From an uncultured bacterium (GTDB lineage Bacteria > Krumholzibacteriota > Krumholzibacteriia > JACNKJ01), in the NCBI GenBank assembly GCA_963695095.1, contig CAVOFT010000001.1, positions 2,272,001-2,336,000 of the forward strand: a stretch of 64,000 bases of DNA. The letters run 5' to 3'. The position numbers were made by a program, and so were the translations under genes. This document shows positions 1 to 64,000 of the stretch, one piece after another; the stretch's first letter is position 1; each line of letters starts with the position of its first letter. The notes under the pieces are model-generated. The model made no database searches. It saw only the letters and a program-made list of their open reading frames with translations, and was not told the origin of the DNA.

Positions 1-1
1 C

Positions 2-172
2 GCGATGCGCGCGCTCGCCGCGGGCGAGGTGCTCGAAGTGCTGGCCGACGACATCGGGGTCAAGCTCGATCTGCCCGCCTGGTGCCGCGCGCACCGGCAG
101 CGGCTCATCGCCATCGAGGAGGAGGGCCGGCTGATTCGCGTGCTGATCATGAAGGTCGGTGAAAGCGCATGA
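2..172 (+). CDS. TusA/SirA-family sulfur carrier protein (5'-truncated by window edge)
   Basis: Frame 2 reads AMRALAAGEVLEVLADDIGVKLDLPAWC...; GEVLEVLADD..DxPAWC is typical of the TusA family; its TGA overlaps the next ATG (ATGA 169-172). Confidence 0.8.
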   Translation, partial: AMRALAAGEVLEVLADDIGVKLDLPAWCRAHRQRLIAIEEEGRLIRVLIMKVGESA

Positions 173-1299
173 GCGTGGCTCCGCGCCTGAAGGAAGATGG
201 TCGGCCGGTCAAGGCCATCGGCCTCATTTCGGGCGGCCTGGACAGCACGCTCGCCGCGCGCGTCCTGGCCGAGCAGGGCGTGCAGGTGCTCGGCGTCAAC
301 TTCTCGACGGGTTTCTGCCGCAGCGACCACCACCGCGCCATGGGCGCGCTGGGCAAGCGGCAGGACCCCAAGCGCCTGCGCAACGAGGCGCTGCGCGCGG
401 GGGCCGACCTCGAAATCCCCGTGCGCATCGTGGACCTGGCCGAGGGCTACCTCGAGGTGATTCTGAGGCCCCGCCATGGCTACGGCGCCAACCTCAACCC
501 CTGCATCGACTGCCGGGCCTACATGCTGAGCGCCGCGCGAGCGCTCATGGTCGAAGAGGGCGCGGACTTCGTCTTCACGGGCGAGGTGCTCGGCCAGCGG
601 CCGATGAGCCAGCACCTGCAGGCCATGCAGACGATCGAGCGCGAAAGCGGGCTCGAGGGGCTCTTGCTGCGGCCCCTGTCGGCACGTCTCCTGGCCCCCA
701 CCGAGCCCGAGCGGCGCGGCTGGGTGGACCGCGAAGGGCTGCTGCGCATCCAGGGCCGCACGCGGCGCTTGCAGTACCAGCTTGCCGCGGCCGCGGGGCT
801 GGACGACATGCCCAACCCGGCCGGCGGCTGCTGCTATCTCACGGATGTCGTCTACGCCTCGCGCTTCGCCGACCTCGTGCTGCACCTGCCGCCCCAGGCT
901 CGCCCCAGCGAACGCGACATCCTCTTGCTCAAGGTGGGGCGGCACTTCCGCCTGACGCCGGGCATCAAGCTCATCGTGGGCCGCGAGGAGGCCGAGAACA
1001 ACTTCCTCACGCACTTCTTTCCGGAGGGGCCCTTCCTGGAGGCCCCCCAGGTCTCGGGGCCGCTCGGCTTCGTGCACGTTCAGCCGGGCGCCGCGCTGCC
1101 CACCCTCGCCCAGCGCGAGTTGATGGCGGCGATCATCGGCCGCTATGGCAAGGGTCGCGCGGCCGAACTGCTCGACGTGGAGTATCGCCACGCAGGCGCC
1201 AGCGAGATGCTGCGCGTGAAGCCGCTGGCCGAGGAGGCGCCGCTGGACGCCTATCGGATCTCCCAGGACTTCGACGCGAAGGCCGTGCGCGGCCGCTAG
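169..1299 (+). CDS. PP-loop tRNA thiolase-like protein (ThiI/MnmA-related, no THUMP domain)
   Basis: SGGLDS PP-loop, NPCIDC, GEVLGQRPMSQ and PAGGCC motifs; coupled to the TusA-like gene. Confidence 0.8.
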   Translation: MSVAPRLKEDGRPVKAIGLISGGLDSTLAARVLAEQGVQVLGVNFSTGFCRSDHHRAMGALGKRQDPKRLRNEALRAGADLEIPVRIVDLAEGYLEVILRPRHGYGANLNPCIDCRAYMLSAARALMVEEGADFVFTGEVLGQRPMSQHLQAMQTIERESGLEGLLLRPLSARLLAPTEPERRGWVDREGLLRIQGRTRRLQYQLAAAAGLDDMPNPAGGCCYLTDVVYASRFADLVLHLPPQARPSERDILLLKVGRHFRLTPGIKLIVGREEAENNFLTHFFPEGPFLEAPQVSGPLGFVHVQPGAALPTLAQRELMAAIIGRYGKGRAAELLDVEYRHAGASEMLRVKPLAEEAPLDAYRISQDFDAKAVRGR

Positions 1300-1340
1300 G
1301 GCCGCTGCCAATCATCCCACCTCCCGCTTCATGCCGCCGA

Positions 1341-3080
1341 CTAGGGAGACCCTTCGCGCGCCCCGCCAGTCGGCCCGGCTTTCGCCATCGCCGCTTCGAA
1401 GTCCCTGAGCGCGATCGCCGCCGCCCCGGGGGACGCCTCGGCTGCCGCCAGCGCCGCGAGCCGCGCGGCCACGGCGCGCACGGTCGCCAGATCCTGCGCG
1501 GCGAGCGCCAGCGCCCCGCGGTCGTAGAGCAGGTCCGGGTCGTCCGGATCGAGGGCGAGCAGCACCTCCATCTCGCGCGTGGCCTGCTGCGGATAGCCCC
1601 ACTGGAAAAGAATCCGCGCCAGCTCGCGCCGACCCGCCTCGCCGCGGCCGAGATAGGTGAAGTCGGTGAGGCCCGCGATCAGGTAGAGCTCGCTCTGCGT
1701 CCACGCAGCCGCGGGCCCGGCCTCGGGGCCGGGCAGTTCGTCCACGAAGCGGAAGCTCGTCACCGCGGGGATGAAGAGCGGCAGCGCCTCCCCCTGGTAG
1801 AGCGCCCGCTCCAGCGGCAGGAACTGGACGCGCCGCCCGCTGGGCTCGGCCCGCAAGCCCACGGCCAGGTCCACGGCCTGGCCCCTCGGCGCCGCGACGA
1901 CCAGCACGTCTCCCGCCGGTGGCCGCTTGGCCTCGCGCAACTCGCGGAGCGCCTCCTTCACCATGGCCCCGTAGCGCAGCATGGGATCGGCCTGCAGCGT
2001 GCCCTCGAGCAAGAGCGCGCTGCGCGCCTGGGTCCGCCAGCCCGTGACGAGCAGGAACAGGATGGGCAGCGCCAGCGCCCAGCGCGCCAGCCCCCGCGGC
2101 AAGCGCTCCAGCCCGGCGGCGGCGAGCAACAGGAGCGGCGCCAGCGGCAGGTACAGATAGTAGAGATAGCTGTGCCGCACGAGCGGCAAGACGGGCGCGA
2201 GGAAGAGCAGGGCGATCAGCGCCGCGGCGGCGATGGCCGGCCGCCAGCTCCGACGCCGCCAGGCGAGCAGCGCGAGCAGGGCGGGCAGCAGCGCCCCCCA
2301 GCGCCAGAGCGCCGGCTCGTACTGCGGCGCCTGATCGGGAAAGGGCACCCAGACGCGCAGCAGCCAGGCGCTGTAGGTGAGCGCGTTCCAGAGGATGTTC
2401 ACCCCGTAGACCGAGGCATAGGGATCCCCGGGCGGCCGCGGCGTCAGCGCTCCGCCCGTATACAGGAGCAGGAAGCCGGGCGCCAGCGCCGCGAGCGCGC
2501 GCAGCCGGCGCGCCCGCGATCTGCCCGCCCCCGTCGGCAGCAGGAGCGCGGCGATGGGCAGCATGAAGGCGGCTTCCTTGCTCAAAATCGCCGCCAGGTA
2601 GAGGACGAGCGCGGCGAGTTCCCAGCGCCGCCCCGGTCGCAGCCAGGCCAGCAGCGCGGCGATGGTGAAGGTGGTCATCAGCACGTCCTGCACGCCGCTG
2701 ATCCAGTGCAGGCAGGTGAAGGCCACGGGCGAAAAGAGGAAGAGCAGCGCGGCGATGAAGGCGCCTCGCTCGCCCAGCCCCAGCCGTCGCGCCAGACGCG
2801 CGAGCAGCCAGGCGTTGGCCGCGTGGAGGAGCAGGATCACCAGGTGGAAGAGCGCCGGCCGTTCGCTGAAGAGCTGCCAGCAGACCGTGAAGAAGACCCG
2901 CACGGAGAGCAGGCGGCGGGTGCCCATGCCCCAGGGCACGAGGCCGTCGGCGCGCATCAGGAAGAGCAGGTCGTCCGAGCTGAAGAAGACGGCGAGGGCC
3001 CCCCGATAGAGGGCCAGCGTCAGGGCCGCGAGCAGCAGGGCAAAGAGCCCTTCCCTCAGCGCGCCGCGGCCGTCGGCCAT
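1341..3080 (-). CDS. Multi-pass GT-C-fold glycosyltransferase-like membrane protein with C-terminal TPR-like helices (TMTC-like)
   Basis: DD motif after the first TM, FHLVILLLH, WISG..D, LSKE motifs, many TM segments, TPR-like end (LALDPDDPDLLYDRG). Start taken at ATG 3080, just after the ftsY stop. Confidence 0.6.
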   Translation of the reverse strand: MADGRGALREGLFALLLAALTLALYRGALAVFFSSDDLLFLMRADGLVPWGMGTRRLLSVRVFFTVCWQLFSERPALFHLVILLLHAANAWLLARLARRLGLGERGAFIAALLFLFSPVAFTCLHWISGVQDVLMTTFTIAALLAWLRPGRRWELAALVLYLAAILSKEAAFMLPIAALLLPTGAGRSRARRLRALAALAPGFLLLYTGGALTPRPPGDPYASVYGVNILWNALTYSAWLLRVWVPFPDQAPQYEPALWRWGALLPALLALLAWRRRSWRPAIAAAALIALLFLAPVLPLVRHSYLYYLYLPLAPLLLLAAAGLERLPRGLARWALALPILFLLVTGWRTQARSALLLEGTLQADPMLRYGAMVKEALRELREAKRPPAGDVLVVAAPRGQAVDLAVGLRAEPSGRRVQFLPLERALYQGEALPLFIPAVTSFRFVDELPGPEAGPAAAWTQSELYLIAGLTDFTYLGRGEAGRRELARILFQWGYPQQATREMEVLLALDPDDPDLLYDRGALALAAQDLATVRAVAARLAALAAAEASPGAAAIALRDFEAAMAKAGPTGGAREGSP

Positions 3081-3081
3081 C

Positions 3082-4026
3082 TCAATCTCCCGCGAGCAGG
3101 GCGGCGGCAAAGAGGCCCGGGTCGAAGGGCGCCAGGTCCTCGAGGGTCTCGCCGAGGCCGACCCAGCGCACGGGAATGCCCAGCTCGCGCCCGATGGCGA
3201 GCACGACGCCGCCCTTCGCCGTGCCGTCGAGCTTGGCGAGCACGATCCCCGTCACCTCGGTGGCCTCCTTGAACACGCGCGACTGCTCGATGGCGTTCTG
3301 GCCCGTGTTGGCGTCGATGACGAGCAGCACCTCCTGCGGCGCGCCGGGCACTTCGCGGCCGATCACGCGGCGGATCTTGGCGAGCTCGGCCATCAGGTGC
3401 GCCTTGTTGTGGAGGCGCCCCGCCGTGTCGATGATGACCACGCCCGCCCCCCGCGCCTTCGCCGCCGCGAGGGCGTCGTGGGCCACGGCCGCCGGGTCGG
3501 CGCCGGGCGCATGCCGCACGATGTCGCAGCCCAAGCGCTCGGCCCAGATCGCGAGCTGGTCCCCCGCCGCGGCGCGGAAGGTATCGGCCGCGGCGAAGAG
3601 CACCTTGCGGCCCGCCTGCTGATGTTGCCAGGCCAGCTTGGCCGCGGTGGTCGTCTTGCCCACGCCGTTGACGCCGACCAGGAGGATCACCCAGGGCGCG
3701 CCGCCGGCCGGCACCGCCGCCGCGCCCGCTGTCTGCGGGTCCAGGCCGGCCAGCTCGGACTCGATGACCTCGCGCAATACCGCCAGCACAGCCGCAAAGT
3801 CATCGCCGCGGGCGCCCGCGGCCGAGAGCCGCTGCCTCGCGCGCTCGCTGACCTCCAGGGCCAGCTCGGCGCCGAGATCCGCTTCGATGAGCAGTTCCTC
3901 GAGTTGCTCGAAGACGGCCGGCGACAGCTCGGCGCGTCCGCCCCCAGGAAAGAGGGTCTCCACGCGCTCGACCAGCTGCGTGCGCGTCTTGCCGAGCCCC
4001 GCCTTCAGCTTGGCGAACAGGTTCAC
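3082..4026 (-). CDS. ftsY: Signal recognition particle receptor FtsY
   Basis: GVNGVGKTT, DTFRAAA, DTAGR, KLDGTAKGG. Confidence 0.97.
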   Translation of the reverse strand: MNLFAKLKAGLGKTRTQLVERVETLFPGGGRAELSPAVFEQLEELLIEADLGAELALEVSERARQRLSAAGARGDDFAAVLAVLREVIESELAGLDPQTAGAAAVPAGGAPWVILLVGVNGVGKTTTAAKLAWQHQQAGRKVLFAAADTFRAAAGDQLAIWAERLGCDIVRHAPGADPAAVAHDALAAAKARGAGVVIIDTAGRLHNKAHLMAELAKIRRVIGREVPGAPQEVLLVIDANTGQNAIEQSRVFKEATEVTGIVLAKLDGTAKGGVVLAIGRELGIPVRWVGLGETLEDLAPFDPGLFAAALLAGD

Positions 4027-7000
4027 GAGGCCGCGCCCGCCGCGCGGGCGGCATCGAAGTCGTCCGGCACGTCTTCCAGGGCCACGCTGACCAGCTTGGA
4101 GACGCCGCTCTCTTCCATGGTGACGCCGTAGAGGTGACCCGCCGCCTCCATCGTGCGCTTGTTGTGCGTGATCACCACGAACTGCGTGCGCGCGCTGAAC
4201 TCACGCACGAGCTTGGTGAAGCGCGCGATGTTGGCGTCGTCCAGCGGCGCGTCCACCTCGTCGAAGACGCAGAAGGGACTGGGCTGGCTCAGGTACACGG
4301 CGAAGAGCAGCGCGAGCGCGGTCAGCGTCTTCTCGCCGCTGGATAGGAGCTGCACCGTGCTGATGTTCTTTTCGCGCGGCTTGGCGGTGACCACGATGTC
4401 GCCCTCGAGCGGATCGTCGGGATCCACGGTGAAGGCCAGATCCGCCTCGCCGCCATCGAAGAGCGTCAGGAAGATCTGGATGAAGTTCTCGCGGATCACC
4501 TTGAAGCTCTCGGTGAAGCGCTGCTTTGCCTCGGTGTTGATCGCGCGGATCGTCTCCAGGAGCTGCTCGCGCGCGGCGACGAGGTCCGCCTGCTGCGCGA
4601 GCAAGAACTCGTAGCGCCCGTTCTTCTCGGTGAATTCCTCGAGCGCGAGCAAGTTCACCACGCCCAGGCGCGCCAGCTTCTCCTTGAGCGCACTCACGGC
4701 CTCGGCCAGGCTCTGGCCTTCCGCGGGCGCATAGCCGGCCGGATCCGCGGTGGGGTCGACAGCCGGATCGAGCTCGGCCCCCAGCTCTTCGCGCACGCGC
4801 GTCTGCAAGTCCTCCATCTTGACGCCGAGGGTGCTGATCTCGAGCTCGAGCGCGTGGGCGGCCTGCTCGCTCTCGCGCTGGGCCTCGCGCAGCCGGCGGC
4901 CCTCGGCCTGGCGCTCGCCGGCCGCTTCGCGGAGGCCGGTGATCTCGCCGAGCAGGGCCTCGGCCTCGCCGCGCTTCTCCTCGAGACCACGCCGCTCATT
5001 GCCCAGGCCCTCGCGCAGCGCCTGGGCCCGCTCGCGCAGGCTGAGCACCTGGCCGCGACTCTCGGCCGCCCCGCTCTCGCTGCTCTCGCGACGCGACCAC
5101 TGGCCCGCCAGGTTGCGCTCGAGGTTCTCCTCGCGCAGGCGCAGGTTATCGCGGCGCCCGCGGGCAGCCGTTTTCTCGAGCCGCCGCTCCGTGACGCGGC
5201 CCCGCGCGCCCCCGAGCTCCCGCTCCAGGCGCGCCACTTCGGTCTCGAGAGCCGGCAGGTCGATGGCCTCCCCGGGCTGCTCTTCGCCGAGCTGCGCGAG
5301 CCCGCTTTCGGCGGCGGCCAGCGCCTCGGCGAAGGCCAGGGCCTGGCGCCCCTGCAGCGCGCGCTCGTCGGCTACGGCCTGCGCCTCCTCTTCGCTGCGC
5401 GCGAGGCGCGTCTCCACCCGGGCTCGTTCCGTTTCGCGCTCGGCAAGCCGCGCCCGCGCGGCGGGCAGTTCCGCATCCAGGGCCTCGAGGGCCGCGCGCA
5501 GGCGCCCTTGCGTCTCCTGATGGTCGGCGCGCGCCGCCAGCAGGCGCTCCCGCTGCGGGGCCAGCGCGGCCAGCTCCCGCTCGAGCACGGCGATCTCCTC
5601 GCCGCGGCCCAGCGGCCGACTCTCCTCCGGGCCCGTGCTGCCGCCCGCCACCAGTCCCCGCTGGAAGACGAAGCCCTCGGGCGTGACGATCACCAGCTCC
5701 TCGCCGCCGGGGGCGGCCAGGGCCGCGCGCGCCGTCTCGGCGTCGGGCGCCAGCTGGTGGCGCGCGAGCAAGCGGGCGAGCGCGGCATGCAACTCCGGTG
5801 GGCCGTCGACGAAATCGATCAGCTGCCGGCAGCCTGCGGGGGCGGCCGCCGCCGGTCGAGGCGCCGGGGCGACACCGGCCAGCTCGATGAGCAGGGCGCG
5901 ACCGCCTTCCTCGTCGCGGAGCTGCTCGAGCCAGCTCAGGCCGCGCCCGCCCTTGACGACCAGCGCACCGAGCTCGCGCTCCAGCGCGCACTCGATGGCC
6001 AGGCGGTAGCGATCCTCGACACGCAGCATGTCGCCAAGGGCGCCGACCAGGGCGCTGTCGCCGGCGTGCCGCTCCAGCAGTCGGCGGGTTCCCTCCGGGA
6101 AGCCGGCGCCCTCATCGCGGAGCCGCACGAGCAGCTCGTGGCGCGCCGCGGCCTTCTCGGCTTTCAGGTCCAGCTCCCGGAGAAGGGCTTCCACTTCGAG
6201 ACGGCCGGTCTCGTTCTGCTCGCGCTCGGCGCGCAGCGAGGCCAGGCGACTCTGCAAGCCGAGCAGCGTGGCGGCCGCCGCCGCCTCGCTCTGCCTGAGC
6301 CCACCCAGCTCCCCCTCGCGCTGCGCGCTCTGCGCAGCCAGGCTCTCGGCCTCCGCCTCGAGTTCGAGCTGCCGGCGCTGACCGGCTGCCAGGCGCTCGC
6401 GCAAGCGCTCCACCTCGCCGCCGGTCTCCGCGCGCTGCCGCGCGAAGTCGAGCTGGAGCTGTTTCTCGCGCGTGAGCAGGCCCCGGCGCTCGCCGAAGCG
6501 GGTCTCCAGGTCGCCCAGGTCGGCCTCGGCGGCGGCGAGCTCCCCCTCCAGGCGCTCGGCGAGCGCTTCGAGCTCGCTGCGCTCGGCCTCCAAGTCCCGG
6601 CGCTCGATCTCCAGGCGGGCGATGGCCTCGGCGGCCAGGCGAGCCTCCTGCTCGAGCTGGGCGACCTGCCGCTCCTCGGCGCGGGCGCGCTCGTCGAGCA
6701 CCGCCAGCTCCTCCTCGCGGCTGCGGTAGGCGCCCGTGGCCTCGTCCAGGGCGTCGCGGCGGCGCTTGTACTCCTCCTCGCGCGCGACGAGCTCCAGCTG
6801 CTGGGCGGCCAGGGCCGCTTCCAGGCTCGCCACGCGGGCTTCGCTCTCGCGGCTCGCATCGCTGACGCCCTCCTGGCGGCGCCGCAGCTCGCGCTGGCGC
6901 TGCCAGTAGCCGTGGAGCTGGGCGGCGGCGAGCTGGCGCTCGGCGGCGGTCAGCTCTTCTTTCACGCGCTGGTAGCTGCGCGCGCGGCTCACCTGCACTT

Positions 7001-7616
7001 TCAGCGATCGCACGGATTTGCCCAGCTCATCGAGAATGTCGGCCAGGCGGGTCAAGTCGCCCTCGGTGGCCGCGAGCTTGGCCAGGCTCTCCTTGCGCCG
7101 CAGCTTGTAGCGCATGACGCCGCTGGCCTCCTCGAAGAGCAGCCGGCGCTTGTCGCCCGACTCGGCGAGGATGTCCTTGACCATGCCCAGCTCGATGATC
7201 GAGTAGACGTGGTTGCCCAGGCCCGTGCCGGCGAGCAGATCGCGGATCTCGTGCAGGCGATAGGGCTGGCGGTTGAGGAAGTACTCGCTGCCGCCCGCGC
7301 GCGTCACGCGCCGCGTGATGCTGATCTCGTCGTACTCGACGGGCAGGCTCTCGCTGGCCCCCGTGAAGCTGAGCGTCACTTCGGCGAAGCCCATGGGGGC
7401 CCGACGCTTGGTGCCGTCGAAGATGACGTTCTCCATCTTCGTGCCGCGCAGGAGCTTCGCGCTCTGCTCGCCGAGCACCCAGCGAATCGCGTCGACGATG
7501 TTCGACTTGCCGCAGCCGTTGGGCCCGAGGACGGCCGTGATCCCCTGCTCGAAGTCCAGCGCGGTCTTGCCCATGAAGGACTTGAAGCCGAGCATTTCCA
7601 GTCTCGATAGGCGCAC
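4023..7616 (-). CDS. smc: Chromosome segregation protein SMC
   Basis: GFKSF, GPNGCGKSN Walker A, long coiled coils with hinge, LSSGE signature, FDEVDAPLD Walker B/D-loop, ITH. Confidence 0.97.
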   Translation of the reverse strand: MRLSRLEMLGFKSFMGKTALDFEQGITAVLGPNGCGKSNIVDAIRWVLGEQSAKLLRGTKMENVIFDGTKRRAPMGFAEVTLSFTGASESLPVEYDEISITRRVTRAGGSEYFLNRQPYRLHEIRDLLAGTGLGNHVYSIIELGMVKDILAESGDKRRLLFEEASGVMRYKLRRKESLAKLAATEGDLTRLADILDELGKSVRSLKVQVSRARSYQRVKEELTAAERQLAAAQLHGYWQRQRELRRRQEGVSDASRESEARVASLEAALAAQQLELVAREEEYKRRRDALDEATGAYRSREEELAVLDERARAEERQVAQLEQEARLAAEAIARLEIERRDLEAERSELEALAERLEGELAAAEADLGDLETRFGERRGLLTREKQLQLDFARQRAETGGEVERLRERLAAGQRRQLELEAEAESLAAQSAQREGELGGLRQSEAAAAATLLGLQSRLASLRAEREQNETGRLEVEALLRELDLKAEKAAARHELLVRLRDEGAGFPEGTRRLLERHAGDSALVGALGDMLRVEDRYRLAIECALERELGALVVKGGRGLSWLEQLRDEEGGRALLIELAGVAPAPRPAAAAPAGCRQLIDFVDGPPELHAALARLLARHQLAPDAETARAALAAPGGEELVIVTPEGFVFQRGLVAGGSTGPEESRPLGRGEEIAVLERELAALAPQRERLLAARADHQETQGRLRAALEALDAELPAARARLAERETERARVETRLARSEEEAQAVADERALQGRQALAFAEALAAAESGLAQLGEEQPGEAIDLPALETEVARLERELGGARGRVTERRLEKTAARGRRDNLRLREENLERNLAGQWSRRESSESGAAESRGQVLSLRERAQALREGLGNERRGLEEKRGEAEALLGEITGLREAAGERQAEGRRLREAQRESEQAAHALELEISTLGVKMEDLQTRVREELGAELDPAVDPTADPAGYAPAEGQSLAEAVSALKEKLARLGVVNLLALEEFTEKNGRYEFLLAQQADLVAAREQLLETIRAINTEAKQRFTESFKVIRENFIQIFLTLFDGGEADLAFTVDPDDPLEGDIVVTAKPREKNISTVQLLSSGEKTLTALALLFAVYLSQPSPFCVFDEVDAPLDDANIARFTKLVREFSARTQFVVITHNKRTMEAAGHLYGVTMEESGVSKLVSVALEDVPDDFDAARAAGAAS

Positions 7617-7637
7617 GCTTGTTCTCCGCTGCTAGGG

Positions 7638-8957
7638 CTAGGGTGTCACGATGCGGCAGTAGTCCTCGCCCGCGCGGTCGAGGAGGGAGTCCCGGCAGGC
7701 GGCGGCGCCCGCGAGATCGGCGAAGGGTCCCAGCCAGAGGCGGTACCAGCTCAGCCCCTCGACCAGGGCCGGCGCCAGGCGGACGCCGACGCGCTGCGCG
7801 GCGGGCGCGCGGGCGGCCTGGGCGGCGATCGCACTGTCGCGGAAGGACTCCAGGTGGACATAGAAAGGGCCGGGCGCCGTGAGGAGGCGACTCCAGGCTC
7901 CCGCCGGCTCGAATCGCCGCAGGAGACCGCCCTCCCCCGCGGCGACAGGCCTGGGCACCGCGACAGGGGTCGCGGCGGCCGGAGTCGCCGTGGCGAGCGT
8001 CGCCGTGGCTGTCGGGGCGGCTACCGGCGAGCCGAGCCCGGCCGGGGCAGCCTGGAGAGGCTCCCGGCCCGGCGCTCCCGTTGCCGGCTCCGGCTCGGCG
8101 CTCGCGGACGCCGTGCTGCTGGACTCGCGGTGCTGCGCCGCGTAGGGCAGCTGGGCCGGGGCGGGGAGGGGCGAAAAAGTGTCGCCGGCCCCGCGCTCGA
8201 CGGTGGAGCCCGCCGCCTGCTCGCCATGGTCCCGGGGACCGGTGATGAGGTAGATGCCGAGCAGGAGCAGCATGGCCCCCGCCGGCAGCAGGAGGACGGG
8301 CCACAGGCGCCGCCCGCGCTGCCGCCGCGCGCCCGGGCCCCCACGCGGCGCCCGGAGCGCCGCCGGCTCCTCCAGAGGGGCCGCTGCCGGCGCTTCGGCC
8401 TCGAGCAGCAATCGGAAGTGGCAGGCCTGGCGCAGGGCGGGCAGCAAGCCCTCGGCATTGCCCGCATCGGCGAGCAGCAGGACGCGCTCGGCCTCCCCGA
8501 GCAGACGGCTGAGGGTCAGCGCGGGTTCGTCGGGAGAATCGAGCGGCAGAGCCCAGCGGCCACCCGCCGGAATCCAGAGCCCCGCGCAGTGCGGCCGCTC
8601 CTGAGCGGCGGCCGCTGGACTGAGCCCGTAGTGCAGGATCTCGGTGAACCCCTCGGGGCTGCCCGCAAAGATCTGGTCGAAGAAGGGCGCCCTGGGGTGG
8701 CCGTCCACCACCAGGCAGCTTCGCCCGGCCGAGCGCCACTCGGCCGCCAGCCGCTCGCAGAGCTGCATGGCGGCCGCGGCTCCCCCAGCGTCCAGCTCGA
8801 TCAGGGCAAGGGCAGCGCCGCCCTGGGCCGCGGCATCGATGCTCGCCATCAGTTCGGCCGCGAGGGGCTCCAGTTCGCTGCCGGGCGCCGGCGGCCAGGC
8901 GAGCCTGCGCTCGCCACGTCCACCGCGCCCGCCGCCTTCGCCCCCGATGCCGCTCAA
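7638..8957 (-). CDS. Membrane protein: degenerate MinD/BY-kinase-like N-domain, one TM, Pro/Ala linker, C-terminal SPOR domain
   Basis: C-terminus FYVHLESFRD...WYRLWLGPF is SPOR-like; one hydrophobic TM (LWPVLLLPAGAMLLLLGIYLI); start codon uncertain. Confidence 0.65.
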   Translation of the reverse strand: MSGIGGEGGGRGGRGERRLAWPPAPGSELEPLAAELMASIDAAAQGGAALALIELDAGGAAAAMQLCERLAAEWRSAGRSCLVVDGHPRAPFFDQIFAGSPEGFTEILHYGLSPAAAAQERPHCAGLWIPAGGRWALPLDSPDEPALTLSRLLGEAERVLLLADAGNAEGLLPALRQACHFRLLLEAEAPAAAPLEEPAALRAPRGGPGARRQRGRRLWPVLLLPAGAMLLLLGIYLITGPRDHGEQAAGSTVERGAGDTFSPLPAPAQLPYAAQHRESSSTASASAEPEPATGAPGREPLQAAPAGLGSPVAAPTATATLATATPAAATPVAVPRPVAAGEGGLLRRFEPAGAWSRLLTAPGPFYVHLESFRDSAIAAQAARAPAAQRVGVRLAPALVEGLSWYRLWLGPFADLAGAAACRDSLLDRAGEDYCRIVTP

Positions 8958-10384
8958 GACCGCTTGCCCTCCTTTGCTGCGCGTGCCAGGACGCGCTTCA
9001 GCACGCGCAGCGCGTCAGGCAATTCTTCCTGGGAAATCGCGGCCAAGTCGAGGAAAAACTCCTCGTGGCGCAGCGTGCCGAGCAGCGCCGGCCGCGCGCT
9101 GCGCGTCAGGCGCGCCAGGCGGGCAGCCGGCACGCCGGCCACGCGCAGGACCAGGCCCGCGCTGGGCCAGTCGCTCTCGGCGGCGGCGCCGCCGCCGCTG
9201 CGGGCCGCGCTGTCCTGGACCTCCACCTCCAGGCCCGGAATCGGCGGCGAGGCCAGACCCTGCGCCAGTTCGCGGGCCATTGCCTGGATGGCGCTGCGAT
9301 CGCGGCTGAGCATGGCCGTGGTGGGCAGGGGCGAGTCCAGGGCCAGGCGATCGCTCAGCGTCGCCTGCAGGGCGGCGATGTTCAGCTTGTCCAGGCGCAG
9401 GGCGCGGGCCAGGGGATTGGCGCGCAGCTTGCCGAGCATCTCGGCGCTGCCCAGCAGGATGCCGGCCTGGGGGCCGCCGAAGATCTTGTCGGCGCTGAAC
9501 GTGATCAGGTCCGGCCCGGCAGCGATGGCCGCCGCCAGCGGTGGCTCGCCCAGCCACTCGGCGTCCGCATCGAAACGGCCGCTGCCGAGGTCGTAGATCA
9601 CCGGGCAGCCGCGCGCCTTGCCCAGTTCCACCAGCTCGGCCAGCGTGGCCTCCTCGACGTAGCCGCTCACCGTGAAGTTGCTCCGGTGCACCTTGAGCAG
9701 CACATCGCCGCGGCGGCCGATGGCCGCGGCATAGTCCGCGATGCGCGTGCGATTGGTGGTGCCCACCTCGGCCATGCGACCGGCGAAGCGCTCGAGGATC
9801 TCGGGGAGACGGAAGGAGCCGCCGATCTCCACCTGCTCGCCGCGCGAGACGATGAGGCGTCGATCGCGCGCGAGTGAGTCGACGGCCAGCGTGAGGGCGG
9901 CCGCGTTGTTGTTGACGGCATAGGCGGCCTCGGCGCCCGTCAACAGCTGCAGCAGCAGCTCCGCCTTGCGCGTCCGCGAGGCGCGTTCGCCGCTGGCCAG
10001 ATCGAGCTCGAGATCCACCGGCCAGCGCGCGGCCAGGGCGACGTCGCGCTGCGCCGCCGCCGAAAGGGGGGCGCGGCCGAGGTTCGTGTGCAGGAGGACG
10101 CCGGTGCCGTTGATGACACGCTGCGTGCCTTGCTCGCAGAGGGCGCGCCACTCGGCGGCCCAGAGCGGCGGCAGGCGACGGAGGAAGGCCGCCCGCGTGA
10201 GCGGCGCCTGCTTGCCCTCGCGCAGGGCCGCGCGGTAGTCGTCGAGGCGCAGTCCGAGCAAATGGCGAAGACTCTCACGCCGCCAGCGGGCGACCAGGGC
10301 CTTGAAGGCTGGCGCGGTCAGCAGCTGGTCGACGGAGGGGATGGCCTGGAGGGCCCGCTCGAGGTCGCTGGGAGGCTGGGGCAC
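8954..10384 (-). CDS. selA: L-seryl-tRNA(Sec) selenium transferase
   Basis: VINGTGVLLHTNLGRAPL, VNNNAAA, SRGEQVEIGGSFRLP, EVGTTNRT, KVHRSNF, FSADKIFGGPQAG (PLP lysine). Confidence 0.96.
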   Translation of the reverse strand: MPQPPSDLERALQAIPSVDQLLTAPAFKALVARWRRESLRHLLGLRLDDYRAALREGKQAPLTRAAFLRRLPPLWAAEWRALCEQGTQRVINGTGVLLHTNLGRAPLSAAAQRDVALAARWPVDLELDLASGERASRTRKAELLLQLLTGAEAAYAVNNNAAALTLAVDSLARDRRLIVSRGEQVEIGGSFRLPEILERFAGRMAEVGTTNRTRIADYAAAIGRRGDVLLKVHRSNFTVSGYVEEATLAELVELGKARGCPVIYDLGSGRFDADAEWLGEPPLAAAIAAGPDLITFSADKIFGGPQAGILLGSAEMLGKLRANPLARALRLDKLNIAALQATLSDRLALDSPLPTTAMLSRDRSAIQAMARELAQGLASPPIPGLEVEVQDSAARSGGGAAAESDWPSAGLVLRVAGVPAARLARLTRSARPALLGTLRHEEFFLDLAAISQEELPDALRVLKRVLARAAKEGKRS

Positions 10385-10425
10385 GAGGGCTCGCTTTCGC
10401 AGAATTGCCTAGGCTAACATGCACC

Positions 10426-12183
10426 CTAGGGCTCGTCAATGAAGCCCGCAGCGCGCCCGGCACCCGGTGGGAGCCAGCGCGTGCCCGGCGTGAAGGGCTT
10501 GAGCTCACCGTCCTCCAGGGTCATCAGCATCACCTGCTCGGCCAGCGCCTCGCGCCGCGCGCGTTCATCGCCGCGGGCCGCCGTCCGCTCGGCCAAGGCG
10601 TCGCGGATGCCCGCCGGCGTCCGGTCGCTCTCACCGAGGACCTCGAGCAGGAGCGTCATGCCCAGGAAGCCGCGGGCGGCCACCGGGCTCACGCCGCTTT
10701 CGAAGCGCACATCGTAGAGGCGCTGGAAATCGCGGTAGAGCAGGCGGTCCCGCTTGAGCAGGACATCGCTGGGGAAGACCGCGCCCTCCAGGCCCGCCCC
10801 CCCCTGACGGGCCAGCCGCCGCGAGTTCCAGGCATCATTGCCCAGGAGCTGCGCGTCGATGCCGTAGAAGGCGAGCTGCGGCACCAGGAGGACCAGCTGC
10901 TCGACCTCACCCGTCAAGAAGAGCAGCTCGGGCTGGGCGATGCGGAGCTCGTCCAGCACGTCGCCGAAGTCCGTGGCCCCCACTTCGTAGGCCGCCGAGG
11001 CGACGATCTCGCCGCCGAGCGCATCGATGGTCTCCTCGAAGAGGTGAGCCAGCTGTTCGCCGTCGCCCTGCTTGGGATAGAGCACCGCCAGCCGCGCCCC
11101 GAGCAGCTCCGTGATCGCCACCCGCGCCAGGGCCAGCGCCTGGGCGTCGCTGCTGATGAGGTTCTGGAAGATCCATTCACCCACGAGATGGATGTCCTCG
11201 GCCGTGGCCGCCGGCGAGAGCAGCGGCACGCCCCGCGCATTGGCCTCGACGGCGGCGGCCACCGTGGGGTTGCTCAGCACCTCGCCGAGCAGCGCGCTCA
11301 CCTGCGCCTCCTGGATCAGCTGCCGTGCCGCCAGCGCGGCCCGCACGGGCTCGCCCTGCGTATCCGCCTCGATCAGTCTGAAATCCGTGCCGCGCTCGGC
11401 ATTGTAGCGGGACAAGGCCAGGCGAGCGCCCTCCAGGAAAGCCTCGCCATAGACCGCATAGCGCCCGCTCAGGGGCGCGAGCACGCCGACGCGGCCGGGG
11501 ACGCTGGCGGCTGCCGCAGCGGCGGTGGTCGCGGGCGCGCCGGCGGACGGCGCCGCCTGGCGCTCGGCGGCCTCGAGGCGCAGCAGCGCCTGGCGGGCCA
11601 GGCCCTGGCGCTGTGAGCCCGGACGGCGCTCGAGAAAGAGCTGCAGCTCGGCCGCGCTCAGCTCGCTGCCCAGCAGATCCGCGAGCAGGGCCTCGGCGCG
11701 GGGACGCCAGGTCTCCTCCCGCCAGCCGTCGAGGGCGCGGTCCAGGCCGATCGCCGCCTCGAGCTGGCGCCCCGACGCGGACAGGGCCCGCGCCTTGAGG
11801 ACGATGCCCGGCCAGCGCTCGGCGCTCTCGGGATAGTCCGCGAGCAGCCGGCCGAGTTGCTCCAGCGCCAGGGCCCAGCGCGCCTCCTCCATGTAGCTCT
11901 CGGCCAGGCGGCGGGTGAGCGCCGGCGCGGCCTGGAATTGTGGACTGTCCGCGAGCAAGGCCAGGCTCAGCGAGCGCGCGCGCTCCGTCTCGCCGCGCGC
12001 ATAGGCATCGAGGATGGCCGCCTCATCCCGCCGGGCCGCGGCTTCGGCGGCAGGCGAGAGCCCTCTGCTCCCCGCCGGCGCGGGGGGGGCGACAAGGCCG
12101 AGGGTAGAGGCAGCGAGCAGGCAGGCGAGGATCCCCGAGCGGGCCCGCCGGAAGCCGCCGGCTGTGAAGCGGCTAGCGCGCAT
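10426..12183 (-). CDS. TPR plus periplasmic-binding-protein type 1 domain protein (LppC/LpoA-like)
   Basis: N-terminal signal-like segment, TPR-like helices, then VGVLAPLSG...G, DT.GEP, PLLSPAAT typical of PBP1/LppC. Confidence 0.75.
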   Translation of the reverse strand: MRASRFTAGGFRRARSGILACLLAASTLGLVAPPAPAGSRGLSPAAEAAARRDEAAILDAYARGETERARSLSLALLADSPQFQAAPALTRRLAESYMEEARWALALEQLGRLLADYPESAERWPGIVLKARALSASGRQLEAAIGLDRALDGWREETWRPRAEALLADLLGSELSAAELQLFLERRPGSQRQGLARQALLRLEAAERQAAPSAGAPATTAAAAAASVPGRVGVLAPLSGRYAVYGEAFLEGARLALSRYNAERGTDFRLIEADTQGEPVRAALAARQLIQEAQVSALLGEVLSNPTVAAAVEANARGVPLLSPAATAEDIHLVGEWIFQNLISSDAQALALARVAITELLGARLAVLYPKQGDGEQLAHLFEETIDALGGEIVASAAYEVGATDFGDVLDELRIAQPELLFLTGEVEQLVLLVPQLAFYGIDAQLLGNDAWNSRRLARQGGAGLEGAVFPSDVLLKRDRLLYRDFQRLYDVRFESGVSPVAARGFLGMTLLLEVLGESDRTPAGIRDALAERTAARGDERARREALAEQVMLMTLEDGELKPFTPGTRWLPPGAGRAAGFIDEP

Positions 12184-12721
12184 CGGCCAGGTCCCCTTCC
12201 TCGGCGCCCAGCTGCTCCCGGTAGCGGGCGGCGCCGTCGGCGTAGTGGCGCGCCGAGGCGCCGTGGGCCGCCAGGGTCTCGGCTTCGGGCAGGCTGCGCT
12301 TGATCTGGGCCGGCACGCCGGCCACCAGGCTGAAGGGCGGGATCTGCATGCCCTCGCGCACGAGAGCGCCGGCGGCGACCAGGCTCCCCCGCCCGACCAG
12401 GGCGCCATTGAGCACGGTGGCGCCCATGCCGATCAGCACCTCGTCCTCCACCGTGCAGCCGTGCAGGATGGCGCCGTGGCCCACGGTCACCCGCTCGCCG
12501 ATGTTCAGGGGAAAGCCGGCATCGACGTGGAGCACACTGCCGTCCTGGATGTTCGTCTCCGCGCCGATCGCGATGCTGTCCACGTCGCCGCGCAGCACGG
12601 CGTTGAACCAGACGCTCGCACGCTCGCCCAGCGCCACGCGGCCGATGACGCGCGCGCCCGGCGCCAGCCAGGCCGTGGCGGCGAGCGCGGGCGAGAGGTC
12701 GTCGAGACGATAGCGACTCAT
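12173..12721 (-). CDS. Gamma carbonic anhydrase-family protein
   Basis: SVWFNAVLRGD, TNIQDGSVLH, VTVGHGAILHGC hexapeptide repeats. Confidence 0.92.
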   Translation of the reverse strand: MSRYRLDDLSPALAATAWLAPGARVIGRVALGERASVWFNAVLRGDVDSIAIGAETNIQDGSVLHVDAGFPLNIGERVTVGHGAILHGCTVEDEVLIGMGATVLNGALVGRGSLVAAGALVREGMQIPPFSLVAGVPAQIKRSLPEAETLAAHGASARHYADGAARYREQLGAEEGDLADAR

Positions 12722-12738
12722 CGGCTGTCCCCCTGCGC

Positions 12739-13212
12739 TCAATCGGCGTCGGCGGCGTCGGCGCCGGCCCCCTTGGCCGGCGGCCCCAGCCGCTTCTTCT
12801 GGGCCTCGAAGAGGGCCCGGTCCACATGGATCTCGGCGCCGCAGCGCAGCGCCAGGGCGATGCCGTCGCTGGGCCGGCAGTCGATGGCCAGGTACTCGTC
12901 CCGCTGACTCTGGGCCACGAGCAAGCGCCCGAGAAAGACATTGCCTTCGATGCCCGTCACCTCGGTGCGCAGCAGGCGCGCTTCGAGACCCTGCAGCAAG
13001 CGCTGCATGAGGTCATGGGTGAGCGGCCTGGCGCTCTCGGCGCCGCTCAGGGTGAGCGCGATGGCCGAGGCCTCGCCGGGACCGATCCAGATCGGCAGCA
13101 CTTCCTCGCGCCCTGCCGGCTGGAGGAGCAGGATGGGGATCTTCGAATCCTCATCCAGCGCGAAGCCCTTGACCTCCATGCGCAGCGAGCTGCGCTGCGG
13201 ATCTCCGCTCAT
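12739..13212 (-). CDS. Bifunctional nuclease family protein (DUF151)
   Basis: LPIWIG..EA, RPLTHDL, DCRPSDGIALALR. Confidence 0.92.
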   Translation of the reverse strand: MSGDPQRSSLRMEVKGFALDEDSKIPILLLQPAGREEVLPIWIGPGEASAIALTLSGAESARPLTHDLMQRLLQGLEARLLRTEVTGIEGNVFLGRLLVAQSQRDEYLAIDCRPSDGIALALRCGAEIHVDRALFEAQKKRLGPPAKGAGADAADAD

Positions 13213-13234
13213 GCTCCGGACCTTTCCGGCGGCC

Positions 13235-14434
13235 TCAGTCCCCCTCGAAGGCCGGCTCCTGGCCGCTCAAGGCGCCCAGCATGTAGCGCGCGTCTTCGAC
13301 GAGATCGCTCTGGGGGTAGAGCGTCATGAAGCGCTCGAAGGCCGCCCGCGCCTGGACGGTGTCCGCGAGTTCCTCCGCGTAGACGAAGCCGACCATGAAC
13401 TGGGCCCGATCCGCCTGCGCGAAGTCGGGGAAGCGCGCCACCATCTGCTCATAGTAGCCGATGCGTTCGGCTGGGTCCTTGGTGGTCTGCGCCATCTCGA
13501 AGAGTTCCTCGGGTGTGGCGGCGCTCGTGAAGGGCGCGGCCACCTGCTCGACACCGAAGCGCGAGCGCAGTTCCCGCAGCCGCTCGGCGTAGAAGTCCTC
13601 CTGCACCTTGGGCGCGAGCCGCCGCGAAATCTCCTCGCGCACCTCGCCGAGCGCCTTCGTGCGTGCATCCTCATGCTCGTCGACGCGGACGAGGGCCCAG
13701 CCCTTCTTCTCCACCTCGATGGGCGCGCTCACGGCGCCGACCGCGAGGGCGAAGACCTGCTCGGTGAAGGCCGGGTTGACGCCGAGCGAGCGCACGTAGC
13801 CGTCGCGGGTGAACCAGCCGAGGTCGCCATCCTCGTTGGCCGTGGGCGCATCCTTGCTCTCGGCGCGCGCCAGCGCCGCGAAATCCTCGCCGCCGGCCAG
13901 GCGCTTGGCCAGCGCCTGGGCCTGGGCGCGGTCGGCGGCCAGGATCCAGCGGGCGCGCAGCCGCTCCTGCACGGCGAACTCGCCCTGGTGGGCGTCGTAG
14001 TAGGCGCGGATGGCCGCCGAGTCGGGCTGCGCCGCGTCCTGCACCTTGCTGCGATAGTACTGGCGCATCAGGATCTGCCGCCGGGCGCGCTCCACTTCCT
14101 GCTCGAGCGAGGGATCCCGATCCAGACCCTCCGCCAGGGCGGCCTGGTAGAGCAGCTCCATCTCGACCATGCGGTCGAGGAATTGCTGCTTGCCCTGGGG
14201 CGTCTCCAGCTCGCGGCGCTGGAAGGGCGGGATCTTCTCCAGCTCGGCCTCGAACTCGGCCCGGGTGATGGCCGTCCCCCCCACCTTGACCAGCACTTCC
14301 CCGGACGGCGCGGAGTCGACCGGCCCGGCGTCGATGCCCCGGCCGCCCTCCGGGCGGCAGCCCAAGGCCAGGGCCAGGAGAACCGGGCCCAGTCCCATCA
14401 ACAGCGTCTGCTGCGCGCGCGTGCGTCGCATCAT
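13235..14434 (-). CDS. Lipoprotein PpiC-type peptidyl-prolyl isomerase (SurA/PrsA-like) with C-terminal TPR
   Basis: Lipobox LALGC, GEDFAALARAESKD...GDLGWF parvulin motif, C-terminal TPR-like repeats. Confidence 0.88.
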   Translation of the reverse strand: MMRRTRAQQTLLMGLGPVLLALALGCRPEGGRGIDAGPVDSAPSGEVLVKVGGTAITRAEFEAELEKIPPFQRRELETPQGKQQFLDRMVEMELLYQAALAEGLDRDPSLEQEVERARRQILMRQYYRSKVQDAAQPDSAAIRAYYDAHQGEFAVQERLRARWILAADRAQAQALAKRLAGGEDFAALARAESKDAPTANEDGDLGWFTRDGYVRSLGVNPAFTEQVFALAVGAVSAPIEVEKKGWALVRVDEHEDARTKALGEVREEISRRLAPKVQEDFYAERLRELRSRFGVEQVAAPFTSAATPEELFEMAQTTKDPAERIGYYEQMVARFPDFAQADRAQFMVGFVYAEELADTVQARAAFERFMTLYPQSDLVEDARYMLGALSGQEPAFEGD

Positions 14435-14462
14435 CCTCAGCCTCCTTCGTGCTTCCTCGGTT

Positions 14463-15530
14463 TCATAGGTGTCGCCCGCCGGCGCGGGCAGCGACGAGGG
14501 CCACCAGCTCCCGCAGCTCGTCCAGTCGCTCCCGCCGCGCCACCAGCAGGGCGCTGCCGCTGCGCACCACCACCAGGCCCTCGACGCCGAGCAGGGCGGT
14601 CAGCCCCTCCCGGTCGATGACGATGTTGTCCCGCGCGTCCAGGGCGATCAGCTCGCCCTGCGCGCGATTGCCGTCCACGGCGGGCAGCAGCTCGCCCAGC
14701 GCGGCCCAGCTCCCCACATCGCTCCAGCCGATGTCGGCGGCCAGCACCTGCACGCCCGCGGCCCGCTCCATGACCGCCACGTCGAAGGACCGGGCAGGCA
14801 TCTCGGCGTAGGCCGCGCGCAGTGCGCGCGCGAAGCGCGGGCTAGCCGGGTCGACGGCCGGCAGGGCAGCCAGGGGCGCCCAGATCTCGGGGGCCAGCGC
14901 CGCGAAGCTCTCGGCCAGGCGCCGCGCGGGCAGAAAGAAGATGCCGCTGTTCCAGAGATGGCGCCCGGAGTCGGCGTAGCCGCCGGCCCGGGCGGCGTCC
15001 GGCTTCTCGATGAAGGCGACCACCCGCTGGGGTTCGCCGGTCTGTGCCGGCCCCGCCAGCTCGAGATAGCCGTAGCCGGTCTCGGCGCGCGTGGGCCGGA
15101 TGCCCAGGGTGACGAAGACATCCTCCTCGCGCGCGCAGCGCAGGGCGCGGCGGGCGAGGCGGCGCAGGCCGGCGGGATCGGCGACGACGTGATCGCTAGG
15201 AAAGACGGCCAGCAGGGCCCGCGGATCCTCGCGCAGCGCGAGCTGGGCGGCCAAGGCCACCGCGGCCGCGGTATTCCTGCCGGCGGGCTCGCCGAGCACC
15301 CGCGCCGGCGGCAGGGCCGGCAGCTCGCGACGGCAGGCCGCGGCGAGGTCCGCCGCCGTGATCAGCAGGCTGCGCTCGGGACGACCCAGAGGCGCCACGC
15401 GCGTCCAGGTCTCGGCGAGCAGGCTCTGATCGGCGAGCAAGGAGAGGAACTGCTTGGGCCGCCGCCGCCGGCCCAGGGGCCAGAAGCGAACGCCCCGTCC
15501 GCCCGCGAGCACGACGAGCCAGGTGGCCAT
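14463..15530 (-). CDS. manC: Mannose-1-phosphate guanylyltransferase
   Basis: LAGGRGVRFWP..R..PKQF, EPAGRNTA, PSDH, ETGYGY, FIEKP, WNSGIF, WSDVGSW. Confidence 0.93.
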   Translation of the reverse strand: MATWLVVLAGGRGVRFWPLGRRRRPKQFLSLLADQSLLAETWTRVAPLGRPERSLLITAADLAAACRRELPALPPARVLGEPAGRNTAAAVALAAQLALREDPRALLAVFPSDHVVADPAGLRRLARRALRCAREEDVFVTLGIRPTRAETGYGYLELAGPAQTGEPQRVVAFIEKPDAARAGGYADSGRHLWNSGIFFLPARRLAESFAALAPEIWAPLAALPAVDPASPRFARALRAAYAEMPARSFDVAVMERAAGVQVLAADIGWSDVGSWAALGELLPAVDGNRAQGELIALDARDNIVIDREGLTALLGVEGLVVVRSGSALLVARRERLDELRELVALVAARAGGRHL

Positions 15531-16912
15531 CAGGCCCCCTCCTCGGGCAGCTCCTCGCGCAGCGCGCCCAGCACCAGCGCACGAATGGCTTCGAGGCGCT
15601 CCTGGGTCGTGGCCTCGAAGCGCAGCACGAGCACGGGTCCCGTGTTGGAAGCGCGGACGAGCCCCCAGCCGTCCGGGAACTCGATGCGCACGCCGTCGAT
15701 GTCGACGACCTCGTACTTGGCGGCGAAGCGCTCACGCAGCGCGGCCACGACGGCGAACTTCTTCTCATCGGGGCAGGCCAGGCGGATCTCGGGCGTCGAC
15801 AGGTAGACGGGCGCCCCGGCCAGGAGGCCGCTGAGCGGGGAGTCCGCGGCGGCTACGATCTCGAGCAGGCGGCCGGCCGCGTAGAGCGCATCGTCGTAGC
15901 CGAAATAGCGGTCGGCGAAGAAGATGTGACCGCTCATCTCGCCGGCGAGCAGCGCGTGCTCGGCCTTGAGCTTGGCCTTGATCAAGGAGTGGCCGGTCTT
16001 CCAGAGCACGGGCAGGCCGCCGTGGGCCGCGATGTCCTCGCCCAGGGCTCGCGAGCACTTCACCTCGTAGATGACCTTGGCGCCGGGATGCGCGGCGAGC
16101 ACGCTGCGCGCATAGAGCATCAGCAGGCGATCGCCCCAGAGAATGTCGCCCTTCTCGTCGACGACGCCGATGCGGTCCGAATCGCCGTCGAAGGCGATGC
16201 CGAGTTCGTAGCCGCCCTCCTGGACGGTGCGGATCAGCTCGCGCAAGTTGGCGGCGACGACGGGATCGGCCGGGTGATTCGGAAAGCGGCCGTCCGGCTC
16301 CTCGTAGAGCAGGGTGGCCTCGGCGCCCAGGGCCGTGAAGAGCTGGCGGGCGAGAATGCCGGCCGTGCCGTTGCCGCAATCGACGGCCACTTTCACTGAG
16401 CGCGTGGGCCTGAGATCCTGCGCCAGATGCGCGAGGTAGCGGGCCTTGAAGTCCTCGCTGCGGCGGCGGCCGGCGCCCTGGGGCAGGGGCCCGGCAGCGG
16501 CTTCGCGCAGGGAGGCGATCTCGGCGCCGGACAGCGCGCGGCCCGCCGAGACGATCTTGACGCCGTTGTACTGGGGAGGATTGTGGCTGGCGGTCACCAT
16601 CGCGCCGAAGTTCTTGCCCTCGCCCAGCACGGCCTGGGCGAAGTAGAGCACAGGCGTCGGCACCTCGCCGATCTCGACCACGTCCAGGCCCGTGGCGGTC
16701 GCGCCCGCCACGAGCGCGGCGGCCAGCTCGGGCGAGTGCAGGCGGTTGTCGTAGCCGATCACCGCCTCGCGGGCGCCCTCGGCCAGCCAGCGCGCGGCGA
16801 TGGCGCCGCCGAGGGCATGGTACACCGCGGCGTCGAGGTCTTCCCCCACGACGCCGCGGATGTCGTATTCGCGGAAGATCTTGGCAGGCAGCTCCACGCC
16901 GCAGCTCCTCAC
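15530..16912 (-). CDS. Phosphomannomutase/phosphoglucomutase
   Basis: IFREYDIRG, TASHNP, DGDSDR, GEMSGH, RASNT. Confidence 0.95.
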   Translation of the reverse strand: MRSCGVELPAKIFREYDIRGVVGEDLDAAVYHALGGAIAARWLAEGAREAVIGYDNRLHSPELAAALVAGATATGLDVVEIGEVPTPVLYFAQAVLGEGKNFGAMVTASHNPPQYNGVKIVSAGRALSGAEIASLREAAAGPLPQGAGRRRSEDFKARYLAHLAQDLRPTRSVKVAVDCGNGTAGILARQLFTALGAEATLLYEEPDGRFPNHPADPVVAANLRELIRTVQEGGYELGIAFDGDSDRIGVVDEKGDILWGDRLLMLYARSVLAAHPGAKVIYEVKCSRALGEDIAAHGGLPVLWKTGHSLIKAKLKAEHALLAGEMSGHIFFADRYFGYDDALYAAGRLLEIVAAADSPLSGLLAGAPVYLSTPEIRLACPDEKKFAVVAALRERFAAKYEVVDIDGVRIEFPDGWGLVRASNTGPVLVLRFEATTQERLEAIRALVLGALREELPEEGA

Positions 16913-16957
16913 GAGTGGCCGCAGGGCAAGGCCCCGCGGCTGCCGTCGCGAGCCAGG

Positions 16958-17407
16958 TTATTCCTGGCGCACCGTGACCTGAATCGTCGCTTCGACGCCC
17001 TGGCCGCGATGCAGCTTCACGAGAATCGCGTACTCGCCCAGCTCCTTGATCTGCTCGGCGAGATCGATCTGTCCCGGCTCGATGGCGAAGCCGCGACCCT
17101 GCAGCTCCTTGGCGATGGCCTGGGCGTTGACCGAGCCGTAGAGGTGCCCCTCCTCGGTGGTCTGGCCCTTGAACTCCAGGCGCAGGCCGTCGAGGCGACC
17201 CCGCAACTCCTGGGCCGCGGCCACATGCTTGCGGTCCTTGCGGCTGCGTACGCGATTCTCCTCGGCCAGCGCGCGCTGGTTCCCGTCGGTGGCGTACACG
17301 GCCAGGCCATGCGGGCTGAGGTAGTTGCGGAAGTAGCCCTTGGCGACGTTCACGCGATCCCCGCGCTTGCCGAGGTTCTCCACGTTAGCGGTGAGCAGGA
17401 TCTCCAT
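16958..17407 (-). CDS. rplI: 50S ribosomal protein L9
   Basis: LGKRGD.V.V..GYFRNYL, LYGSV, IKELG. Confidence 0.97.
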   Translation of the reverse strand: MEILLTANVENLGKRGDRVNVAKGYFRNYLSPHGLAVYATDGNQRALAEENRVRSRKDRKHVAAAQELRGRLDGLRLEFKGQTTEEGHLYGSVNAQAIAKELQGRGFAIEPGQIDLAEQIKELGEYAILVKLHRGQGVEATIQVTVRQE

Positions 17408-17416
17408 CGTGGCCTC

Positions 17417-17677
17417 CTAGCGCCAGTGCTCGCGCACGTAGGGGAGGAGCGCAACGTAGCGAGCCCGCTTGATGCCGTTCACCAGCATGCGCTGGTGGCG
17501 GTCGCAGGTGCCGGTGATCCGCCGGGGCGCGATCTTGCCGCGGTCATTGACGAAGCGGGTGAGCAGCTCCTGGTTCTTGTAGTCCAGATCGTCGACATGC
17601 GAGATGCAGAACTTGCAGGGCTTCTTCCGCCCTGTCCACTTGCGTGCCTTCTTCTTCTTGCGCCGGATGCGAGGCAT
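17417..17677 (-). CDS. rpsR: 30S ribosomal protein S18 (Zn-binding form)
   Basis: [33 protein letters not shown]. Confidence 0.97.
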
Positions 17678-18183
17678 CAGTCGTCCTCCCCTTCGTCGTT
17701 GTCGTCGCCGGAGTTCCGCGCCGCTGCGCTGGGAGCGTCGTCGCCGCCGCCCTCGCGCGGGCCGTCATCGCGGGGGCCGCGCGGGCCACCGGGGCGCGGG
17801 CCGCCGCGGCCCCGCGGGCCACCGCGCCCACGGCCACGCCGATCGCGCTCCTTGCGCTCCGTGAGCTGCATGAGTTCGTCGCTCTTGCCGGTGCCCTCGG
17901 GCACTTCGTAGCAGGTCATGTAGCGGAGCACGCGGTCGTCCACGCGCAGGCGGAACTCCAGCTCCGCGATCGTCGCCGGCTCGGCGTCGAAGCGCAGCAG
18001 GACGTAGCTGCCGTCGGTGAACTTCTGGATGGGGTAGGCGAGCTGGCGCTTGCCCCAGAGGTCCGCCTTGCGGACCGTGCCGCCCTGCCCGGTGATCAGC
18101 TCACTGAACTTGGCGGCGGATTTCTCCAACTCGGAGCCGTCGGCTCCAGGATGGATGATGTACAGACACTCGTAGGCCCTCAA
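17677..18183 (-). CDS. rpsF: 30S ribosomal protein S6 with RG-rich/acidic C-terminal tail
   Basis: TTG start with GGAGG SD upstream; [24 protein letters not shown]. Confidence 0.95.
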
Positions 18184-18250
18184 TGCCTGCCTCCCTTCGG
18201 ACTGGCGGTCTCCGGACGGCCCCGGACGGGGCGCCGGAAACAGGGTGTGG
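18184..18250 (-). promoter_or_regulatory. Probable S6:S18 ribosomal-protein leader RNA
   Basis: Minus strand CCCTG TTTCCGG C GCCCC-GTCC-GGGGC CGT CCGGAGA ... AAGGGAGG: nested stems, CCG next to the inner hairpin, and an outer arm able to pair with the SD, directly upstream of rpsF. Confidence 0.6.
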
Positions 18251-18318
18251 CCGGCGTGTAGCCAGCCAGGCATTCGTCGATCTTGGCTATGTAGGGGAGC
18301 CTGGGCTCCCGGCCCGAC

Positions 18319-18347
18319 AATATACCCGAGCCGCCGCCGGCTGTAAA
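18319..18347 (-). promoter_or_regulatory. Sigma70-type promoter of rpsF-rpsR-rplI
   Basis: TTTACA-N17-TATATT on the minus strand. Confidence 0.7.
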
Positions 18348-18361
18348 GCCCGCGCGGGCAA

Positions 18362-19021
18362 TCAGCTGACGATCTGGCCGTTCACCCGGCCGGCCGCCCG
18401 CTCGAGCCCTTCGGCGAGCAGCAGGGTCACCGCGTCGGCGGCGGCCTCGACGAGAGCCTCGGCCCGGGGCGCTTCAGCGGCCGTGAAGCTGCCCAGGACA
18501 TGCGCCACGGTGTCGCCCTCCCCGGCCGGGGCAGAGCCGGCCGTCGGCGGGCGGCCGATGCCCAGGCGCAGGCGGGCGAAGCCCTCGTCCCCCCAGGCTT
18601 CGATCAGCGAGGCCAGCCCGTTGTGCCCGCCCGCACCGCCCTGGGCGCGCAGCCGCAGCCGCCCGAAGGGCAGATCGAGGTCATCGGCGACGACCAGCCA
18701 GCGGGGGGCCGCCAGGCCGGTCAGCAGCCCGAGCTGGCGGGCGGCCTCGCCGCTGCGGTTCATGGCGGTGGTGGGCAGGACGAGCAGGACGGCCCCGCCC
18801 GGGCCGGCCCAGCGGGCGGCGTGGAAGTCCCCCCGCCCCGGCTGCAGGGTGAGCCCGGCGCGCCGAGCCAGGCAGGCCACGACCTGCCAGCCCAGGTTGT
18901 GCCGGGTCGCCGCATAGCGGCGACCCGGATTCCCCAGGCCAATCACGATGGTGCTGAGACCCGCATAGTCGAGCGCGGGAGCGGCGAAGCTGCGCCTAAT
19001 CCTCGCTAGCAGCTTCCGCAT
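18362..19021 (-). CDS. pth: Peptidyl-tRNA hydrolase
   Basis: GLGNPG..YAATRHNLG, MNRSG, DDLDL, GGHNGL, RLRLGIGRP; start uncertain (ATG 19021 overlaps the rplY end). Confidence 0.93.
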   Translation of the reverse strand: MRKLLARIRRSFAAPALDYAGLSTIVIGLGNPGRRYAATRHNLGWQVVACLARRAGLTLQPGRGDFHAARWAGPGGAVLLVLPTTAMNRSGEAARQLGLLTGLAAPRWLVVADDLDLPFGRLRLRAQGGAGGHNGLASLIEAWGDEGFARLRLGIGRPPTAGSAPAGEGDTVAHVLGSFTAAEAPRAEALVEAAADAVTLLLAEGLERAAGRVNGQIVS

Positions 19022-19640
19022 CGGCGCCCTCGCCCTCGCCCTCGCCCTCGCCCTCGGCACCCTCCTCGGTACCGGCCTTGACCAGACGCGGCGAGGCGAT
19101 GCTGACGACCGCCCGGGCGGGTTCGGCCAGGAACTCGACCTTGGGCACCTGGAGGTCGGCGACGTGCAGGGTCTCGTTCAGCTTCATCTCGGTGATGTCC
19201 ACGACGATCGAGTCGGGGATATCGGCCGGCAGGCAGCTGATCTCCACGCTGCGCAGCAGGTGCTCGAGGATACCGCCGAAGTCCTTCACCCCGCGCGACT
19301 CGCCGGTGATCACGATCGGGATCTCGACATGGATGGGCTTGTCCATGCTGATGCGCTGCAGGTCGACATGGATGACGCGGCCGGTCACCGGGTGCCGCTG
19401 CCGCTCGCGCACGATGCTGAGAATGGGCTTCGCCTCGTCCACGCTGAGATTGAGGATGAAGTTGCTGCCCTGGCGAGCGCGGTAGAGCAGGTCGAACTCC
19501 GCGGCGGCGATGGTGAGGCTCTTGGCCTCGCCGCCGGCGCCGTAGAGGACGGCCGGCAGCACGCCCTGCGCGCGCAGCTTGCGGGTGACGGACTTGCCGG
19601 TGCCTTCGCGGCTGACGGCTTTCAGTTCCAGAGACTCCAT
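18996..19640 (-). CDS. rplY: 50S ribosomal protein L25/general stress protein Ctc
   Basis: PAVLYG, QRHPV...IHVD, C-terminal Ctc domain with acidic EG tail. Confidence 0.96.
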   Translation of the reverse strand: MESLELKAVSREGTGKSVTRKLRAQGVLPAVLYGAGGEAKSLTIAAAEFDLLYRARQGSNFILNLSVDEAKPILSIVRERQRHPVTGRVIHVDLQRISMDKPIHVEIPIVITGESRGVKDFGGILEHLLRSVEISCLPADIPDSIVVDITEMKLNETLHVADLQVPKVEFLAEPARAVVSIASPRLVKAGTEEGAEGEGEGEGEGADAEAASED

Positions 19641-19706
19641 GATTCCTCCCGGTCCACCGCCCCAGCGCAGGTGGCCGGGATACGAAGACGGAGCTTGGGG
19701 TGCGGT

Positions 19707-20651
19707 TCAGACGAAGAGCGAGCTGACGGATTCAGCGTTATGTATGCGCCGAATCGCCTCGCCAAGCAAGGGGGCCACGTCCAGAATTTCGAACTTCGGC
19801 GGCAGGGCCGCGCCGCCCTGGTTCAGGGTATTGGTGATCGCCACCGTCTCCAGGGGGGAGGCCTCCAGACGGGCGCGGGCCTGGCCCGAGAGCAGGCCGT
19901 GGGTGGCAGCGGCCCGAACGGAGCTGGCGCCCCGGGCCATGCAGAGCTCGGCGGCATTGGCCAGCGTGCCGGCCGTGTCGATGAGGTCGTCGACGATGAC
20001 GACGTCCCGGCCCTCGACCTCGCCGATCAGGTTCATCGTCTCGGAGACGTTCGCCGAGGTGCGGCGCTTGTCCACCACGGCCAGTTCGGCGCTCAGGCGC
20101 TTGGCGAAGGCCCGGGCCATCTTGACGCTGCCGACGTCGGGGGCCACCACCACCGGCCGCTTGGGCTTCAGGCGCTCCACGTAGTCGAGGAGCACGGGCG
20201 CGGCGAAGAGGTGATCGAGCGGAATGTCGAAGAAGCCCTGGATCTGCGGCGTGTGCAGGTCCATGGTCAGGCCGCGATCGGCGCCGGCGCTCGTGATCAG
20301 ATTGGCCACGAGCTTGGCGGTGATCGCCACCCGCGGCTTGTCCTTGCGGTCCTGCCGCGCATAGCCGAGATAGGGAATCACCGCCGTCACGCGCTGGGCG
20401 CTGGCCCGCTTGCAGGCATCGATGAGGATCAACAGCTCCATCAAGTTGTCGGCCGGGGCGGGCGTGGACTGGATGATGAAGGCGTCCACGCCGCGGATGT
20501 TCTCCTGGATGTGGGCGTAGATCTCGCCATCGGCGAAGCGTGCGATCGTGGTTTCCGTCAGGCTCCGCCCCAGGTAGCGCGCGATCCGATCGGCCAGCGG
20601 CCGATTGGCGGTCCCGGTGATCAGGGCGAGCTCTTCACGGGTGGAGAACAT
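19707..20651 (-). CDS. prs: Ribose-phosphate pyrophosphokinase
   Basis: FADGE, YARQDRK, DLH..QIQGFF, VDDLIDTAGT. Confidence 0.97.
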   Translation of the reverse strand: MFSTREELALITGTANRPLADRIARYLGRSLTETTIARFADGEIYAHIQENIRGVDAFIIQSTPAPADNLMELLILIDACKRASAQRVTAVIPYLGYARQDRKDKPRVAITAKLVANLITSAGADRGLTMDLHTPQIQGFFDIPLDHLFAAPVLLDYVERLKPKRPVVVAPDVGSVKMARAFAKRLSAELAVVDKRRTSANVSETMNLIGEVEGRDVVIVDDLIDTAGTLANAAELCMARGASSVRAAATHGLLSGQARARLEASPLETVAITNTLNQGGAALPPKFEILDVAPLLGEAIRRIHNAESVSSLFV

Positions 20652-20738
20652 CGGGTGGCCTTTCGCTGGATCAGGAGGGCAGGTCAGCCTGGGGCGGCGC
20701 GGCTAGCGCGGCGCCGCCGACGGCGGCTGGCGTTCGGG

Positions 20739-20810
20739 TTGGGGCGGGAGGATTCGAACCTCCGAATGCAGGTACCAAAAACCTGTGACTTGCCACTTGT
20801 CGACGCCCCA
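20739..20810 (-). tRNA. tRNA-Gln(TTG)
   Basis: TGGGGCG/CGCCCCA acceptor stem, CAGGT-TT TTG GT-ACCTG anticodon arm, GGTTCGAATCC T-arm; CCA not encoded. Confidence 0.95.
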
Positions 20811-20827
20811 ATGCAATCCGGGCGGGC

Positions 20828-21127
20828 CTAGTGGTCGTCGCCGCTGGTGTAGGTGGTCTCTCCCGACTCCAGGCGGGCGACTTCCTTGGCGTACTCGCTC
20901 AGGATCCGGGCCTCGATCTTCTGTCGGGTCTGGTTGTTGACCGGATGGGCGATGTCCTGATACGTGCCGTCATTGCGCTTGCGGCTGGGCATGGCCACGA
21001 AGGATCCGTTGGCTCCCTCGATGATCTTGAGTCCGCGAACCACGAAGCAGTCGTCGAAGGTGACGCTGGCGAAGGCCTTCAGCTTGTCGTCATTGCGCAG
21101 GGAGATGCGGACTTCGGTGATCTCCAT
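20828..21127 (-). CDS. spoVG: SpoVG-family nucleic acid-binding protein
   Basis: MEITEVRI, LKAFASVTFDDCFVV, FVAMPSRK, YQDIAHP. Confidence 0.95.
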   Translation of the reverse strand: MEITEVRISLRNDDKLKAFASVTFDDCFVVRGLKIIEGANGSFVAMPSRKRNDGTYQDIAHPVNNQTRQKIEARILSEYAKEVARLESGETTYTSGDDH

Positions 21128-21152
21128 TCGTTCCTCCCGGCAGGTCGGTGTC

Positions 21153-22076
21153 TTAGCCAGTCGAATCCGCTGCGCCCGAGTCCTCGAAGCTAATCCCCTG
21201 GGGTCTGGGTCCGGCAACCCAGGTCTGCCAGCGCGTCGCCAGCACTGCCCCGGCCCTGTCCGCCGCCTCCCGATCCGGGAAGCTGCCGAAGACCGTCGCC
21301 CCGCTGCCGCTCATCAGCGCATGCACGGCCCCAACCCCCTCCAGTGCTCTCGCGATCTCGTAAAGCACGGGGTAGGCAGGGAATACGACGTCCTCCAGGC
21401 GGTTTCGGAGCACCATTCCGGGGGCGGGAAAACGCGCCAGATATACCTTAACTTGTTCGAGGCTAATCCGATACGGGTTGCCTGTCAAGCCCAATCGCAA
21501 ATGCTCGTAGGCCCAGGCCGTGGTCACGGAGAAGCCCGGGTTGACGAGGAGGAAGGCGCCCAGGCGCAGGGCCGGCAGGGGCTCGAGGCGTTCGCCCCGC
21601 CCGCGGCCGATCGCCGTGCCGCCTCGCAGGAAGAAGGGCACGTCGCTGCCCAGGGCGAGGGCCAGCGCGGCCAGCTCCCCGTCGGCCAGGCCGAGTTTCC
21701 AGAGGCGATCGAGGCCCAGCAGCGTCGCGGCGGCATCGCTGGAGCCTCCCCCGAGGCCGGCGCCCAGGGGGATGCGCTTGTCCAGCAGCACCCGGGTGCC
21801 GCCCATCGCGCCGGGCCTGGCCTCCGCCAGCAGCGCGTGGGCCCGACGGAGGCTGTTCTCGGGGCCGTCCTCCAGCGGCAAACCCCGAATCGAGAGCTGA
21901 AGCCCGCTGTCGCCACCGCTCTTGCTGAACTCGAGCTGATCGCCCCAGTCGAGACTCTGAAAGATCGTCTCGATCTCGTGATAACCGTCCGGCCGCCGCC
22001 CGTGGACCTCGAGTCCCAGGTTCAGCTTGGCCGGGGCGAAGACGCCGAGGCGCTTCCCGCCGGCGGCCCCGCTCAC
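21153..22076 (-). CDS. ispE: 4-diphosphocytidyl-2-C-methyl-D-erythritol kinase
   Basis: APAKLNL, DGYHEIET, KRIPLGAGLGGGSSDAA, LGSDVPFF, MSGSG; GTG start overlaps the upstream TGA. Confidence 0.95.
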   Translation of the reverse strand: MSGAAGGKRLGVFAPAKLNLGLEVHGRRPDGYHEIETIFQSLDWGDQLEFSKSGGDSGLQLSIRGLPLEDGPENSLRRAHALLAEARPGAMGGTRVLLDKRIPLGAGLGGGSSDAAATLLGLDRLWKLGLADGELAALALALGSDVPFFLRGGTAIGRGRGERLEPLPALRLGAFLLVNPGFSVTTAWAYEHLRLGLTGNPYRISLEQVKVYLARFPAPGMVLRNRLEDVVFPAYPVLYEIARALEGVGAVHALMSGSGATVFGSFPDREAADRAGAVLATRWQTWVAGPRPQGISFEDSGAADSTG

Positions 22077-22993
22077 GAGACCAACCCCACCGTCCACAGG
22101 GTGAACAGGGCCCAGCCCAGGGCGGTCAAGAAGATGGGCCGGTCGCCCAGGAGAATCTCCGAGGGATCGCCGGTGCCTTCGGGCCGTTGCGTGAGGAAGA
22201 GATAGCGCATGACGCCGAAGCTGACGAAGAGGTTCGAGGCGAGCCAGGTGGCCCCGTAGCGGGCCACGGTGCTGGGCCAGAGCGTGTAGAGCGCGTAGGC
22301 GAGGATCACGGCGGCCGCCGAGAGGCCGAGCAGCTGGTCCAGGAGCGCGGCCGTGTAGCTGCCCAGGACCGGCCGGTGGCCGTCCGGGGCTTCCAGGCCG
22401 AGCAGCTCGCTCCTCCGCTTGGCGAAGGCCAGGAAGAGGGCGCCGAAGAAGGTGCAGATGAGGAGCCAGGGGCTCAGCAGCACCGCCCCCTCCTCGGCCC
22501 CGTCGCCGAAGCCGGTGACGAGATGCGGCGCCAGCACGGCCACGCCGGCCACCGCGCGCAGGACGAAGTTGAGGGCGATGCCGAAGGCGTCCAGGATCAC
22601 CTGGTGCTTGAGCCAGAGCGTGTAGAGCAGGTTCATCACCAGGAAGATCAGGGCGACGGCGAGGAAGTTGCGCCCCAGCCAGGCGGCTCCGGCCAGGCCG
22701 AGGCCCACGGTCAGCGCGAGGCCGGGGGCCACCCAGGACAGCGGCAGGCGCCCCGCCGCCAGCGGGCGCAGGCGCTTGCGGGGATGCAGCCGATCCTTGG
22801 CCAGATCCACGCGATCGTTGAAGAGATAGATGGCCCCCGAGAGCAGGCAGAAGACGAGGCAGGCGGCCAGGCTGCGCGCGAGCAGGCCCGCGTTGCCGGC
22901 CTGGCCGGCAAAGACGATGCCGAAGAGGACGAGCAGGTTCTTCGTCCACTGGCGCGGGCGCAGGGAGGCGAGCAAGGCGGCGGCAGCGCTCAA
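22073..22993 (-). CDS. UbiA-family polyprenyl-phosphate phosphoribosyltransferase (DPPR synthase-like)
   Basis: RPRQWTKNLL, YLFND..D...DRLHP.KR.RPLAAG, KRRSEL, RYL, GDP..ILL.D. Confidence 0.9.
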   Translation of the reverse strand: MSAAAALLASLRPRQWTKNLLVLFGIVFAGQAGNAGLLARSLAACLVFCLLSGAIYLFNDRVDLAKDRLHPRKRLRPLAAGRLPLSWVAPGLALTVGLGLAGAAWLGRNFLAVALIFLVMNLLYTLWLKHQVILDAFGIALNFVLRAVAGVAVLAPHLVTGFGDGAEEGAVLLSPWLLICTFFGALFLAFAKRRSELLGLEAPDGHRPVLGSYTAALLDQLLGLSAAAVILAYALYTLWPSTVARYGATWLASNLFVSFGVMRYLFLTQRPEGTGDPSEILLGDRPIFLTALGWALFTLWTVGLVS

Positions 22994-23652
22994 GCGTCGG
23001 CCTCCGCGGCGGCAGCGTCGGCAGCTTGGCGCCGCGCGAGCTCATCCCGGATCTTGGCGACCAGCAGATCGATGGCCACGGCGTTGTGCACGCCCTCGGG
23101 CACGATGAGGTCCGCGTAGCGCTTGGAGGGCTCGACGAAGCGCAGGTGCATGGGGCGCACCGTCTGCTGGTACTGCTCGATGATGGAGGCCACCGTGCGC
23201 TCGCGGTTGCGGATGTCCCGCTGCAGGCGGCGGATGAAGCGCTCGTCCGGATCGGCGTCGATGTAGATGCGGATGTCCATGCGCCGGCGCAGGGCCTCGT
23301 GCTCGAGCACCAGGATACCCTCGAGCAGGATGATGTCCCCGGGCGCCAGCGGCGTGCCCGCGGCCTGGCGCGAGTGCGTCTCGTAGTCGTAGCGCGGCTG
23401 GACGATCTCCTCGCCCGCGCGCAGGCGGTCGAGGTGCTCGATGAGCAGGTCGGTCTGGAAGGCCTCGGGGTGGTCGTAGTTGATGCGCTCGCGCTCGATG
23501 GCGGGCAGGTGGCTGTTGTCGTGGTAATAGGAGTCGTGGTGCAGGAGCAACACCCGCGCCTGCGGGAAGTAGCTCTTCAGCTTGAGGGCGACGCTGGTCT
23601 TGCCTGAGCCCGTTCCCCCTGCAATCCCGATGACGACCGGTGCCCGCTGCAT
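22990..23652 (-). CDS. udk: Uridine kinase
   Basis: IGIAGGTGSGKT, NYDHP, EGIL, RRLQRD, VRPMH..FVEPSK..AD. Confidence 0.96.
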   Translation of the reverse strand: MQRAPVVIGIAGGTGSGKTSVALKLKSYFPQARVLLLHHDSYYHDNSHLPAIERERINYDHPEAFQTDLLIEHLDRLRAGEEIVQPRYDYETHSRQAAGTPLAPGDIILLEGILVLEHEALRRRMDIRIYIDADPDERFIRRLQRDIRNRERTVASIIEQYQQTVRPMHLRFVEPSKRYADLIVPEGVHNAVAIDLLVAKIRDELARRQAADAAAAEADA

Positions 23653-23706
23653 GCTCTCCCCTGTTCGCCTTTGGCCGCGGCGACCTGGACCCGCGCGCCG
23701 GCCGTC

Positions 23707-23735
23707 AAACTAGCACAAGGGCCGCCGGCTGCCAA
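23707..23735 (-). promoter_or_regulatory. Putative sigma70 promoter upstream of udk
   Basis: TTGGCA-N17-TAGTTT with TG extension. Confidence 0.45.
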
Positions 23736-23842
23736 TGCCCGGCTCCAAGGAGTGGGAGCGCAAGCTGAAGAAGATGCGGAGCCGAGGTTCGCGCGGCGAC
23801 GCGCGCCTTAGGCGACAGTGCAGCCGAGGACTGACTGCTGGG

Positions 23843-25225
23843 TCAGTACAGCGACTTCACTTCGCCCCAGCTCTTGTCTTCGGCTGCTACGACCTCACAG
23901 CCCTCGCCGCGAGCGCCGATCTGCAGTCCGCAGTCATTGCCCGCGGGGGCGCAGGGCGATGCGGGCTGGAGCGTGTATGGGTCGGCAGGGTTGAGCCCCA
24001 GGCAGAATAGGGGATCCAGTGAGATGTTGCCGTTCGTCCCCGTGGGGTCGACCATATCGCCTGCGAAGTTGCCGCCGGGGTTGTTCCAGACATCGCAGCA
24101 GGACAGGACTGGGAAGGAGTACTCCAGGGTGTGGACTCCTCCCCCGGGATTGCCGACGATCAACACTTGCTCGAGCACAGGATCGGAGCCCGTGAGGCAG
24201 CTGATTCCGCCACCGCCCCAACCGGTATCGCTGTTGCCGACGAGCGTGCACCGCGTGATTCGCGGCGAAGCGTTCAGCCAGAGGCCAATGGCGCCGCCGC
24301 CATGAGCCGTGTTGCCAATGAAGAGGCACTCCTCAATGACAGGCACGCTGCGGCCGGCGATCGAGTTGCTTTCGTACCAGATCGCACCGCCATAGCGGGA
24401 GCCCATGTTGCCTTCAAAGACGCAGTCGCGGATCTCGACATCGGGCGTCCGCTCCAGGGCAATCGCCCCGCCATCTGAACCTTGATTCCCGGTGAAGGAG
24501 CAACCGCTGATGATCGCTTGCGAGGACAACTCGAGGGCGATCGCGCCACCGTCATCTGCGTCCAGGTTTGAATCAAATGAACATCCCGAGACACTGATCT
24601 CGGAGAAGGCAACGCTGAGCCCCCCTCCGGAGCCGGCACTATTGGACTCAAAGTCGGCGCTCTCGATGGTTGCTGATGCATAGACGATAGAGAGTGCGCC
24701 CCCCGTCCCCAGCGCGTGGTTGTCGACGAAGTCAGTCTCCTCCAGCAAAGCGCTTGCATAGAGCAACTCCCCTCCTCCCCCATGCGAAGCATGGCAGCTC
24801 TCGAAGCGCATTCCTGTGAGGCGGCAAGAAGAGTGCTCGCAGTAGATTCCCCCGCCGTTGAATCCTTCGACTCTCGCATTGCGGACTGTGAACCCGCTAA
24901 TGTGGGAGGCCGTCGTCTCGCCAGAATGTAAGTAGATACCTCGTCCGGCCTGTTGGCAATCGATGATCGTCTCATCGCGGCCCATCTCAGAATCAAGTAC
25001 GAGATCGATCCCGTGGAAGTCGAGATTGCGATTCGTGGTGCCAGTGTAAGTTCCGGGACCAACCAGCACCGTGTCGCCCACTTGGCAGGCATCGATAGCC
25101 GGCTGAATCGACATGAAGTCGCCCGTGCCATCGAGGCGCACGGCGTGCGTCGCGGCTGAGGCGCTGCTGCTCAGCACGAGTAGCAGCGCCCCAGCCTGCA
25201 GGAGATTCGCAGGTGCAATGCGCAT
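23843..25225 (-). CDS. Secreted right-handed parallel beta-helix (Pmp-like repeat) protein with short conserved C-terminal tail
   Basis: Signal peptide (ASA-ATH), DFMSIQPAID..GDTVLVGPGTY, repeated FxxN...GG[AG]I motifs, NISLDPLFC, ends VAAEDKSWGEVKSLY. Confidence 0.85.
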   Translation of the reverse strand: MRIAPANLLQAGALLLVLSSSASAATHAVRLDGTGDFMSIQPAIDACQVGDTVLVGPGTYTGTTNRNLDFHGIDLVLDSEMGRDETIIDCQQAGRGIYLHSGETTASHISGFTVRNARVEGFNGGGIYCEHSSCRLTGMRFESCHASHGGGGELLYASALLEETDFVDNHALGTGGALSIVYASATIESADFESNSAGSGGGLSVAFSEISVSGCSFDSNLDADDGGAIALELSSQAIISGCSFTGNQGSDGGAIALERTPDVEIRDCVFEGNMGSRYGGAIWYESNSIAGRSVPVIEECLFIGNTAHGGGAIGLWLNASPRITRCTLVGNSDTGWGGGGISCLTGSDPVLEQVLIVGNPGGGVHTLEYSFPVLSCCDVWNNPGGNFAGDMVDPTGTNGNISLDPLFCLGLNPADPYTLQPASPCAPAGNDCGLQIGARGEGCEVVAAEDKSWGEVKSLY

Positions 25226-25258
25226 GCTGCCTCCAATCGACGGCTGCTCTGGTGGTGC

Positions 25259-25492
25259 CTACATCTCCTTCAGGTGCAGAATCACCCGCGCCCAGATTCC
25301 TTCGTTCGCGCTCAAGGATACCACACTTCCGACCCCGAGCGCATCCGCCGCGACGCGGCCGATCAGCAGCGTTTCCTGGCTCCTTCCCTCTGCCAAGCCC
25401 TGCCGAAGGATCGGCGTGATGTCGAGTTGGAGAATCGCCTCCGATTCGCCGAAGGCAAAGGCAGCCACGGGGCCCGTCTTGCCTTCGGGGAT
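25259..25492 (-). pseudogene. 3' remnant of an unknown gene abutting the IS256 left end
   Basis: Open frame IPEGKTGPVAAFAF...LQLDITPILRQGLAEG...HLKEM* runs up to the IS boundary with no convincing start. Confidence 0.5.
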
Positions 25493-26810
25493 GAGTCTGT
25501 AAGGTTTTCTGTGTAACTGGCCTTGGGCTACACTCTATCGGAGGAGAGCGACCATGGCCAAACCAGATCCTGTGGACAAGCTGATCGACGAGCTGATCCT
25601 GGGCAAGCAGCCCGAGGAGATCCTCGGCAAGGACGGCGTGCTCAAGCAGCTCACGAAGCGGCTTGTCGAGCGCGCCCTCGAAGGCGAGATGACCCACCAC
25701 CTGGGCTACGCGCCGCATGCCCCCGAGGGCCGGGGCAGCGGCAATTCACGCAACGGCAAGACGAGCAAGACCCTGCTGGCCGAGAGCGGGGAACTGGAGA
25801 TCACCGTGCCCCGCGACCGCAGCGGCGAGTTCGAGCCGGTGCTCGTCCCCAAGCGCCAGCGCCGGCTCGCCGGCTTCGACGACAAGGTGATCGCGCTCTA
25901 CGCACGGGGCCTGACGACGCGCGAGATCCAGGCTCACCTCGAGGAGCTCTACGGCGTCGAGGTCTCGCCGCAACTGATCTCGGCGGTAACCGACGCGGTG
26001 CTGGACGAGGTCGCAGCCTGGCAGAACCGGCCGCTGGATCCGGTCTATCCGATCGTCTACTTGGATGCGATCCATCTCAAGCTGCGCAGCGAGGGCCGCG
26101 TGCAAAACCAGGCGGTCTACCTGGCGCTGGGGATCACGCTCGAGGGGAGGAAGGAGCTGCTCGGCCTGTGGATCGGCGAGAGCGAAGGGGCCAAGTTCTG
26201 GCTGGGCGTGATCACGGAGCTGCGAAACCGTGGGCTGCAGGACATCCTGATCGCCTGCGTGGATGGGCTGAAGGGCTTCCCCGAAGCGATCGAGACGGTC
26301 TACCCGCGGACGCAGGTGCAACTGTGCATCATCCACATGGTGCGCCATTCGCTCAAGTACGTGGGCTGGAAGGAGCGCAAGGCGGTGGCGGCGGATCTGC
26401 GGACGATCTACACGGCGGCCACGGCCGAGGCCGGGGAGCAGGCGCTGACGGCCTTCGAGGCGAAGTGGGGAGCGCGCTACCCGTCGATCGGCAAGAGCTG
26501 GCGGGCCAACTGGGCGAACCTGATCCCGTTCTACAGCTACCCGCCGGCAATCCGGAAGGTGATCTACACGACGAACGCGATCGAGTCGATGCAGGCGAGC
26601 CTGCGCAAGCTGCTGCGGCATCGGGGTGCTTTCCCGAACGCGGAGAGCGTGCGCAAGGTGCTATACTTGGCGCTGCAGCGGATCGCAAAGGGCTGGAAGC
26701 GGCCGGTCCTGGACTGGGTCGCGGCCCTGAATCACTTCAGCGTGGTGTTTGAGGGGAGAATCTAGCGGTGATCGGAGATGGGTCAGTTACACAGAATTCT
26801 GGACACACTC
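25493..26810 (+). mobile_element. IS256-family insertion sequence (~1.32 kb)
   Basis: Imperfect 30-bp terminal IRs GAGTCTGTAAGGTTTTCTGTGTAACTGGCC vs (rc) GAGTGTGTCCAGAATTCTGTGTAACTGACC, 23/30 identical, around one transposase gene. Confidence 0.92.
25554..26765 (+). CDS. IS256-family (Mutator-type DDE) transposase
   Basis: RNG..K, VPRDR.G.FEP, WQNRPLD, YLDAI, DGLKGFPEAI, QLCIIH, IYTTNAIES; GAGGAG SD. Confidence 0.96.
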   Translation: MAKPDPVDKLIDELILGKQPEEILGKDGVLKQLTKRLVERALEGEMTHHLGYAPHAPEGRGSGNSRNGKTSKTLLAESGELEITVPRDRSGEFEPVLVPKRQRRLAGFDDKVIALYARGLTTREIQAHLEELYGVEVSPQLISAVTDAVLDEVAAWQNRPLDPVYPIVYLDAIHLKLRSEGRVQNQAVYLALGITLEGRKELLGLWIGESEGAKFWLGVITELRNRGLQDILIACVDGLKGFPEAIETVYPRTQVQLCIIHMVRHSLKYVGWKERKAVAADLRTIYTAATAEAGEQALTAFEAKWGARYPSIGKSWRANWANLIPFYSYPPAIRKVIYTTNAIESMQASLRKLLRHRGAFPNAESVRKVLYLALQRIAKGWKRPVLDWVAALNHFSVVFEGRI

Positions 26811-26897
26811 GATCAGGGGTTGTTCCCCATCCGGCAATTGCGTCAGTATGAAGGACGGCGTGCGTTCACCCAAGAGACGTTCGACTGAGGTGGTCGC

Positions 26898-28304
26898 TTA
26901 GTAGGCGTTCTTGCGCGTGAGCACGGCGCGCAGGGTGAGCCAGAGGATCTTGAGGTCGAAGGCCAGCGACCAGTTCTCCACGTAGAACAGGTCGTAGCGC
27001 GTGCGCTCCTCGATCGGCGTGTCCCCGCGCAGGCCGTTGACCTGGGCCCAGCCGGTGATGCCGCTCCGCACGCGGTGCCGCTCGAAGTAGCGCGGGATGC
27101 TGCGCGCGAAGTCCTCGACGAACTCGGGCCGTTCCGGGCGCGGGCCGACCAGGCTCATCGCGCCCGTGAGCACGTTCCACAGCTGCGGCAGCTCGTCGAG
27201 GCTGCTCGCGCGCAGCCAGCCGCCCAGGCGCGTGCGGCGGGCGTCGCGGGGCGTGCTCCAGGCCGCGCCCGCCTGCTCGGCATCGCGGCGCATCGTGCGG
27301 AACTTGCGGATCACGAAGCGGCGGCCGTCGCGGCCCAGGCGCACCTGGCCGTACAGAACGGGCCGGCCGTCGTCCGCGAGCACGGCCAGGGCGATCAGAC
27401 CCAAGAGTGGCAAGAGCAGGAGCAGGGCGAGCGTCGCCACCGTCAGGTCGAGGCTGCGCTTGAGCACGCGGCCCAGACCCGAGAGCGGCACGTGGCGGAA
27501 GGCCAGGAAGGGCAGGCCCTCGATCTCCAGGTGGTGCAGGCGCGTGGTCAGCAGGCCGACGAGGTCGGGTACGAGGAAGCTGTTCACGTTCAGCGCCGAC
27601 AGGCGCGAGGCCAGCTCGACGAAGCGGTCGTAGCGGGCGAAGGGCAGGGTGACCACCACCGTGTCCAGCTCGTGGCGAGCGACCAGGGCCTCGAGCTCGG
27701 CGCTCTCGCCCAGCAGGGGCAGGCCCGCCGGCGGCGCCTCGCCGTCGGCGATGAAGCCCAGGGGCCGCAGCCCGTAGCCGGGATGCTCGGCGAAGAGCCG
27801 CCAGACGGGCAGCGCCATGGGACTCGCCCCCAGCACGGCCAGGTTGAGCACGCCATGGCCGCGCGCGAAGGCCTTCCCCTGGGCGAAGCGCAGCAGGCGG
27901 CGCAGGAGGACGAGCAGCAGGAAGGCCAGCAGCGCATAGGTGAGCACGTAGCTGCGCGAAAAGCTGAAGCCCCGCCAGAAGAAGAGGAAGCTGAGCAGCA
28001 GCGCCAGGCTGAGCGCGAGGCCGCCGGCCAGCTCGCCGAGATCGCGGCGCAGATCGCCCCGGCGCCGCGCTGCGTAGTGCCCGCGCTGGTAGAAGACGGT
28101 CAGGCAGAGCAGCGCGCTCACCGCGCCCGCGAGCAGGTAGACGCGCAGCGCGGGCACGCCCAGGGGCGTCGGGAAGAGGCCGCTGGCGAAGCGCAGGGCG
28201 TAGGTGCCCAGCGCGGCACCGGCCAGGGCGGCGAGGTCGCCCGCGAAGAGCAGGCTGGGCAGGAGCATGTCGGCCTTGCGCGTGCGCAGGAGGCGCTGGC
28301 TCAT
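26898..28304 (-). CDS. Undecaprenyl-phosphate glucose phosphotransferase (WcaJ/WbaP-like priming transferase)
   Basis: N-terminal TMs, KRSLD, KFRTM, LDELPQLWNVL.G.MSLVGPRPERP, GITGWAQVNG, DLFYVENWS. Confidence 0.93.
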   Translation of the reverse strand: MSQRLLRTRKADMLLPSLLFAGDLAALAGAALGTYALRFASGLFPTPLGVPALRVYLLAGAVSALLCLTVFYQRGHYAARRRGDLRRDLGELAGGLALSLALLLSFLFFWRGFSFSRSYVLTYALLAFLLLVLLRRLLRFAQGKAFARGHGVLNLAVLGASPMALPVWRLFAEHPGYGLRPLGFIADGEAPPAGLPLLGESAELEALVARHELDTVVVTLPFARYDRFVELASRLSALNVNSFLVPDLVGLLTTRLHHLEIEGLPFLAFRHVPLSGLGRVLKRSLDLTVATLALLLLLPLLGLIALAVLADDGRPVLYGQVRLGRDGRRFVIRKFRTMRRDAEQAGAAWSTPRDARRTRLGGWLRASSLDELPQLWNVLTGAMSLVGPRPERPEFVEDFARSIPRYFERHRVRSGITGWAQVNGLRGDTPIEERTRYDLFYVENWSLAFDLKILWLTLRAVLTRKNAY

Positions 28305-29437
28305 GCCGCCCCCTCGCCGAGGAAGTCCGCCAGTTCGCGCTGCAGGCCAGCCCGGAACTGCAGCTTGCCGAAGCGCTCGGCCTGGGCGCGCGCCAGCGCC
28401 GGATCCCAGGCGCCGGCCTCCAGGCGGGAGACCGCCTCCTGCAGGCTCGCGGCGCTGCGCTCGGCGAAGAAGAGGCCCGTCTCGCCCTCGATCACCGTTT
28501 CCAGGGCGCCGCCGACGCCGAGGGCGATCACCGGCTTGCCGCAGGCCTGGGCCTCCAGGGGCGTGATGCCGAAGTCCTCCTCGCCCGGTAGGATGAAGGC
28601 GCGCGCGCCGCGGTAGAGGGCGCGCAGCGCCTCGTCGTCCTGGCGGCCGAGGAAGACGATCGCCGGGTCCCCCGCCGCCAGCGCGCGCAGGCGGGCGGCG
28701 TCCGGGCCGTCGCCGGCCAGGAGCAGGCGGCGACGGCCGCCGGCGAAGGCGGCCAGGGCCAGATCGAGGCGCTTGTAGGGCACCATCGCCGAGACGATGA
28801 AGTAGTAGTCGCCCCCCTCGGCGGCGGCGGGCAGCGCGGCGCCCGGCGGACCGGGCGTGTAGAACTCAGCGTCCACGGGGGGCGGCAGCACGCGGCAGCG
28901 CTCGGGGGCGAGCTCCCAGAAGTCGATCAGCTTGCGGCGCACGTTCTCGCTGTTGGCCAGGTAGCGCTGGGCGCGATCCGCCGTCCGCCGGTCCCAGGCG
29001 CGCAACTGTGCCATCACGCGCGGCAGGACGCTGCGGCCGATCCAGTCCCGCCGCCCGCCGAAGTAGGCCTCGTACTGATCCCAGGCATAGCGCATCGGCG
29101 CATGACAATAGCAGAGGTGCCGCGCGCCGGGACGCAGCCGCACGCCCTTGGCCACGCAGTGGCTGGACGAGAGCACGAAGTCATAGTCCGAGAGGTCCAG
29201 GCTCTCGATGGCCAGGGGGAAGAGCGGCAGGTAGTGGCGGTAGCGGTGAGCCGCGCCGGGCAGGTGCTGGATGAAGGTCGTGCGAATGGGATGGCTCTCG
29301 ATGGCCGCACTCACGCTGCCCGGCAGATGCAGCAGCGTGTAGAGCGGCGCGCCGGGAAAGGCCTCCAGGAGCAGCTCCAGCACCTTCTCGCCGCCCCGCA
29401 TCCCCGTCAGCCAATCGTGGACGAGGGCCACCCGCAT
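28301..29437 (-). CDS. GT4-family glycosyltransferase
   Basis: MRVALVHDWLTGMRGGE, YCHAPMRYAWD, EDFGITPLEAQACG.PV. Confidence 0.92.
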   Translation of the reverse strand: MRVALVHDWLTGMRGGEKVLELLLEAFPGAPLYTLLHLPGSVSAAIESHPIRTTFIQHLPGAAHRYRHYLPLFPLAIESLDLSDYDFVLSSSHCVAKGVRLRPGARHLCYCHAPMRYAWDQYEAYFGGRRDWIGRSVLPRVMAQLRAWDRRTADRAQRYLANSENVRRKLIDFWELAPERCRVLPPPVDAEFYTPGPPGAALPAAAEGGDYYFIVSAMVPYKRLDLALAAFAGGRRRLLLAGDGPDAARLRALAAGDPAIVFLGRQDDEALRALYRGARAFILPGEEDFGITPLEAQACGKPVIALGVGGALETVIEGETGLFFAERSAASLQEAVSRLEAGAWDPALARAQAERFGKLQFRAGLQRELADFLGEGAA

Positions 29438-29441
29438 GGCG

Positions 29442-30042
29442 CTAGGCCCCACCGGCGAGCGGCGTGGGCGGCAGCTGGCGATCCACCAGCTTGCAGAGCA
29501 GATGGCCGATGGTGATGTGCGCCTCCTGGATCCACTGCGTGTCGTCGGCGGGCACGATGATGGCCTGGTCGCAGAGCGCCGCCAAGGGGCCGCCGCCCTT
29601 GCCGAGCAGGCCGATGACCGGCACGCCCTTGCGCGCGCGCGGCCTCGGCGGCGCGCAGCAGGTTCGGGCTCTTGCCGCTGGTCGAGATCAGCAGCAGCAG
29701 GTCCCGCGGCGCCACGAAGCCCGTCACCTGGCGCGCGAAGATCTCGGCGAAGCCGTAGTCGTTGCCCACCGAGCTCAGCGTGGAGCTGTTGGCGCCCAGC
29801 GTGTGCACGGCCCGGGCCGGCCGCTCGCTCTCCAAGCGCCCCTCCATTTCGGCAGCGATGTGCTGGGCATCGGCGGCGCTGCCGCCGTTGCCGGCCAGCC
29901 AGACGCTGCCGCCGGCCGCGAGCACCTCGGCGATGCGCGTCGCCGCGGCGGCGATCGCCTCGCTGAGGACCTCGAGCCGGGCGAAGAGCTCGCGGTGGCC
30001 GGCCAGATGGCCGGCAATGAGCGCTTTCATTTCGCCAGCCAT
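29442..30042 (-). pseudogene. gmhA: D-sedoheptulose-7-phosphate isomerase, frameshifted near 29631-29640
   Basis: GNGGSAADAQH, NDYGF..IFARQV and ISTSGKS in one frame; IQEAHITIGH in another; shift lies in a (GC)5 run. Confidence 0.85.
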
Positions 30043-30878
30043 CCCATCTCCTCCAGGTAGCGGCCGAGGGCGTCTTTCCAGCTCGGCATCTCCCGCCCGC
30101 GCAGGGCGGCCAGGCGCCCGCCGCCCAGGCGGCTGTTGGCCGGCCGCGGGGCGGGCCGGGGATACTCCGCCGTCGTGCAGGGATTCACCTGGGCGGGGTC
30201 GCGACCCAGCCCCGCCGCGATGGCCCGGGCGAAGCCGAACCAGGTGGTGGCGCCCGCGTTGCAGCCATGGTAGAGGCCCTCGCCGCGGGCTTCGGCGACA
30301 TCGAGGATGGCCGCCGCCGCATCGCGAGTATAGGTCGGCGAGCCCACTTGATCGTCCACCACCTTCAGCGCGCGGCCCTCCTTGAGCAGACCCGCGATCG
30401 TCGCCACGAAGTTCTTGCCCTGGGGACCGAAGGACCAGGACAGGCGCAGCACGCTGCCGCCGGCCGCGCGCACGCGCTGCTCGCCGAGCAGCTTCGAGCG
30501 CCCGTAGGCGCTGGTCGGGGCTGGCGGATCATCCTCCAGGTAGGGCTCGGCCTTGCGACCGTCGAAGACGTAGTCCGTGCTCACGAAAAGACAGTAGGCC
30601 CCCGCGCGCCCCGCGGCCTGGGCGATGGCCCCGCTCGCCTCGCCGTTGATGGCCAGCGCCAGGGCCTCCTGGCTCTCGCAGGCATCGACGTCGGTGAAGG
30701 CCGCCCCGTGCACGACGACTTCGGGCCGCGCCGCCGCCACCTGCTGGGCCGCCGCCTCGGGGCGGCCGAGCTCGAAGCCGGGCTGGTCCAGGCCCGTCAC
30801 CGCGTGGCCGCGGCGGCGGGCCTCCTCCACCAGGCGACCGCCCAGCATGCCCTCGGCCCCCGTGATGACGACACGCAT
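30027..30878 (-). CDS. rfbD: dTDP-4-dehydrorhamnose reductase
   Basis: ITGAEGMLG, AAFTDVD..E, STDYVFDG, YGRSK, VVDDQVGSPT, APRP.NS.L. Confidence 0.94.
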   Translation of the reverse strand: MRVVITGAEGMLGGRLVEEARRRGHAVTGLDQPGFELGRPEAAAQQVAAARPEVVVHGAAFTDVDACESQEALALAINGEASGAIAQAAGRAGAYCLFVSTDYVFDGRKAEPYLEDDPPAPTSAYGRSKLLGEQRVRAAGGSVLRLSWSFGPQGKNFVATIAGLLKEGRALKVVDDQVGSPTYTRDAAAAILDVAEARGEGLYHGCNAGATTWFGFARAIAAGLGRDPAQVNPCTTAEYPRPAPRPANSRLGGGRLAALRGREMPSWKDALGRYLEEMGWLAK

Positions 30879-32308
30879 CACTTGGCCAGGGCGTTGATCG
30901 CCAGGATCAGACCGCTCACGGAAACCGCCGTCAGCAGCACGCTGGAGAAGATCGCCAGGTTCGAGCGACCCACGACGAGCACATCGTCGCGGTGCAGGTG
31001 ATCCGTGCGGCGCACCGAGCGGCTGACGCCGCTCGCATCGACGACGTGGATCTTGCCCTCGCTGCCGCCGTCGCTGACGCCGCCGGCCATCGCCAGGTAC
31101 TGGCCCACTGTCCAGGACGGCACGTAGCGAAGCGGCCCCGGCTCGCGCACCTCGCCGAGCACGAAGACCTCGCCGCTGCGGCGGGGCACGTAGAGCACGT
31201 CGTCGTGAGCGATGGGCAGGTCGACCGGCCCCTCCCCGCGCAGGACCTCGCGCAGGTCGAAGCGAAAGAAACGGCTGCGATCGGTGCCGCGGCGCTCGAG
31301 GGTCGCCTGCTCGGGCAGGGCGCTGCCGCGCATGTCGCCGAGGCGGCGCACTAGGTCGCCCAGGGTCTCGTCCGGGCTGAGATAGACCTCGCCCAGCCGC
31401 TCGCCGGCGCCCTCCAGGAAGACGCGCTTCATCAATGGCCGGCGGCTGGCCACCACGATCGCATCGCCCGGGCGCAGCGGCGTTGCTCCCGCATCCGGCC
31501 CCAGCTGCCGGGTCTTCGCCTCGCCCTCGGCCCGCTCGAGCAGGATCGAGCCCGGCAGAGCGTCCTGCGTGAGGCCGCCCGCATAGCCGAGCAGATCCGC
31601 CAGGGTCTCGCCCGCCGACCATTCGTAGGTGCCGGGCCGGCTCACGGCGCCGATCACCTGCACCGTGTCTGAGCGCAGGGGCACGAAGACGACGACGCCG
31701 GCCGGGCAATAGGGATTGGCATCCCAGTCGCCGGCCAGCTGGAAGGGATACAGGTCGAGCTGGGTCACCTGCACCCCGGCGCGATACTCCACGAAGCGCC
31801 GGCTGCCGCGCGCCGTCGGTCCCCCGGCCAGGGCGATGGCCCTGCTCACCCGGTCGCTGGCCATCAGGCGCACGGCCCCCGGCCGCGCCACCTCGCCCTG
31901 GACCTGGACCTCGAGCTGGCGCGGCGCCGTGAGCAGCAGGCGCACCGTCACCGCCGGCATGTGCCGGTGCAGGGCGCGGGCCACCGCCGCTTCCGCCTCG
32001 CGCAGGCTGAGGCCGGCCACCGGCTCACGCAGCCCGCCCTCCCACTCGAGGATCCCCTCGGGCAGCACCGTCAGCGCGAGCCGGCGCAGGCTCTTGCCCT
32101 CGACGAGGACGAGCACCTGATCGCCGGGCCCCAGGCGGTAGCGATCCGGGTCGAGGCTCTGGTCCAGGGCCCAATCCGCGGCGGGCGCGGGCTGGGCGAG
32201 CGCTGGGCTCCCGGCCCCTAGGCCGGGGGGCAGGGGCTGGGCCGCGGCCGGCCTGCCGCACAGGAAGACCATCGCCCAGAGCAGACCCGGCAGGATCCTG
32301 CGCAACAT
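30878..32308 (-). CDS. SLBB-domain polysaccharide export protein (Wza/KpsD-like)
   Basis: Signal peptide, YRLGPGD, repeated V.V.GEV..PG...AGG SLBB units, C-terminal hydrophobic helix. Confidence 0.85.
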   Translation of the reverse strand: MLRRILPGLLWAMVFLCGRPAAAQPLPPGLGAGSPALAQPAPAADWALDQSLDPDRYRLGPGDQVLVLVEGKSLRRLALTVLPEGILEWEGGLREPVAGLSLREAEAAVARALHRHMPAVTVRLLLTAPRQLEVQVQGEVARPGAVRLMASDRVSRAIALAGGPTARGSRRFVEYRAGVQVTQLDLYPFQLAGDWDANPYCPAGVVVFVPLRSDTVQVIGAVSRPGTYEWSAGETLADLLGYAGGLTQDALPGSILLERAEGEAKTRQLGPDAGATPLRPGDAIVVASRRPLMKRVFLEGAGERLGEVYLSPDETLGDLVRRLGDMRGSALPEQATLERRGTDRSRFFRFDLREVLRGEGPVDLPIAHDDVLYVPRRSGEVFVLGEVREPGPLRYVPSWTVGQYLAMAGGVSDGGSEGKIHVVDASGVSRSVRRTDHLHRDDVLVVGRSNLAIFSSVLLTAVSVSGLILAINALAK

Positions 32309-32310
32309 CC

Positions 32311-34992
32311 TCACTCCTCTCCGGCCGCTGCCTGCGCCAGGGCCTCGCCCAGGCGCTCCAGCACCGCCGTGAATTGCTCCGGGCCGTTCAGTCCGGCCTG
32401 GGCCAGGGTGGCGCTGCCGCCGCCCCGGCTGCCCAGCGCCTTGGCCACCGCTTCGGTCAGGCGACCGGCGTGCAGACCCCGCCCGAGCAGGGCATCGGGA
32501 ACCAGGATGACGAAGGAGCTCTTGCCGCCGGCCTCGGCCAGCAGCACGGCGAGCGCCCCGTCGAGCTTGCCGCGCAGGGAGTCGGCCAGGCTGCGGATCT
32601 CCTTGGGCTGCTCCGCGCTCAGCTCGCCGCTGAGCAGCGCGATGCCGCCGAAGACGCCCGCCGGCCTGAGCAGTTCCTCGCTGCGGGCGGCGGCCTGCGC
32701 CGAGCGCAGGGCCGCCAGCTCGCGGCGCAGCTTCTGCCGCTCCTCGAGCAGCTCGCCGACGCCGGCCTCGAGCTGTTCCTCGGCGAGATGCAGCTTCTGC
32801 GTCAGCGCGCCGAGCTGGCGCCGGCCGCGGCTCACGGTGCGCTGGGCGGCCAGGCCGGTCATCGCCTCGATGCGCCTCACCCCGCTGGCCACGCTGCCCT
32901 CGGCCGTGATCAGGAGCTGGCCGATGGCGCCGCTGGCCGCCAGGTGCGTGCCGCCGCAAAGCTCCAGCGAAACCTCGCCGACGCTGATCACGCGCACCTC
33001 GTCGCCGTACTTCTCGCCGAAGAGGGCCATGGCGCCGCGGGCCATGGCCTCCGCCACCGGCAGCGTCTCGTGCCGCACGGGGAGGTTGGCGAGAATCCAC
33101 TCGGTCACCTGGGCTTCCACGGCCGCCAGTTCCTCGGCGTGCAGGCCGCGGTAGTGGTTGAAGTCGAAGCGGAAGCCGTCGGGTCCCACCCAGCTGCCGG
33201 CCTGCGTCGCCTCCTCGCCGATGACGCGATGGAGCGCAGCGTGGAGCAGGTGGGTGGCCGTGTGCGCCCGGGCGATCGCCTGGCGCCGGGCCCCATCCAC
33301 CCGCGCCTCCAGCGGCAGGGCGCTGAGCTCGGCGATGAAGGCCTCGCGCGTCAGCTCGGCGGGCAGCTGCACGCGGTGGCAGAGCCGGCTGCCGCGCCGG
33401 ACGACATCGAGCACCGGCAGTTCGCGGCCGCCGAGGGCGAGCAGACCGCCGTCGGCGATCTGGCCGCCGCCCGTGGCGTAGAAGGGACTCGTCTCGAGCA
33501 CCAGTTCCAGTTCCTCGGCTGCGGGCTCGGCGCTCGCGGCCCTCGTCAGCGGGCGCCACTCGAGGGCCCGCGTGCGCTCGCTCAGGCGCTCGTAGCCCGT
33601 GAAGCGCGAAGCGCCCGGGGTCGGTACGAGGGGCAGGTAGCGCCCCTCCTCGGTGCCGGGATCGGGTCCGGCAAAGGCGCTGGCGGCCTGCGATTTCTCG
33701 CGATCGGCAGCCAGGGCGGCGCGGTAGCCCGCCTCGTCGACGGCCAGGCCCTCGTCGGCGGCCATCTCGCGGGTCATCTCCCAGGGGATGCCGTAGGTGC
33801 TGTAGAGGCGAAAGACCTCCTCGCCGGGCAGCACCTTCACCCCCGCGGCCTTGACGGAATCCACGAGCTCGCGGTAGCGGCCCACGCCCTGTTCGAGCGT
33901 GCGCAGGAAGCGCTCCTCCTCTGCCTTCACCGCCAGCGCGCTGCGCTCGGCCCGCTCGCGCAGCTCCGGGTGCGCGGCGCCGAGCTCGTCGGCGACGAGG
34001 CCGAGCACGCGATAGAGCAGGGGCTCGTGCACGTCCAGCGTGCGCAGGGCCATCATCGCCCGGCGCAGCAGGCGGCGCAGCACGTAGCCGCGGCCGACAT
34101 TGGACGGCACCAGCCCTTCGCCGAGCGTGAAGGCGAGGGCCCGCGCATGATCGGCCACGCGGCGCAGGGCGACCAGGGCCTCGCCCGTCTCGGGACCCGC
34201 ATAGCCGGCGAGCTCGCGGATCCCGTCCATGAGGGGCCGGAACAGATCGGTCTCGAAGACATTCGTCTTGTCCTGGAGCATGACGCACATGCGCTCGAGC
34301 CCGGCGCCCATGTCGATGCCGCGATTGGGCAGGGGCGGCCGGCTGCCGTCCTCCTGCTGATCGAACTGCGGGAAGACCGCGTTCCAGACCTCGATGTAGC
34401 GATCGTCGCGCCCCGGACCGCCGCCGATCTCGCCGCCGGCCGCCGCGGGCCCGAGATCCCAGTAGACCTCGCTGCTGGGGCCGCAGGCGCCCGTTGTGCC
34501 GGCCGGCCCCCAGAAGTTGTCCTTGGCGCCCAGGCGCACGATGCGCGCGGCGGGGAAACCCACCCTCCGCCAGCACTCCGCGGCCTCGTCGTCCTCCTCG
34601 AACACGGAGACCCAGAGACGCTCTCCATCCACACCCAGGGTGCGCGTGAAGAACTCCCAGGCATAGGCGATGGCCTCGGCCTTGAAGTAGTCGCCGAAGC
34701 TGAAGTGCCCGAGCATCTCGAAGAAGGTGAGATGGCGCGGGCTGCGGCCCACGTTCTCCAGGTCGCTGTCCTTGCCCCCCGCCCGGAGGCACTTCTGTAT
34801 CGAGATCGCGCGGCGATAGGGCAGCTCGCCCGTCGTCGAGTAGAGCGACTTGAACTGGACCATGCCCGCGGTGGTGAACAGCAGGCTGGGATCGTCGCGG
34901 GGCACGAGGCTGGCGCTGGGCACCAGCACATGATCGCGGGCGAGGAAGAAATCCAGGTAGACCCGGCGCAGTTCGCTGTGGCTCGTTGTCAT
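32311..34992 (-). CDS. alaS: Alanine--tRNA ligase
   Basis: DPSLLFTTAGM.QFK, HLTFFEMLG, DNFW, D.GAGLER, GYVLRRLLRR, HTATHLL, ELCGGTH. Confidence 0.97.
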   Translation of the reverse strand: MTTSHSELRRVYLDFFLARDHVLVPSASLVPRDDPSLLFTTAGMVQFKSLYSTTGELPYRRAISIQKCLRAGGKDSDLENVGRSPRHLTFFEMLGHFSFGDYFKAEAIAYAWEFFTRTLGVDGERLWVSVFEEDDEAAECWRRVGFPAARIVRLGAKDNFWGPAGTTGACGPSSEVYWDLGPAAAGGEIGGGPGRDDRYIEVWNAVFPQFDQQEDGSRPPLPNRGIDMGAGLERMCVMLQDKTNVFETDLFRPLMDGIRELAGYAGPETGEALVALRRVADHARALAFTLGEGLVPSNVGRGYVLRRLLRRAMMALRTLDVHEPLLYRVLGLVADELGAAHPELRERAERSALAVKAEEERFLRTLEQGVGRYRELVDSVKAAGVKVLPGEEVFRLYSTYGIPWEMTREMAADEGLAVDEAGYRAALAADREKSQAASAFAGPDPGTEEGRYLPLVPTPGASRFTGYERLSERTRALEWRPLTRAASAEPAAEELELVLETSPFYATGGGQIADGGLLALGGRELPVLDVVRRGSRLCHRVQLPAELTREAFIAELSALPLEARVDGARRQAIARAHTATHLLHAALHRVIGEEATQAGSWVGPDGFRFDFNHYRGLHAEELAAVEAQVTEWILANLPVRHETLPVAEAMARGAMALFGEKYGDEVRVISVGEVSLELCGGTHLAASGAIGQLLITAEGSVASGVRRIEAMTGLAAQRTVSRGRRQLGALTQKLHLAEEQLEAGVGELLEERQKLRRELAALRSAQAAARSEELLRPAGVFGGIALLSGELSAEQPKEIRSLADSLRGKLDGALAVLLAEAGGKSSFVILVPDALLGRGLHAGRLTEAVAKALGSRGGGSATLAQAGLNGPEQFTAVLERLGEALAQAAAGEE

Positions 34993-34997
34993 CGCAT

Positions 34998-35545
34998 TCA
35001 GCCGTCCTCAAGCCCGTCTAGCCAGTCAGCGTCGGAGGCCTCGCCCGCGGCGAGCTCCGCTTCGTCGTCCGGCGCCGCGGCGAGCTCGCAGGCCTCGCCG
35101 AGCCGGCGGCGCACGGCGGCGCTGAAGCCGCGGCGCGCCAGCAGATCATGCAGGCGCCGCCGGCGCCGAGCAGGTGCCAGGCCGGCCAGTGCCGGCCAGC
35201 GCCGGGCAAGCAGCGCCTCGGCCAGCTCGAGCTGTCGCTCCTGCCCGGCCCGAGCGGCGATGGCCGCTTCCCCGGCGGCGGCGGGGATCCCCCGCCGCGC
35301 CAGGCGCTCGCGCAGGCGCAGCGGACCCGAGGGATCGTGTCGATCATGCCAATCGCAGAGGCGCTCGGCGAGAGCCGCATCGTTCACCAGTCCGCGCGCG
35401 CGCAGCGCCGTCAACACGGCCTCGGCCTCCGCCGCCGGCACGCCCCAGCGGCTCAGGCGCTCGCGGATCTCCTGCTCGCTGCGATCGCGAGCGGCAAGCC
35501 AGCGAAGCACGCGCGCCAGGGCGCTGGCCGGAGCCGGTGACGGCA

Positions 35546-35546
<1 letters not shown>
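34998..35546 (-). CDS. recX: Regulatory protein RecX
   Basis: RDRSEQEIRERL, GLVND..LA, L.RRGI, LARRGF; immediately after recA. Confidence 0.88.
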
Positions 35547-36712
<1,166 letters not shown>

Positions 36713-36774
36713 GATGTTCTCTTCCGTTATGGGGTGCAGCTAGCCCCCGACCAGACGGCCCATCTTCCGGCGCG

Positions 36775-36803
36775 AAGGTATCACCGGCGGCAGGGGCCGT
36801 CAA
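36775..36803 (-). promoter_or_regulatory. Sigma70-type promoter of recA
   Basis: TTGACG-N17-TACCTT with TG extension. Confidence 0.6.
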
Positions 36804-36977
36804 ACAAGTCTTGGCAGCCCGGCGCCTGGCCGGACCGACGGTTGCTGCAGGGAAAGTGCCCGTCCGCGGCGCGCCTAGTGCTCTGCCGCTGCGGCAGATC
36901 GGCAGCGGCGGCCACGCCGGCTGACAACCGGGAGTGGCAGCGGCGCGCGCCGGCGTGAAGGGCGGCGACGCCACGCG

Positions 36978-38559
36978 CTAGGGCGCGGCCGGTCCCTCGC
37001 GGGCGATGCCGGCGGGCAGCGCCCGCGCGAAGGCGGACAGCGCCGCGACGAAGCCAGCGCTGTCCGCCGGCGCACAGGCGTAGACCGCCACCTGCGGCCG
37101 CGAGCAGACCACGTTGTGCGGAATCGTCCACGCGAGCAGGCGCGGCCAGGAGGCCGGAATCGCGGCCCCGAAGAGCTCCGGGTGGAGAATGGCCACGCGC
37201 GCGCCGCGCCGCGCGGCCTCGGCGGCGAGCAGCGCAGCGCTCGAGCCGACCCTCGCGCCGGGCGCGGGCGAAGAGCGGATCGGCCAGGCCAAGCGGGTCC
37301 ACGCAGCGCACGCGAGCGAAGTAGCTCACGGCGCCCACGTCGTCCACCACCACCGTCTCGCCGGCGTGCCGCTCCGCGAGGTAGCGCGCCATCTGGAGCT
37401 GCTGGCCATGGATGTTCGCCATCGCCAGCGGCACGCGGTTGAGGGCGACCGCGCCGCGCAGGCCCAGGGCCGCGGCGAGCAGCAGAGCCGTCACCGGCAG
37501 CAGCCGCAGACGCGGCCAGAGCGGCCAGGGTGGCCAGAGGCCCGGCAGGGTCGCGGCCACGGCCAGCGCCAGGATCACGAGCCAGCTCTCGTAGCGGAAG
37601 AACCAGCCCACGCCGCCCAGCGCGTACTGCAGCAGCAGCGCGGGGAGCAGCAAAGCCAGGGCAGCGCACTGCTCGGCGTCCAGACCCAGTGCCCTGCGGC
37701 GCCGCCAGAGGAGGGTGCCCGCCGCGATGAGCAGGATGAGGTGCAGGCTGAAGGGACTCAGGGGCTGCCGGAGCTGGCGCCAGAGCGGGAGCCCCAGCGA
37801 GCTCAGCCAGGCCAGGGGCGAGCCGAGGTCCATGCCGCGGCCCTTGACGAGGAGGGGATCCGGCAGCCAGAGCCCCCCCGCCCGCAGTGAAAAACCCGCG
37901 TAGAGTGCCAGTGGCGCCAGGCCGGCCGCCGCGAGCAGCAATGCCGCGCGCCAGCTGCGCCGGCGAAGCAGGAGAAGCGAGGCAGGAGCGATCAGGAAGA
38001 GCCCCTCGGGTCGCGCCGCCGTGAGCAGCGCGCTGAGTCCCAGCAAACCCGGGCGCAGCGCGCCGCCTGCCGCCAGCAGGGACAGCGCACTTTCCAGCCA
38101 GAGCAGGGCGATGGCCGCGTGCAGGAGATGCTCCATGCCGGCCAGCGTCAGGCTGGGCAGGGGCGCCAGAAGCACGATCGCCGCCAGCGCAGCGGCGCGC
38201 CGCTCATCGCTGCAAGCGCGCCGGGCGAGGAAGCGGTTCACAAGCGCAAGCAGCAGCACGGCAGCGAGCACGTTGAGCGCGAAGGGCAGCAGCGTGCCCC
38301 AGCCGGGCGCGGGCCGCCCCAGTGCGAGCAGCAGCACCCAGAGCGGCGAGGAGGAGACGCCGTCGAAGTGCCCCGGCGTCAAACCCCAGTCGCCGCTCGC
38401 GGCCAGCGTGCGCGCGAGCGCGAGGTGGATGTAGGGATCGTCCAGGGCATAGGCCCAGTGCCCACCCGTGCGCGCCAGGCCCAGCGCCACGAGCAGGGCC
38501 GTGAGCAGCAGGTAGAGCGCGAGCGCGACGGCGAAGGGTCGGCGCGCCACTGCCCTCAC
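36978..38559 (-). pseudogene. GT-C-fold membrane glycosyltransferase-like protein, +1 frameshift near 37242
   Basis: LDDPYIH, GVSSSPLW, GME, RPEG, many TMs, DVGAVSYF, DPLGLAD; the C-terminus (AALLAAEAARRGARVAIL...HNVVC) continues in the 36978..37292 frame. Confidence 0.65.
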
Positions 38560-39374
38560 TTGCCGCCCGCACCCGCCGGCGGCGTGCAGCGCGGGCGCCG
38601 GCCGGCGGCCTTGGCCTGCTCGTAGAGCGGCAGGGCGTGAGGCAGGCGCGCCTCCAGCTCGGCGATGCGCGTGCCGTGCGAGGGGTGGGTGGACAGGAAC
38701 TCGATCGGCGCTCCGCCGCCTGCAGCGCTCATGTTTTGCCAGAGCTGGATGGCGGCGCGCGGATCGAAGCCGGCCTGGGCCATGGCATCCAGGCCGATCA
38801 GATCGGCCTCGCTTTCGTGGGCGCGACTGAAGGGCAGCAGCAGACCCACCTGGGTGCCGAGACCGAGCAGGCCCATCATCTGCTTGTGCTCGTTGCTGGT
38901 GGGATCGCCCACCATGACGTCGACCACGCCCAGGCCCAGCTCGGCCACCATGCCCTGCGAGACGCGCTCGTTGCCGTGGCGGGCGATGACATGGGCCACC
39001 TCGTGCCCGATCACCGCGGCGAGCTGGTCGGGCGTCGTCGCCACCTTGAGCAAGCCCGTATGGACGCCGATGCGCCCGCCGGGCAGGGCGAAGGCGTTGG
39101 CCGTGTCGTCCTTGAAGACGACCACCTCCCAGTCGGACACGCCGGTTTGATCCGCCGACACGGCGAGGACGGCCTCGGCCACGCAGCGCACGTAGGCGTT
39201 CACGGCCGGGTCCTTCTCCACGGGCACCTGCGTCTTCATGTCGGCGAAGGCCGACAGGCCCATGTCATTCATCTGGGCATCCGGCAGCAGCGTGAGCTGC
39301 CGCCGGCCCAGGGGCGAGGTCGAGCAGGCGAGGGCGGAACAGAGGGCGAGCATGGCGAGAACGCGCGTGCGCAT
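38556..39374 (-). CDS. M48-family metallopeptidase lipoprotein
   Basis: Lipobox ALAC, NAFALPGG, HEVAH, FSRAHESEAD, FLSTHP. Confidence 0.93.
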   Translation of the reverse strand: MRTRVLAMLALCSALACSTSPLGRRQLTLLPDAQMNDMGLSAFADMKTQVPVEKDPAVNAYVRCVAEAVLAVSADQTGVSDWEVVVFKDDTANAFALPGGRIGVHTGLLKVATTPDQLAAVIGHEVAHVIARHGNERVSQGMVAELGLGVVDVMVGDPTSNEHKQMMGLLGLGTQVGLLLPFSRAHESEADLIGLDAMAQAGFDPRAAIQLWQNMSAAGGGAPIEFLSTHPSHGTRIAELEARLPHALPLYEQAKAAGRRPRCTPPAGAGGK

Positions 39375-39385
39375 GGCACTACCTT

Positions 39386-39979
39386 TCACGAGACGGCGGC
39401 TGGGCCGCCGAGGGGATACGTCGCGCGGACGCGATAGGCGGGCCCGCGCGGACCGAGGATGCTCTCGACGAGCTGGAAGGTCTCCGCTCGCCAGCGGGGC
39501 GAGAGCGGCTTCAGCTCCGGAGCCGAGGCGCAGAGGGCCGCAGGCAGCGTCTCACCTTGCCGGCTGCGCGCCAAGCTGAGATGCGCCCGGAAGGGCCGCC
39601 TCTCGGCCGCGTAGCCCAAGTCGCGGCTCGCCTGCTCGCAGGCCGCCGCGAGGGCGGCCAGCGCCGGGCCGCCCTCGCTCAGGCCCAGCGCCAGCACGCG
39701 CGCCCCGCGGCCGCGCGGGAGCGTCGTCAGTTCGCCCAGGCGCAGCGCGAAGGGGGCGGCGGCGATGCCGGCGAAGCCGGCGACGAGAGCATCCAGGCGC
39801 GCGGCCTCCGTCTCGCCGAGGAAGCGCAGGGTGAGATGATAGAGGGAGGGATCCACCCACTTCAAGCGCGGACCCGCGCGGTGGCAGCTGGCGGCGACTG
39901 CCGCCGCCGCGGCGGTCGCGGCCGGATCGAGCGGCAGAGCGAGGAAGAGCCGCAGTGTGCCTGCCCTGCCCTGGCTCAT
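39386..39979 (-). CDS. thpR: RNA 2',3'-cyclic phosphodiesterase (2H family)
   Basis: RLFLAL, HLTLRFLG and HLSLAR 2H motifs; follows cinA. Confidence 0.9.
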   Translation of the reverse strand: MSQGRAGTLRLFLALPLDPAATAAAAAVAASCHRAGPRLKWVDPSLYHLTLRFLGETEAARLDALVAGFAGIAAAPFALRLGELTTLPRGRGARVLALGLSEGGPALAALAAACEQASRDLGYAAERRPFRAHLSLARSRQGETLPAALCASAPELKPLSPRWRAETFQLVESILGPRGPAYRVRATYPLGGPAAVS

Positions 39980-41217
39980 GCCGGATCGTCCGCGCCGTCC
40001 ACGAGGGCGCCCCAGAGCAGGTCCAGGGCCTGCTGCACGGCGTAGTGGCGGTTGTCCTCGCGTCCCCATCCGGCCAGCCGATGCCGATGGCGGATGCCCG
40101 CCTCCCCCGCCAAGGCGATGTGCAGGGTGCCCACCGGCTTGCCCGGGCGCGCGCCGCCGGGCCCCGCGATGCCCGTGATGGCCAGCGCCCAGTCGCTGCC
40201 CAGACGCGTCCGGGCGCCGGCGGCCATCGCGCAGGCTACCGCTTCGCTGACAGCGCCTTCGGAGGCGATCAGCGCTGCCGGCAGATCCAGCAGGGCCGTC
40301 TTCGCGCGATCGGCATAGCAGAGCACCCCGCCGAGGAAGACCGCGCTCGCGCCGGGCACCCGCGTCAGGCGGGCGCCGAGCAGGCCCCCCGTGCAGCTCT
40401 CGGCGACGGCCAGGGTTTGGCCCGCCGCTGCGAGCCGCGCGACGAGCAGCGCCTCGAGGCTCTCGTTCTGCCGCGAAACCAGGTGCGGGCCCAGCCGCGC
40501 GGCCAGGGCCGCGGGATCGGGACCGCCAGTGGCGGGCAGGCGCAAGCGCTGACCCTCCAGCGAGGGGTAGAAGCCCAGGGTGGCCACGCCGGGCAGTCCT
40601 TCCAGGCGGGCCGTCAGCTGATCCTCGCCGAGGCCGGTCAGGCGCCAGTGTTCGCCGGCGGCGCCGGTCGCCGGCGGCGGCAGCACGGACTCCACGATCG
40701 CGCGATACTCGGCCGGCACGCCGGGCAGCGCGAGCAGGAAGCCGGCTCCCCGCGGGCCGAGCAACCAGAATCCCGGCGCCGTGCCGCAGGGATTCGCCAG
40801 GGCGGCCATGCCGGCGGGCAGCAGCGCTTGCCGGTGGGTGTGCGCGGTGAACTGCCGCGCGAGCTGCGTCTCGCGGGCGCGGAGCATCGCCGCCGCGGCC
40901 GGGTCTTCGCTGAGCGCAACGGCCAGGCCCGCGGCGATCTCCTCGCGGCTGCGGTCGTCCGGCGTCGGGCCGAGGCCGCCGCCCACGACGAGGCAGCCGC
41001 CCTCCTCGCGCCAGCGGCGCACCGCGGCGGCCAGCTCGCCGGGGCGATCCCCGATCATGACGATCGTATCCGGCGTCCAGCCGAGGGTGCTCAGGTGCGC
41101 GGCCAGCCAGTGGCTGTTGCCGTCGGCGACCTCGCCGCGCAGCAGCTCGTCGCCCACCGCGATCACGCGCAGCGGTCGCGCCAGGGCGGCGAGCAGGGAG
41201 GGATTCAGGCCAGCCAT
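39976..41217 (-). CDS. cinA: CinA-family protein (MoCF-binding plus NMN deamidase domains)
   Basis: VGDELL.G...D.N, GGLGPTPDD, LPGVP.E, AESCTGG, GAVS, ITGIAGP.G..KPVG. Confidence 0.93.
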   Translation of the reverse strand: MAGLNPSLLAALARPLRVIAVGDELLRGEVADGNSHWLAAHLSTLGWTPDTIVMIGDRPGELAAAVRRWREEGGCLVVGGGLGPTPDDRSREEIAAGLAVALSEDPAAAAMLRARETQLARQFTAHTHRQALLPAGMAALANPCGTAPGFWLLGPRGAGFLLALPGVPAEYRAIVESVLPPPATGAAGEHWRLTGLGEDQLTARLEGLPGVATLGFYPSLEGQRLRLPATGGPDPAALAARLGPHLVSRQNESLEALLVARLAAAGQTLAVAESCTGGLLGARLTRVPGASAVFLGGVLCYADRAKTALLDLPAALIASEGAVSEAVACAMAAGARTRLGSDWALAITGIAGPGGARPGKPVGTLHIALAGEAGIRHRHRLAGWGREDNRHYAVQQALDLLWGALVDGADDPA

Positions 41218-41660
41218 GCCGCGACGAGCCGCAGGAGGACCAGGCTGTAGAGCCCGGCCAGGGCGTCGTCGGCGACGATGCCCCAGCCCGCGGGCAGACG
41301 CTCCAGCCGCCGGCCCGGCCAGATCTTGAGGATGTCGAAGAAGCGGAACAGAAAGAAGGCGGCGGTCAAGAGCCGCCAGGCGCCGGGTGCGGCGAGGTCG
41401 CAGCCCTGCAGCGCGATCAGGTAGCCCACCAGTTCGTCGAAGGTGCAGGCCGAGGGATCGCTGCCGAGGGCGCGCTCCATCCGGGTGGCCACCGGCACGG
41501 CGACGAGGAGCGAGGCCGCGAGCAGGACGGCGAGGGCCAGCGGCCCCGGCCCCCAGGCCCAGAAGAGGAGACCGAGTACCAGCGTGGTGAAGGTGGCCGG
41601 CGCCCAGGGAAAGAAGCCGGTCCAGGCCACGCTGCCGATGAAGAGAGTCGCGCGTTTCAT
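41205..41660 (-). CDS. pgpA: Phosphatidylglycerophosphatase A
   Basis: DPS...DE..G, FFLFRFFDI.K.WP, G.GIVADD.LAG. Confidence 0.92.
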   Translation of the reverse strand: MKRATLFIGSVAWTGFFPWAPATFTTLVLGLLFWAWGPGPLALAVLLAASLLVAVPVATRMERALGSDPSACTFDELVGYLIALQGCDLAAPGAWRLLTAAFFLFRFFDILKIWPGRRLERLPAGWGIVADDALAGLYSLVLLRLVAAWLA

Positions 41661-42259
41661 CCCAGCTCCACGCGGCCCTCGAAGGCCCGCTGCAAGGTGG
41701 CTTCGTCCATGTACTCGAGGCTGCCGCCCACGGGCAGGCCGCGGGCGAGACGCGTCAGGCGCAAGGGCCGGCCGCGCAGGCATTCGGCCAGGTAGAGCGA
41801 GGTCGTTTCGCCCTCGACACCGCCCGAGAGCGCAAGCACGAGCTCGCGGACGGCCTCCTGCTCGATCCGTGCGAGCAGCGCCTCGACGCTGAGATCCTCG
41901 GGGTGCACGCCGTCGAGCGGACTGATCACGCCGCCCAGCACGTGATAGCGCCCCCGGTAGACGCCGCTGCGCTCGAGGCTGATCACCTCCACGGGCTGCT
42001 CCACGACACAGAGCACCCCTTCCCGGCGGCCAGGATCCGCGCAGATCCGGCACAGCTGCCCCTCCGCATAGTAACCGCAGCGCGTGCAGAAGCCGACGCG
42101 GGCGCGCGTCTCGCTGAGCAGGCCGGCCAGCTCTTCGCTGTCGGGCGCGGGAGCGTGCAGGAGATGGAGGGCGATGCGCTGCGCGCTGCGCTCGCCAATG
42201 CCCGGCAGGCGGCTCAGGCGGCCGATCAGCCGGTCGAGGAGGGGACTGCCCGTGTCCAC
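41657..42259 (-). CDS. recR: Recombination protein RecR
   Basis: LPGIG..SAQR, C4 zinc finger, YHVLGG.ISP.DG, EGETT, LEY.DE.TL. Confidence 0.97.
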   Translation of the reverse strand: MDTGSPLLDRLIGRLSRLPGIGERSAQRIALHLLHAPAPDSEELAGLLSETRARVGFCTRCGYYAEGQLCRICADPGRREGVLCVVEQPVEVISLERSGVYRGRYHVLGGVISPLDGVHPEDLSVEALLARIEQEAVRELVLALSGGVEGETTSLYLAECLRGRPLRLTRLARGLPVGGSLEYMDEATLQRAFEGRVELG

Positions 42260-42270
42260 GGCCGCTCCTG

Positions 42271-42579
42271 CTAGAATCCGGGCAGGCCCAGCCCGCCCGT
42301 CAGGCCGCCCAGCTTCTCCTCGCCGGCCTCGCGCGCCGCCACCTGCGCCGCGCGGAAGGCGGCGGTGATCAGGTCCTCGAGCAGCTCGGCGTCAGCGTCT
42401 GCGAGCGCCGCCGGATCGATCTTGATGGCGAGCAGGTCCTGGGCGCCGTTCAGCGTCACCTTGACGACGCCGCCGCCGGCCTCGCCGGTGAAGGGCGTCT
42501 CGGCCAGCTCGCGCTGGGCCTCGGCCATGCGCGCTTGCATCTGCTGCGCCTGTTTCATGAGCTGGTTCATGTTCTTCAT
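42271..42579 (-). CDS. ybaB: YbaB/EbfC nucleoid-associated protein
   Basis: MKQAQQMQ, GEAGGG.V.V, LEDLITAA, GLGLPGF; between dnaX and recR. Confidence 0.94.
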   Translation of the reverse strand: MKNMNQLMKQAQQMQARMAEAQRELAETPFTGEAGGGVVKVTLNGAQDLLAIKIDPAALADADAELLEDLITAAFRAAQVAAREAGEEKLGGLTGGLGLPGF

Positions 42580-42619
42580 GGTGACCACCTTGGTCGAGAG
42601 GGCGACGGCTGCGGACTCC

Positions 42620-44299
<1,680 letters not shown>

Positions 44300-44338
44300 G
44301 GGGGCTCGTCCTCCTGCTTGCCGAGTCGGCCAAAGAAA

Positions 44339-44437
44339 GGGCCAGGCGGCTCCACGGCACATCCGAGGGCTTTCGTACCGCTGCTATCTTCCGATCCTGA
44401 CGGAGTTGGAAAATTCGGATTGCGTGGGACCTGGCCC
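44339..44437 (-). ncRNA. ffs: Small bacterial SRP RNA (4.5S)
   Basis: CCGTCAGG ATC GGAA GAT AGCAGCGG helix-8 motif with terminal GGGCCAGG/CCTGGCCC stem, followed by a U-rich tract; upstream of dnaX. Confidence 0.93.
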
Positions 44438-44461
44438 AAGAACATGCCATCACTGATTCGG

Positions 44462-44547
44462 CGGAGAGGCAGGGATTCGAACCCTGGGAGCCCAAAGGAC
44501 TCAACGGTTTTCGAGACCGTCCCGTTCAACCGCTCCGGCACCTCTCC
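44462..44547 (-). tRNA. tRNA-Ser(CGA)
   Basis: GGAGAGG/CCTCTCC acceptor, ACGGT-CT CGA AA-ACCGT, long variable arm, GGTTCGAATCC. Confidence 0.95.
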
Positions 44548-44553
44548 AGCAGG

Positions 44554-44638
44554 CGGAGAGTCTGGGATTCGAACCCAGGGTACCTTTCGGTACACACGAT
44601 TTCCAGTCGTGCCGATTCGACCGCTCTCGCAACTCTCC
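44554..44638 (-). tRNA. tRNA-Ser(GGA)
   Basis: GGAGAGT/ACTCTCC acceptor, CACGA-CT GGA AA-TCGTG, long variable arm, GGTTCGAATCC. Confidence 0.95.
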
Positions 44639-44644
44639 CCGCAC

Positions 44645-45106
44645 TCAGTCCCGGAGCTTCCGGAAAAAGCCACGCATCAGCTTGCCGGCCTCGTCGTCGA
44701 GGATGCCTCCCTGCACCTCGACGGTGTGGTTCCAGCTCGACACCGCGGGGACGTCGATGATGGAACCGCAGGCGCCGAACTTGGGATCCTTGGCCCCGAA
44801 GACAACTCGCTGGATGCGAGCCAGATGGATGGCTCCGATGCACATCGTGCAGGGTTCCAAGCTAGCATAGAGGGTGCATTCGTTCAAGCGCCAGCTTTTG
44901 AGGGTGCCGGCGGCGGCAGTGATGGCGAGCAGCTCGGCATGAGCCGTGGGGTCCTGCAGGGTCTCCACGGAGTTGTGCCCGCGCCCGACGACGATGCCCT
45001 GGTGCACGACCACCGCGCCCACAGGCACTTCCTCCTTGGCGAAGGCCGCCTGGGCTTCGTCGAGGGCCATCCACATGAAGTAGATGTCGGTCTCTAAGCG
45101 ATCCAT
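44645..45106 (-). CDS. tadA: tRNA adenosine(34) deaminase
   Basis: EVPVGAV, HAE, LEPCTMC, DPK.GACGS. Confidence 0.95.
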   Translation of the reverse strand: MDRLETDIYFMWMALDEAQAAFAKEEVPVGAVVVHQGIVVGRGHNSVETLQDPTAHAELLAITAAAGTLKSWRLNECTLYASLEPCTMCIGAIHLARIQRVVFGAKDPKFGACGSIIDVPAVSSWNHTVEVQGGILDDEAGKLMRGFFRKLRD

Positions 45107-45220
45107 GCTCACTCCCGGCCGGCGCCTCGCCCCCGGTGGCGGTCGGGGCGGGGCGAATTAGAGCGCAAGCGTCCCCACCGGGCAAGGCAATTTCCAGTCG
45201 CCGGGCCGCCGGGGGCGAGC

Positions 45221-45248
45221 AAGAAAAGGGCCCCGCGCGGGCGGGGCC
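45221..45248 (-). terminator. Intrinsic terminator
   Basis: GGCCCCGC-CCGC-GCGGGGCC stem-loop then CTTTTCTT on the minus strand. Confidence 0.75.
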
Positions 45249-45273
45249 TCGATTGCCGCAGCAGCACGGGCGC

Positions 45274-45723
45274 TCAGCGCGCCGCGAGTTGCCTGCCGAT
45301 ACCGCTCAGGCTGCGCAGGGGAATCTCGAGCCGCAGCGACTCGCCGTCGGAGTCGACCTGCACGAGCAACTGCCGGCGCGTCTTGCTCACGATCACGCGC
45401 TCGTCCGCCGACTCGACGCGGACGAACTCGCCTTCCGGACACCTGGCAAGCGCGTTGCAGGCCGCCTTCACGAGCGGGCGCCAGGCCAGCCCGGCGCTGT
45501 CGCAGCTTTCATCCGCGTCGGCGAGCGCGGCCTGGGGCAAGAGGAAGAGGCCGGCCTGGACGAACGCACCTGGAATGATGAGATGCAGAGGCTGGTGCTC
45601 GCTGCCGCTGATGTGCACGTGCAGCGCTCCCGCGCTGAAGAACCAGCCGACGGCGAGGCCGGTGATCAGAACCATCAGCCCAATGCCGCCTGCGAGGGCG
45701 ATGATGAAGGTCTTGCGGGACAT
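45274..45723 (-). CDS. Hypothetical membrane-anchored protein (paralog of downstream-numbered neighbour)
   Basis: N-terminal TM; GGAG SD; GEFVRVES...LLVQVDSDGESLRLEIPL. Confidence 0.7.
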   Translation of the reverse strand: MSRKTFIIALAGGIGLMVLITGLAVGWFFSAGALHVHISGSEHQPLHLIIPGAFVQAGLFLLPQAALADADESCDSAGLAWRPLVKAACNALARCPEGEFVRVESADERVIVSKTRRQLLVQVDSDGESLRLEIPLRSLSGIGRQLAAR

Positions 45724-45738
45724 GGCGGTCTCCTCGGG

Positions 45739-46287
45739 CTAGATGCCCTCCATGCTGGCGTCCACCCATACGCGCACCGTGGACTCGCCGTCATCGACGG
45801 TGACGAGCGCGCCCCCGCGCTTGCCCAGCTCCTCGAGCGCGGCCTTCACGTTCAAGGTCTCGCCATCGCCCTCGAGCATGGCGCGGACGACGGCGACGGG
45901 GATCGCCACCTTGACCGTCTCGCCATCATCGTCGACATCGACGAAGAGCGTGTCCTTCTCCTTGTGGACGCGGATCTGGGCGCCATCCGCCTCCTCGATG
46001 CGCACGAACTCGCCGTCGGCCGACTTCACCGCGGCGGCCAGCACCGCGGTCACCAGCTCGCGGTCGAACTCCTGCTCATCGATGACGAAGCGCCCATGGC
46101 GGTAGTGGTCGCTCTCGGCCGCGTCCAGGAAGGCCGCCACCAGCTCGATCGGCAGATTGACGGCTACCTTGTCCTCGCCGTCGAGGACACGAACGTGGAG
46201 CCAGTGCTCCGTCTCCGCCCCGCTCGCAGCGGCGCCCAGGCCGCTCAGACAGATCAGCGCCAGGGCGCTCAGCAAGACCTTGTGCAT
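45739..46287 (-). CDS. Hypothetical secreted acidic protein
   Basis: Signal peptide, GGAGGTG SD; repeated V.V.DG...V.V.[LI]P units. Confidence 0.75.
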   Translation of the reverse strand: MHKVLLSALALICLSGLGAAASGAETEHWLHVRVLDGEDKVAVNLPIELVAAFLDAAESDHYRHGRFVIDEQEFDRELVTAVLAAAVKSADGEFVRIEEADGAQIRVHKEKDTLFVDVDDDGETVKVAIPVAVVRAMLEGDGETLNVKAALEELGKRGGALVTVDDGESTVRVWVDASMEGI

Positions 46288-46333
46288 CGTCCACCTCCGG
46301 CTGTGCCGGCCCGCCTCGGGCCGACCGCGCCCC

Positions 46334-46359
46334 TACGGCCCCAGCCACCCGGGGTTACG
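46334..46359 (-). promoter_or_regulatory. Putative ECF-sigma promoter
   Basis: CGTAAC-N16-CGTA on the minus strand, between a terminator and the SD of the 46287 gene. Confidence 0.4.
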
Positions 46360-46370
46360 GCTCGGCCCGG

Positions 46371-46408
46371 AAAGGCCGCGGCCCCCGACCTCAGACGGGG
46401 GCCGCGGC
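46371..46408 (-). terminator. Intrinsic terminator after the M16 peptidase gene
   Basis: Perfect 13-bp stem GCCGCGGCCCCCG/CGGGGGCCGCGGC, 8-nt loop, short CTTT tail. Confidence 0.65.
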
Positions 46409-46433
46409 AGGATCCGGCCGAGCGGCAGGCCGC

Positions 46434-49163
46434 CTAGAGATCGGCGGCGCTGATCTCCACGACATCGGTCATGCCCAGCTCGGCGAGCTGCGGCAGCACG
46501 GCTGCGCGGTCGCCCACGATGACGATTTGCAGGGTCTCGGGGTCGAGCTGCTCCCGAGCGCTCCGATTCGCCGTGTCGCGATCGATGGCCTGCACCCGGG
46601 CCACGTAGTCGCTCCACTGGCTGAGCGGCAGCTCGTTCACGAGCAGGTCCGAGAGCTGCGCCGCGATTCCCTCCAGGGTCTCGAAGCGCGCCGGGTAGCC
46701 CTGGACGAGCCGGTTCCTGCACTCGCTGAACTCCTGCTCACCGATGGGCCGCTCCCCGCGGATCTCCCGGATTTCGCGCAGGATCTCGCTGAGCGCCGCC
46801 CCGGTGTACTGGGTGTGCACCGGAGCGCTGCAGCCGAAGGCGCCGGCGGCCTTGAAGCTCTGCAGGAAGCTGTAGCTGCCGTAGGTGTAGCCCTTGTCCT
46901 CGCGCAGGTTCATGTTGATGCGGGCGATGAAGCCGCCCCCCAAGGCCGAGTTCATCACTTCGAAGGGCAAATAGCCGGGATCGGAGCGCTTGGGACCGAG
47001 CTCCCCGACCAGGATCATGCTCTGCTGAGCGCCGGGCCGGTCCACGAGGCAGATGCGCGGACCGGTCGCCGAGTGCGGCGCGGGAATGGCCGCCGCCACC
47101 GGCGGACCCGCCTGCCAGCTGCGGAAGGCGCGGTTCAGCTGGGCGCTGGCCTCGGCCAGGGTGATGTCCCCCACCACGACGATGGCGGCGTTGTTCGGCC
47201 GGTAGTGCGCCGCGTGGAAGGCGCGCAGATCCTCGCGTCCGATGCGGGCGAGGGAGGCCGCCGTGCCCGTGCCCGTCATCGGCTGGGCGTAGGGATGGCC
47301 CTCGCCGAAGAGGCGCTTCTGCATGAGCTTCATCGCCGCCACGCGCGGCTGGCTGTTGTCCTGCTGGATCTGCCCGAGCAGTTGCTGACGCTGGCGCTCC
47401 AGCTCCTCGGCGGGGAAGCTCGCACCGAGCAGGATATCGCTCATCAGCGCGAGACCACCGGTCAGCTCGCGCTTAAGCACGTTGAGCGAGATGCGCGAGC
47501 CGTCGAAGAAGCTCTCGGTGTTGAGGCGGGCCCCGAGCCGGCGGGCCTCCTCGGCAATCGCCAGGGCGTCGCGGCCGGCGGTGCCCTCATCGAGCAGCGC
47601 CGCCGTGAGCGCGGCCGTGCCGGGACGGTCCGCGGGGTCCGCCGTCCAGCCGCTCTTGATGTTCAGGGTCACCTGCACCAGGGGCAGCTCGTGCTTCTCG
47701 ACCAGAAAGAGCTCGAGGCCGTTGGCCAGCGTGGCGCGCTGCAGCGCGGGCGGGCTGAAGCTGACCGGGGCGCCGGGGCCTGGCAACTCGCTGGCCGGGG
47801 CGCCGGCCAGCGCCGGCGCCGGCTTCTGGGCTGACACGACCTCGATCAGAGCCCGCTGCTGGGGACCAAGGTACTCGGCGGCATAGCGCTGCACCGCCGC
47901 CGGCGTCACCGCGAGATGGCGATCCAGATCCCACTGCAGGCGGCCAGGATCGCCGAGGAAGGTATTGTACTTGTTCAGCAGGTCCGCCTTGCCGCCCCAG
48001 GCGCCCACCCGCTGCAGGCTGCGCAGGAAGCGGCCCTCGAAACCGGTCTTGGCCAGCTGGAGCTCGTCCTTGCCGGGACCCTTGGCGCGCAGGGCCGCCA
48101 GCTCCTCGTCGATGACGGTCTCGAGCTGGGCGAGGCTGACGCCGGGGCGGGCGGTCGCCTCGATCATGAACAGGCCGCACAGCTCGCGGCCGTCGACGTA
48201 GGCTTCCACCTCCTGCGCGATCTGCAGCTCGTAGACGAGGCGCTTGTACAGGCGCGAGGTCTTGCCGGTGGCCAGCACGCTGCTGAGCAGCTCCAGCTCG
48301 GCGTCGCCCGGCTGGTAGTCGCCGGGAACGGGCCAGGCCATGATCAGCTTGTCCAGCTCCACGGCGTCCTCGGCGAGCAGGCGCCGCTCGCCATCCAGGC
48401 GGGGCACCCAGGACTCGAGACGATCCACTGCGGGACCGCTGGGGATGCCGGCGAAGTACTTCTCGATCATGGCCTTGGCCTGAGCGGGATCGAAGTCGCC
48501 GGCCACGGCCAGGGAGGCATTGTTGGGCGCGTAGTAGCGGCGGAAGAACTCGGAGACGTCCTCGAGCGAGGCCGCCGAGAGATCCTCCATGCTCCCGATC
48601 ACGGTCCAGGCGTAGGGGTGTCCCTCCGGGAAGATCAGGCCCGGCAACAGGTCCCAGGCCTTGGCGTAGGGCTGGTTGTCCCCCTGCCGCTTCTCGTTCT
48701 TCACGACGTCCTTCTGATTGGCCAGCTTCTCCGCGGTCATCGCGGGCAGCAGGTAGCCCATGCGATCGGCCTCGAGGAAGAGCGCCATCTCGAGCTGATC
48801 GCTGGGCACGTTCTCCCAGTAGTTGGTGCGGTCCTCGGTGGTCGAGCCGTTGACCTGAGCGCCCGCTTTCTCCAGGGGCAGGAAGTAGTCCTCGTCATAG
48901 TGCTGCGAGCCCTGGAACATCATGTGCTCGAACAGGTGCGCGAAGCCGGTGCGGCCCGGCTTTTCGTTCTTGGAGCCCACGTGGTACCAGACGTTCACGC
49001 CGACGATGGGCGTGCTGCGGTCGACATGGAGGATGACGTCCAGCCCGTTGGAGAGCTCGTAGCGCTCGAAGTCGAGCGCAGGCAGTTCGGCGGCCGCAGC
49101 GGGAACGGCGACGCCGGCCAGCGCCAGGGCGAAGCTCGCCGCCAGGAGCAAAGGAGTGCGCAT
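46434..49163 (-). CDS. Secreted M16 (insulinase/pitrilysin-like) zinc protease
   Basis: Signal peptide, YHVGSKNE, HLFEHMMF (HxxEH), second half with NLREDKGYTYG. Confidence 0.94.
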   Translation of the reverse strand: MRTPLLLAASFALALAGVAVPAAAAELPALDFERYELSNGLDVILHVDRSTPIVGVNVWYHVGSKNEKPGRTGFAHLFEHMMFQGSQHYDEDYFLPLEKAGAQVNGSTTEDRTNYWENVPSDQLEMALFLEADRMGYLLPAMTAEKLANQKDVVKNEKRQGDNQPYAKAWDLLPGLIFPEGHPYAWTVIGSMEDLSAASLEDVSEFFRRYYAPNNASLAVAGDFDPAQAKAMIEKYFAGIPSGPAVDRLESWVPRLDGERRLLAEDAVELDKLIMAWPVPGDYQPGDAELELLSSVLATGKTSRLYKRLVYELQIAQEVEAYVDGRELCGLFMIEATARPGVSLAQLETVIDEELAALRAKGPGKDELQLAKTGFEGRFLRSLQRVGAWGGKADLLNKYNTFLGDPGRLQWDLDRHLAVTPAAVQRYAAEYLGPQQRALIEVVSAQKPAPALAGAPASELPGPGAPVSFSPPALQRATLANGLELFLVEKHELPLVQVTLNIKSGWTADPADRPGTAALTAALLDEGTAGRDALAIAEEARRLGARLNTESFFDGSRISLNVLKRELTGGLALMSDILLGASFPAEELERQRQQLLGQIQQDNSQPRVAAMKLMQKRLFGEGHPYAQPMTGTGTAASLARIGREDLRAFHAAHYRPNNAAIVVVGDITLAEASAQLNRAFRSWQAGPPVAAAIPAPHSATGPRICLVDRPGAQQSMILVGELGPKRSDPGYLPFEVMNSALGGGFIARINMNLREDKGYTYGSYSFLQSFKAAGAFGCSAPVHTQYTGAALSEILREIREIRGERPIGEQEFSECRNRLVQGYPARFETLEGIAAQLSDLLVNELPLSQWSDYVARVQAIDRDTANRSAREQLDPETLQIVIVGDRAAVLPQLAELGMTDVVEISAADL

Positions 49164-49265
49164 GAGATGCCTCCGGTTCGAGGGAATGGCGTGAAGATGC
49201 ACCTGCGGCGCTGCCATGGCAAGGAGGCGCCGCGCTCCGGCCTGGGGTCACGGCCGGACTTGGGC

Positions 49266-49271
49266 TATACT
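49266..49271 (+). promoter_or_regulatory. -10 element implying a leaderless amrS transcript
   Basis: TATACT 6 nt before the ATG at 49278; no SD. Confidence 0.5.
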
Positions 49272-49277
49272 CTCCAC

Positions 49278-50357
49278 ATGCAGGATACAGCTTTTACAGC
49301 GCGGCACTGGCGGCCGCTCGCCGACGGCCGTCTCGAGTGCACGCTCTGCCCGCACCGCTGCCGCTTGGCCGATGGCCAGCGCGGCTTCTGCTTCGTGCGC
49401 GCGCGGCAGGGCGAGCGGCTGATCCTGGACACCTACGGCCGCTCGAGCGGCTTCTGCGTCGATCCCATCGAGAAGAAGCCCCTCTACCACTTCCTGCCCG
49501 GCACGCCGGTGCTCTCCTTCGGCACGGCGGGCTGCAACCTGGCCTGCCGCTTCTGTCAGAACTGGGAGATGAGCAAGGCCCGCGAGACCGATATCCTGGG
49601 CGCGGCGGCGACGCCGGCGGCCATCGCGGCGGCGGCAGTCGAACTCGGCTGTCGCAGCGTCGCCTTCACCTACAACGACCCGGTGATCTTCCTCGAGTAC
49701 GCCGTCGACGTCGCCGCCGCCTGCCGCGAGCGCGGCATCCACCCCGTGGCGGTGACGGCAGGCTACGTCGAGGCCGCGGGCCGGCGGGAGCTCTTCCCGG
49801 CCATGGACGCGGCCAACGTGGACCTCAAGGGCTTCAGCGAGCGCTTCTACCGGCGCCTCACCGGCGGCCGGCTCGGCACCGTGCTCGAGACGCTGGAGTA
49901 CATCGCGCGCGAGACGGAGCTCTGGCTCGAGATCACGACCTTGCTCATCCCCGGCGAGAACGATGGCGACGCGGAGTTGCACGCGCTCTCCGCCTGGATC
50001 CGCGAGCACCTGGGCCCGCAGGTGCCCCTGCACTTCACCGCCTTCCACCCGGACTTCCGCCTGCAAGACCGCCCGCCGACCCCGGCGGCCAGCCTGCGCC
50101 GCGCGCGGGCCATCGCCCGGGGCGAGGGCCTGGCGCAGGTCTACACGGGCAACGTGCTGGATCCCGAAGGGGGCAGCAGCTGGTGCGCCGGCTGCGGGGC
50201 GCTGCTCATCGAGCGGGAGGGCTACCGGCTCGGCCGCTGGGGCCTGGACGCCGCCGGCCGTTGCGCGGCCTGCGGCGATCCGCTCCCCGGCCGCTTCGAG
50301 GCGGCGCCGGGCGCATGGGGAGAGCGGCGCCTGCCGGTGCGGATCGCTGCGCCCTAG
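49278..50357 (+). CDS. amrS: AmmeMemoRadiSam-system radical SAM enzyme
   Basis: CTLCPHRC, DPIEKKPLYHF.PG, GCNLACRFCQNW (CxxxCxxC), AFTYNDP, AANVDLK, AFHPDF, YTGN, C-terminal CxxC pairs. Confidence 0.93.
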   Translation: MQDTAFTARHWRPLADGRLECTLCPHRCRLADGQRGFCFVRARQGERLILDTYGRSSGFCVDPIEKKPLYHFLPGTPVLSFGTAGCNLACRFCQNWEMSKARETDILGAAATPAAIAAAAVELGCRSVAFTYNDPVIFLEYAVDVAAACRERGIHPVAVTAGYVEAAGRRELFPAMDAANVDLKGFSERFYRRLTGGRLGTVLETLEYIARETELWLEITTLLIPGENDGDAELHALSAWIREHLGPQVPLHFTAFHPDFRLQDRPPTPAASLRRARAIARGEGLAQVYTGNVLDPEGGSSWCAGCGALLIEREGYRLGRWGLDAAGRCAACGDPLPGRFEAAPGAWGERRLPVRIAAP

Positions 50358-50431
50358 ACTTGCGATTTCGAGCTTGCCCGGCCGCGGCCCCCCTGCGCTA
50401 GACTGGCGCGTTTCCCTCGCCGGAGGTCGCC

Positions 50432-52132
50432 ATGTCGCTCGCCCTGGTGGGGCTGGTCTGCGCGGGGCTCTTCCTGCTCGCCTTCCGCTTCTACGGCCGC
50501 TGGGTCGCCCGCCACTATCAACTCAGCGCCGAGGCGCAGACCCCGGCTGAGCGCTTCGCCGACGGCGTCGACTTCGTGCCCACGCGGCGGCCCATCCTGC
50601 TCGCCCAGCACTTCGCCTCGATCGCGGCGGCAGGCCCCGTGGTGGGTCCGATCACGGCGGGGCTCTACTTCGGCTGGGGTCCGTCCCTGCTCTGGATCGT
50701 CTTCGGCAGCATCTTCATCGGCGCCATCCATGACTTCTCTTCCCTCGTCGCCTCGGTCAAGCACGACGCCAAGAGCATCCCCGAGCTGGCCCGGCAGTAT
50801 CTGGGTCCCCGGGCCTACGCCCTCGTGATGACCTTCATCTGGCTCTCCCTGATCTACGTGGTCATCGCCTTCACCGATGTGACCGCCCAGGCCTTCGTCG
50901 CCAAGGAGACCTGGGGCGGCGCTGTCCACGACATCGGCGGCGGCGTGGCCACCTCGAGCTTCCTCTACCTCCTGCTGTCGGTGCTGCTCGGCGTTGCGCT
51001 CACCAAGTGGCGAACCCCCCTCTGGCTGGCCACGCTGCTCTTCCTGCCGGCTCTCGTGGGCATCATCCTCTGGGGCCAGCGGCTGCCGATCACCTTCGCC
51101 GTGGCCAACCCGGCCCTCGTCTGGGGCGTCATCATCCTCGCCTACTGCGCCGTGGCCTCGGTGCTGCCGATGTGGCTGCTCCTGCAGCCACGCGGCTACC
51201 TGGGCGGCTACTTCCTCTACATCGTCCTCGCCTGCGGCCTGCTCGGCGTCATCTTTGGCGGCTACAAGGCCGAATATCCGGCCTTCCTGGCCTGGCACTC
51301 CGAGCGCCTGGGTTCGCTCTTTCCCTTCCTCTTCATCACCATCGCCTGCGGCGCCTGCTCGGGCTTCCACGGGCTCGTCTGCTCGGGCACCACCTGCAAG
51401 CAGCTCCACCGGGAGACGCATGCGCCGCTGATCGGCTACGGCGGCATGCTCCTGGAGGGCGTGGTGGCCGTGATGGCCCTTTCCACGGTGATGATGTGGC
51501 CGGCCGGTTCGGCGGAACTCGACAAGAGCCCCTCGGAGATCTACGCGGGCGGCATCGCCCACTTCGTCCACGCGGTGCTGGGCCTGCCGCGCGAGCAGGT
51601 GCTCGCCTTCGGCATGCTCGCCTTCACGACCTTCGTCTACGACACCCTCGATGTGGCCACCCGCCTGGGCCGCTATCTCATGGAGGAGCTGCTGGGCCTC
51701 AAGGGTCGCCGCGGCAAGTGGGCGGCCACCGGCCTCACCCTCGGCCTGCCGCTGGGCTATCTCTTCCTGGGCGCCAATCTCCAGGGCGCCCTCGGCGCGG
51801 CCAAGCCGATCTGGCTGGTGGTCTGGCCCCTCTTCGGCTCCTCCAACCAGCTCCTGGCCGGGCTCACCTTCCTGCTGCTGGCGGCCTGGTTTCGGGCGCG
51901 CCGGCGCTGGGCGCCGTGGCTCCTGCTGCCGGGCTTGTTCATGTTCGGAACGACGACGGTGGCCCTCGTGCTGCAGAGCCTCGCCAGCCTGAAGCAGTGC
52001 CTGGCCGGCACGGCGGCGGCCATCGATCTGGTCAACCTCGCCCTCGCCCTCGCGCTGCTGGCGACGGCGCTCGCCTTCCTCGTCCTCTGGCTCCGGCAAC
52101 TGCGACGAGCGCCCCTGGCGCCGGGCGCCTAG
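50432..52132 (+). CDS. cstA: Carbon starvation protein CstA-family transporter
   Basis: TPA....DGVDFVPT, HFASIAAAGP, GAIHDF, LLQPRGYL, IACGACSGFH, WPLFG.SNQLLA. Confidence 0.93.
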   Translation: MSLALVGLVCAGLFLLAFRFYGRWVARHYQLSAEAQTPAERFADGVDFVPTRRPILLAQHFASIAAAGPVVGPITAGLYFGWGPSLLWIVFGSIFIGAIHDFSSLVASVKHDAKSIPELARQYLGPRAYALVMTFIWLSLIYVVIAFTDVTAQAFVAKETWGGAVHDIGGGVATSSFLYLLLSVLLGVALTKWRTPLWLATLLFLPALVGIILWGQRLPITFAVANPALVWGVIILAYCAVASVLPMWLLLQPRGYLGGYFLYIVLACGLLGVIFGGYKAEYPAFLAWHSERLGSLFPFLFITIACGACSGFHGLVCSGTTCKQLHRETHAPLIGYGGMLLEGVVAVMALSTVMMWPAGSAELDKSPSEIYAGGIAHFVHAVLGLPREQVLAFGMLAFTTFVYDTLDVATRLGRYLMEELLGLKGRRGKWAATGLTLGLPLGYLFLGANLQGALGAAKPIWLVVWPLFGSSNQLLAGLTFLLLAAWFRARRRWAPWLLLPGLFMFGTTTVALVLQSLASLKQCLAGTAAAIDLVNLALALALLATALAFLVLWLRQLRRAPLAPGA

Positions 52133-53238
52133 AAGGCCTCGCCCAGGGTGATGGCGACGCTGTGCTCGCCCGCCTCGCCGACGCCGTAGTCGAGGCGCAG
52201 CGACAGCCCGCTCGCCGGGTCATAGAGATAGCGCAGGCCGATGCCCGCGCCCAGACGCGCCTGCCCCGGCGTGAGGCGTCCCAGCGCGGGCGCCACATCG
52301 CCGGCGCCGACGAAGAGGGCGCCGCCGAGGCGGCCGATCAGGGCCGGCCGGCGGAGTTCGAGCTGCGCGAGCAGGCGGCTGCGGTCCCGGTAGCGGGCGC
52401 TGGGATAGCCGCGCAGCTCCTCGTCGCCACCGAGCGCCGGCAGCTCGTCGAAGGGGATCTCGCCGCGCGCATCGTCGACGGCGACCTGGGCCGCGATCAC
52501 GAGGCCGGCGCCGGCACTCCAGTAGCCGCGCCCATCGAGGCCGTAGCGCTCGGCGTCCAGATCCCCGCCCAGGGCGCGGCGATGGAGGGTGGCCCCCGCG
52601 CTCAGGTAGAGCCCGTGGCGGGGCTGCCAGGGGCGGTCCCGGCGGTCGTAGACGAGGCGCGGCCCGATGCCGATCCGCAGGAAGGGCCGGCTGCCCACGA
52701 GATCGCCTGCGGCGAGACTGCCGCCCGGCTGCAGGCTGTCCGTCTCCAGCCGCTGCCGGCTGACGGCGCCGGCGAGCCCCAGCTCCCAGCCGCCGCCCAG
52801 GCGACGCAGGTAAGCTAGCTCGGCCACGCTTTCCCGAGGCGTGTAGCGCTCGGCGCTGTCGGCGGCGCGGCCGATGCCGTAGAAGTTGCTCGGAAAGCGG
52901 CGGTACTTGAGACCCCAGACGAGACGGTGGCGGCGGCCGCTCCAGCTGTTGTCGCCGCGCAGGCCGATCAGGAGCTGGTGCTTCTGGCTGTAGAGGGCCG
53001 TCGCGGCGAGCTGGGAGCGACTGCACTCGGGCTCCGCCGCGGGCGCTTCCTCGCCGCTGCAGCCATAGAGCCGCATGAGCACGCCGCCGCCCATCCAGGC
53101 GGTGTCGGTCGAGTAGCCCAGCGCCGGCAGCGCGATCCAGTTGCGCTGCGACTCGGCAGCCCGCGCCCGCGGCGCGACCGCCCCGGCAACGGCGAGGACG
53201 GCGACCGCCAGGGTCCGGCGCTGGTGGCGGCCGAGCAT
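52129..53238 (-). CDS. Omp85/BamA-TamA family outer-membrane protein, barrel only (no evident POTRA)
   Basis: Signal peptide, YDRRD..P..G, LGG...LRGY..RYRD, G.GLRY, LRLDYG, C-terminal GEAF beta-signal. Confidence 0.85.
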   Translation of the reverse strand: MLGRHQRRTLAVAVLAVAGAVAPRARAAESQRNWIALPALGYSTDTAWMGGGVLMRLYGCSGEEAPAAEPECSRSQLAATALYSQKHQLLIGLRGDNSWSGRRHRLVWGLKYRRFPSNFYGIGRAADSAERYTPRESVAELAYLRRLGGGWELGLAGAVSRQRLETDSLQPGGSLAAGDLVGSRPFLRIGIGPRLVYDRRDRPWQPRHGLYLSAGATLHRRALGGDLDAERYGLDGRGYWSAGAGLVIAAQVAVDDARGEIPFDELPALGGDEELRGYPSARYRDRSRLLAQLELRRPALIGRLGGALFVGAGDVAPALGRLTPGQARLGAGIGLRYLYDPASGLSLRLDYGVGEAGEHSVAITLGEAF

Positions 53239-53396
53239 CTTCAACCTCCGCTTGGATTTCGCTTGAAACACAGGCCTGTCCGGGACAGTAGTCTAGGCCT
53301 TCCCCGGAATCAACCCAGCTCCGGCGCCCCGCGCCCGGCGTCGAGTCCGCCGAGCAGCCACCGTCCGGCCCTCATCCGCCCCTGGAGGCAGCAGTG

Positions 53397-56300
53397 ATGA
53401 TACAGCGCACTCCCGGCGACGCGCGTCGCCTTCTCCCCTTCACGCTCTTCGGTCTGCTCGCCCTGCTTGCCGTCATCGGTGCGGCCGCAGGCACTGCCCA
53501 CGCCGCCGGCGGCTACCTGCGCACGCCGGACATCCACGGCGGGACGGTGGTCTTCTGCGCCGAGGGCGACCTCTGGGCCGTCTCGGATCAAGGCGGACTC
53601 GCCCGGCGCCTCAGCTCGCATCCGGGCCTCGAGAGCCTGCCCAGCTTCTCGCCCGACGGCGCCTGGATCGCCTTCAGCGGCCAGTACGACGGCAATCGCG
53701 ACGTGTTCGTGATGCCCGCGGCCGGCGGCGAACCGCGGCGGCTGACCTGGCATCCCGCCTCCGAGGAGGTGCTGGGCTGGAGCCCGGACGGCAAGTTCGT
53801 CCTCTTCCGCTCCCGCGCCGAGATGCCCCACGGCAGCCACGAAGTCTACTCGGTGCCGGCCGCCGGCGGTGAACCCAGCAAGCTGCCCGTGGGTTGGGCG
53901 GCCCGCCTGGCCATCGAGCCCGACAGCGGGCGCTGGGCCTTCAGCCGCCCCTCATCGGAGACCTTCACCTGGAAGCGCTATCGCGGCGGCACGGCCGCCG
54001 AGATCTGGGTGGGCGATCCCCAGCGGGCCGACTTCCGCAAGGTGACCGATTTCCCGGGCTTCGACGCCTATCCGATGTGGCATGGCGGGCGGATCTACTT
54101 CCTCAGCGACCAGGGCGGCACCGCCGATCTCTGGTCGATGCTGCCCGACGGCAGCGACCGCCGGCGGCTCACCGACGAAGGCAACTGGGACGCCCGCTGG
54201 CCGGCGATCGGTCCCGACGGCCGCATCGTCTACATGCTGGCCGGCGGCATCAAGCTCTACGATCCGAGCACGCAGACGAGCCGCGTCATCCCGATCGAGT
54301 TGCCCAGCGAGCGCAGCCTGGCGCGCTCCCGCTACAGCGATGCCGCGCAGTTCCTCTCCGGCTTCAGCCTCGCCCCCGAGGGGGATCGACTGGCCATCGC
54401 CGCGCGCGGCGAGATCTTCGCCCTCCCGGTCGAGGACGGCGTTACCCTGCCTGTCACCCGGGGCAGCGGCGCCCGCGAGGAGTTTCCCGAGTACAGCCCC
54501 GACGGTAAGCGCCTGCTCTACGTCAGCGACGCCGGCGGCGAGGAGGCCATCCACAGCGCGGATGCCTGGGGCCGCGGCGAGGTCAAGATCCTGCGGCCGG
54601 CCGGCGAGCGGGGACATCTCTTCGCGCCCCTCTGGTCGCCGGACGGCAAGTGGATCGCTCTTCGGCGACGAGGCGCAGAATCTCTGGCTGCAGGCCGTCG
54701 CCGGCGGCGAAGCCCTGTGCATCGACAGCAGCGACCGCGGCCCGATCTACGAGTACAGCTTCAGCCCCGACAGCCGCTGGATCGCCTACGCGAAGGTCCT
54801 GCCCAACGACTTCGGCGGCATCTTCATCTACGACACCCAGGAGAAGCTGAGCCGGCGCATCACCAGTCCCTATACCGGCAACGGCTCGCCGGCCTGGGAC
54901 CCCGAGGGCAAGTACCTCTATTTCGTGGGCGGGCGCATGATGAACCCGCTGTTCGGCACCCGTGACTTCACCACTGTCGAGGTGAACAACGACAAGCTGT
55001 ATCTGGTTATTTTGCAGGTAGATGGAGAGAACCCCTTCGCCCATCTCGAAGGCGTACCCCCCAAGGCAGAGGCAAGCGGGAAGGAAGAGAAGGGCGGCAA
55101 GGCGAAGAAGGGCGCCCGCCCGGAGAAGTCCGGCAAGAAGGACAAAGACAAGGAAAAGGAGCAGCCCGAGGATGAGGGTCCCAAGCCCCTGCGCATCGAC
55201 TTCGCGGGCATCGACCAGCGCATGGTCGCTCTGGACGTCCCCGGCGGCCAGTACCGCGGCCTGGAGGCCATCGCCGGCAAGCTGTTCTACCTGAGCACGC
55301 CGCTGACCGGCTGGACCGAGAACCAGGACGAGGAGGACGCGCCCGCCAGCCTGATGGTCTTCGACCTCGAGGACGAAGAGGCCGAGGAGTTCATGGGCGG
55401 CGTGGCTGGCTTTCGGATCGCCGCCAAGGGCGAGAAGATGGTCGTCGCCAAGGGGCCCGGCGAGCTCTACGTCGTCGGCACCGACAGCAAGCCGGACGAT
55501 CTCAGCGAGGCCGGCGTCTCCCTGGCCGGTGTGGTGATCGACCTCGATCCCCGCGAGGAGTGGGCCCAGATCTACCACGAGGCCTGGCGGCGCATGCGCG
55601 ACCGCTACTGGGACGAGAGCATGGCCGGCGTCGACTGGGCGGCCATGCGCGAGCAGTACGCGACCCTGCTGCCCTTGCTCGCCCACCGGGACGACCTCGG
55701 CGATCTGCTCGGCGAGCTGATCGGCGAGCTGAACACCAGCCACACCTACGTCTGGGGCGGCGATCGCGGCGGCGACACGCCGAGCGTCGCGACGGGGCTG
55801 CTCGGCGCCGATCTCGCCCGGGAGGGCACGGCCTACCGCATCGCTCGCCTCTACCGCGGCGACGAGGCCGACGATCTCGCCGCGCCCCTGCTCGCGCCCG
55901 GGGTCAATCTGCGCGAGGGCCAGTACATCCTCGCCGTCAACGGGCTGCCCTTCACGGCCGATCGGCCCTTCCATGCCAGCCTGGAGACGCTCGCCGGCAA
56001 GGACGTGCTGCTCACCGTCGCCGACGACGCGGCCGGCAAGCAGGGTCGCCGCGACGTGGTGGTCACCACTCTGCGCAACGAGCACGATCTGCGCTACGCC
56101 GACTGGGTGCGCCGCAACCGCGAGTGGGTGGATCAGGCCTCGGGCGGCAGCTTCGGCTACGTGCACATCCCCGACATGGGTTACAGCGGCATGACGGCTT
56201 TCGACCGCTGGTACTACCCGCAGCTGGACAGGGAAGGCATGGTCGTCGATTGCCGCTGGAACGGCGGCGGCTTCGTCTCGCAGATCCTGCTCGAGCGCCT

Positions 56301-56772
56301 GCGCCGGCCGGTGACGGCCTGGGACCGCAGCCGCTTCGGCGGCGTCGACACCTATCCCTATCGCACGCTCAACGGGCCCTTCGTCGTGCTCACCAACCAG
56401 GAGGCCGGCTCCGACGGCGACATCCTGCCGCGGGCCGTGCAGATCGAGAAGCTGGCCCCCGTGATCGGCATGCGCTCCTGGGGCGGCGTCATCGGCATCA
56501 GCAGCACGCAGAGCCTGGTCGACGGCGGCACGGTGACCTTCCCCTTCGCCGCCTGGTGGGAAAAGGACGGCGGCTGGACGCTCGAGAACCACGGCGTCGA
56601 CCCCGACATCGTGGTCGAGAACCTGCCGCAGGAGGTGGCAAGCGGCAAGGACAGCCAGCTCGAGCGCGGCCTGACCGAGCTCACGCGCCTCCATGCGCAG
56701 GAGCCGCCCGCGAAGCCGGACTTCGGCAGCATCCGCCCCAGGTCTCGCGAGAGCTTCCGCCCCGAGCGCTAG
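53397..56772 (+). pseudogene. Tricorn-like S41 protease, +1 frameshift near 54658
   Basis: PD40 propeller repeats (FSPDG, WSPDG), ELNTSHTY (His), PDZ region, GYVHIPDM, AGSDGD (Ser), RSWGG, ENHGVDPDI; split between the 53394 and 54082 frames at WIA/LFGDE. Confidence 0.9.
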
Positions 56773-56793
56773 AGCCGGCAAGCCTTCCCCGTC

Positions 56794-56833
56794 GCGGCGC
56801 GGCCCCCCTCGCGGGGCCGCGCCGTTGCCTTTG
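56794..56833 (+). terminator. Probable intrinsic terminator after the tricorn gene
   Basis: GCGGCGCGGCCCC/GGGGCCGCGCCGT stem followed by TGCCTTTGT. Confidence 0.55.
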
Positions 56834-57008
56834 TCCTGCGCGGCTGGCGTCTGCCTTGCAAGCACGCCCATGTCTGCGGCCACGACGGCGGCCGGGATGG
56901 CGCAGGATTCCCGACGATTCCCTGCGCTACCCGCCTGTGCCCCGCTCCATGCGGGATCGGCAAAGGCTGCCGCAGCCCCGGCTGCACAACTGCGCAAGGA
57001 GATGCATA

Positions 57009-57578
57009 ATGAGAAAGCTGCTAACGAGTCTGCTGGTGCTGGCCCTGGCCAGCGGTGTCGCCGCTGCCGACAGCTACATCGGCCTCTTCGCCGTCCCCCA
57101 CGCCACCTACTGCTACGGCAACACCGAGCAGTACACCACGACCACCGTGCACGTGGTCGCCTGGCTCGACAACGACTGGTCCGGCTCCGTGTCGGCCTGC
57201 GAGTTCTACATCGACAACTTCCCCGTGGCCGGCGCCGAGGGTGCGATCACCACGAACTGGAACACGCCGCTGGTAATCGGCCAGGTGAGCTACGGCATCG
57301 CGCTGGCCTTCAACCCGCCGCTGCCTGGCCCCTTGGCCTATCTCGGCAGCATCGAGTTCTTCGCCCTCGACCCCAACTGGATTCCCGCGAACTACGTGAT
57401 GGCGGTCCGTCCCTCTCGCCAGAGTGACACCCTCGCCCTCGTGGACACGCAGGGCCAGACGATGGCGGTGGCCGGCGGCCAGTACACCTTCAACTGCTCG
57501 AACCCGAGCACCTGCGATTGCCTGGAGTCGGTGGCCACCGATGCGACCAGCTTCAGCAGCGTGAAGGCCCTGTACTAG
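57009..57578 (+). CDS. Hypothetical secreted beta-rich protein with conserved C-terminal tail
   Basis: AAGGAG SD, MRKLLTSLLVLALASGVAAA signal peptide, YIGLFA, TFNCS..CDC, ends VATDATSFSSVKALY. Confidence 0.85.
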   Translation: MRKLLTSLLVLALASGVAAADSYIGLFAVPHATYCYGNTEQYTTTTVHVVAWLDNDWSGSVSACEFYIDNFPVAGAEGAITTNWNTPLVIGQVSYGIALAFNPPLPGPLAYLGSIEFFALDPNWIPANYVMAVRPSRQSDTLALVDTQGQTMAVAGGQYTFNCSNPSTCDCLESVATDATSFSSVKALY

Positions 57579-57607
57579 CTCACTGCTCGGACTTCTGCTC
57601 CATGACG

Positions 57608-57636
57608 AAGGGGCCGCGCCAGCGCGCGGCCCCTTT
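57608..57636. terminator. Bidirectional terminator between convergent genes
   Basis: AAGGGGCCGCGC-CAGC-GCGCGGCCCCTT(T) 12-bp stem. Confidence 0.7.
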
Positions 57637-57684
57637 GCATTTGCCGGGCGCAGGTGCTCGCTGCGCCGAAAGCCGACAGATGCT

Positions 57685-60600
57685 CTACCTCAGCAGCACG
57701 AGCTTCTGCGCGGCCGCGCGGCCGCCGGCTCGCAGCTGCACCAGGTAGACGCCGCTGGCCAGGGCGCGACCCGCCTCGTCGCGACCGTCCCAGGCCACGG
57801 CCTGCACGCCGACGCTCCTGGGCTCCCCGGCAAGGAGCCGCCGCAGGCGGCGGCCACCGAGATCGAAGATGCCGAGCTCCACCGCGGCGGGCACGGCCAG
57901 GCTGAAGCGGATCTCCGTGCGCGGGTTGAAGGGATTGGGATGGGCACCGAGCAGGGCGAAGGCCACCGGCGGGGTGTCCACCGCTGTACTGGTCTCTTCG
58001 ACCGCAAGCCGTTGATCTGCGGGCACGCCATGGAGGCGGCTTTCGAGGCCGCTCGGCCAGCGCAGGATGAGCGTATCGACGACGCTCTCCGCGCCGAGCC
58101 CGAAGTGCAGGGTGGGCGCATTCTGCGACAGGTAGCCGGCGTCCCCGCCCAGCGCTCGCGTCACGCGCAGCGGGCCGGCGACGGCGGTCACCCGCGCGCC
58201 CAGGCCGAGCCGGTTGCTCGCCGTGCCCACGAGGTCGAGCGCGAGCCAGTGGCCGCCGGGCGTATCGTTGCGCACGAGGCGGTTGGGGCCGTCGGCGTAG
58301 GCGAGGTAGAGATCGAGATCGCCGTCATCCTCGATGTCGGCCCAGGCGGCGCCGTTGCCGATCCCCGTTGCGCCGAGGGCGGGATGGGTGGCATCGCTGA
58401 AGCCGGCAGCCCCCTGGTTCATGAACAGCTTGCTGGCCCCGCTGTTGACGAGGTAGAGGTCGAGCCAGCCGTCGGCATTGAAGTCGGCCCAGGCGGCGCC
58501 GCGACCCGTACCGGCGTCATCCAGGGGCGGCGTCGTGACGTTCACGAAGGCCGCACCGTCATTGCGATAGAGGCGATTCGCCCCATCGTTCACCACGTAG
58601 ACATCCAGGTCGCCATCGTTGTCGAAGTCGGCCCAAGCCGCGCCGTAGCCGTTCCCGGCATCGCCGAGGCCCAGCGCGGCCGTCGCCTCGCTGAAGCTGC
58701 CGTCGCCGCCGTTCCGGTAGAAGATGTTGCTGGTCTGCCGGACGAGGTAGAGGTCGCGGTCGCCGTCGCCGTCGGCATCCGCCCACTCGGCCGAGCGCCC
58801 CCAGCCTGCGTCGCCCAGGGGCGCCACCGTGGCGTCGACGAAGCTGCCGGCGCCCAGGTTCCGGAGCAGACGATCGGGGGCATAGGCGTTGACCACGTAG
58901 AGATCGACCAGGCCATCGTCGTCGGCATCGCCCCAGGCGACATCGGTGCTGTACTCCGCGCCCCCGAGCGGTCCCGCGGTGATGTCCACGAAGCTACCGG
59001 CGTCATTGCGAAAGAGCAGGTTGGACTGGCCGCTCGTGCGGGCGAGGTAGAGGTCGAGGTCGCCGTCGTTGTCGATGTCGGCCCAGGCGGCGCCGCGGCT
59101 CGCTCCGTTCACGTCGATGGGCGGCGCGCCCGCGCCGGTGAAGACGCCGCCGCCCTGGTTCGCGAAGAGCCGGTTCGGGCTGCCCGAGTTGCTCAGGTAG
59201 AGGTCCGGGAGGCCATCGCCATCGGCATCGCCCCAGGCAACGCTCTGGCCGTTGCCGGCGTCCGCCAGGGGAGCGGCGCTGATGTCCGTCCAGGCGCCGG
59301 CGCCGAAGACGCCGAAGTATGGACTCCAGGCGAAGTGGCCGTCGTCACCGACCACCTTGATCCGGAAGTCGTTGCCGGTGCCCCAGGCCGGGTCGACGCT
59401 GCCCGCCGGAGTCTCCTCGCCATCGTTGGCCGACCAGTCGGCGAGCCGGGTCAAGAAGGCGCTGCCCGCGTAGAGGTCGAGCACGACCGCGCTCCCGCTC
59501 GCCCCCGTCCAGACCACGGCCGGCAGCGGCTCGCCGTGCGTCAGCACGGAACCGGCGGCCGGGGCCGTCACGCTGAAGTAGCCGAGAGGTTCGATGCCCA
59601 CGACCATGCCCTCGGTCATGTAGTCGCAGCCCGTCCAGGGGCAGTAGACCTCATCCAGGGCGTACCAGACGTTCTGGCTGCCGCCCCAGCCGTAGTTCAT
59701 GTGGTAGTAGCGCGCGCCGGCGTCCTCCTGATAGCCGTCGCAGATGATCGAGTGGCTCGTGATGCGGTAGTGCATGGGCCGCGGCGGGAAGGCGTCGAGT
59801 TCCTGGCAGATGCGCGCCCACCAGGCGTCGGCGCTGTGCTGACTGCGCGTGATGTAGGCAGCATCCGGCGCGTAGCGGAAGTAGGTCGGGTAGACGGTCT
59901 CGCCCAGGTTCACGTAGCTGCCCGAGGCGCAGACGCCGAAGTCCATGTCGAAGGCCACGGCAACCTCGTAGTTCAGCTCGGCCGCGGCGGCGGCCTGGGC
60001 GGCGTTGTAACCGCCGGAATAGGAGACGAGGATGTTGGCCCAGTCGTAGGCGTCGCTGTAGTCCGCACTGAGCAGGCCGCCGCCGACGTTCTCGCCGCAG
60101 GAGTCGTCGCCGCCCCACTGATAGCTGTGCGAGCCGCTGCCGGCAGCGGGGTAGTTCCAGTACTTGAGGATCATCGCCGCCGAGGTGGCCACGCAGCCCA
60201 CCACGCAGGTGCCGCCGTCCCCCGGCGGACAATCGCCATTGAAGGGCGCGCCCTGGGCCCAGTTGCTGGCGATCAGCGGCCCCACCGGAGCCTCGCGCGG
60301 CGCCGGGGCGGTGCCGGCGAGCAGGGCTGTCCACGCCGCACGCGCCCGGTCGGCGGCCGGGTCCGCCCCCGCCGCCGGCGCGCCGGCGGCGAGGCGCTCG
60401 TGGGCGATGAACAGGGTCTCGCGCAGGAGCGCGGCATAGCCGTCCCGATCCGCCGTCATGAGATCCGTTGCAAAGGAGAAAGCCTTGATGGGCGGCAGCT
60501 CGCGCGCCGCCGAGACCAGGATGTGTCCGCGGGGCGCGAGGGGCAGCTGCCAGCCGATCAGCCGGCCGCCCTGGGCCCAGGGCTGGCAGCCGACGATCCG

Positions 60601-60756
60601 CGCCGCGGCGGCCTCGGGGTCGCGAGCCTGACGGGCAGCCAGCCAGACCTGGGCGGCCCGCAGGGCGTCGGCGTTGCCGACGGGCGTGGCCGTGGCGGCC
60701 AGGGCGCCGCCGGCCAGCGCCGACAGCAGGATGAGCGCGATGAAGAGACGGGACAT
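57685..60756 (-). CDS. Secreted C10 (streptopain-like) cysteine peptidase with 7 FG-GAP repeats, ASPIC/UnbV domain and FlgD-Ig (T9SS-like) C-terminal domain
   Basis: WAQG.PFN, VGCVATSAAMILKY (Cys), HSIICDGY (His), HMNYGWGG; seven AW[GA]D.D.DG..D[LV]Y repeats; SNR.G.GARV, GYLSQN..LHFGLG; PNPFNP...WDGRD..G..LASGVY...K. Confidence 0.9.
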   Translation of the reverse strand: MSRLFIALILLSALAGGALAATATPVGNADALRAAQVWLAARQARDPEAAAARIVGCQPWAQGGRLIGWQLPLAPRGHILVSAARELPPIKAFSFATDLMTADRDGYAALLRETLFIAHERLAAGAPAAGADPAADRARAAWTALLAGTAPAPREAPVGPLIASNWAQGAPFNGDCPPGDGGTCVVGCVATSAAMILKYWNYPAAGSGSHSYQWGGDDSCGENVGGGLLSADYSDAYDWANILVSYSGGYNAAQAAAAAELNYEVAVAFDMDFGVCASGSYVNLGETVYPTYFRYAPDAAYITRSQHSADAWWARICQELDAFPPRPMHYRITSHSIICDGYQEDAGARYYHMNYGWGGSQNVWYALDEVYCPWTGCDYMTEGMVVGIEPLGYFSVTAPAAGSVLTHGEPLPAVVWTGASGSAVVLDLYAGSAFLTRLADWSANDGEETPAGSVDPAWGTGNDFRIKVVGDDGHFAWSPYFGVFGAGAWTDISAAPLADAGNGQSVAWGDADGDGLPDLYLSNSGSPNRLFANQGGGVFTGAGAPPIDVNGASRGAAWADIDNDGDLDLYLARTSGQSNLLFRNDAGSFVDITAGPLGGAEYSTDVAWGDADDDGLVDLYVVNAYAPDRLLRNLGAGSFVDATVAPLGDAGWGRSAEWADADGDGDRDLYLVRQTSNIFYRNGGDGSFSEATAALGLGDAGNGYGAAWADFDNDGDLDVYVVNDGANRLYRNDGAAFVNVTTPPLDDAGTGRGAAWADFNADGWLDLYLVNSGASKLFMNQGAAGFSDATHPALGATGIGNGAAWADIEDDGDLDLYLAYADGPNRLVRNDTPGGHWLALDLVGTASNRLGLGARVTAVAGPLRVTRALGGDAGYLSQNAPTLHFGLGAESVVDTLILRWPSGLESRLHGVPADQRLAVEETSTAVDTPPVAFALLGAHPNPFNPRTEIRFSLAVPAAVELGIFDLGGRRLRRLLAGEPRSVGVQAVAWDGRDEAGRALASGVYLVQLRAGGRAAAQKLVLLR

Positions 60757-60800
60757 GGGGAGCCTCCAGGACGGGGAGCGGGGCGGCACTCGGTATTCTA

Positions 60801-60828
60801 ACTATAGCAGAGGCAGCAAAGGCGGCAA
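60801..60828 (-). promoter_or_regulatory. Putative sigma70 promoter for the C10 peptidase gene
   Basis: TTGCCG-N16-TATAGT with TG extension. Confidence 0.45.
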
Positions 60829-60910
60829 AGCGCCCAGTCGGCGCGCTGCGCGCTGGACAGCAGGGCCCGCGCAGCCTAGTCTGCGGCCGGCCCGCGACCC
60901 GGAGGCCGCC

Positions 60911-62326
60911 ATGCGCAACACGAAGATCGTCGCCACCATCGGTCCCGCCTCCGAGTCGCCGGCCGTGCTGGCGGCTCTGCTCGAGGCCGGCATGAACGTG
61001 GCCCGACTCAACTTTTCCCACGGCACCCACGATGAGCATCGCGCCAAGGTGGCCGCCCTGCGCGAAGTCTCCGCGCGCCTGGACAAACCGGTGGCGATCC
61101 TGCAGGACCTCGCAGGGCCGAAGATCCGCGTGGGCGAAATCATCGGCGGCAGCGTGCGCCTCGCTCCCGGTGGCGAGTTCCGCCTGCGCCTGGCCGGCGG
61201 CCCCGGCGACGCGAGCGGGGTCAGCGTGAACCAACCGCGCCTGATCGAGGAGGTGCGCCCCGGCGATCACCTGCTCCTGGCCGACGGCGCGCTGGAGCTG
61301 GAGGTGCTGCGGCAGGCCGGCGAGGAGCTCGTCACGCGGGTGCTGGTCGGCGGCCTGCTCGGCTCGCGCAAGGGCATCACGCTGCCGAGTCGCACCCTGA
61401 GCGTGGCCAGCTTGACGGAGAAGGATCGGGCCGACCTCGCCCTCGGCCTGGAGCTGGGCGTGGACTTCGTGGCGCTCTCCTTCGTGCGCAGCGTCGAGGA
61501 TCTCGCCGAGTGCCGCCGCGCCATGGCCGACGCCGGGGAGCCGGTGCCGCTGATCGCCAAGATCGAGAAGCACGAGGCCCTGGTCAACATGGACGCCATC
61601 ATCGCCGCCGCCGACGGCATCATGGTGGCCCGCGGCGACCTCGGCGTGGAAACGCCCTTGGCCCGCGTGCCCGCCGTGCAGAAGCAGCTCATCGCCAAGT
61701 GCAACCGGGCCGGGATTCCCGTGATCACCGCCACCCAGATGCTGGGCTCGATGGCGGCGAGCCCGCGGCCCAGCCGCGCGGAGGTCACGGACGTGGCCAA
61801 TGCCATCCTCGACGGCACCGACGGCGTCATGCTGTCCGAAGAGACCGCCACCGGCGCCTATCCCGTCGAGGCGGTGGCCACGATGGACCGCATCGCCCTG
61901 GAGACCGAGACGGTCTTCCCCTACGCGACCTGGGGCGAGCGCGTGGCCCACAGCGCTCGCCAGGGGATTCGCGAGGCGGTGGCCCAGGGCGCCTGCGCCC
62001 TGGCGGAGGCCATCGACGCGGCGGCGATCATCCCCTTCACCCGCACGGGCGGCACGGCGCAGCTGGTGGCCAAGTACCGGCCGCGCGTGCCCATCCTCGC
62101 GCCCTGTTCGCTTCCCGCCACCCGCCGGCGCCTGCTGCTCAGCTGGGGGGTATTGCCTTTGGCCAGCGAGCGGCTCGCCGACAGCGAGGCCATGCTGCGC
62201 CACGCTTGCGAAGTGGCCAAGGCGACGGGCCTGGTCGCCTCCGGCCAGCGCGTGGTGCTCACCGCCGGCCTGCCGGTGGGGAGCGAGGGTGTCACGAACA
62301 CCATCCGGGCCGCCGTGCTGGACTGA
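60911..62326 (+). CDS. pyk: Pyruvate kinase
   Basis: TKIVATIGPAS, RLNFSHG, DLAGPKIR, AKIEK, MVARGDLGVE, TATQML, DVANA, MLSEETA. Confidence 0.97.
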   Translation: MRNTKIVATIGPASESPAVLAALLEAGMNVARLNFSHGTHDEHRAKVAALREVSARLDKPVAILQDLAGPKIRVGEIIGGSVRLAPGGEFRLRLAGGPGDASGVSVNQPRLIEEVRPGDHLLLADGALELEVLRQAGEELVTRVLVGGLLGSRKGITLPSRTLSVASLTEKDRADLALGLELGVDFVALSFVRSVEDLAECRRAMADAGEPVPLIAKIEKHEALVNMDAIIAAADGIMVARGDLGVETPLARVPAVQKQLIAKCNRAGIPVITATQMLGSMAASPRPSRAEVTDVANAILDGTDGVMLSEETATGAYPVEAVATMDRIALETETVFPYATWGERVAHSARQGIREAVAQGACALAEAIDAAAIIPFTRTGGTAQLVAKYRPRVPILAPCSLPATRRRLLLSWGVLPLASERLADSEAMLRHACEVAKATGLVASGQRVVLTAGLPVGSEGVTNTIRAAVLD

Positions 62327-62355
62327 ACAACCCCCGCCCGCAATGCGGACGGGGG
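62327..62355 (-). terminator. Terminator between convergent pyk and 62400..63107
   Basis: Minus strand CCCCCGTCCGC-ATT-GCGGGCGGGGG then TTGTT. Confidence 0.6.
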
Positions 62356-62399
62356 CTGCTGAGTCCCTGCCGCGCCTGGCGCGGCGCCAAGGCAATCGG

Positions 62400-63107
62400 C
62401 TAGTAGAGGGCCTTGACCGCGCTGAAGGTGCTCGCCTCCACCGCCACCGAGCCACCGCCCATCTGGAACAGCTCCGTGCCCGTCGTGCTGCCGCTCATGC
62501 CCTGCAGGAGGCTGCCGGGGGCCCCCACGAAGTCGATGCGGTAGGTGATGTCGAAGAAGCTGTCGACCGCGAACGGCGCGCCCGCGGCGCCCTCGCGAGT
62601 CAGCGTCGTGTGGCCGGGGCTGGGCATGCCGAAGCCGGTGCCGGCCGTCACGCGCAGCAGGTCGAAATCCGGGTCGCCAAAGATCTCGCCTTGGAGCATG
62701 AACATGTCCGTGTCGAAGCTCTGGACGGCGTCGCCCGGCGTGCGCGGCCCGCTGTGTGTCTCAGCCGCGACCGGGATGGCGATCAGGCGATTGAAGCCCG
62801 CCAGGCTGCCGGTGCCGGTCAGGGCCATGTGCAAGCTGCCGTCGAAGGTCTGCAGCTGGCCGCCCAGGCCGCCCCCGGCCACCTCCGAGGCGCCGCTGAA
62901 GTCGTTCAGGGCGCCGGCCACGGTGATCGTCGACCCCACGGGCAGCCCATCGGTGATGACCATGGGACCTTCCCAGCCATCGGGGCAGGCCGGCGGCAGG
63001 TCGATCGTGCCGCCGCCGTTGTCGGGCACGGAGCAGGCGGCGCCTGCCGTGCCGGCCAGGGCGAGAATGAGCGCAGGAACAAGCAGGTGCTTGAGCAGAC
63101 GGTGCAT
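62400..63107 (-). CDS. Hypothetical secreted protein (SFDTDM / VDSFFDI motifs) with conserved C-terminal tail
   Basis: GGGAGG SD, signal peptide, ends VAVEASTFSAVKALY. Confidence 0.85.
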   Translation of the reverse strand: MHRLLKHLLVPALILALAGTAGAACSVPDNGGGTIDLPPACPDGWEGPMVITDGLPVGSTITVAGALNDFSGASEVAGGGLGGQLQTFDGSLHMALTGTGSLAGFNRLIAIPVAAETHSGPRTPGDAVQSFDTDMFMLQGEIFGDPDFDLLRVTAGTGFGMPSPGHTTLTREGAAGAPFAVDSFFDITYRIDFVGAPGSLLQGMSGSTTGTELFQMGGGSVAVEASTFSAVKALY

Positions 63108-63232
63108 GTCAACCCTCCCGTATCTAGTTATTCAGATCCGAATTCCTGCAACTTGGAGGAATTCCGAGATCCGTATTGTAGCAGATGCACGGCTGCGGAA
63201 CCAGAGGCCGGCCCAAAGGCGAGGATCCCGGC

Positions 63233-64000
63233 CTAGAGGCTGAGCTCGTGGGGCATGGCCGAGCGGTGGGCACGAAAGAAGGCATAGGGTGTCGCGTAGA
63301 GCAGGTTCGAGACCCGCGAGGTGTAGATGTCGGCGTGGCGTTCCACCTGGCGGGCGAAGTAGCTCTTGTCGTTGCCGCTGGTCATCAGCAGGCCCCACTG
63401 CCGGTTGCCCAGCTCGCCGGCCGCCTGCGCCAGCGGCGTGATCTCGGCATCCAGAGCGAGCAGGGCCTCGCGCTGCTGCTGCATGCGCTGCTCGATGGCC
63501 TTCAGCGGTTCCTCACGCGGTGGCGCCGCTCCCTCGCGCCGGTTGAGGACGCGCAGGCGCAGCAGCGAGAGCTCCCGCTCCATGGCCACCTTGCGGGCCA
63601 TCAGGGCGGTCAGCTCGCGCTGGCCCTTGGCGAAGCTGGCCTCGGCCCGGATCTCGGCTTCGAGTTCGCGCACGACCAGGGCCGTCCGCCAGCGGCGCAG
63701 GTTCTTGGAGACGTGGACGTCGCCGTAGGCATGATCGCCGACGTAGAGGACCTGATCGCCGCGCAGGCCGAACATGGCCTCGACGGCTCCGGCGTGCCCG
63801 CCGTGGAAGATGCCCCCCGCGCGGGGCGGGCCGACGACCGGCGAGAGCAGACCCGCCTCGTCCACCACCGTGAAGAAGGGCTGCTGGCCGAGGAAGAAGG
63901 CCGGCTTGCGCGCGGCCACGATGATGAGGTCGAAGAGCCCCCGCCAGTCCTGGCCGGTGGGCAGGAAGCGATCGAAGGCGTAGGCCATCATGGCGCGCGT
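63233..64000 (-). CDS. HAD-superfamily IG 5'-nucleotidase (5'-truncated by window edge)
   Basis: W..LFDLIIV.ARKP.FF, LYVGDH.YGDV, WRTALVVRELE, FARQVERHADIYTSRVSNL. Confidence 0.9.
   Translation of the reverse strand, partial: TRAMMAYAFDRFLPTGQDWRGLFDLIIVAARKPAFFLGQQPFFTVVDEAGLLSPVVGPPRAGGIFHGGHAGAVEAMFGLRGDQVLYVGDHAYGDVHVSKNLRRWRTALVVRELEAEIRAEASFAKGQRELTALMARKVAMERELSLLRLRVLNRREGAAPPREEPLKAIEQRMQQQREALLALDAEITPLAQAAGELGNRQWGLLMTSGNDKSYFARQVERHADIYTSRVSNLLYATPYAFFRAHRSAMPHELSL

Follow-up and report, generated by a model that had tools for sequence, protein, structure and literature searches.

A short C-terminal tail on unrelated exported proteins of an uncultured bacterium: a candidate sorting or retention tag

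Several described C-terminal signals resemble the tail considered here. Those of the PEP-CTERM/exosortase type and their variants (VPLPA-CTERM, IPTL-CTERM; TIGR02595, PF07589, TIGR02602) are short and sit at the C-terminus of many signal-peptide proteins per genome; they consist of a P-E-P motif, a transmembrane (TM) helix and a basic cluster, in that order. Amphipathic membrane-targeting helices end E. coli PBP5/PBP6, MinD and FtsA; lipid-binding helices of this kind are degenerate in sequence and specific to their protein. C-termini of the form Y-x-F-COOH are recognised by BamA and DegS, and hydrophobic C-termini are PDZ ligands. The type A C-terminal domain (CTD) of type IX secretion (T9SS; TIGR04183 / PF18962, here FlgD_ig-like PF13860), with PorV as shuttle and PorU as sortase, comprises about 83 residues that fold as a domain and form the very end of unrelated Sec-exported proteins. 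Known T9SS signals are said to require an Ig-like fold (abstract of PMC11285876). In the abstract of PMC12618676, type A CTDs are all read by PorV and type B by PorP/SprF-like shuttles, and no short signal appears.

The window, a 64,000-nucleotide stretch of the host genome, contains exactly three matches to the tail motif (by the coordinates of a genome-wide scan), each closing an exported protein (Table 1). The original prediction had singled out these three ORFs, and translation confirmed their positions and ends. By direct reading the N-termini of all three proteins (MRIAPANLLQAGALLLVLSSSASAATHAV in the 460-aa protein, MRKLLTSLLVLALASGVAAADS in the 189-aa protein) are signal-peptide-like. 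The 460-aa protein matches Pfam Beta_helix (PF13229, E = 8.2e-20) and Chlam_PMP repeats, and is the top match in the window to the phylum tail profile (37 bits). Neither the 189-aa nor the 235-aa protein reaches a Pfam gathering score or matches an NCBIfam family. The 189-aa protein has a C-x-C motif just before its tail; as read from this shared C-x-C ending, its passenger resembles a tandem tail family and also a T9SS-CTD protein that the genome encodes elsewhere. The three window proteins have unrelated bodies.

Table 1. Features of the window (positions within the 64,000-nucleotide stretch)
Feature	Position	Strand	Description
Beta-helix tail gene	23843-25225	-	460 aa, exported right-handed beta-helix protein (ORF and translation); ends in tail 1
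Tail 1, VAAEDKSWGEVKSLY	23846-23890	-	Stop 23843-23845; tail HMM 25.8 bits, distance to ORF end 0
Tricorn-like S41 protease with PDZ domain	54082-56772	+	Directly upstream of the 189-aa tail gene, same strand
Tail gene without known family	57009-57578	+	189 aa, exported (translation); ends in tail 2
Tail 2, VATDATSFSSVKALY	57531-57575	+	Stop 57576-57578; tail HMM 24.4 bits; profile A1 34.1 bits
Contrast gene, outside the tag: Peptidase_C10 / FG-GAP protein	57685-60789	-	1034 aa, exported, FlgD_ig-type T9SS C-terminal domain
Beta-sandwich tail gene	62400-63107	-	235 aa, exported (translation); ends in tail 3
Tail 3, VAVEASTFSAVKALY	62403-62447	-	Stop 62400-62402; tail HMM 26.6 bits

The motif [STA][WFY][GSA].[VILM]K.[LIMV][YFW] was searched in all six frames of the 3.64-Mb host genome, over 41,378 stop-to-stop ORFs with a minimum length of 40 aa. 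It matched 43 times, and 39 of these matches lie 0-2 residues from the stop, against about one expected by random position (estimated from ORF number and total length). The tail is thus not a product of chance. A tail profile added 23 looser tails to the 39 strict ones, giving about 62 tail proteins, so that the expected occurrence on many proteins genome-wide is borne out. Among the 39, K(-3), L(-1) and W/F(-7) are present in all, Y(0) in 37 and S(-8) in 31. The consensus in the host's family, about 16 residues long, reads T-[TA]-[AG]-[VT]-E-[ED]-x-S-[WF]-[SG]-x-[IV]-K-[SA]-L-Y-stop. Ten tail segments searched at E ≤ 10 against NCBIfam and Pfam returned no family, in agreement with the view that the tail was not already catalogued, and a literature search found no description of such a tail. 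It is probably a previously undescribed address or anchor label.

Signal peptides were called in 29 of 31 proteins with the strict motif (background 1086/2636; Fisher p = 1.4e-9) and in 45 of 48 with the broad motif (background 1070/2619; p = 2e-14). Since signal peptides are over-called in the background, the test is conservative. The genome, signal-peptide and database searches together show a tail that is neither confined to three proteins, nor equally common in cytoplasmic ones, nor a catalogued domain of non-sorting function, which is as the original prediction required. The tail ends about 60 proteins per genome, otherwise unrelated and mostly small (median 222 aa), with beta-helix, cupredoxin, PPC, MAM-like, CBM96 and apiosidase-like passengers; most carriers have no Pfam family (26/32 in the host genome, 34/41 in other genomes). 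Among the passengers is one copper protein of the plastocyanin/azurin type; such proteins are usually periplasmic. Tail genes adjoin another tail gene in 17 of 48 cases (1.8 expected), often in tandem paralogous arrays. They lie within three genes of a CTD gene in 27 of 48 (13.2 expected; 0 of 2000 shuffles reached 27).

The profile matches in 208/208 genomes of the host's phylum and in 21/25 of a second small phylum, and gave no match in four unrelated control genomes; similar tails had indeed been anticipated in related candidate phyla. Elsewhere in the phylum the consensus is [VI]-P-[TA]-E-x-[ST]-[ST]-W-G-x-V-K-x-L-Y followed by 1-4 residues, the ending after Tyr being variable (none, R, RD, GD, SEE, GIDR). 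The description of the tail as an extreme carboxy-terminus therefore holds in the host's family, where Tyr is the very last residue in 32 of the 39 tails, and fails in the rest of the phylum.

AlphaFold2 predicts the 235-aa protein to be mostly strands arranged as a sandwich (mean pLDDT 73), with no PDB fold match at E ≤ 0.001. In this model the tail is not packed on the passenger: residues 225-235 stay under pLDDT 50, and the helix drawn at 228-234 is nominal. The alpha-helical hydrophobic moment of the tail (at 100 degrees) is 0.318 compared with 0.281 +/- 0.128 for shuffled tails, so the case for the proposed short amphipathic helix is weak. The hydrophobic moment is largest at 120 degrees and smallest at 160-180 degrees; at this spacing of three the tail would expose W/F, I/V, L and Y, along with an invariant Lys. 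The tail resembles the outer-membrane protein beta-signal and PDZ-read C-termini in that exported proteins end, or almost end, in an aromatic residue, but the beta-signal, the last strand of a beta-barrel, has a spacing of two. Moreover the passengers are not predicted beta-barrels, the modelled tail is not a strand of the sandwich, and in most of the phylum residues follow the Tyr.

The tail shares much with the T9SS CTD. Both occupy the C-terminus of unrelated Sec-exported proteins, both have dozens to more than 100 carriers per genome encoded by dispersed genes, and genomes have both (the host encodes 148 proteins with the CTD and about 62 with the tail). They have passenger families in common and are preceded by a similar acidic linker. 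The tail differs in being some 16 residues that, in the model, fold onto nothing. AlphaFold2 gives the tail no Ig-like beta-sandwich, the tails yield no C-terminal profile match over about 70-100 residues of the type A kind, and no T9SS model matches the three window proteins. The host genome has 158 CTD-HMM-positive proteins, 148 of them with the CTD at the C-terminus, and the tail occurs on none of the 158. Within the host genome, paralogues of tail proteins carry a CTD (identities of 52% over 153 aa and of 34% over 322 aa), and the homology ends at the last Cys or at the T-A-A-E-E linker.

Exchange with described signals is also seen beyond the host. The 235-aa protein has 876 representative homologues at E ≤ 0.001. 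Single-domain homologues carry tail variants (P0002-P0005, P0133, P0154, P0157), PEP-CTERM (P0006 and P0007, the latter with a precomputed PF07589), a VPLPA-like TM and basic end (P0152) or a C-terminal T9SS CTD (P0148); multi-domain relatives have IPTL-like ends (P0010, P0039). Known sorting signals at the tail's position in homologous passengers are the classic signature of a sorting signal. Outside the host's family the tail opens V/I-P-x-E, in likeness to PEP-CTERM, but it has no TM helix and no Arg cluster. The nine residues after the linker include a central Lys and no more than one Arg, and PF07589 does not match. By direct reading the tails lack the signature motifs of LPXTG/sortase, GlyGly-CTERM/rhombosortase and MYXO-CTERM signals, and none of their hydrophobic stretches reaches 15 residues.

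On this evidence we incline, by a modest degree, to reading the tail as a portable C-terminal sorting or retention tag of Sec-exported proteins. The residues K, L and Y are nearly invariant, with small residues at -6 and -2, over dozens of paralogous contexts, and such tight conservation argues for one protein reader. Following Sec export and cleavage of the signal peptide the passenger would fold; a single conserved protein of the envelope would then bind the flexible tail and either direct the cargo to the outer membrane or cell surface or keep it there. The tail itself might be cut off or retained as the anchor. As first proposed, a dedicated machine for outer-membrane translocation or anchoring may be at work. 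Tentatively, we favour a reader that is part of, or acts next to, the apparatus of type IX secretion and attachment. All tail-bearing genomes tested have this apparatus, and small proteins without the 83-residue CTD would be served by the tail. The host genome encodes SprA (424 bits), PorU (438 bits) and an adjacent PorV-like protein (112 bits). SprA is found in 128/128 phylum genomes at least 90% complete and in 25/25 of the second phylum, including four without a tail-profile match. Profiling of the tail against T9SS genes, suggested at the outset, is therefore compatible with the link in that SprA accompanies the tail in every tail genome tested, but it does not discriminate. That a tail of about 16 residues cannot form an Ig-like fold counts against the T9SS link. 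The copper-protein passenger, of a usually periplasmic class, and the neighbourhood results given below weigh against the tag reading as a whole.

It is possible that the tail belongs to a separate, unnamed sorting pathway of Eisenbacteria-type candidate phyla with a single conserved envelope reader of W-G-x-[IV]-K-x-L-Y. Such a reader, perhaps a shuttle associated with the T9SS or an enzyme akin to sortase, would either take small Sec-exported proteins through the outer membrane or attach them to the cell surface; the chemistry might take place at the invariant Lys or at the P-T-E / A-V-E-E element upstream of it. This would, if true, be the first TM-less short linear outer-membrane or surface sorting signal in diderm bacteria.

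Neighbouring genes offered no candidate reader. We found no recurrent non-cargo neighbour of tail genes in the host genome or at 37 loci from 25 other genomes; a single rhomboid neighbour is confined to one genus. The lack of a machine gene in any neighbourhood examined would suit a tail that needs no reader, an interfacial peptide (W/Y, I/L, K and often R) adhering to a membrane leaflet or to LPS in the manner of PBP5 or MinD. Like those helices the tail is short, C-terminal, rich in aromatic and basic residues and, in the AlphaFold2 model, free of the folded body with a nominal helix. The residues after Tyr vary freely, and cupredoxin and similar passengers would plausibly function when tethered in the periplasm. 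We nevertheless regard this explanation as unlikely, if deserving of attention. Unlike the degenerate, protein-specific lipid-binding helices, the tail is one tight motif in about 60 proteins per genome across phyla, with near-invariant K, L and Y and small residues at set positions phylum-wide, and its helical moment does not exceed that of shuffled tails. Nine residues with a central Lys are very short for stable binding, and the conserved upstream acidic/Pro-Thr-Glu element would be left without a role.

The tail might also be a proteolysis or quality-control tag, a ligand of a periplasmic PDZ protease (Tricorn/S41/Tsp or DegS-like) for processing, turnover or sensing of envelope stress. 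The exact Tyr ending in the host's family resembles that of hydrophobic PDZ ligands, and the Tricorn-like gene lies just upstream of the 189-aa tail gene. We judge this improbable: the variable residues after Tyr elsewhere mean that no one residue consistently bears the free carboxylate, there is no S41/PDZ gene among 84 neighbour proteins scanned from other genomes, and a degradation label is not expected to alternate with surface-sorting signals on one passenger. About as improbable is an assembly motif, a donated strand or docking peptide for subunit polymerisation or scaffold docking (precedents being type V pili and dockerin-cohesin) and not an address label. It would account for the small proteins, their tandem arrays and the clustering near large CTD surface proteins, but a repeated receptor module did not turn up, the diversity of the passengers is too great for a single polymer, and alternation with PEP-CTERM and CTD signals suggests sorting.

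It is highly improbable that the tail is a relic, the leftover first segment of truncated T9SS CTDs with no function of its own. A linker of the T-A-V-E-E type does stand before the tail and, in looser form, before the CTD as well, about 16 residues ahead of PNPFNP, and the tail and the matching CTD segment both end in an aromatic residue. The tail is, however, more conserved than that segment, which lacks the invariant Lys; dozens of genes per genome retain it in the two phyla, and the tail HMM has no other significant internal match in the host genome. A single exosortase, outside the named subtypes, is encoded in the host (200 bits with PF09721; 170 bits with TIGR02602, which passes that model's cut-off; below the cut-offs of 14 matched named exosortase, cyanoexosortase and archaeosortase subtypes), and no PEP-CTERM proteins were detected in its genome. 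That the tail is a shortened PEP-CTERM-type signal (V-P-T-E for V-P-E-P) cut by this enzyme is suggested further by the [VI]-P-[TA]-E start, like the V/I-P start of exosortase signals, but it is the least credible explanation: the tail has no TM helix, and exosortase as reader is ruled out by the phyletic pattern, the enzyme occurring in 84/208 phylum genomes (54/125 of high quality) against 208/208 for the tail, in 1/91 genomes of one family (f2), and not being found in three tail-rich, 99-100% complete genomes (G004, G005, G009).

The contrast gene of Table 1 encodes a protein with Pfam matches to Peptidase_C10 (2.7e-41), FG-GAP_3 (9.5e-58) and FlgD_ig (7.9e-10); its NCBIfam Por_Secre_tail score of 20.3 bits is slightly short of the cut-off of 23. 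We note that the FlgD_ig-type T9SS CTD is the alternative C-terminal module of the host genome.

Three open reading frames (ORFs) of the window, each opening with a plausible N-terminal signal peptide, were recovered with translations that end in the predicted tail (Table). Their bodies are unrelated, as had been proposed: one is a beta-helix protein, and the 189-aa and 235-aa proteins have no NCBIfam match and stay below all Pfam gathering scores. The surrounding assembly (3.64 Mb, 70% G+C, two contigs) yields 41,378 six-frame stop-to-stop ORFs, among which the core motif [STA][WFY][GSA]x[VILM]Kx[LIMV][YFW] occurs 43 times, 39 of them no more than two residues from the stop. Column counts over these 39 strict tails give the consensus T-[TA]-[AG]-[VT]-E-[ED]-x-S-[WF]-[SG]-x-[IV]-K-[SA]-L-Y, with Lys and Leu present in 39/39 and Tyr in 37/39; the aromatic residue is the exact end of the protein in 32/39. 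Searching all ORFs with a hidden Markov model (HMM) of the final 22 residues added 23 C-terminal tails with Leu, Met, Ile or Asn at the Trp position. The total is thus about 62 carriers, in agreement with the original prediction that the tail would be found on many proteins genome-wide.

Table. Coordinates of the tail genes and associated features. C1 is a contig of the window's genome; L numbers denote fetched regions, G163 a genome and f6 a family.
Feature	Location	Strand	Description
Tail gene 1, beta-helix protein	window 23843-25225	-	460 aa, ends ...VAAEDKSWGEVKSLY; right-handed beta-helix, PF13229, E 8e-20
Tail gene 2	window 57009-57578	+	189 aa, ends ...VATDATSFSSVKALY
Tail gene 3	window 62400-63107	-	235 aa, ends ...VAVEASTFSAVKALY
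Pre-tail Cys site	window 57510-57530		T-C-D-C-L-E-S
Pre-tail Cys site	window 23891-23911		
Mutator/IS256-family transposase	window 25554-26765	+	looks intact (PF00872, E 4.5e-127); 330 bases from start of tail gene 1
Tricorn-like S41 protease	window 54082-56772	+	Tricorn_C1 and PDZ; immediately upstream of tail gene 2, same strand
Peptidase_C10/FG-GAP protein	window		FlgD_ig-type T9SS CTD; flanking gene
38-aa tail ORF	C1 3314586-3314702	-	behind in-frame TGA; perfect tail ...ESSAWSSVKALY
Sole exosortase of genome	C1 3397471-3398337 (L153 1426-2292)	+	PF09721 200 bits; TIGR02602 170 bits, above cut-off
Ton-motor/TPR/giant-CTD operon	C1 1815715-1830812 (L206 2719-17453)		TonB_C, ExbD, ExbB, 998-aa TPR, PorV-like/FlgD_ig, 2236-aa CTD protein
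Tail gene adjoining this operon	L206 17816-18727		divergent to the operon
TonB-receptor cluster, G163	L128 4917-16875		TonB-dependent receptor, CTD-like protein, ExbB-like, DUF2149, CobN, tail protein
Tandem family, f6 genomes	L019 4834-9065; L022 6744-9962		ends ...[ST][WF]G.VK.RF

The tail is associated with export. Genes were called crudely by third-position G+C, giving a set of 2,667 that includes 31 of the 39 strict tails. A signal-peptide-like start was found in 29/31 strict tail genes versus 1086/2636 others (Fisher p 1.4e-9), and with a broader motif in 45/48 versus 1070/2619 (p 2e-14), the enrichment in signal-peptide proteins that had been anticipated. A signal peptide was accepted at any start codon within the first 60% of the ORF; this inflates the background and makes the contrast a conservative one. 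Of the tail ORFs that lack a signal peptide, two are short beta-helix fragments. The median length is 222 aa for tail proteins versus 624 aa for proteins with a type IX secretion system (T9SS) C-terminal domain (CTD), and most carriers are of unknown family. No Pfam match at E<=0.01 was obtained for 26 of 32 scanned tail proteins of this genome (the subset of the 48 that lies within fetched regions), nor for 34 of 41 from other genomes. The matches include a plastocyanin/azurin-type copper protein, PPC, an InhA-like MAM domain and DUF7901 in this genome, and CBM96, an apiosidase-like hydrolase and weak beta-helix matches elsewhere.

In the three full window proteins, no Pfam or NCBIfam match extends over the tail, and in neither database did ten 40-residue tail segments, taken from six genomes, match any family at E<=10. 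Searches of the openly accessible literature found no description of the motif. About 2% of the genes (~62 of ~2,700) bear a label explained neither by databases nor by searchable papers.

A strict DNA pattern gave 28 matches in this genome, 4-35 in each of 11 other genomes of its family and 0-3 per genome elsewhere in the class (reversed-pattern control 0-1), suggesting that the trait was restricted to the family (15/41 relatives; 11/11 in its own family). The pattern was misleading because it missed variants with extra residues after the Tyr: outside the family, tails run on for 1-4 residues past this position and V-P-T-E replaces T-A-V-E-E. A 22-column protein profile built from 24 tails matches 208/208 genomes of the phylum at E<=0.01, including 125/125 of high quality, and family restriction is ruled out. 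The profile matches per genome (1 to 42) are lower bounds, as no more than 42 candidates were scored for any genome, and the number of tail genes in each genome of the phylum is comparable to the ~62 found here. Genomes of unrelated groups were sampled through chance pattern matches; the profile had no match in each of four (labelled Poribacteria, Sandaracinaceae, Bacteriovoracaceae and Dehalococcoidia), and one unrelated-group genome had a single match, on a 2.5-kb contig with two adjacent tail genes that may be mis-binned. A Coatesbacteria-labelled genome has eight core-only matches (such as ...NSTWGEIKALY and ...TSWGAVKALY), and 21/25 genomes of its phylum match. The pattern turns up in public records under the labels Eisenbacteria, Krumholzibacteriota, Latescibacterota and Fibrobacter(aceae); for three of these labels, the genome concerned has the same match coordinates as one belonging to the phylum of the window. 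Labelling therefore accounts in part for the apparent occurrence in many named phyla. We note that a tandem family in f6 genomes ends in ...VK.RF and not ...K.LY; the same genomes also hold normal tails, and any reader of the tail would need to accept this variant.

The case for a sorting role rests most strongly on the alternation of C-terminal signals on a shared passenger, the protein body ahead of the tail. An exhaustive HMMER search with the 235-aa protein returned 876 representative homologues at E<=0.001. Among the best 150 of these, single-domain homologues end in tail variants (...TWSDVKEEYREEE, ...TWGAVKAHYR, ...SWSAVRSLYE), in a VPLPA-like transmembrane-plus-basic signal or in a T9SS CTD; two multi-domain homologues carry IPTL-like C-terminal signals, and a regular expression marked 23 of the 150 as CTD-like, one doubtful. 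The tail expression flagged 0/150, since long multi-repeat proteins dominate this list, and the tail variants were found by reading the 14 sequences below 420 aa. When the C-terminal 45 residues of the 235-aa protein were used in a word-index search, 9 candidates yielded only 7 proteins. They include close homologues that retain a tail variant (...WSAVKSLYR, ...TWGGVKALYR) and two in which a PEP-CTERM signal follows the passenger, one with a precomputed PF07589 match; the search served to identify the PEP-CTERM homologues but was of no use for distribution.

The same choice is seen within the genome. Two papers describe the T9SS signal as a folded CTD (PMC12618676, PMC11285876). An iterated HMM started from the window's CTD found 158 proteins, with the domain C-terminal in 148, and none of the 158 also carries the tail. 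Some tail proteins have CTD-bearing paralogues in the genome (for example 52% identity over 153 aa and 34% over 322 aa). Homology reaches as far as the last Cys, or across a T-A-A-E-E-type linker, beyond which one paralogue continues into the tail and the other into further domains or into a linker and PNPFNP-type CTD. Tail genes lie within three genes of a CTD gene in 27/48 cases versus 13.2 expected for random exported genes, a figure reached in 0/2000 shuffles, and 17/48 adjoin another tail gene in tandem arrays versus 1.8 expected. Two C25-like (PorU-paralogue) CTD peptidases adjoin tail clusters, which is compatible with chance (rough estimate ~0.05).

A C-terminal sorting or anchoring signal is expected to sit at the very protein end, to occur on exported proteins only and to be portable across unrelated passengers, as the tail does; its mutual exclusion with the CTD, its replacement by four known kinds of signal and its lineage-wide conservation point the same way. 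Sequence, distribution and alternation are matters of observation. Beyond them, we lean towards a model in which a conserved envelope protein reads the tag; this reader would direct the proteins to their destination, and the tail may or may not be cleaved. Known C-terminal signals pointed directly to their machines: sortase in the case of LPXTG, exosortase for PEP-CTERM and T9SS for the CTD. A short signal with neither transmembrane helix nor folded domain would imply a recognition mode so far undescribed in diderm bacteria. The tag unites many small 'dark' exported proteins into one functional class, offers a simple rule for annotating the proteins that uncultured soil and sediment phyla secrete or display at the surface, and is a possible minimal targeting peptide.

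The likeliest version of the model places the reader with T9SS, although overall we regard this version as possible rather than probable. The genome encodes SprA (424 bits) and PorU (438 bits, above cut-off), and an adjacent PorV-like barrel scores 112 bits against a cut-off of 250, which it does not reach. Six more PorV-like barrels are present; each of the seven pairs with a large CTD protein and not with tail genes, and they were set aside as partners. SprA occurs in 128/128 genomes of the phylum that are at least 90% complete and in 25/25 of the second phylum. The four tail-less genomes of the latter keep it, leaving no correlation to work with. Profiling against SprA, one of the T9SS genes named at the outset, failed to discriminate tail genomes from tail-less ones; SprA is compatible with tail reading, but on co-occurrence looks neither necessary nor sufficient.

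Gene neighbourhoods were compared for this genome and for 37 tail loci from 25 others, picked partly among low-tail genomes. No recurrent non-cargo neighbour was found at the 37 loci. Of 127 neighbouring ORFs no more than two genes away from a tail, 84 were scanned with Pfam (ORFs below ~130 aa and obvious overlaps were left out); the scan gave housekeeping genes apart from single-genus or single-genome cases. A rhomboid, a TonB/TPR pair and an ExbB-like/DUF2149/CobN cluster were rejected as reader loci, each occurring in one genus or genome only. The Ton-motor operon of this genome was likewise rejected as a partner; it adjoins one tail gene and the association was not seen repeated. The cluster in G163 surrounds the sole profile match in that genome, suggesting that outer-membrane uptake systems include some tail proteins as accessory components.

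Of the alternatives, the best placed, though in our view unlikely, is that the tail is an interfacial anchor acting without any reader. The original prediction of an amphipathic helix was not established. In an AlphaFold2 model from a 13-sequence alignment, the 235-aa passenger is a strand-rich fold (mean pLDDT 73) with no PDB match by Foldseek at E<=0.001; the last 11 residues have pLDDT below 50, with a helix drawn at 228-234. At 100 degrees, the nine-residue core has an Eisenberg hydrophobic moment of 0.318, versus 0.281 +/- 0.128 for shuffles, and the moment peaks at 120 degrees (0.46) because W/F, I/V and L are spaced by three. As modelled, the tail is a free appendage of uncertain conformation. 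Less weight still is given to a tag for a PDZ protease: the S41 protease beside tail gene 2 carries a PDZ domain, but its position is probably a coincidence, as the other tail loci scanned have no S41 neighbour. An assembly motif, or a functionless relic of the CTD, is similarly improbable.

The weakest alternative, an exosortase signal, is contradicted by distribution. The enzyme was attractive as the reader because the genome appears to have no PEP-CTERM substrates, and the V-P-T-E start of tails outside the family added to its appeal. PF07589 had no match in the genome, although its control matched nowhere either, and a PEP-like motif was found in 0/126 transmembrane-plus-basic C-termini. 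The single exosortase scores below the cut-offs of the named subtypes (XrtA, XrtW, XrtD, XrtV and others) and adjoins an O-antigen-ligase-like gene. Exosortase is present in only 84 of the 208 genomes (54 of the 125 of high quality), all of which have tails; it is found in 1/91 genomes of family f2 and is absent from tail-rich genomes that are 99-100% complete. The search for the envelope protein is thereby narrowed: exosortase is out, the gene does not lie beside its clients at the loci compared, and it is expected wherever the tail occurs in the two phyla (208/208 and 21/25 genomes). New here are this breadth, the exclusion of exosortase and the non-discriminating SprA, together with the family-specific form of the tail (nothing after Tyr; T-A-V-E-E for V-P-T-E) and the caution on phylum labels.

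The genes flanking the window's tails are otherwise ordinary, among them a uridine kinase, a sugar transferase, pyruvate kinase and a 5'-nucleotidase. The 38-aa ORF on C1 could reflect either a broken gene or read-through to give a selenoprotein. In 22/48 tail proteins, versus 96/990 random exported-protein windows, a Cys (often within C-x-C) stands 12-25 residues ahead of the last aromatic; it may belong to the passenger end, as a disulfide staple, and not to the tag.
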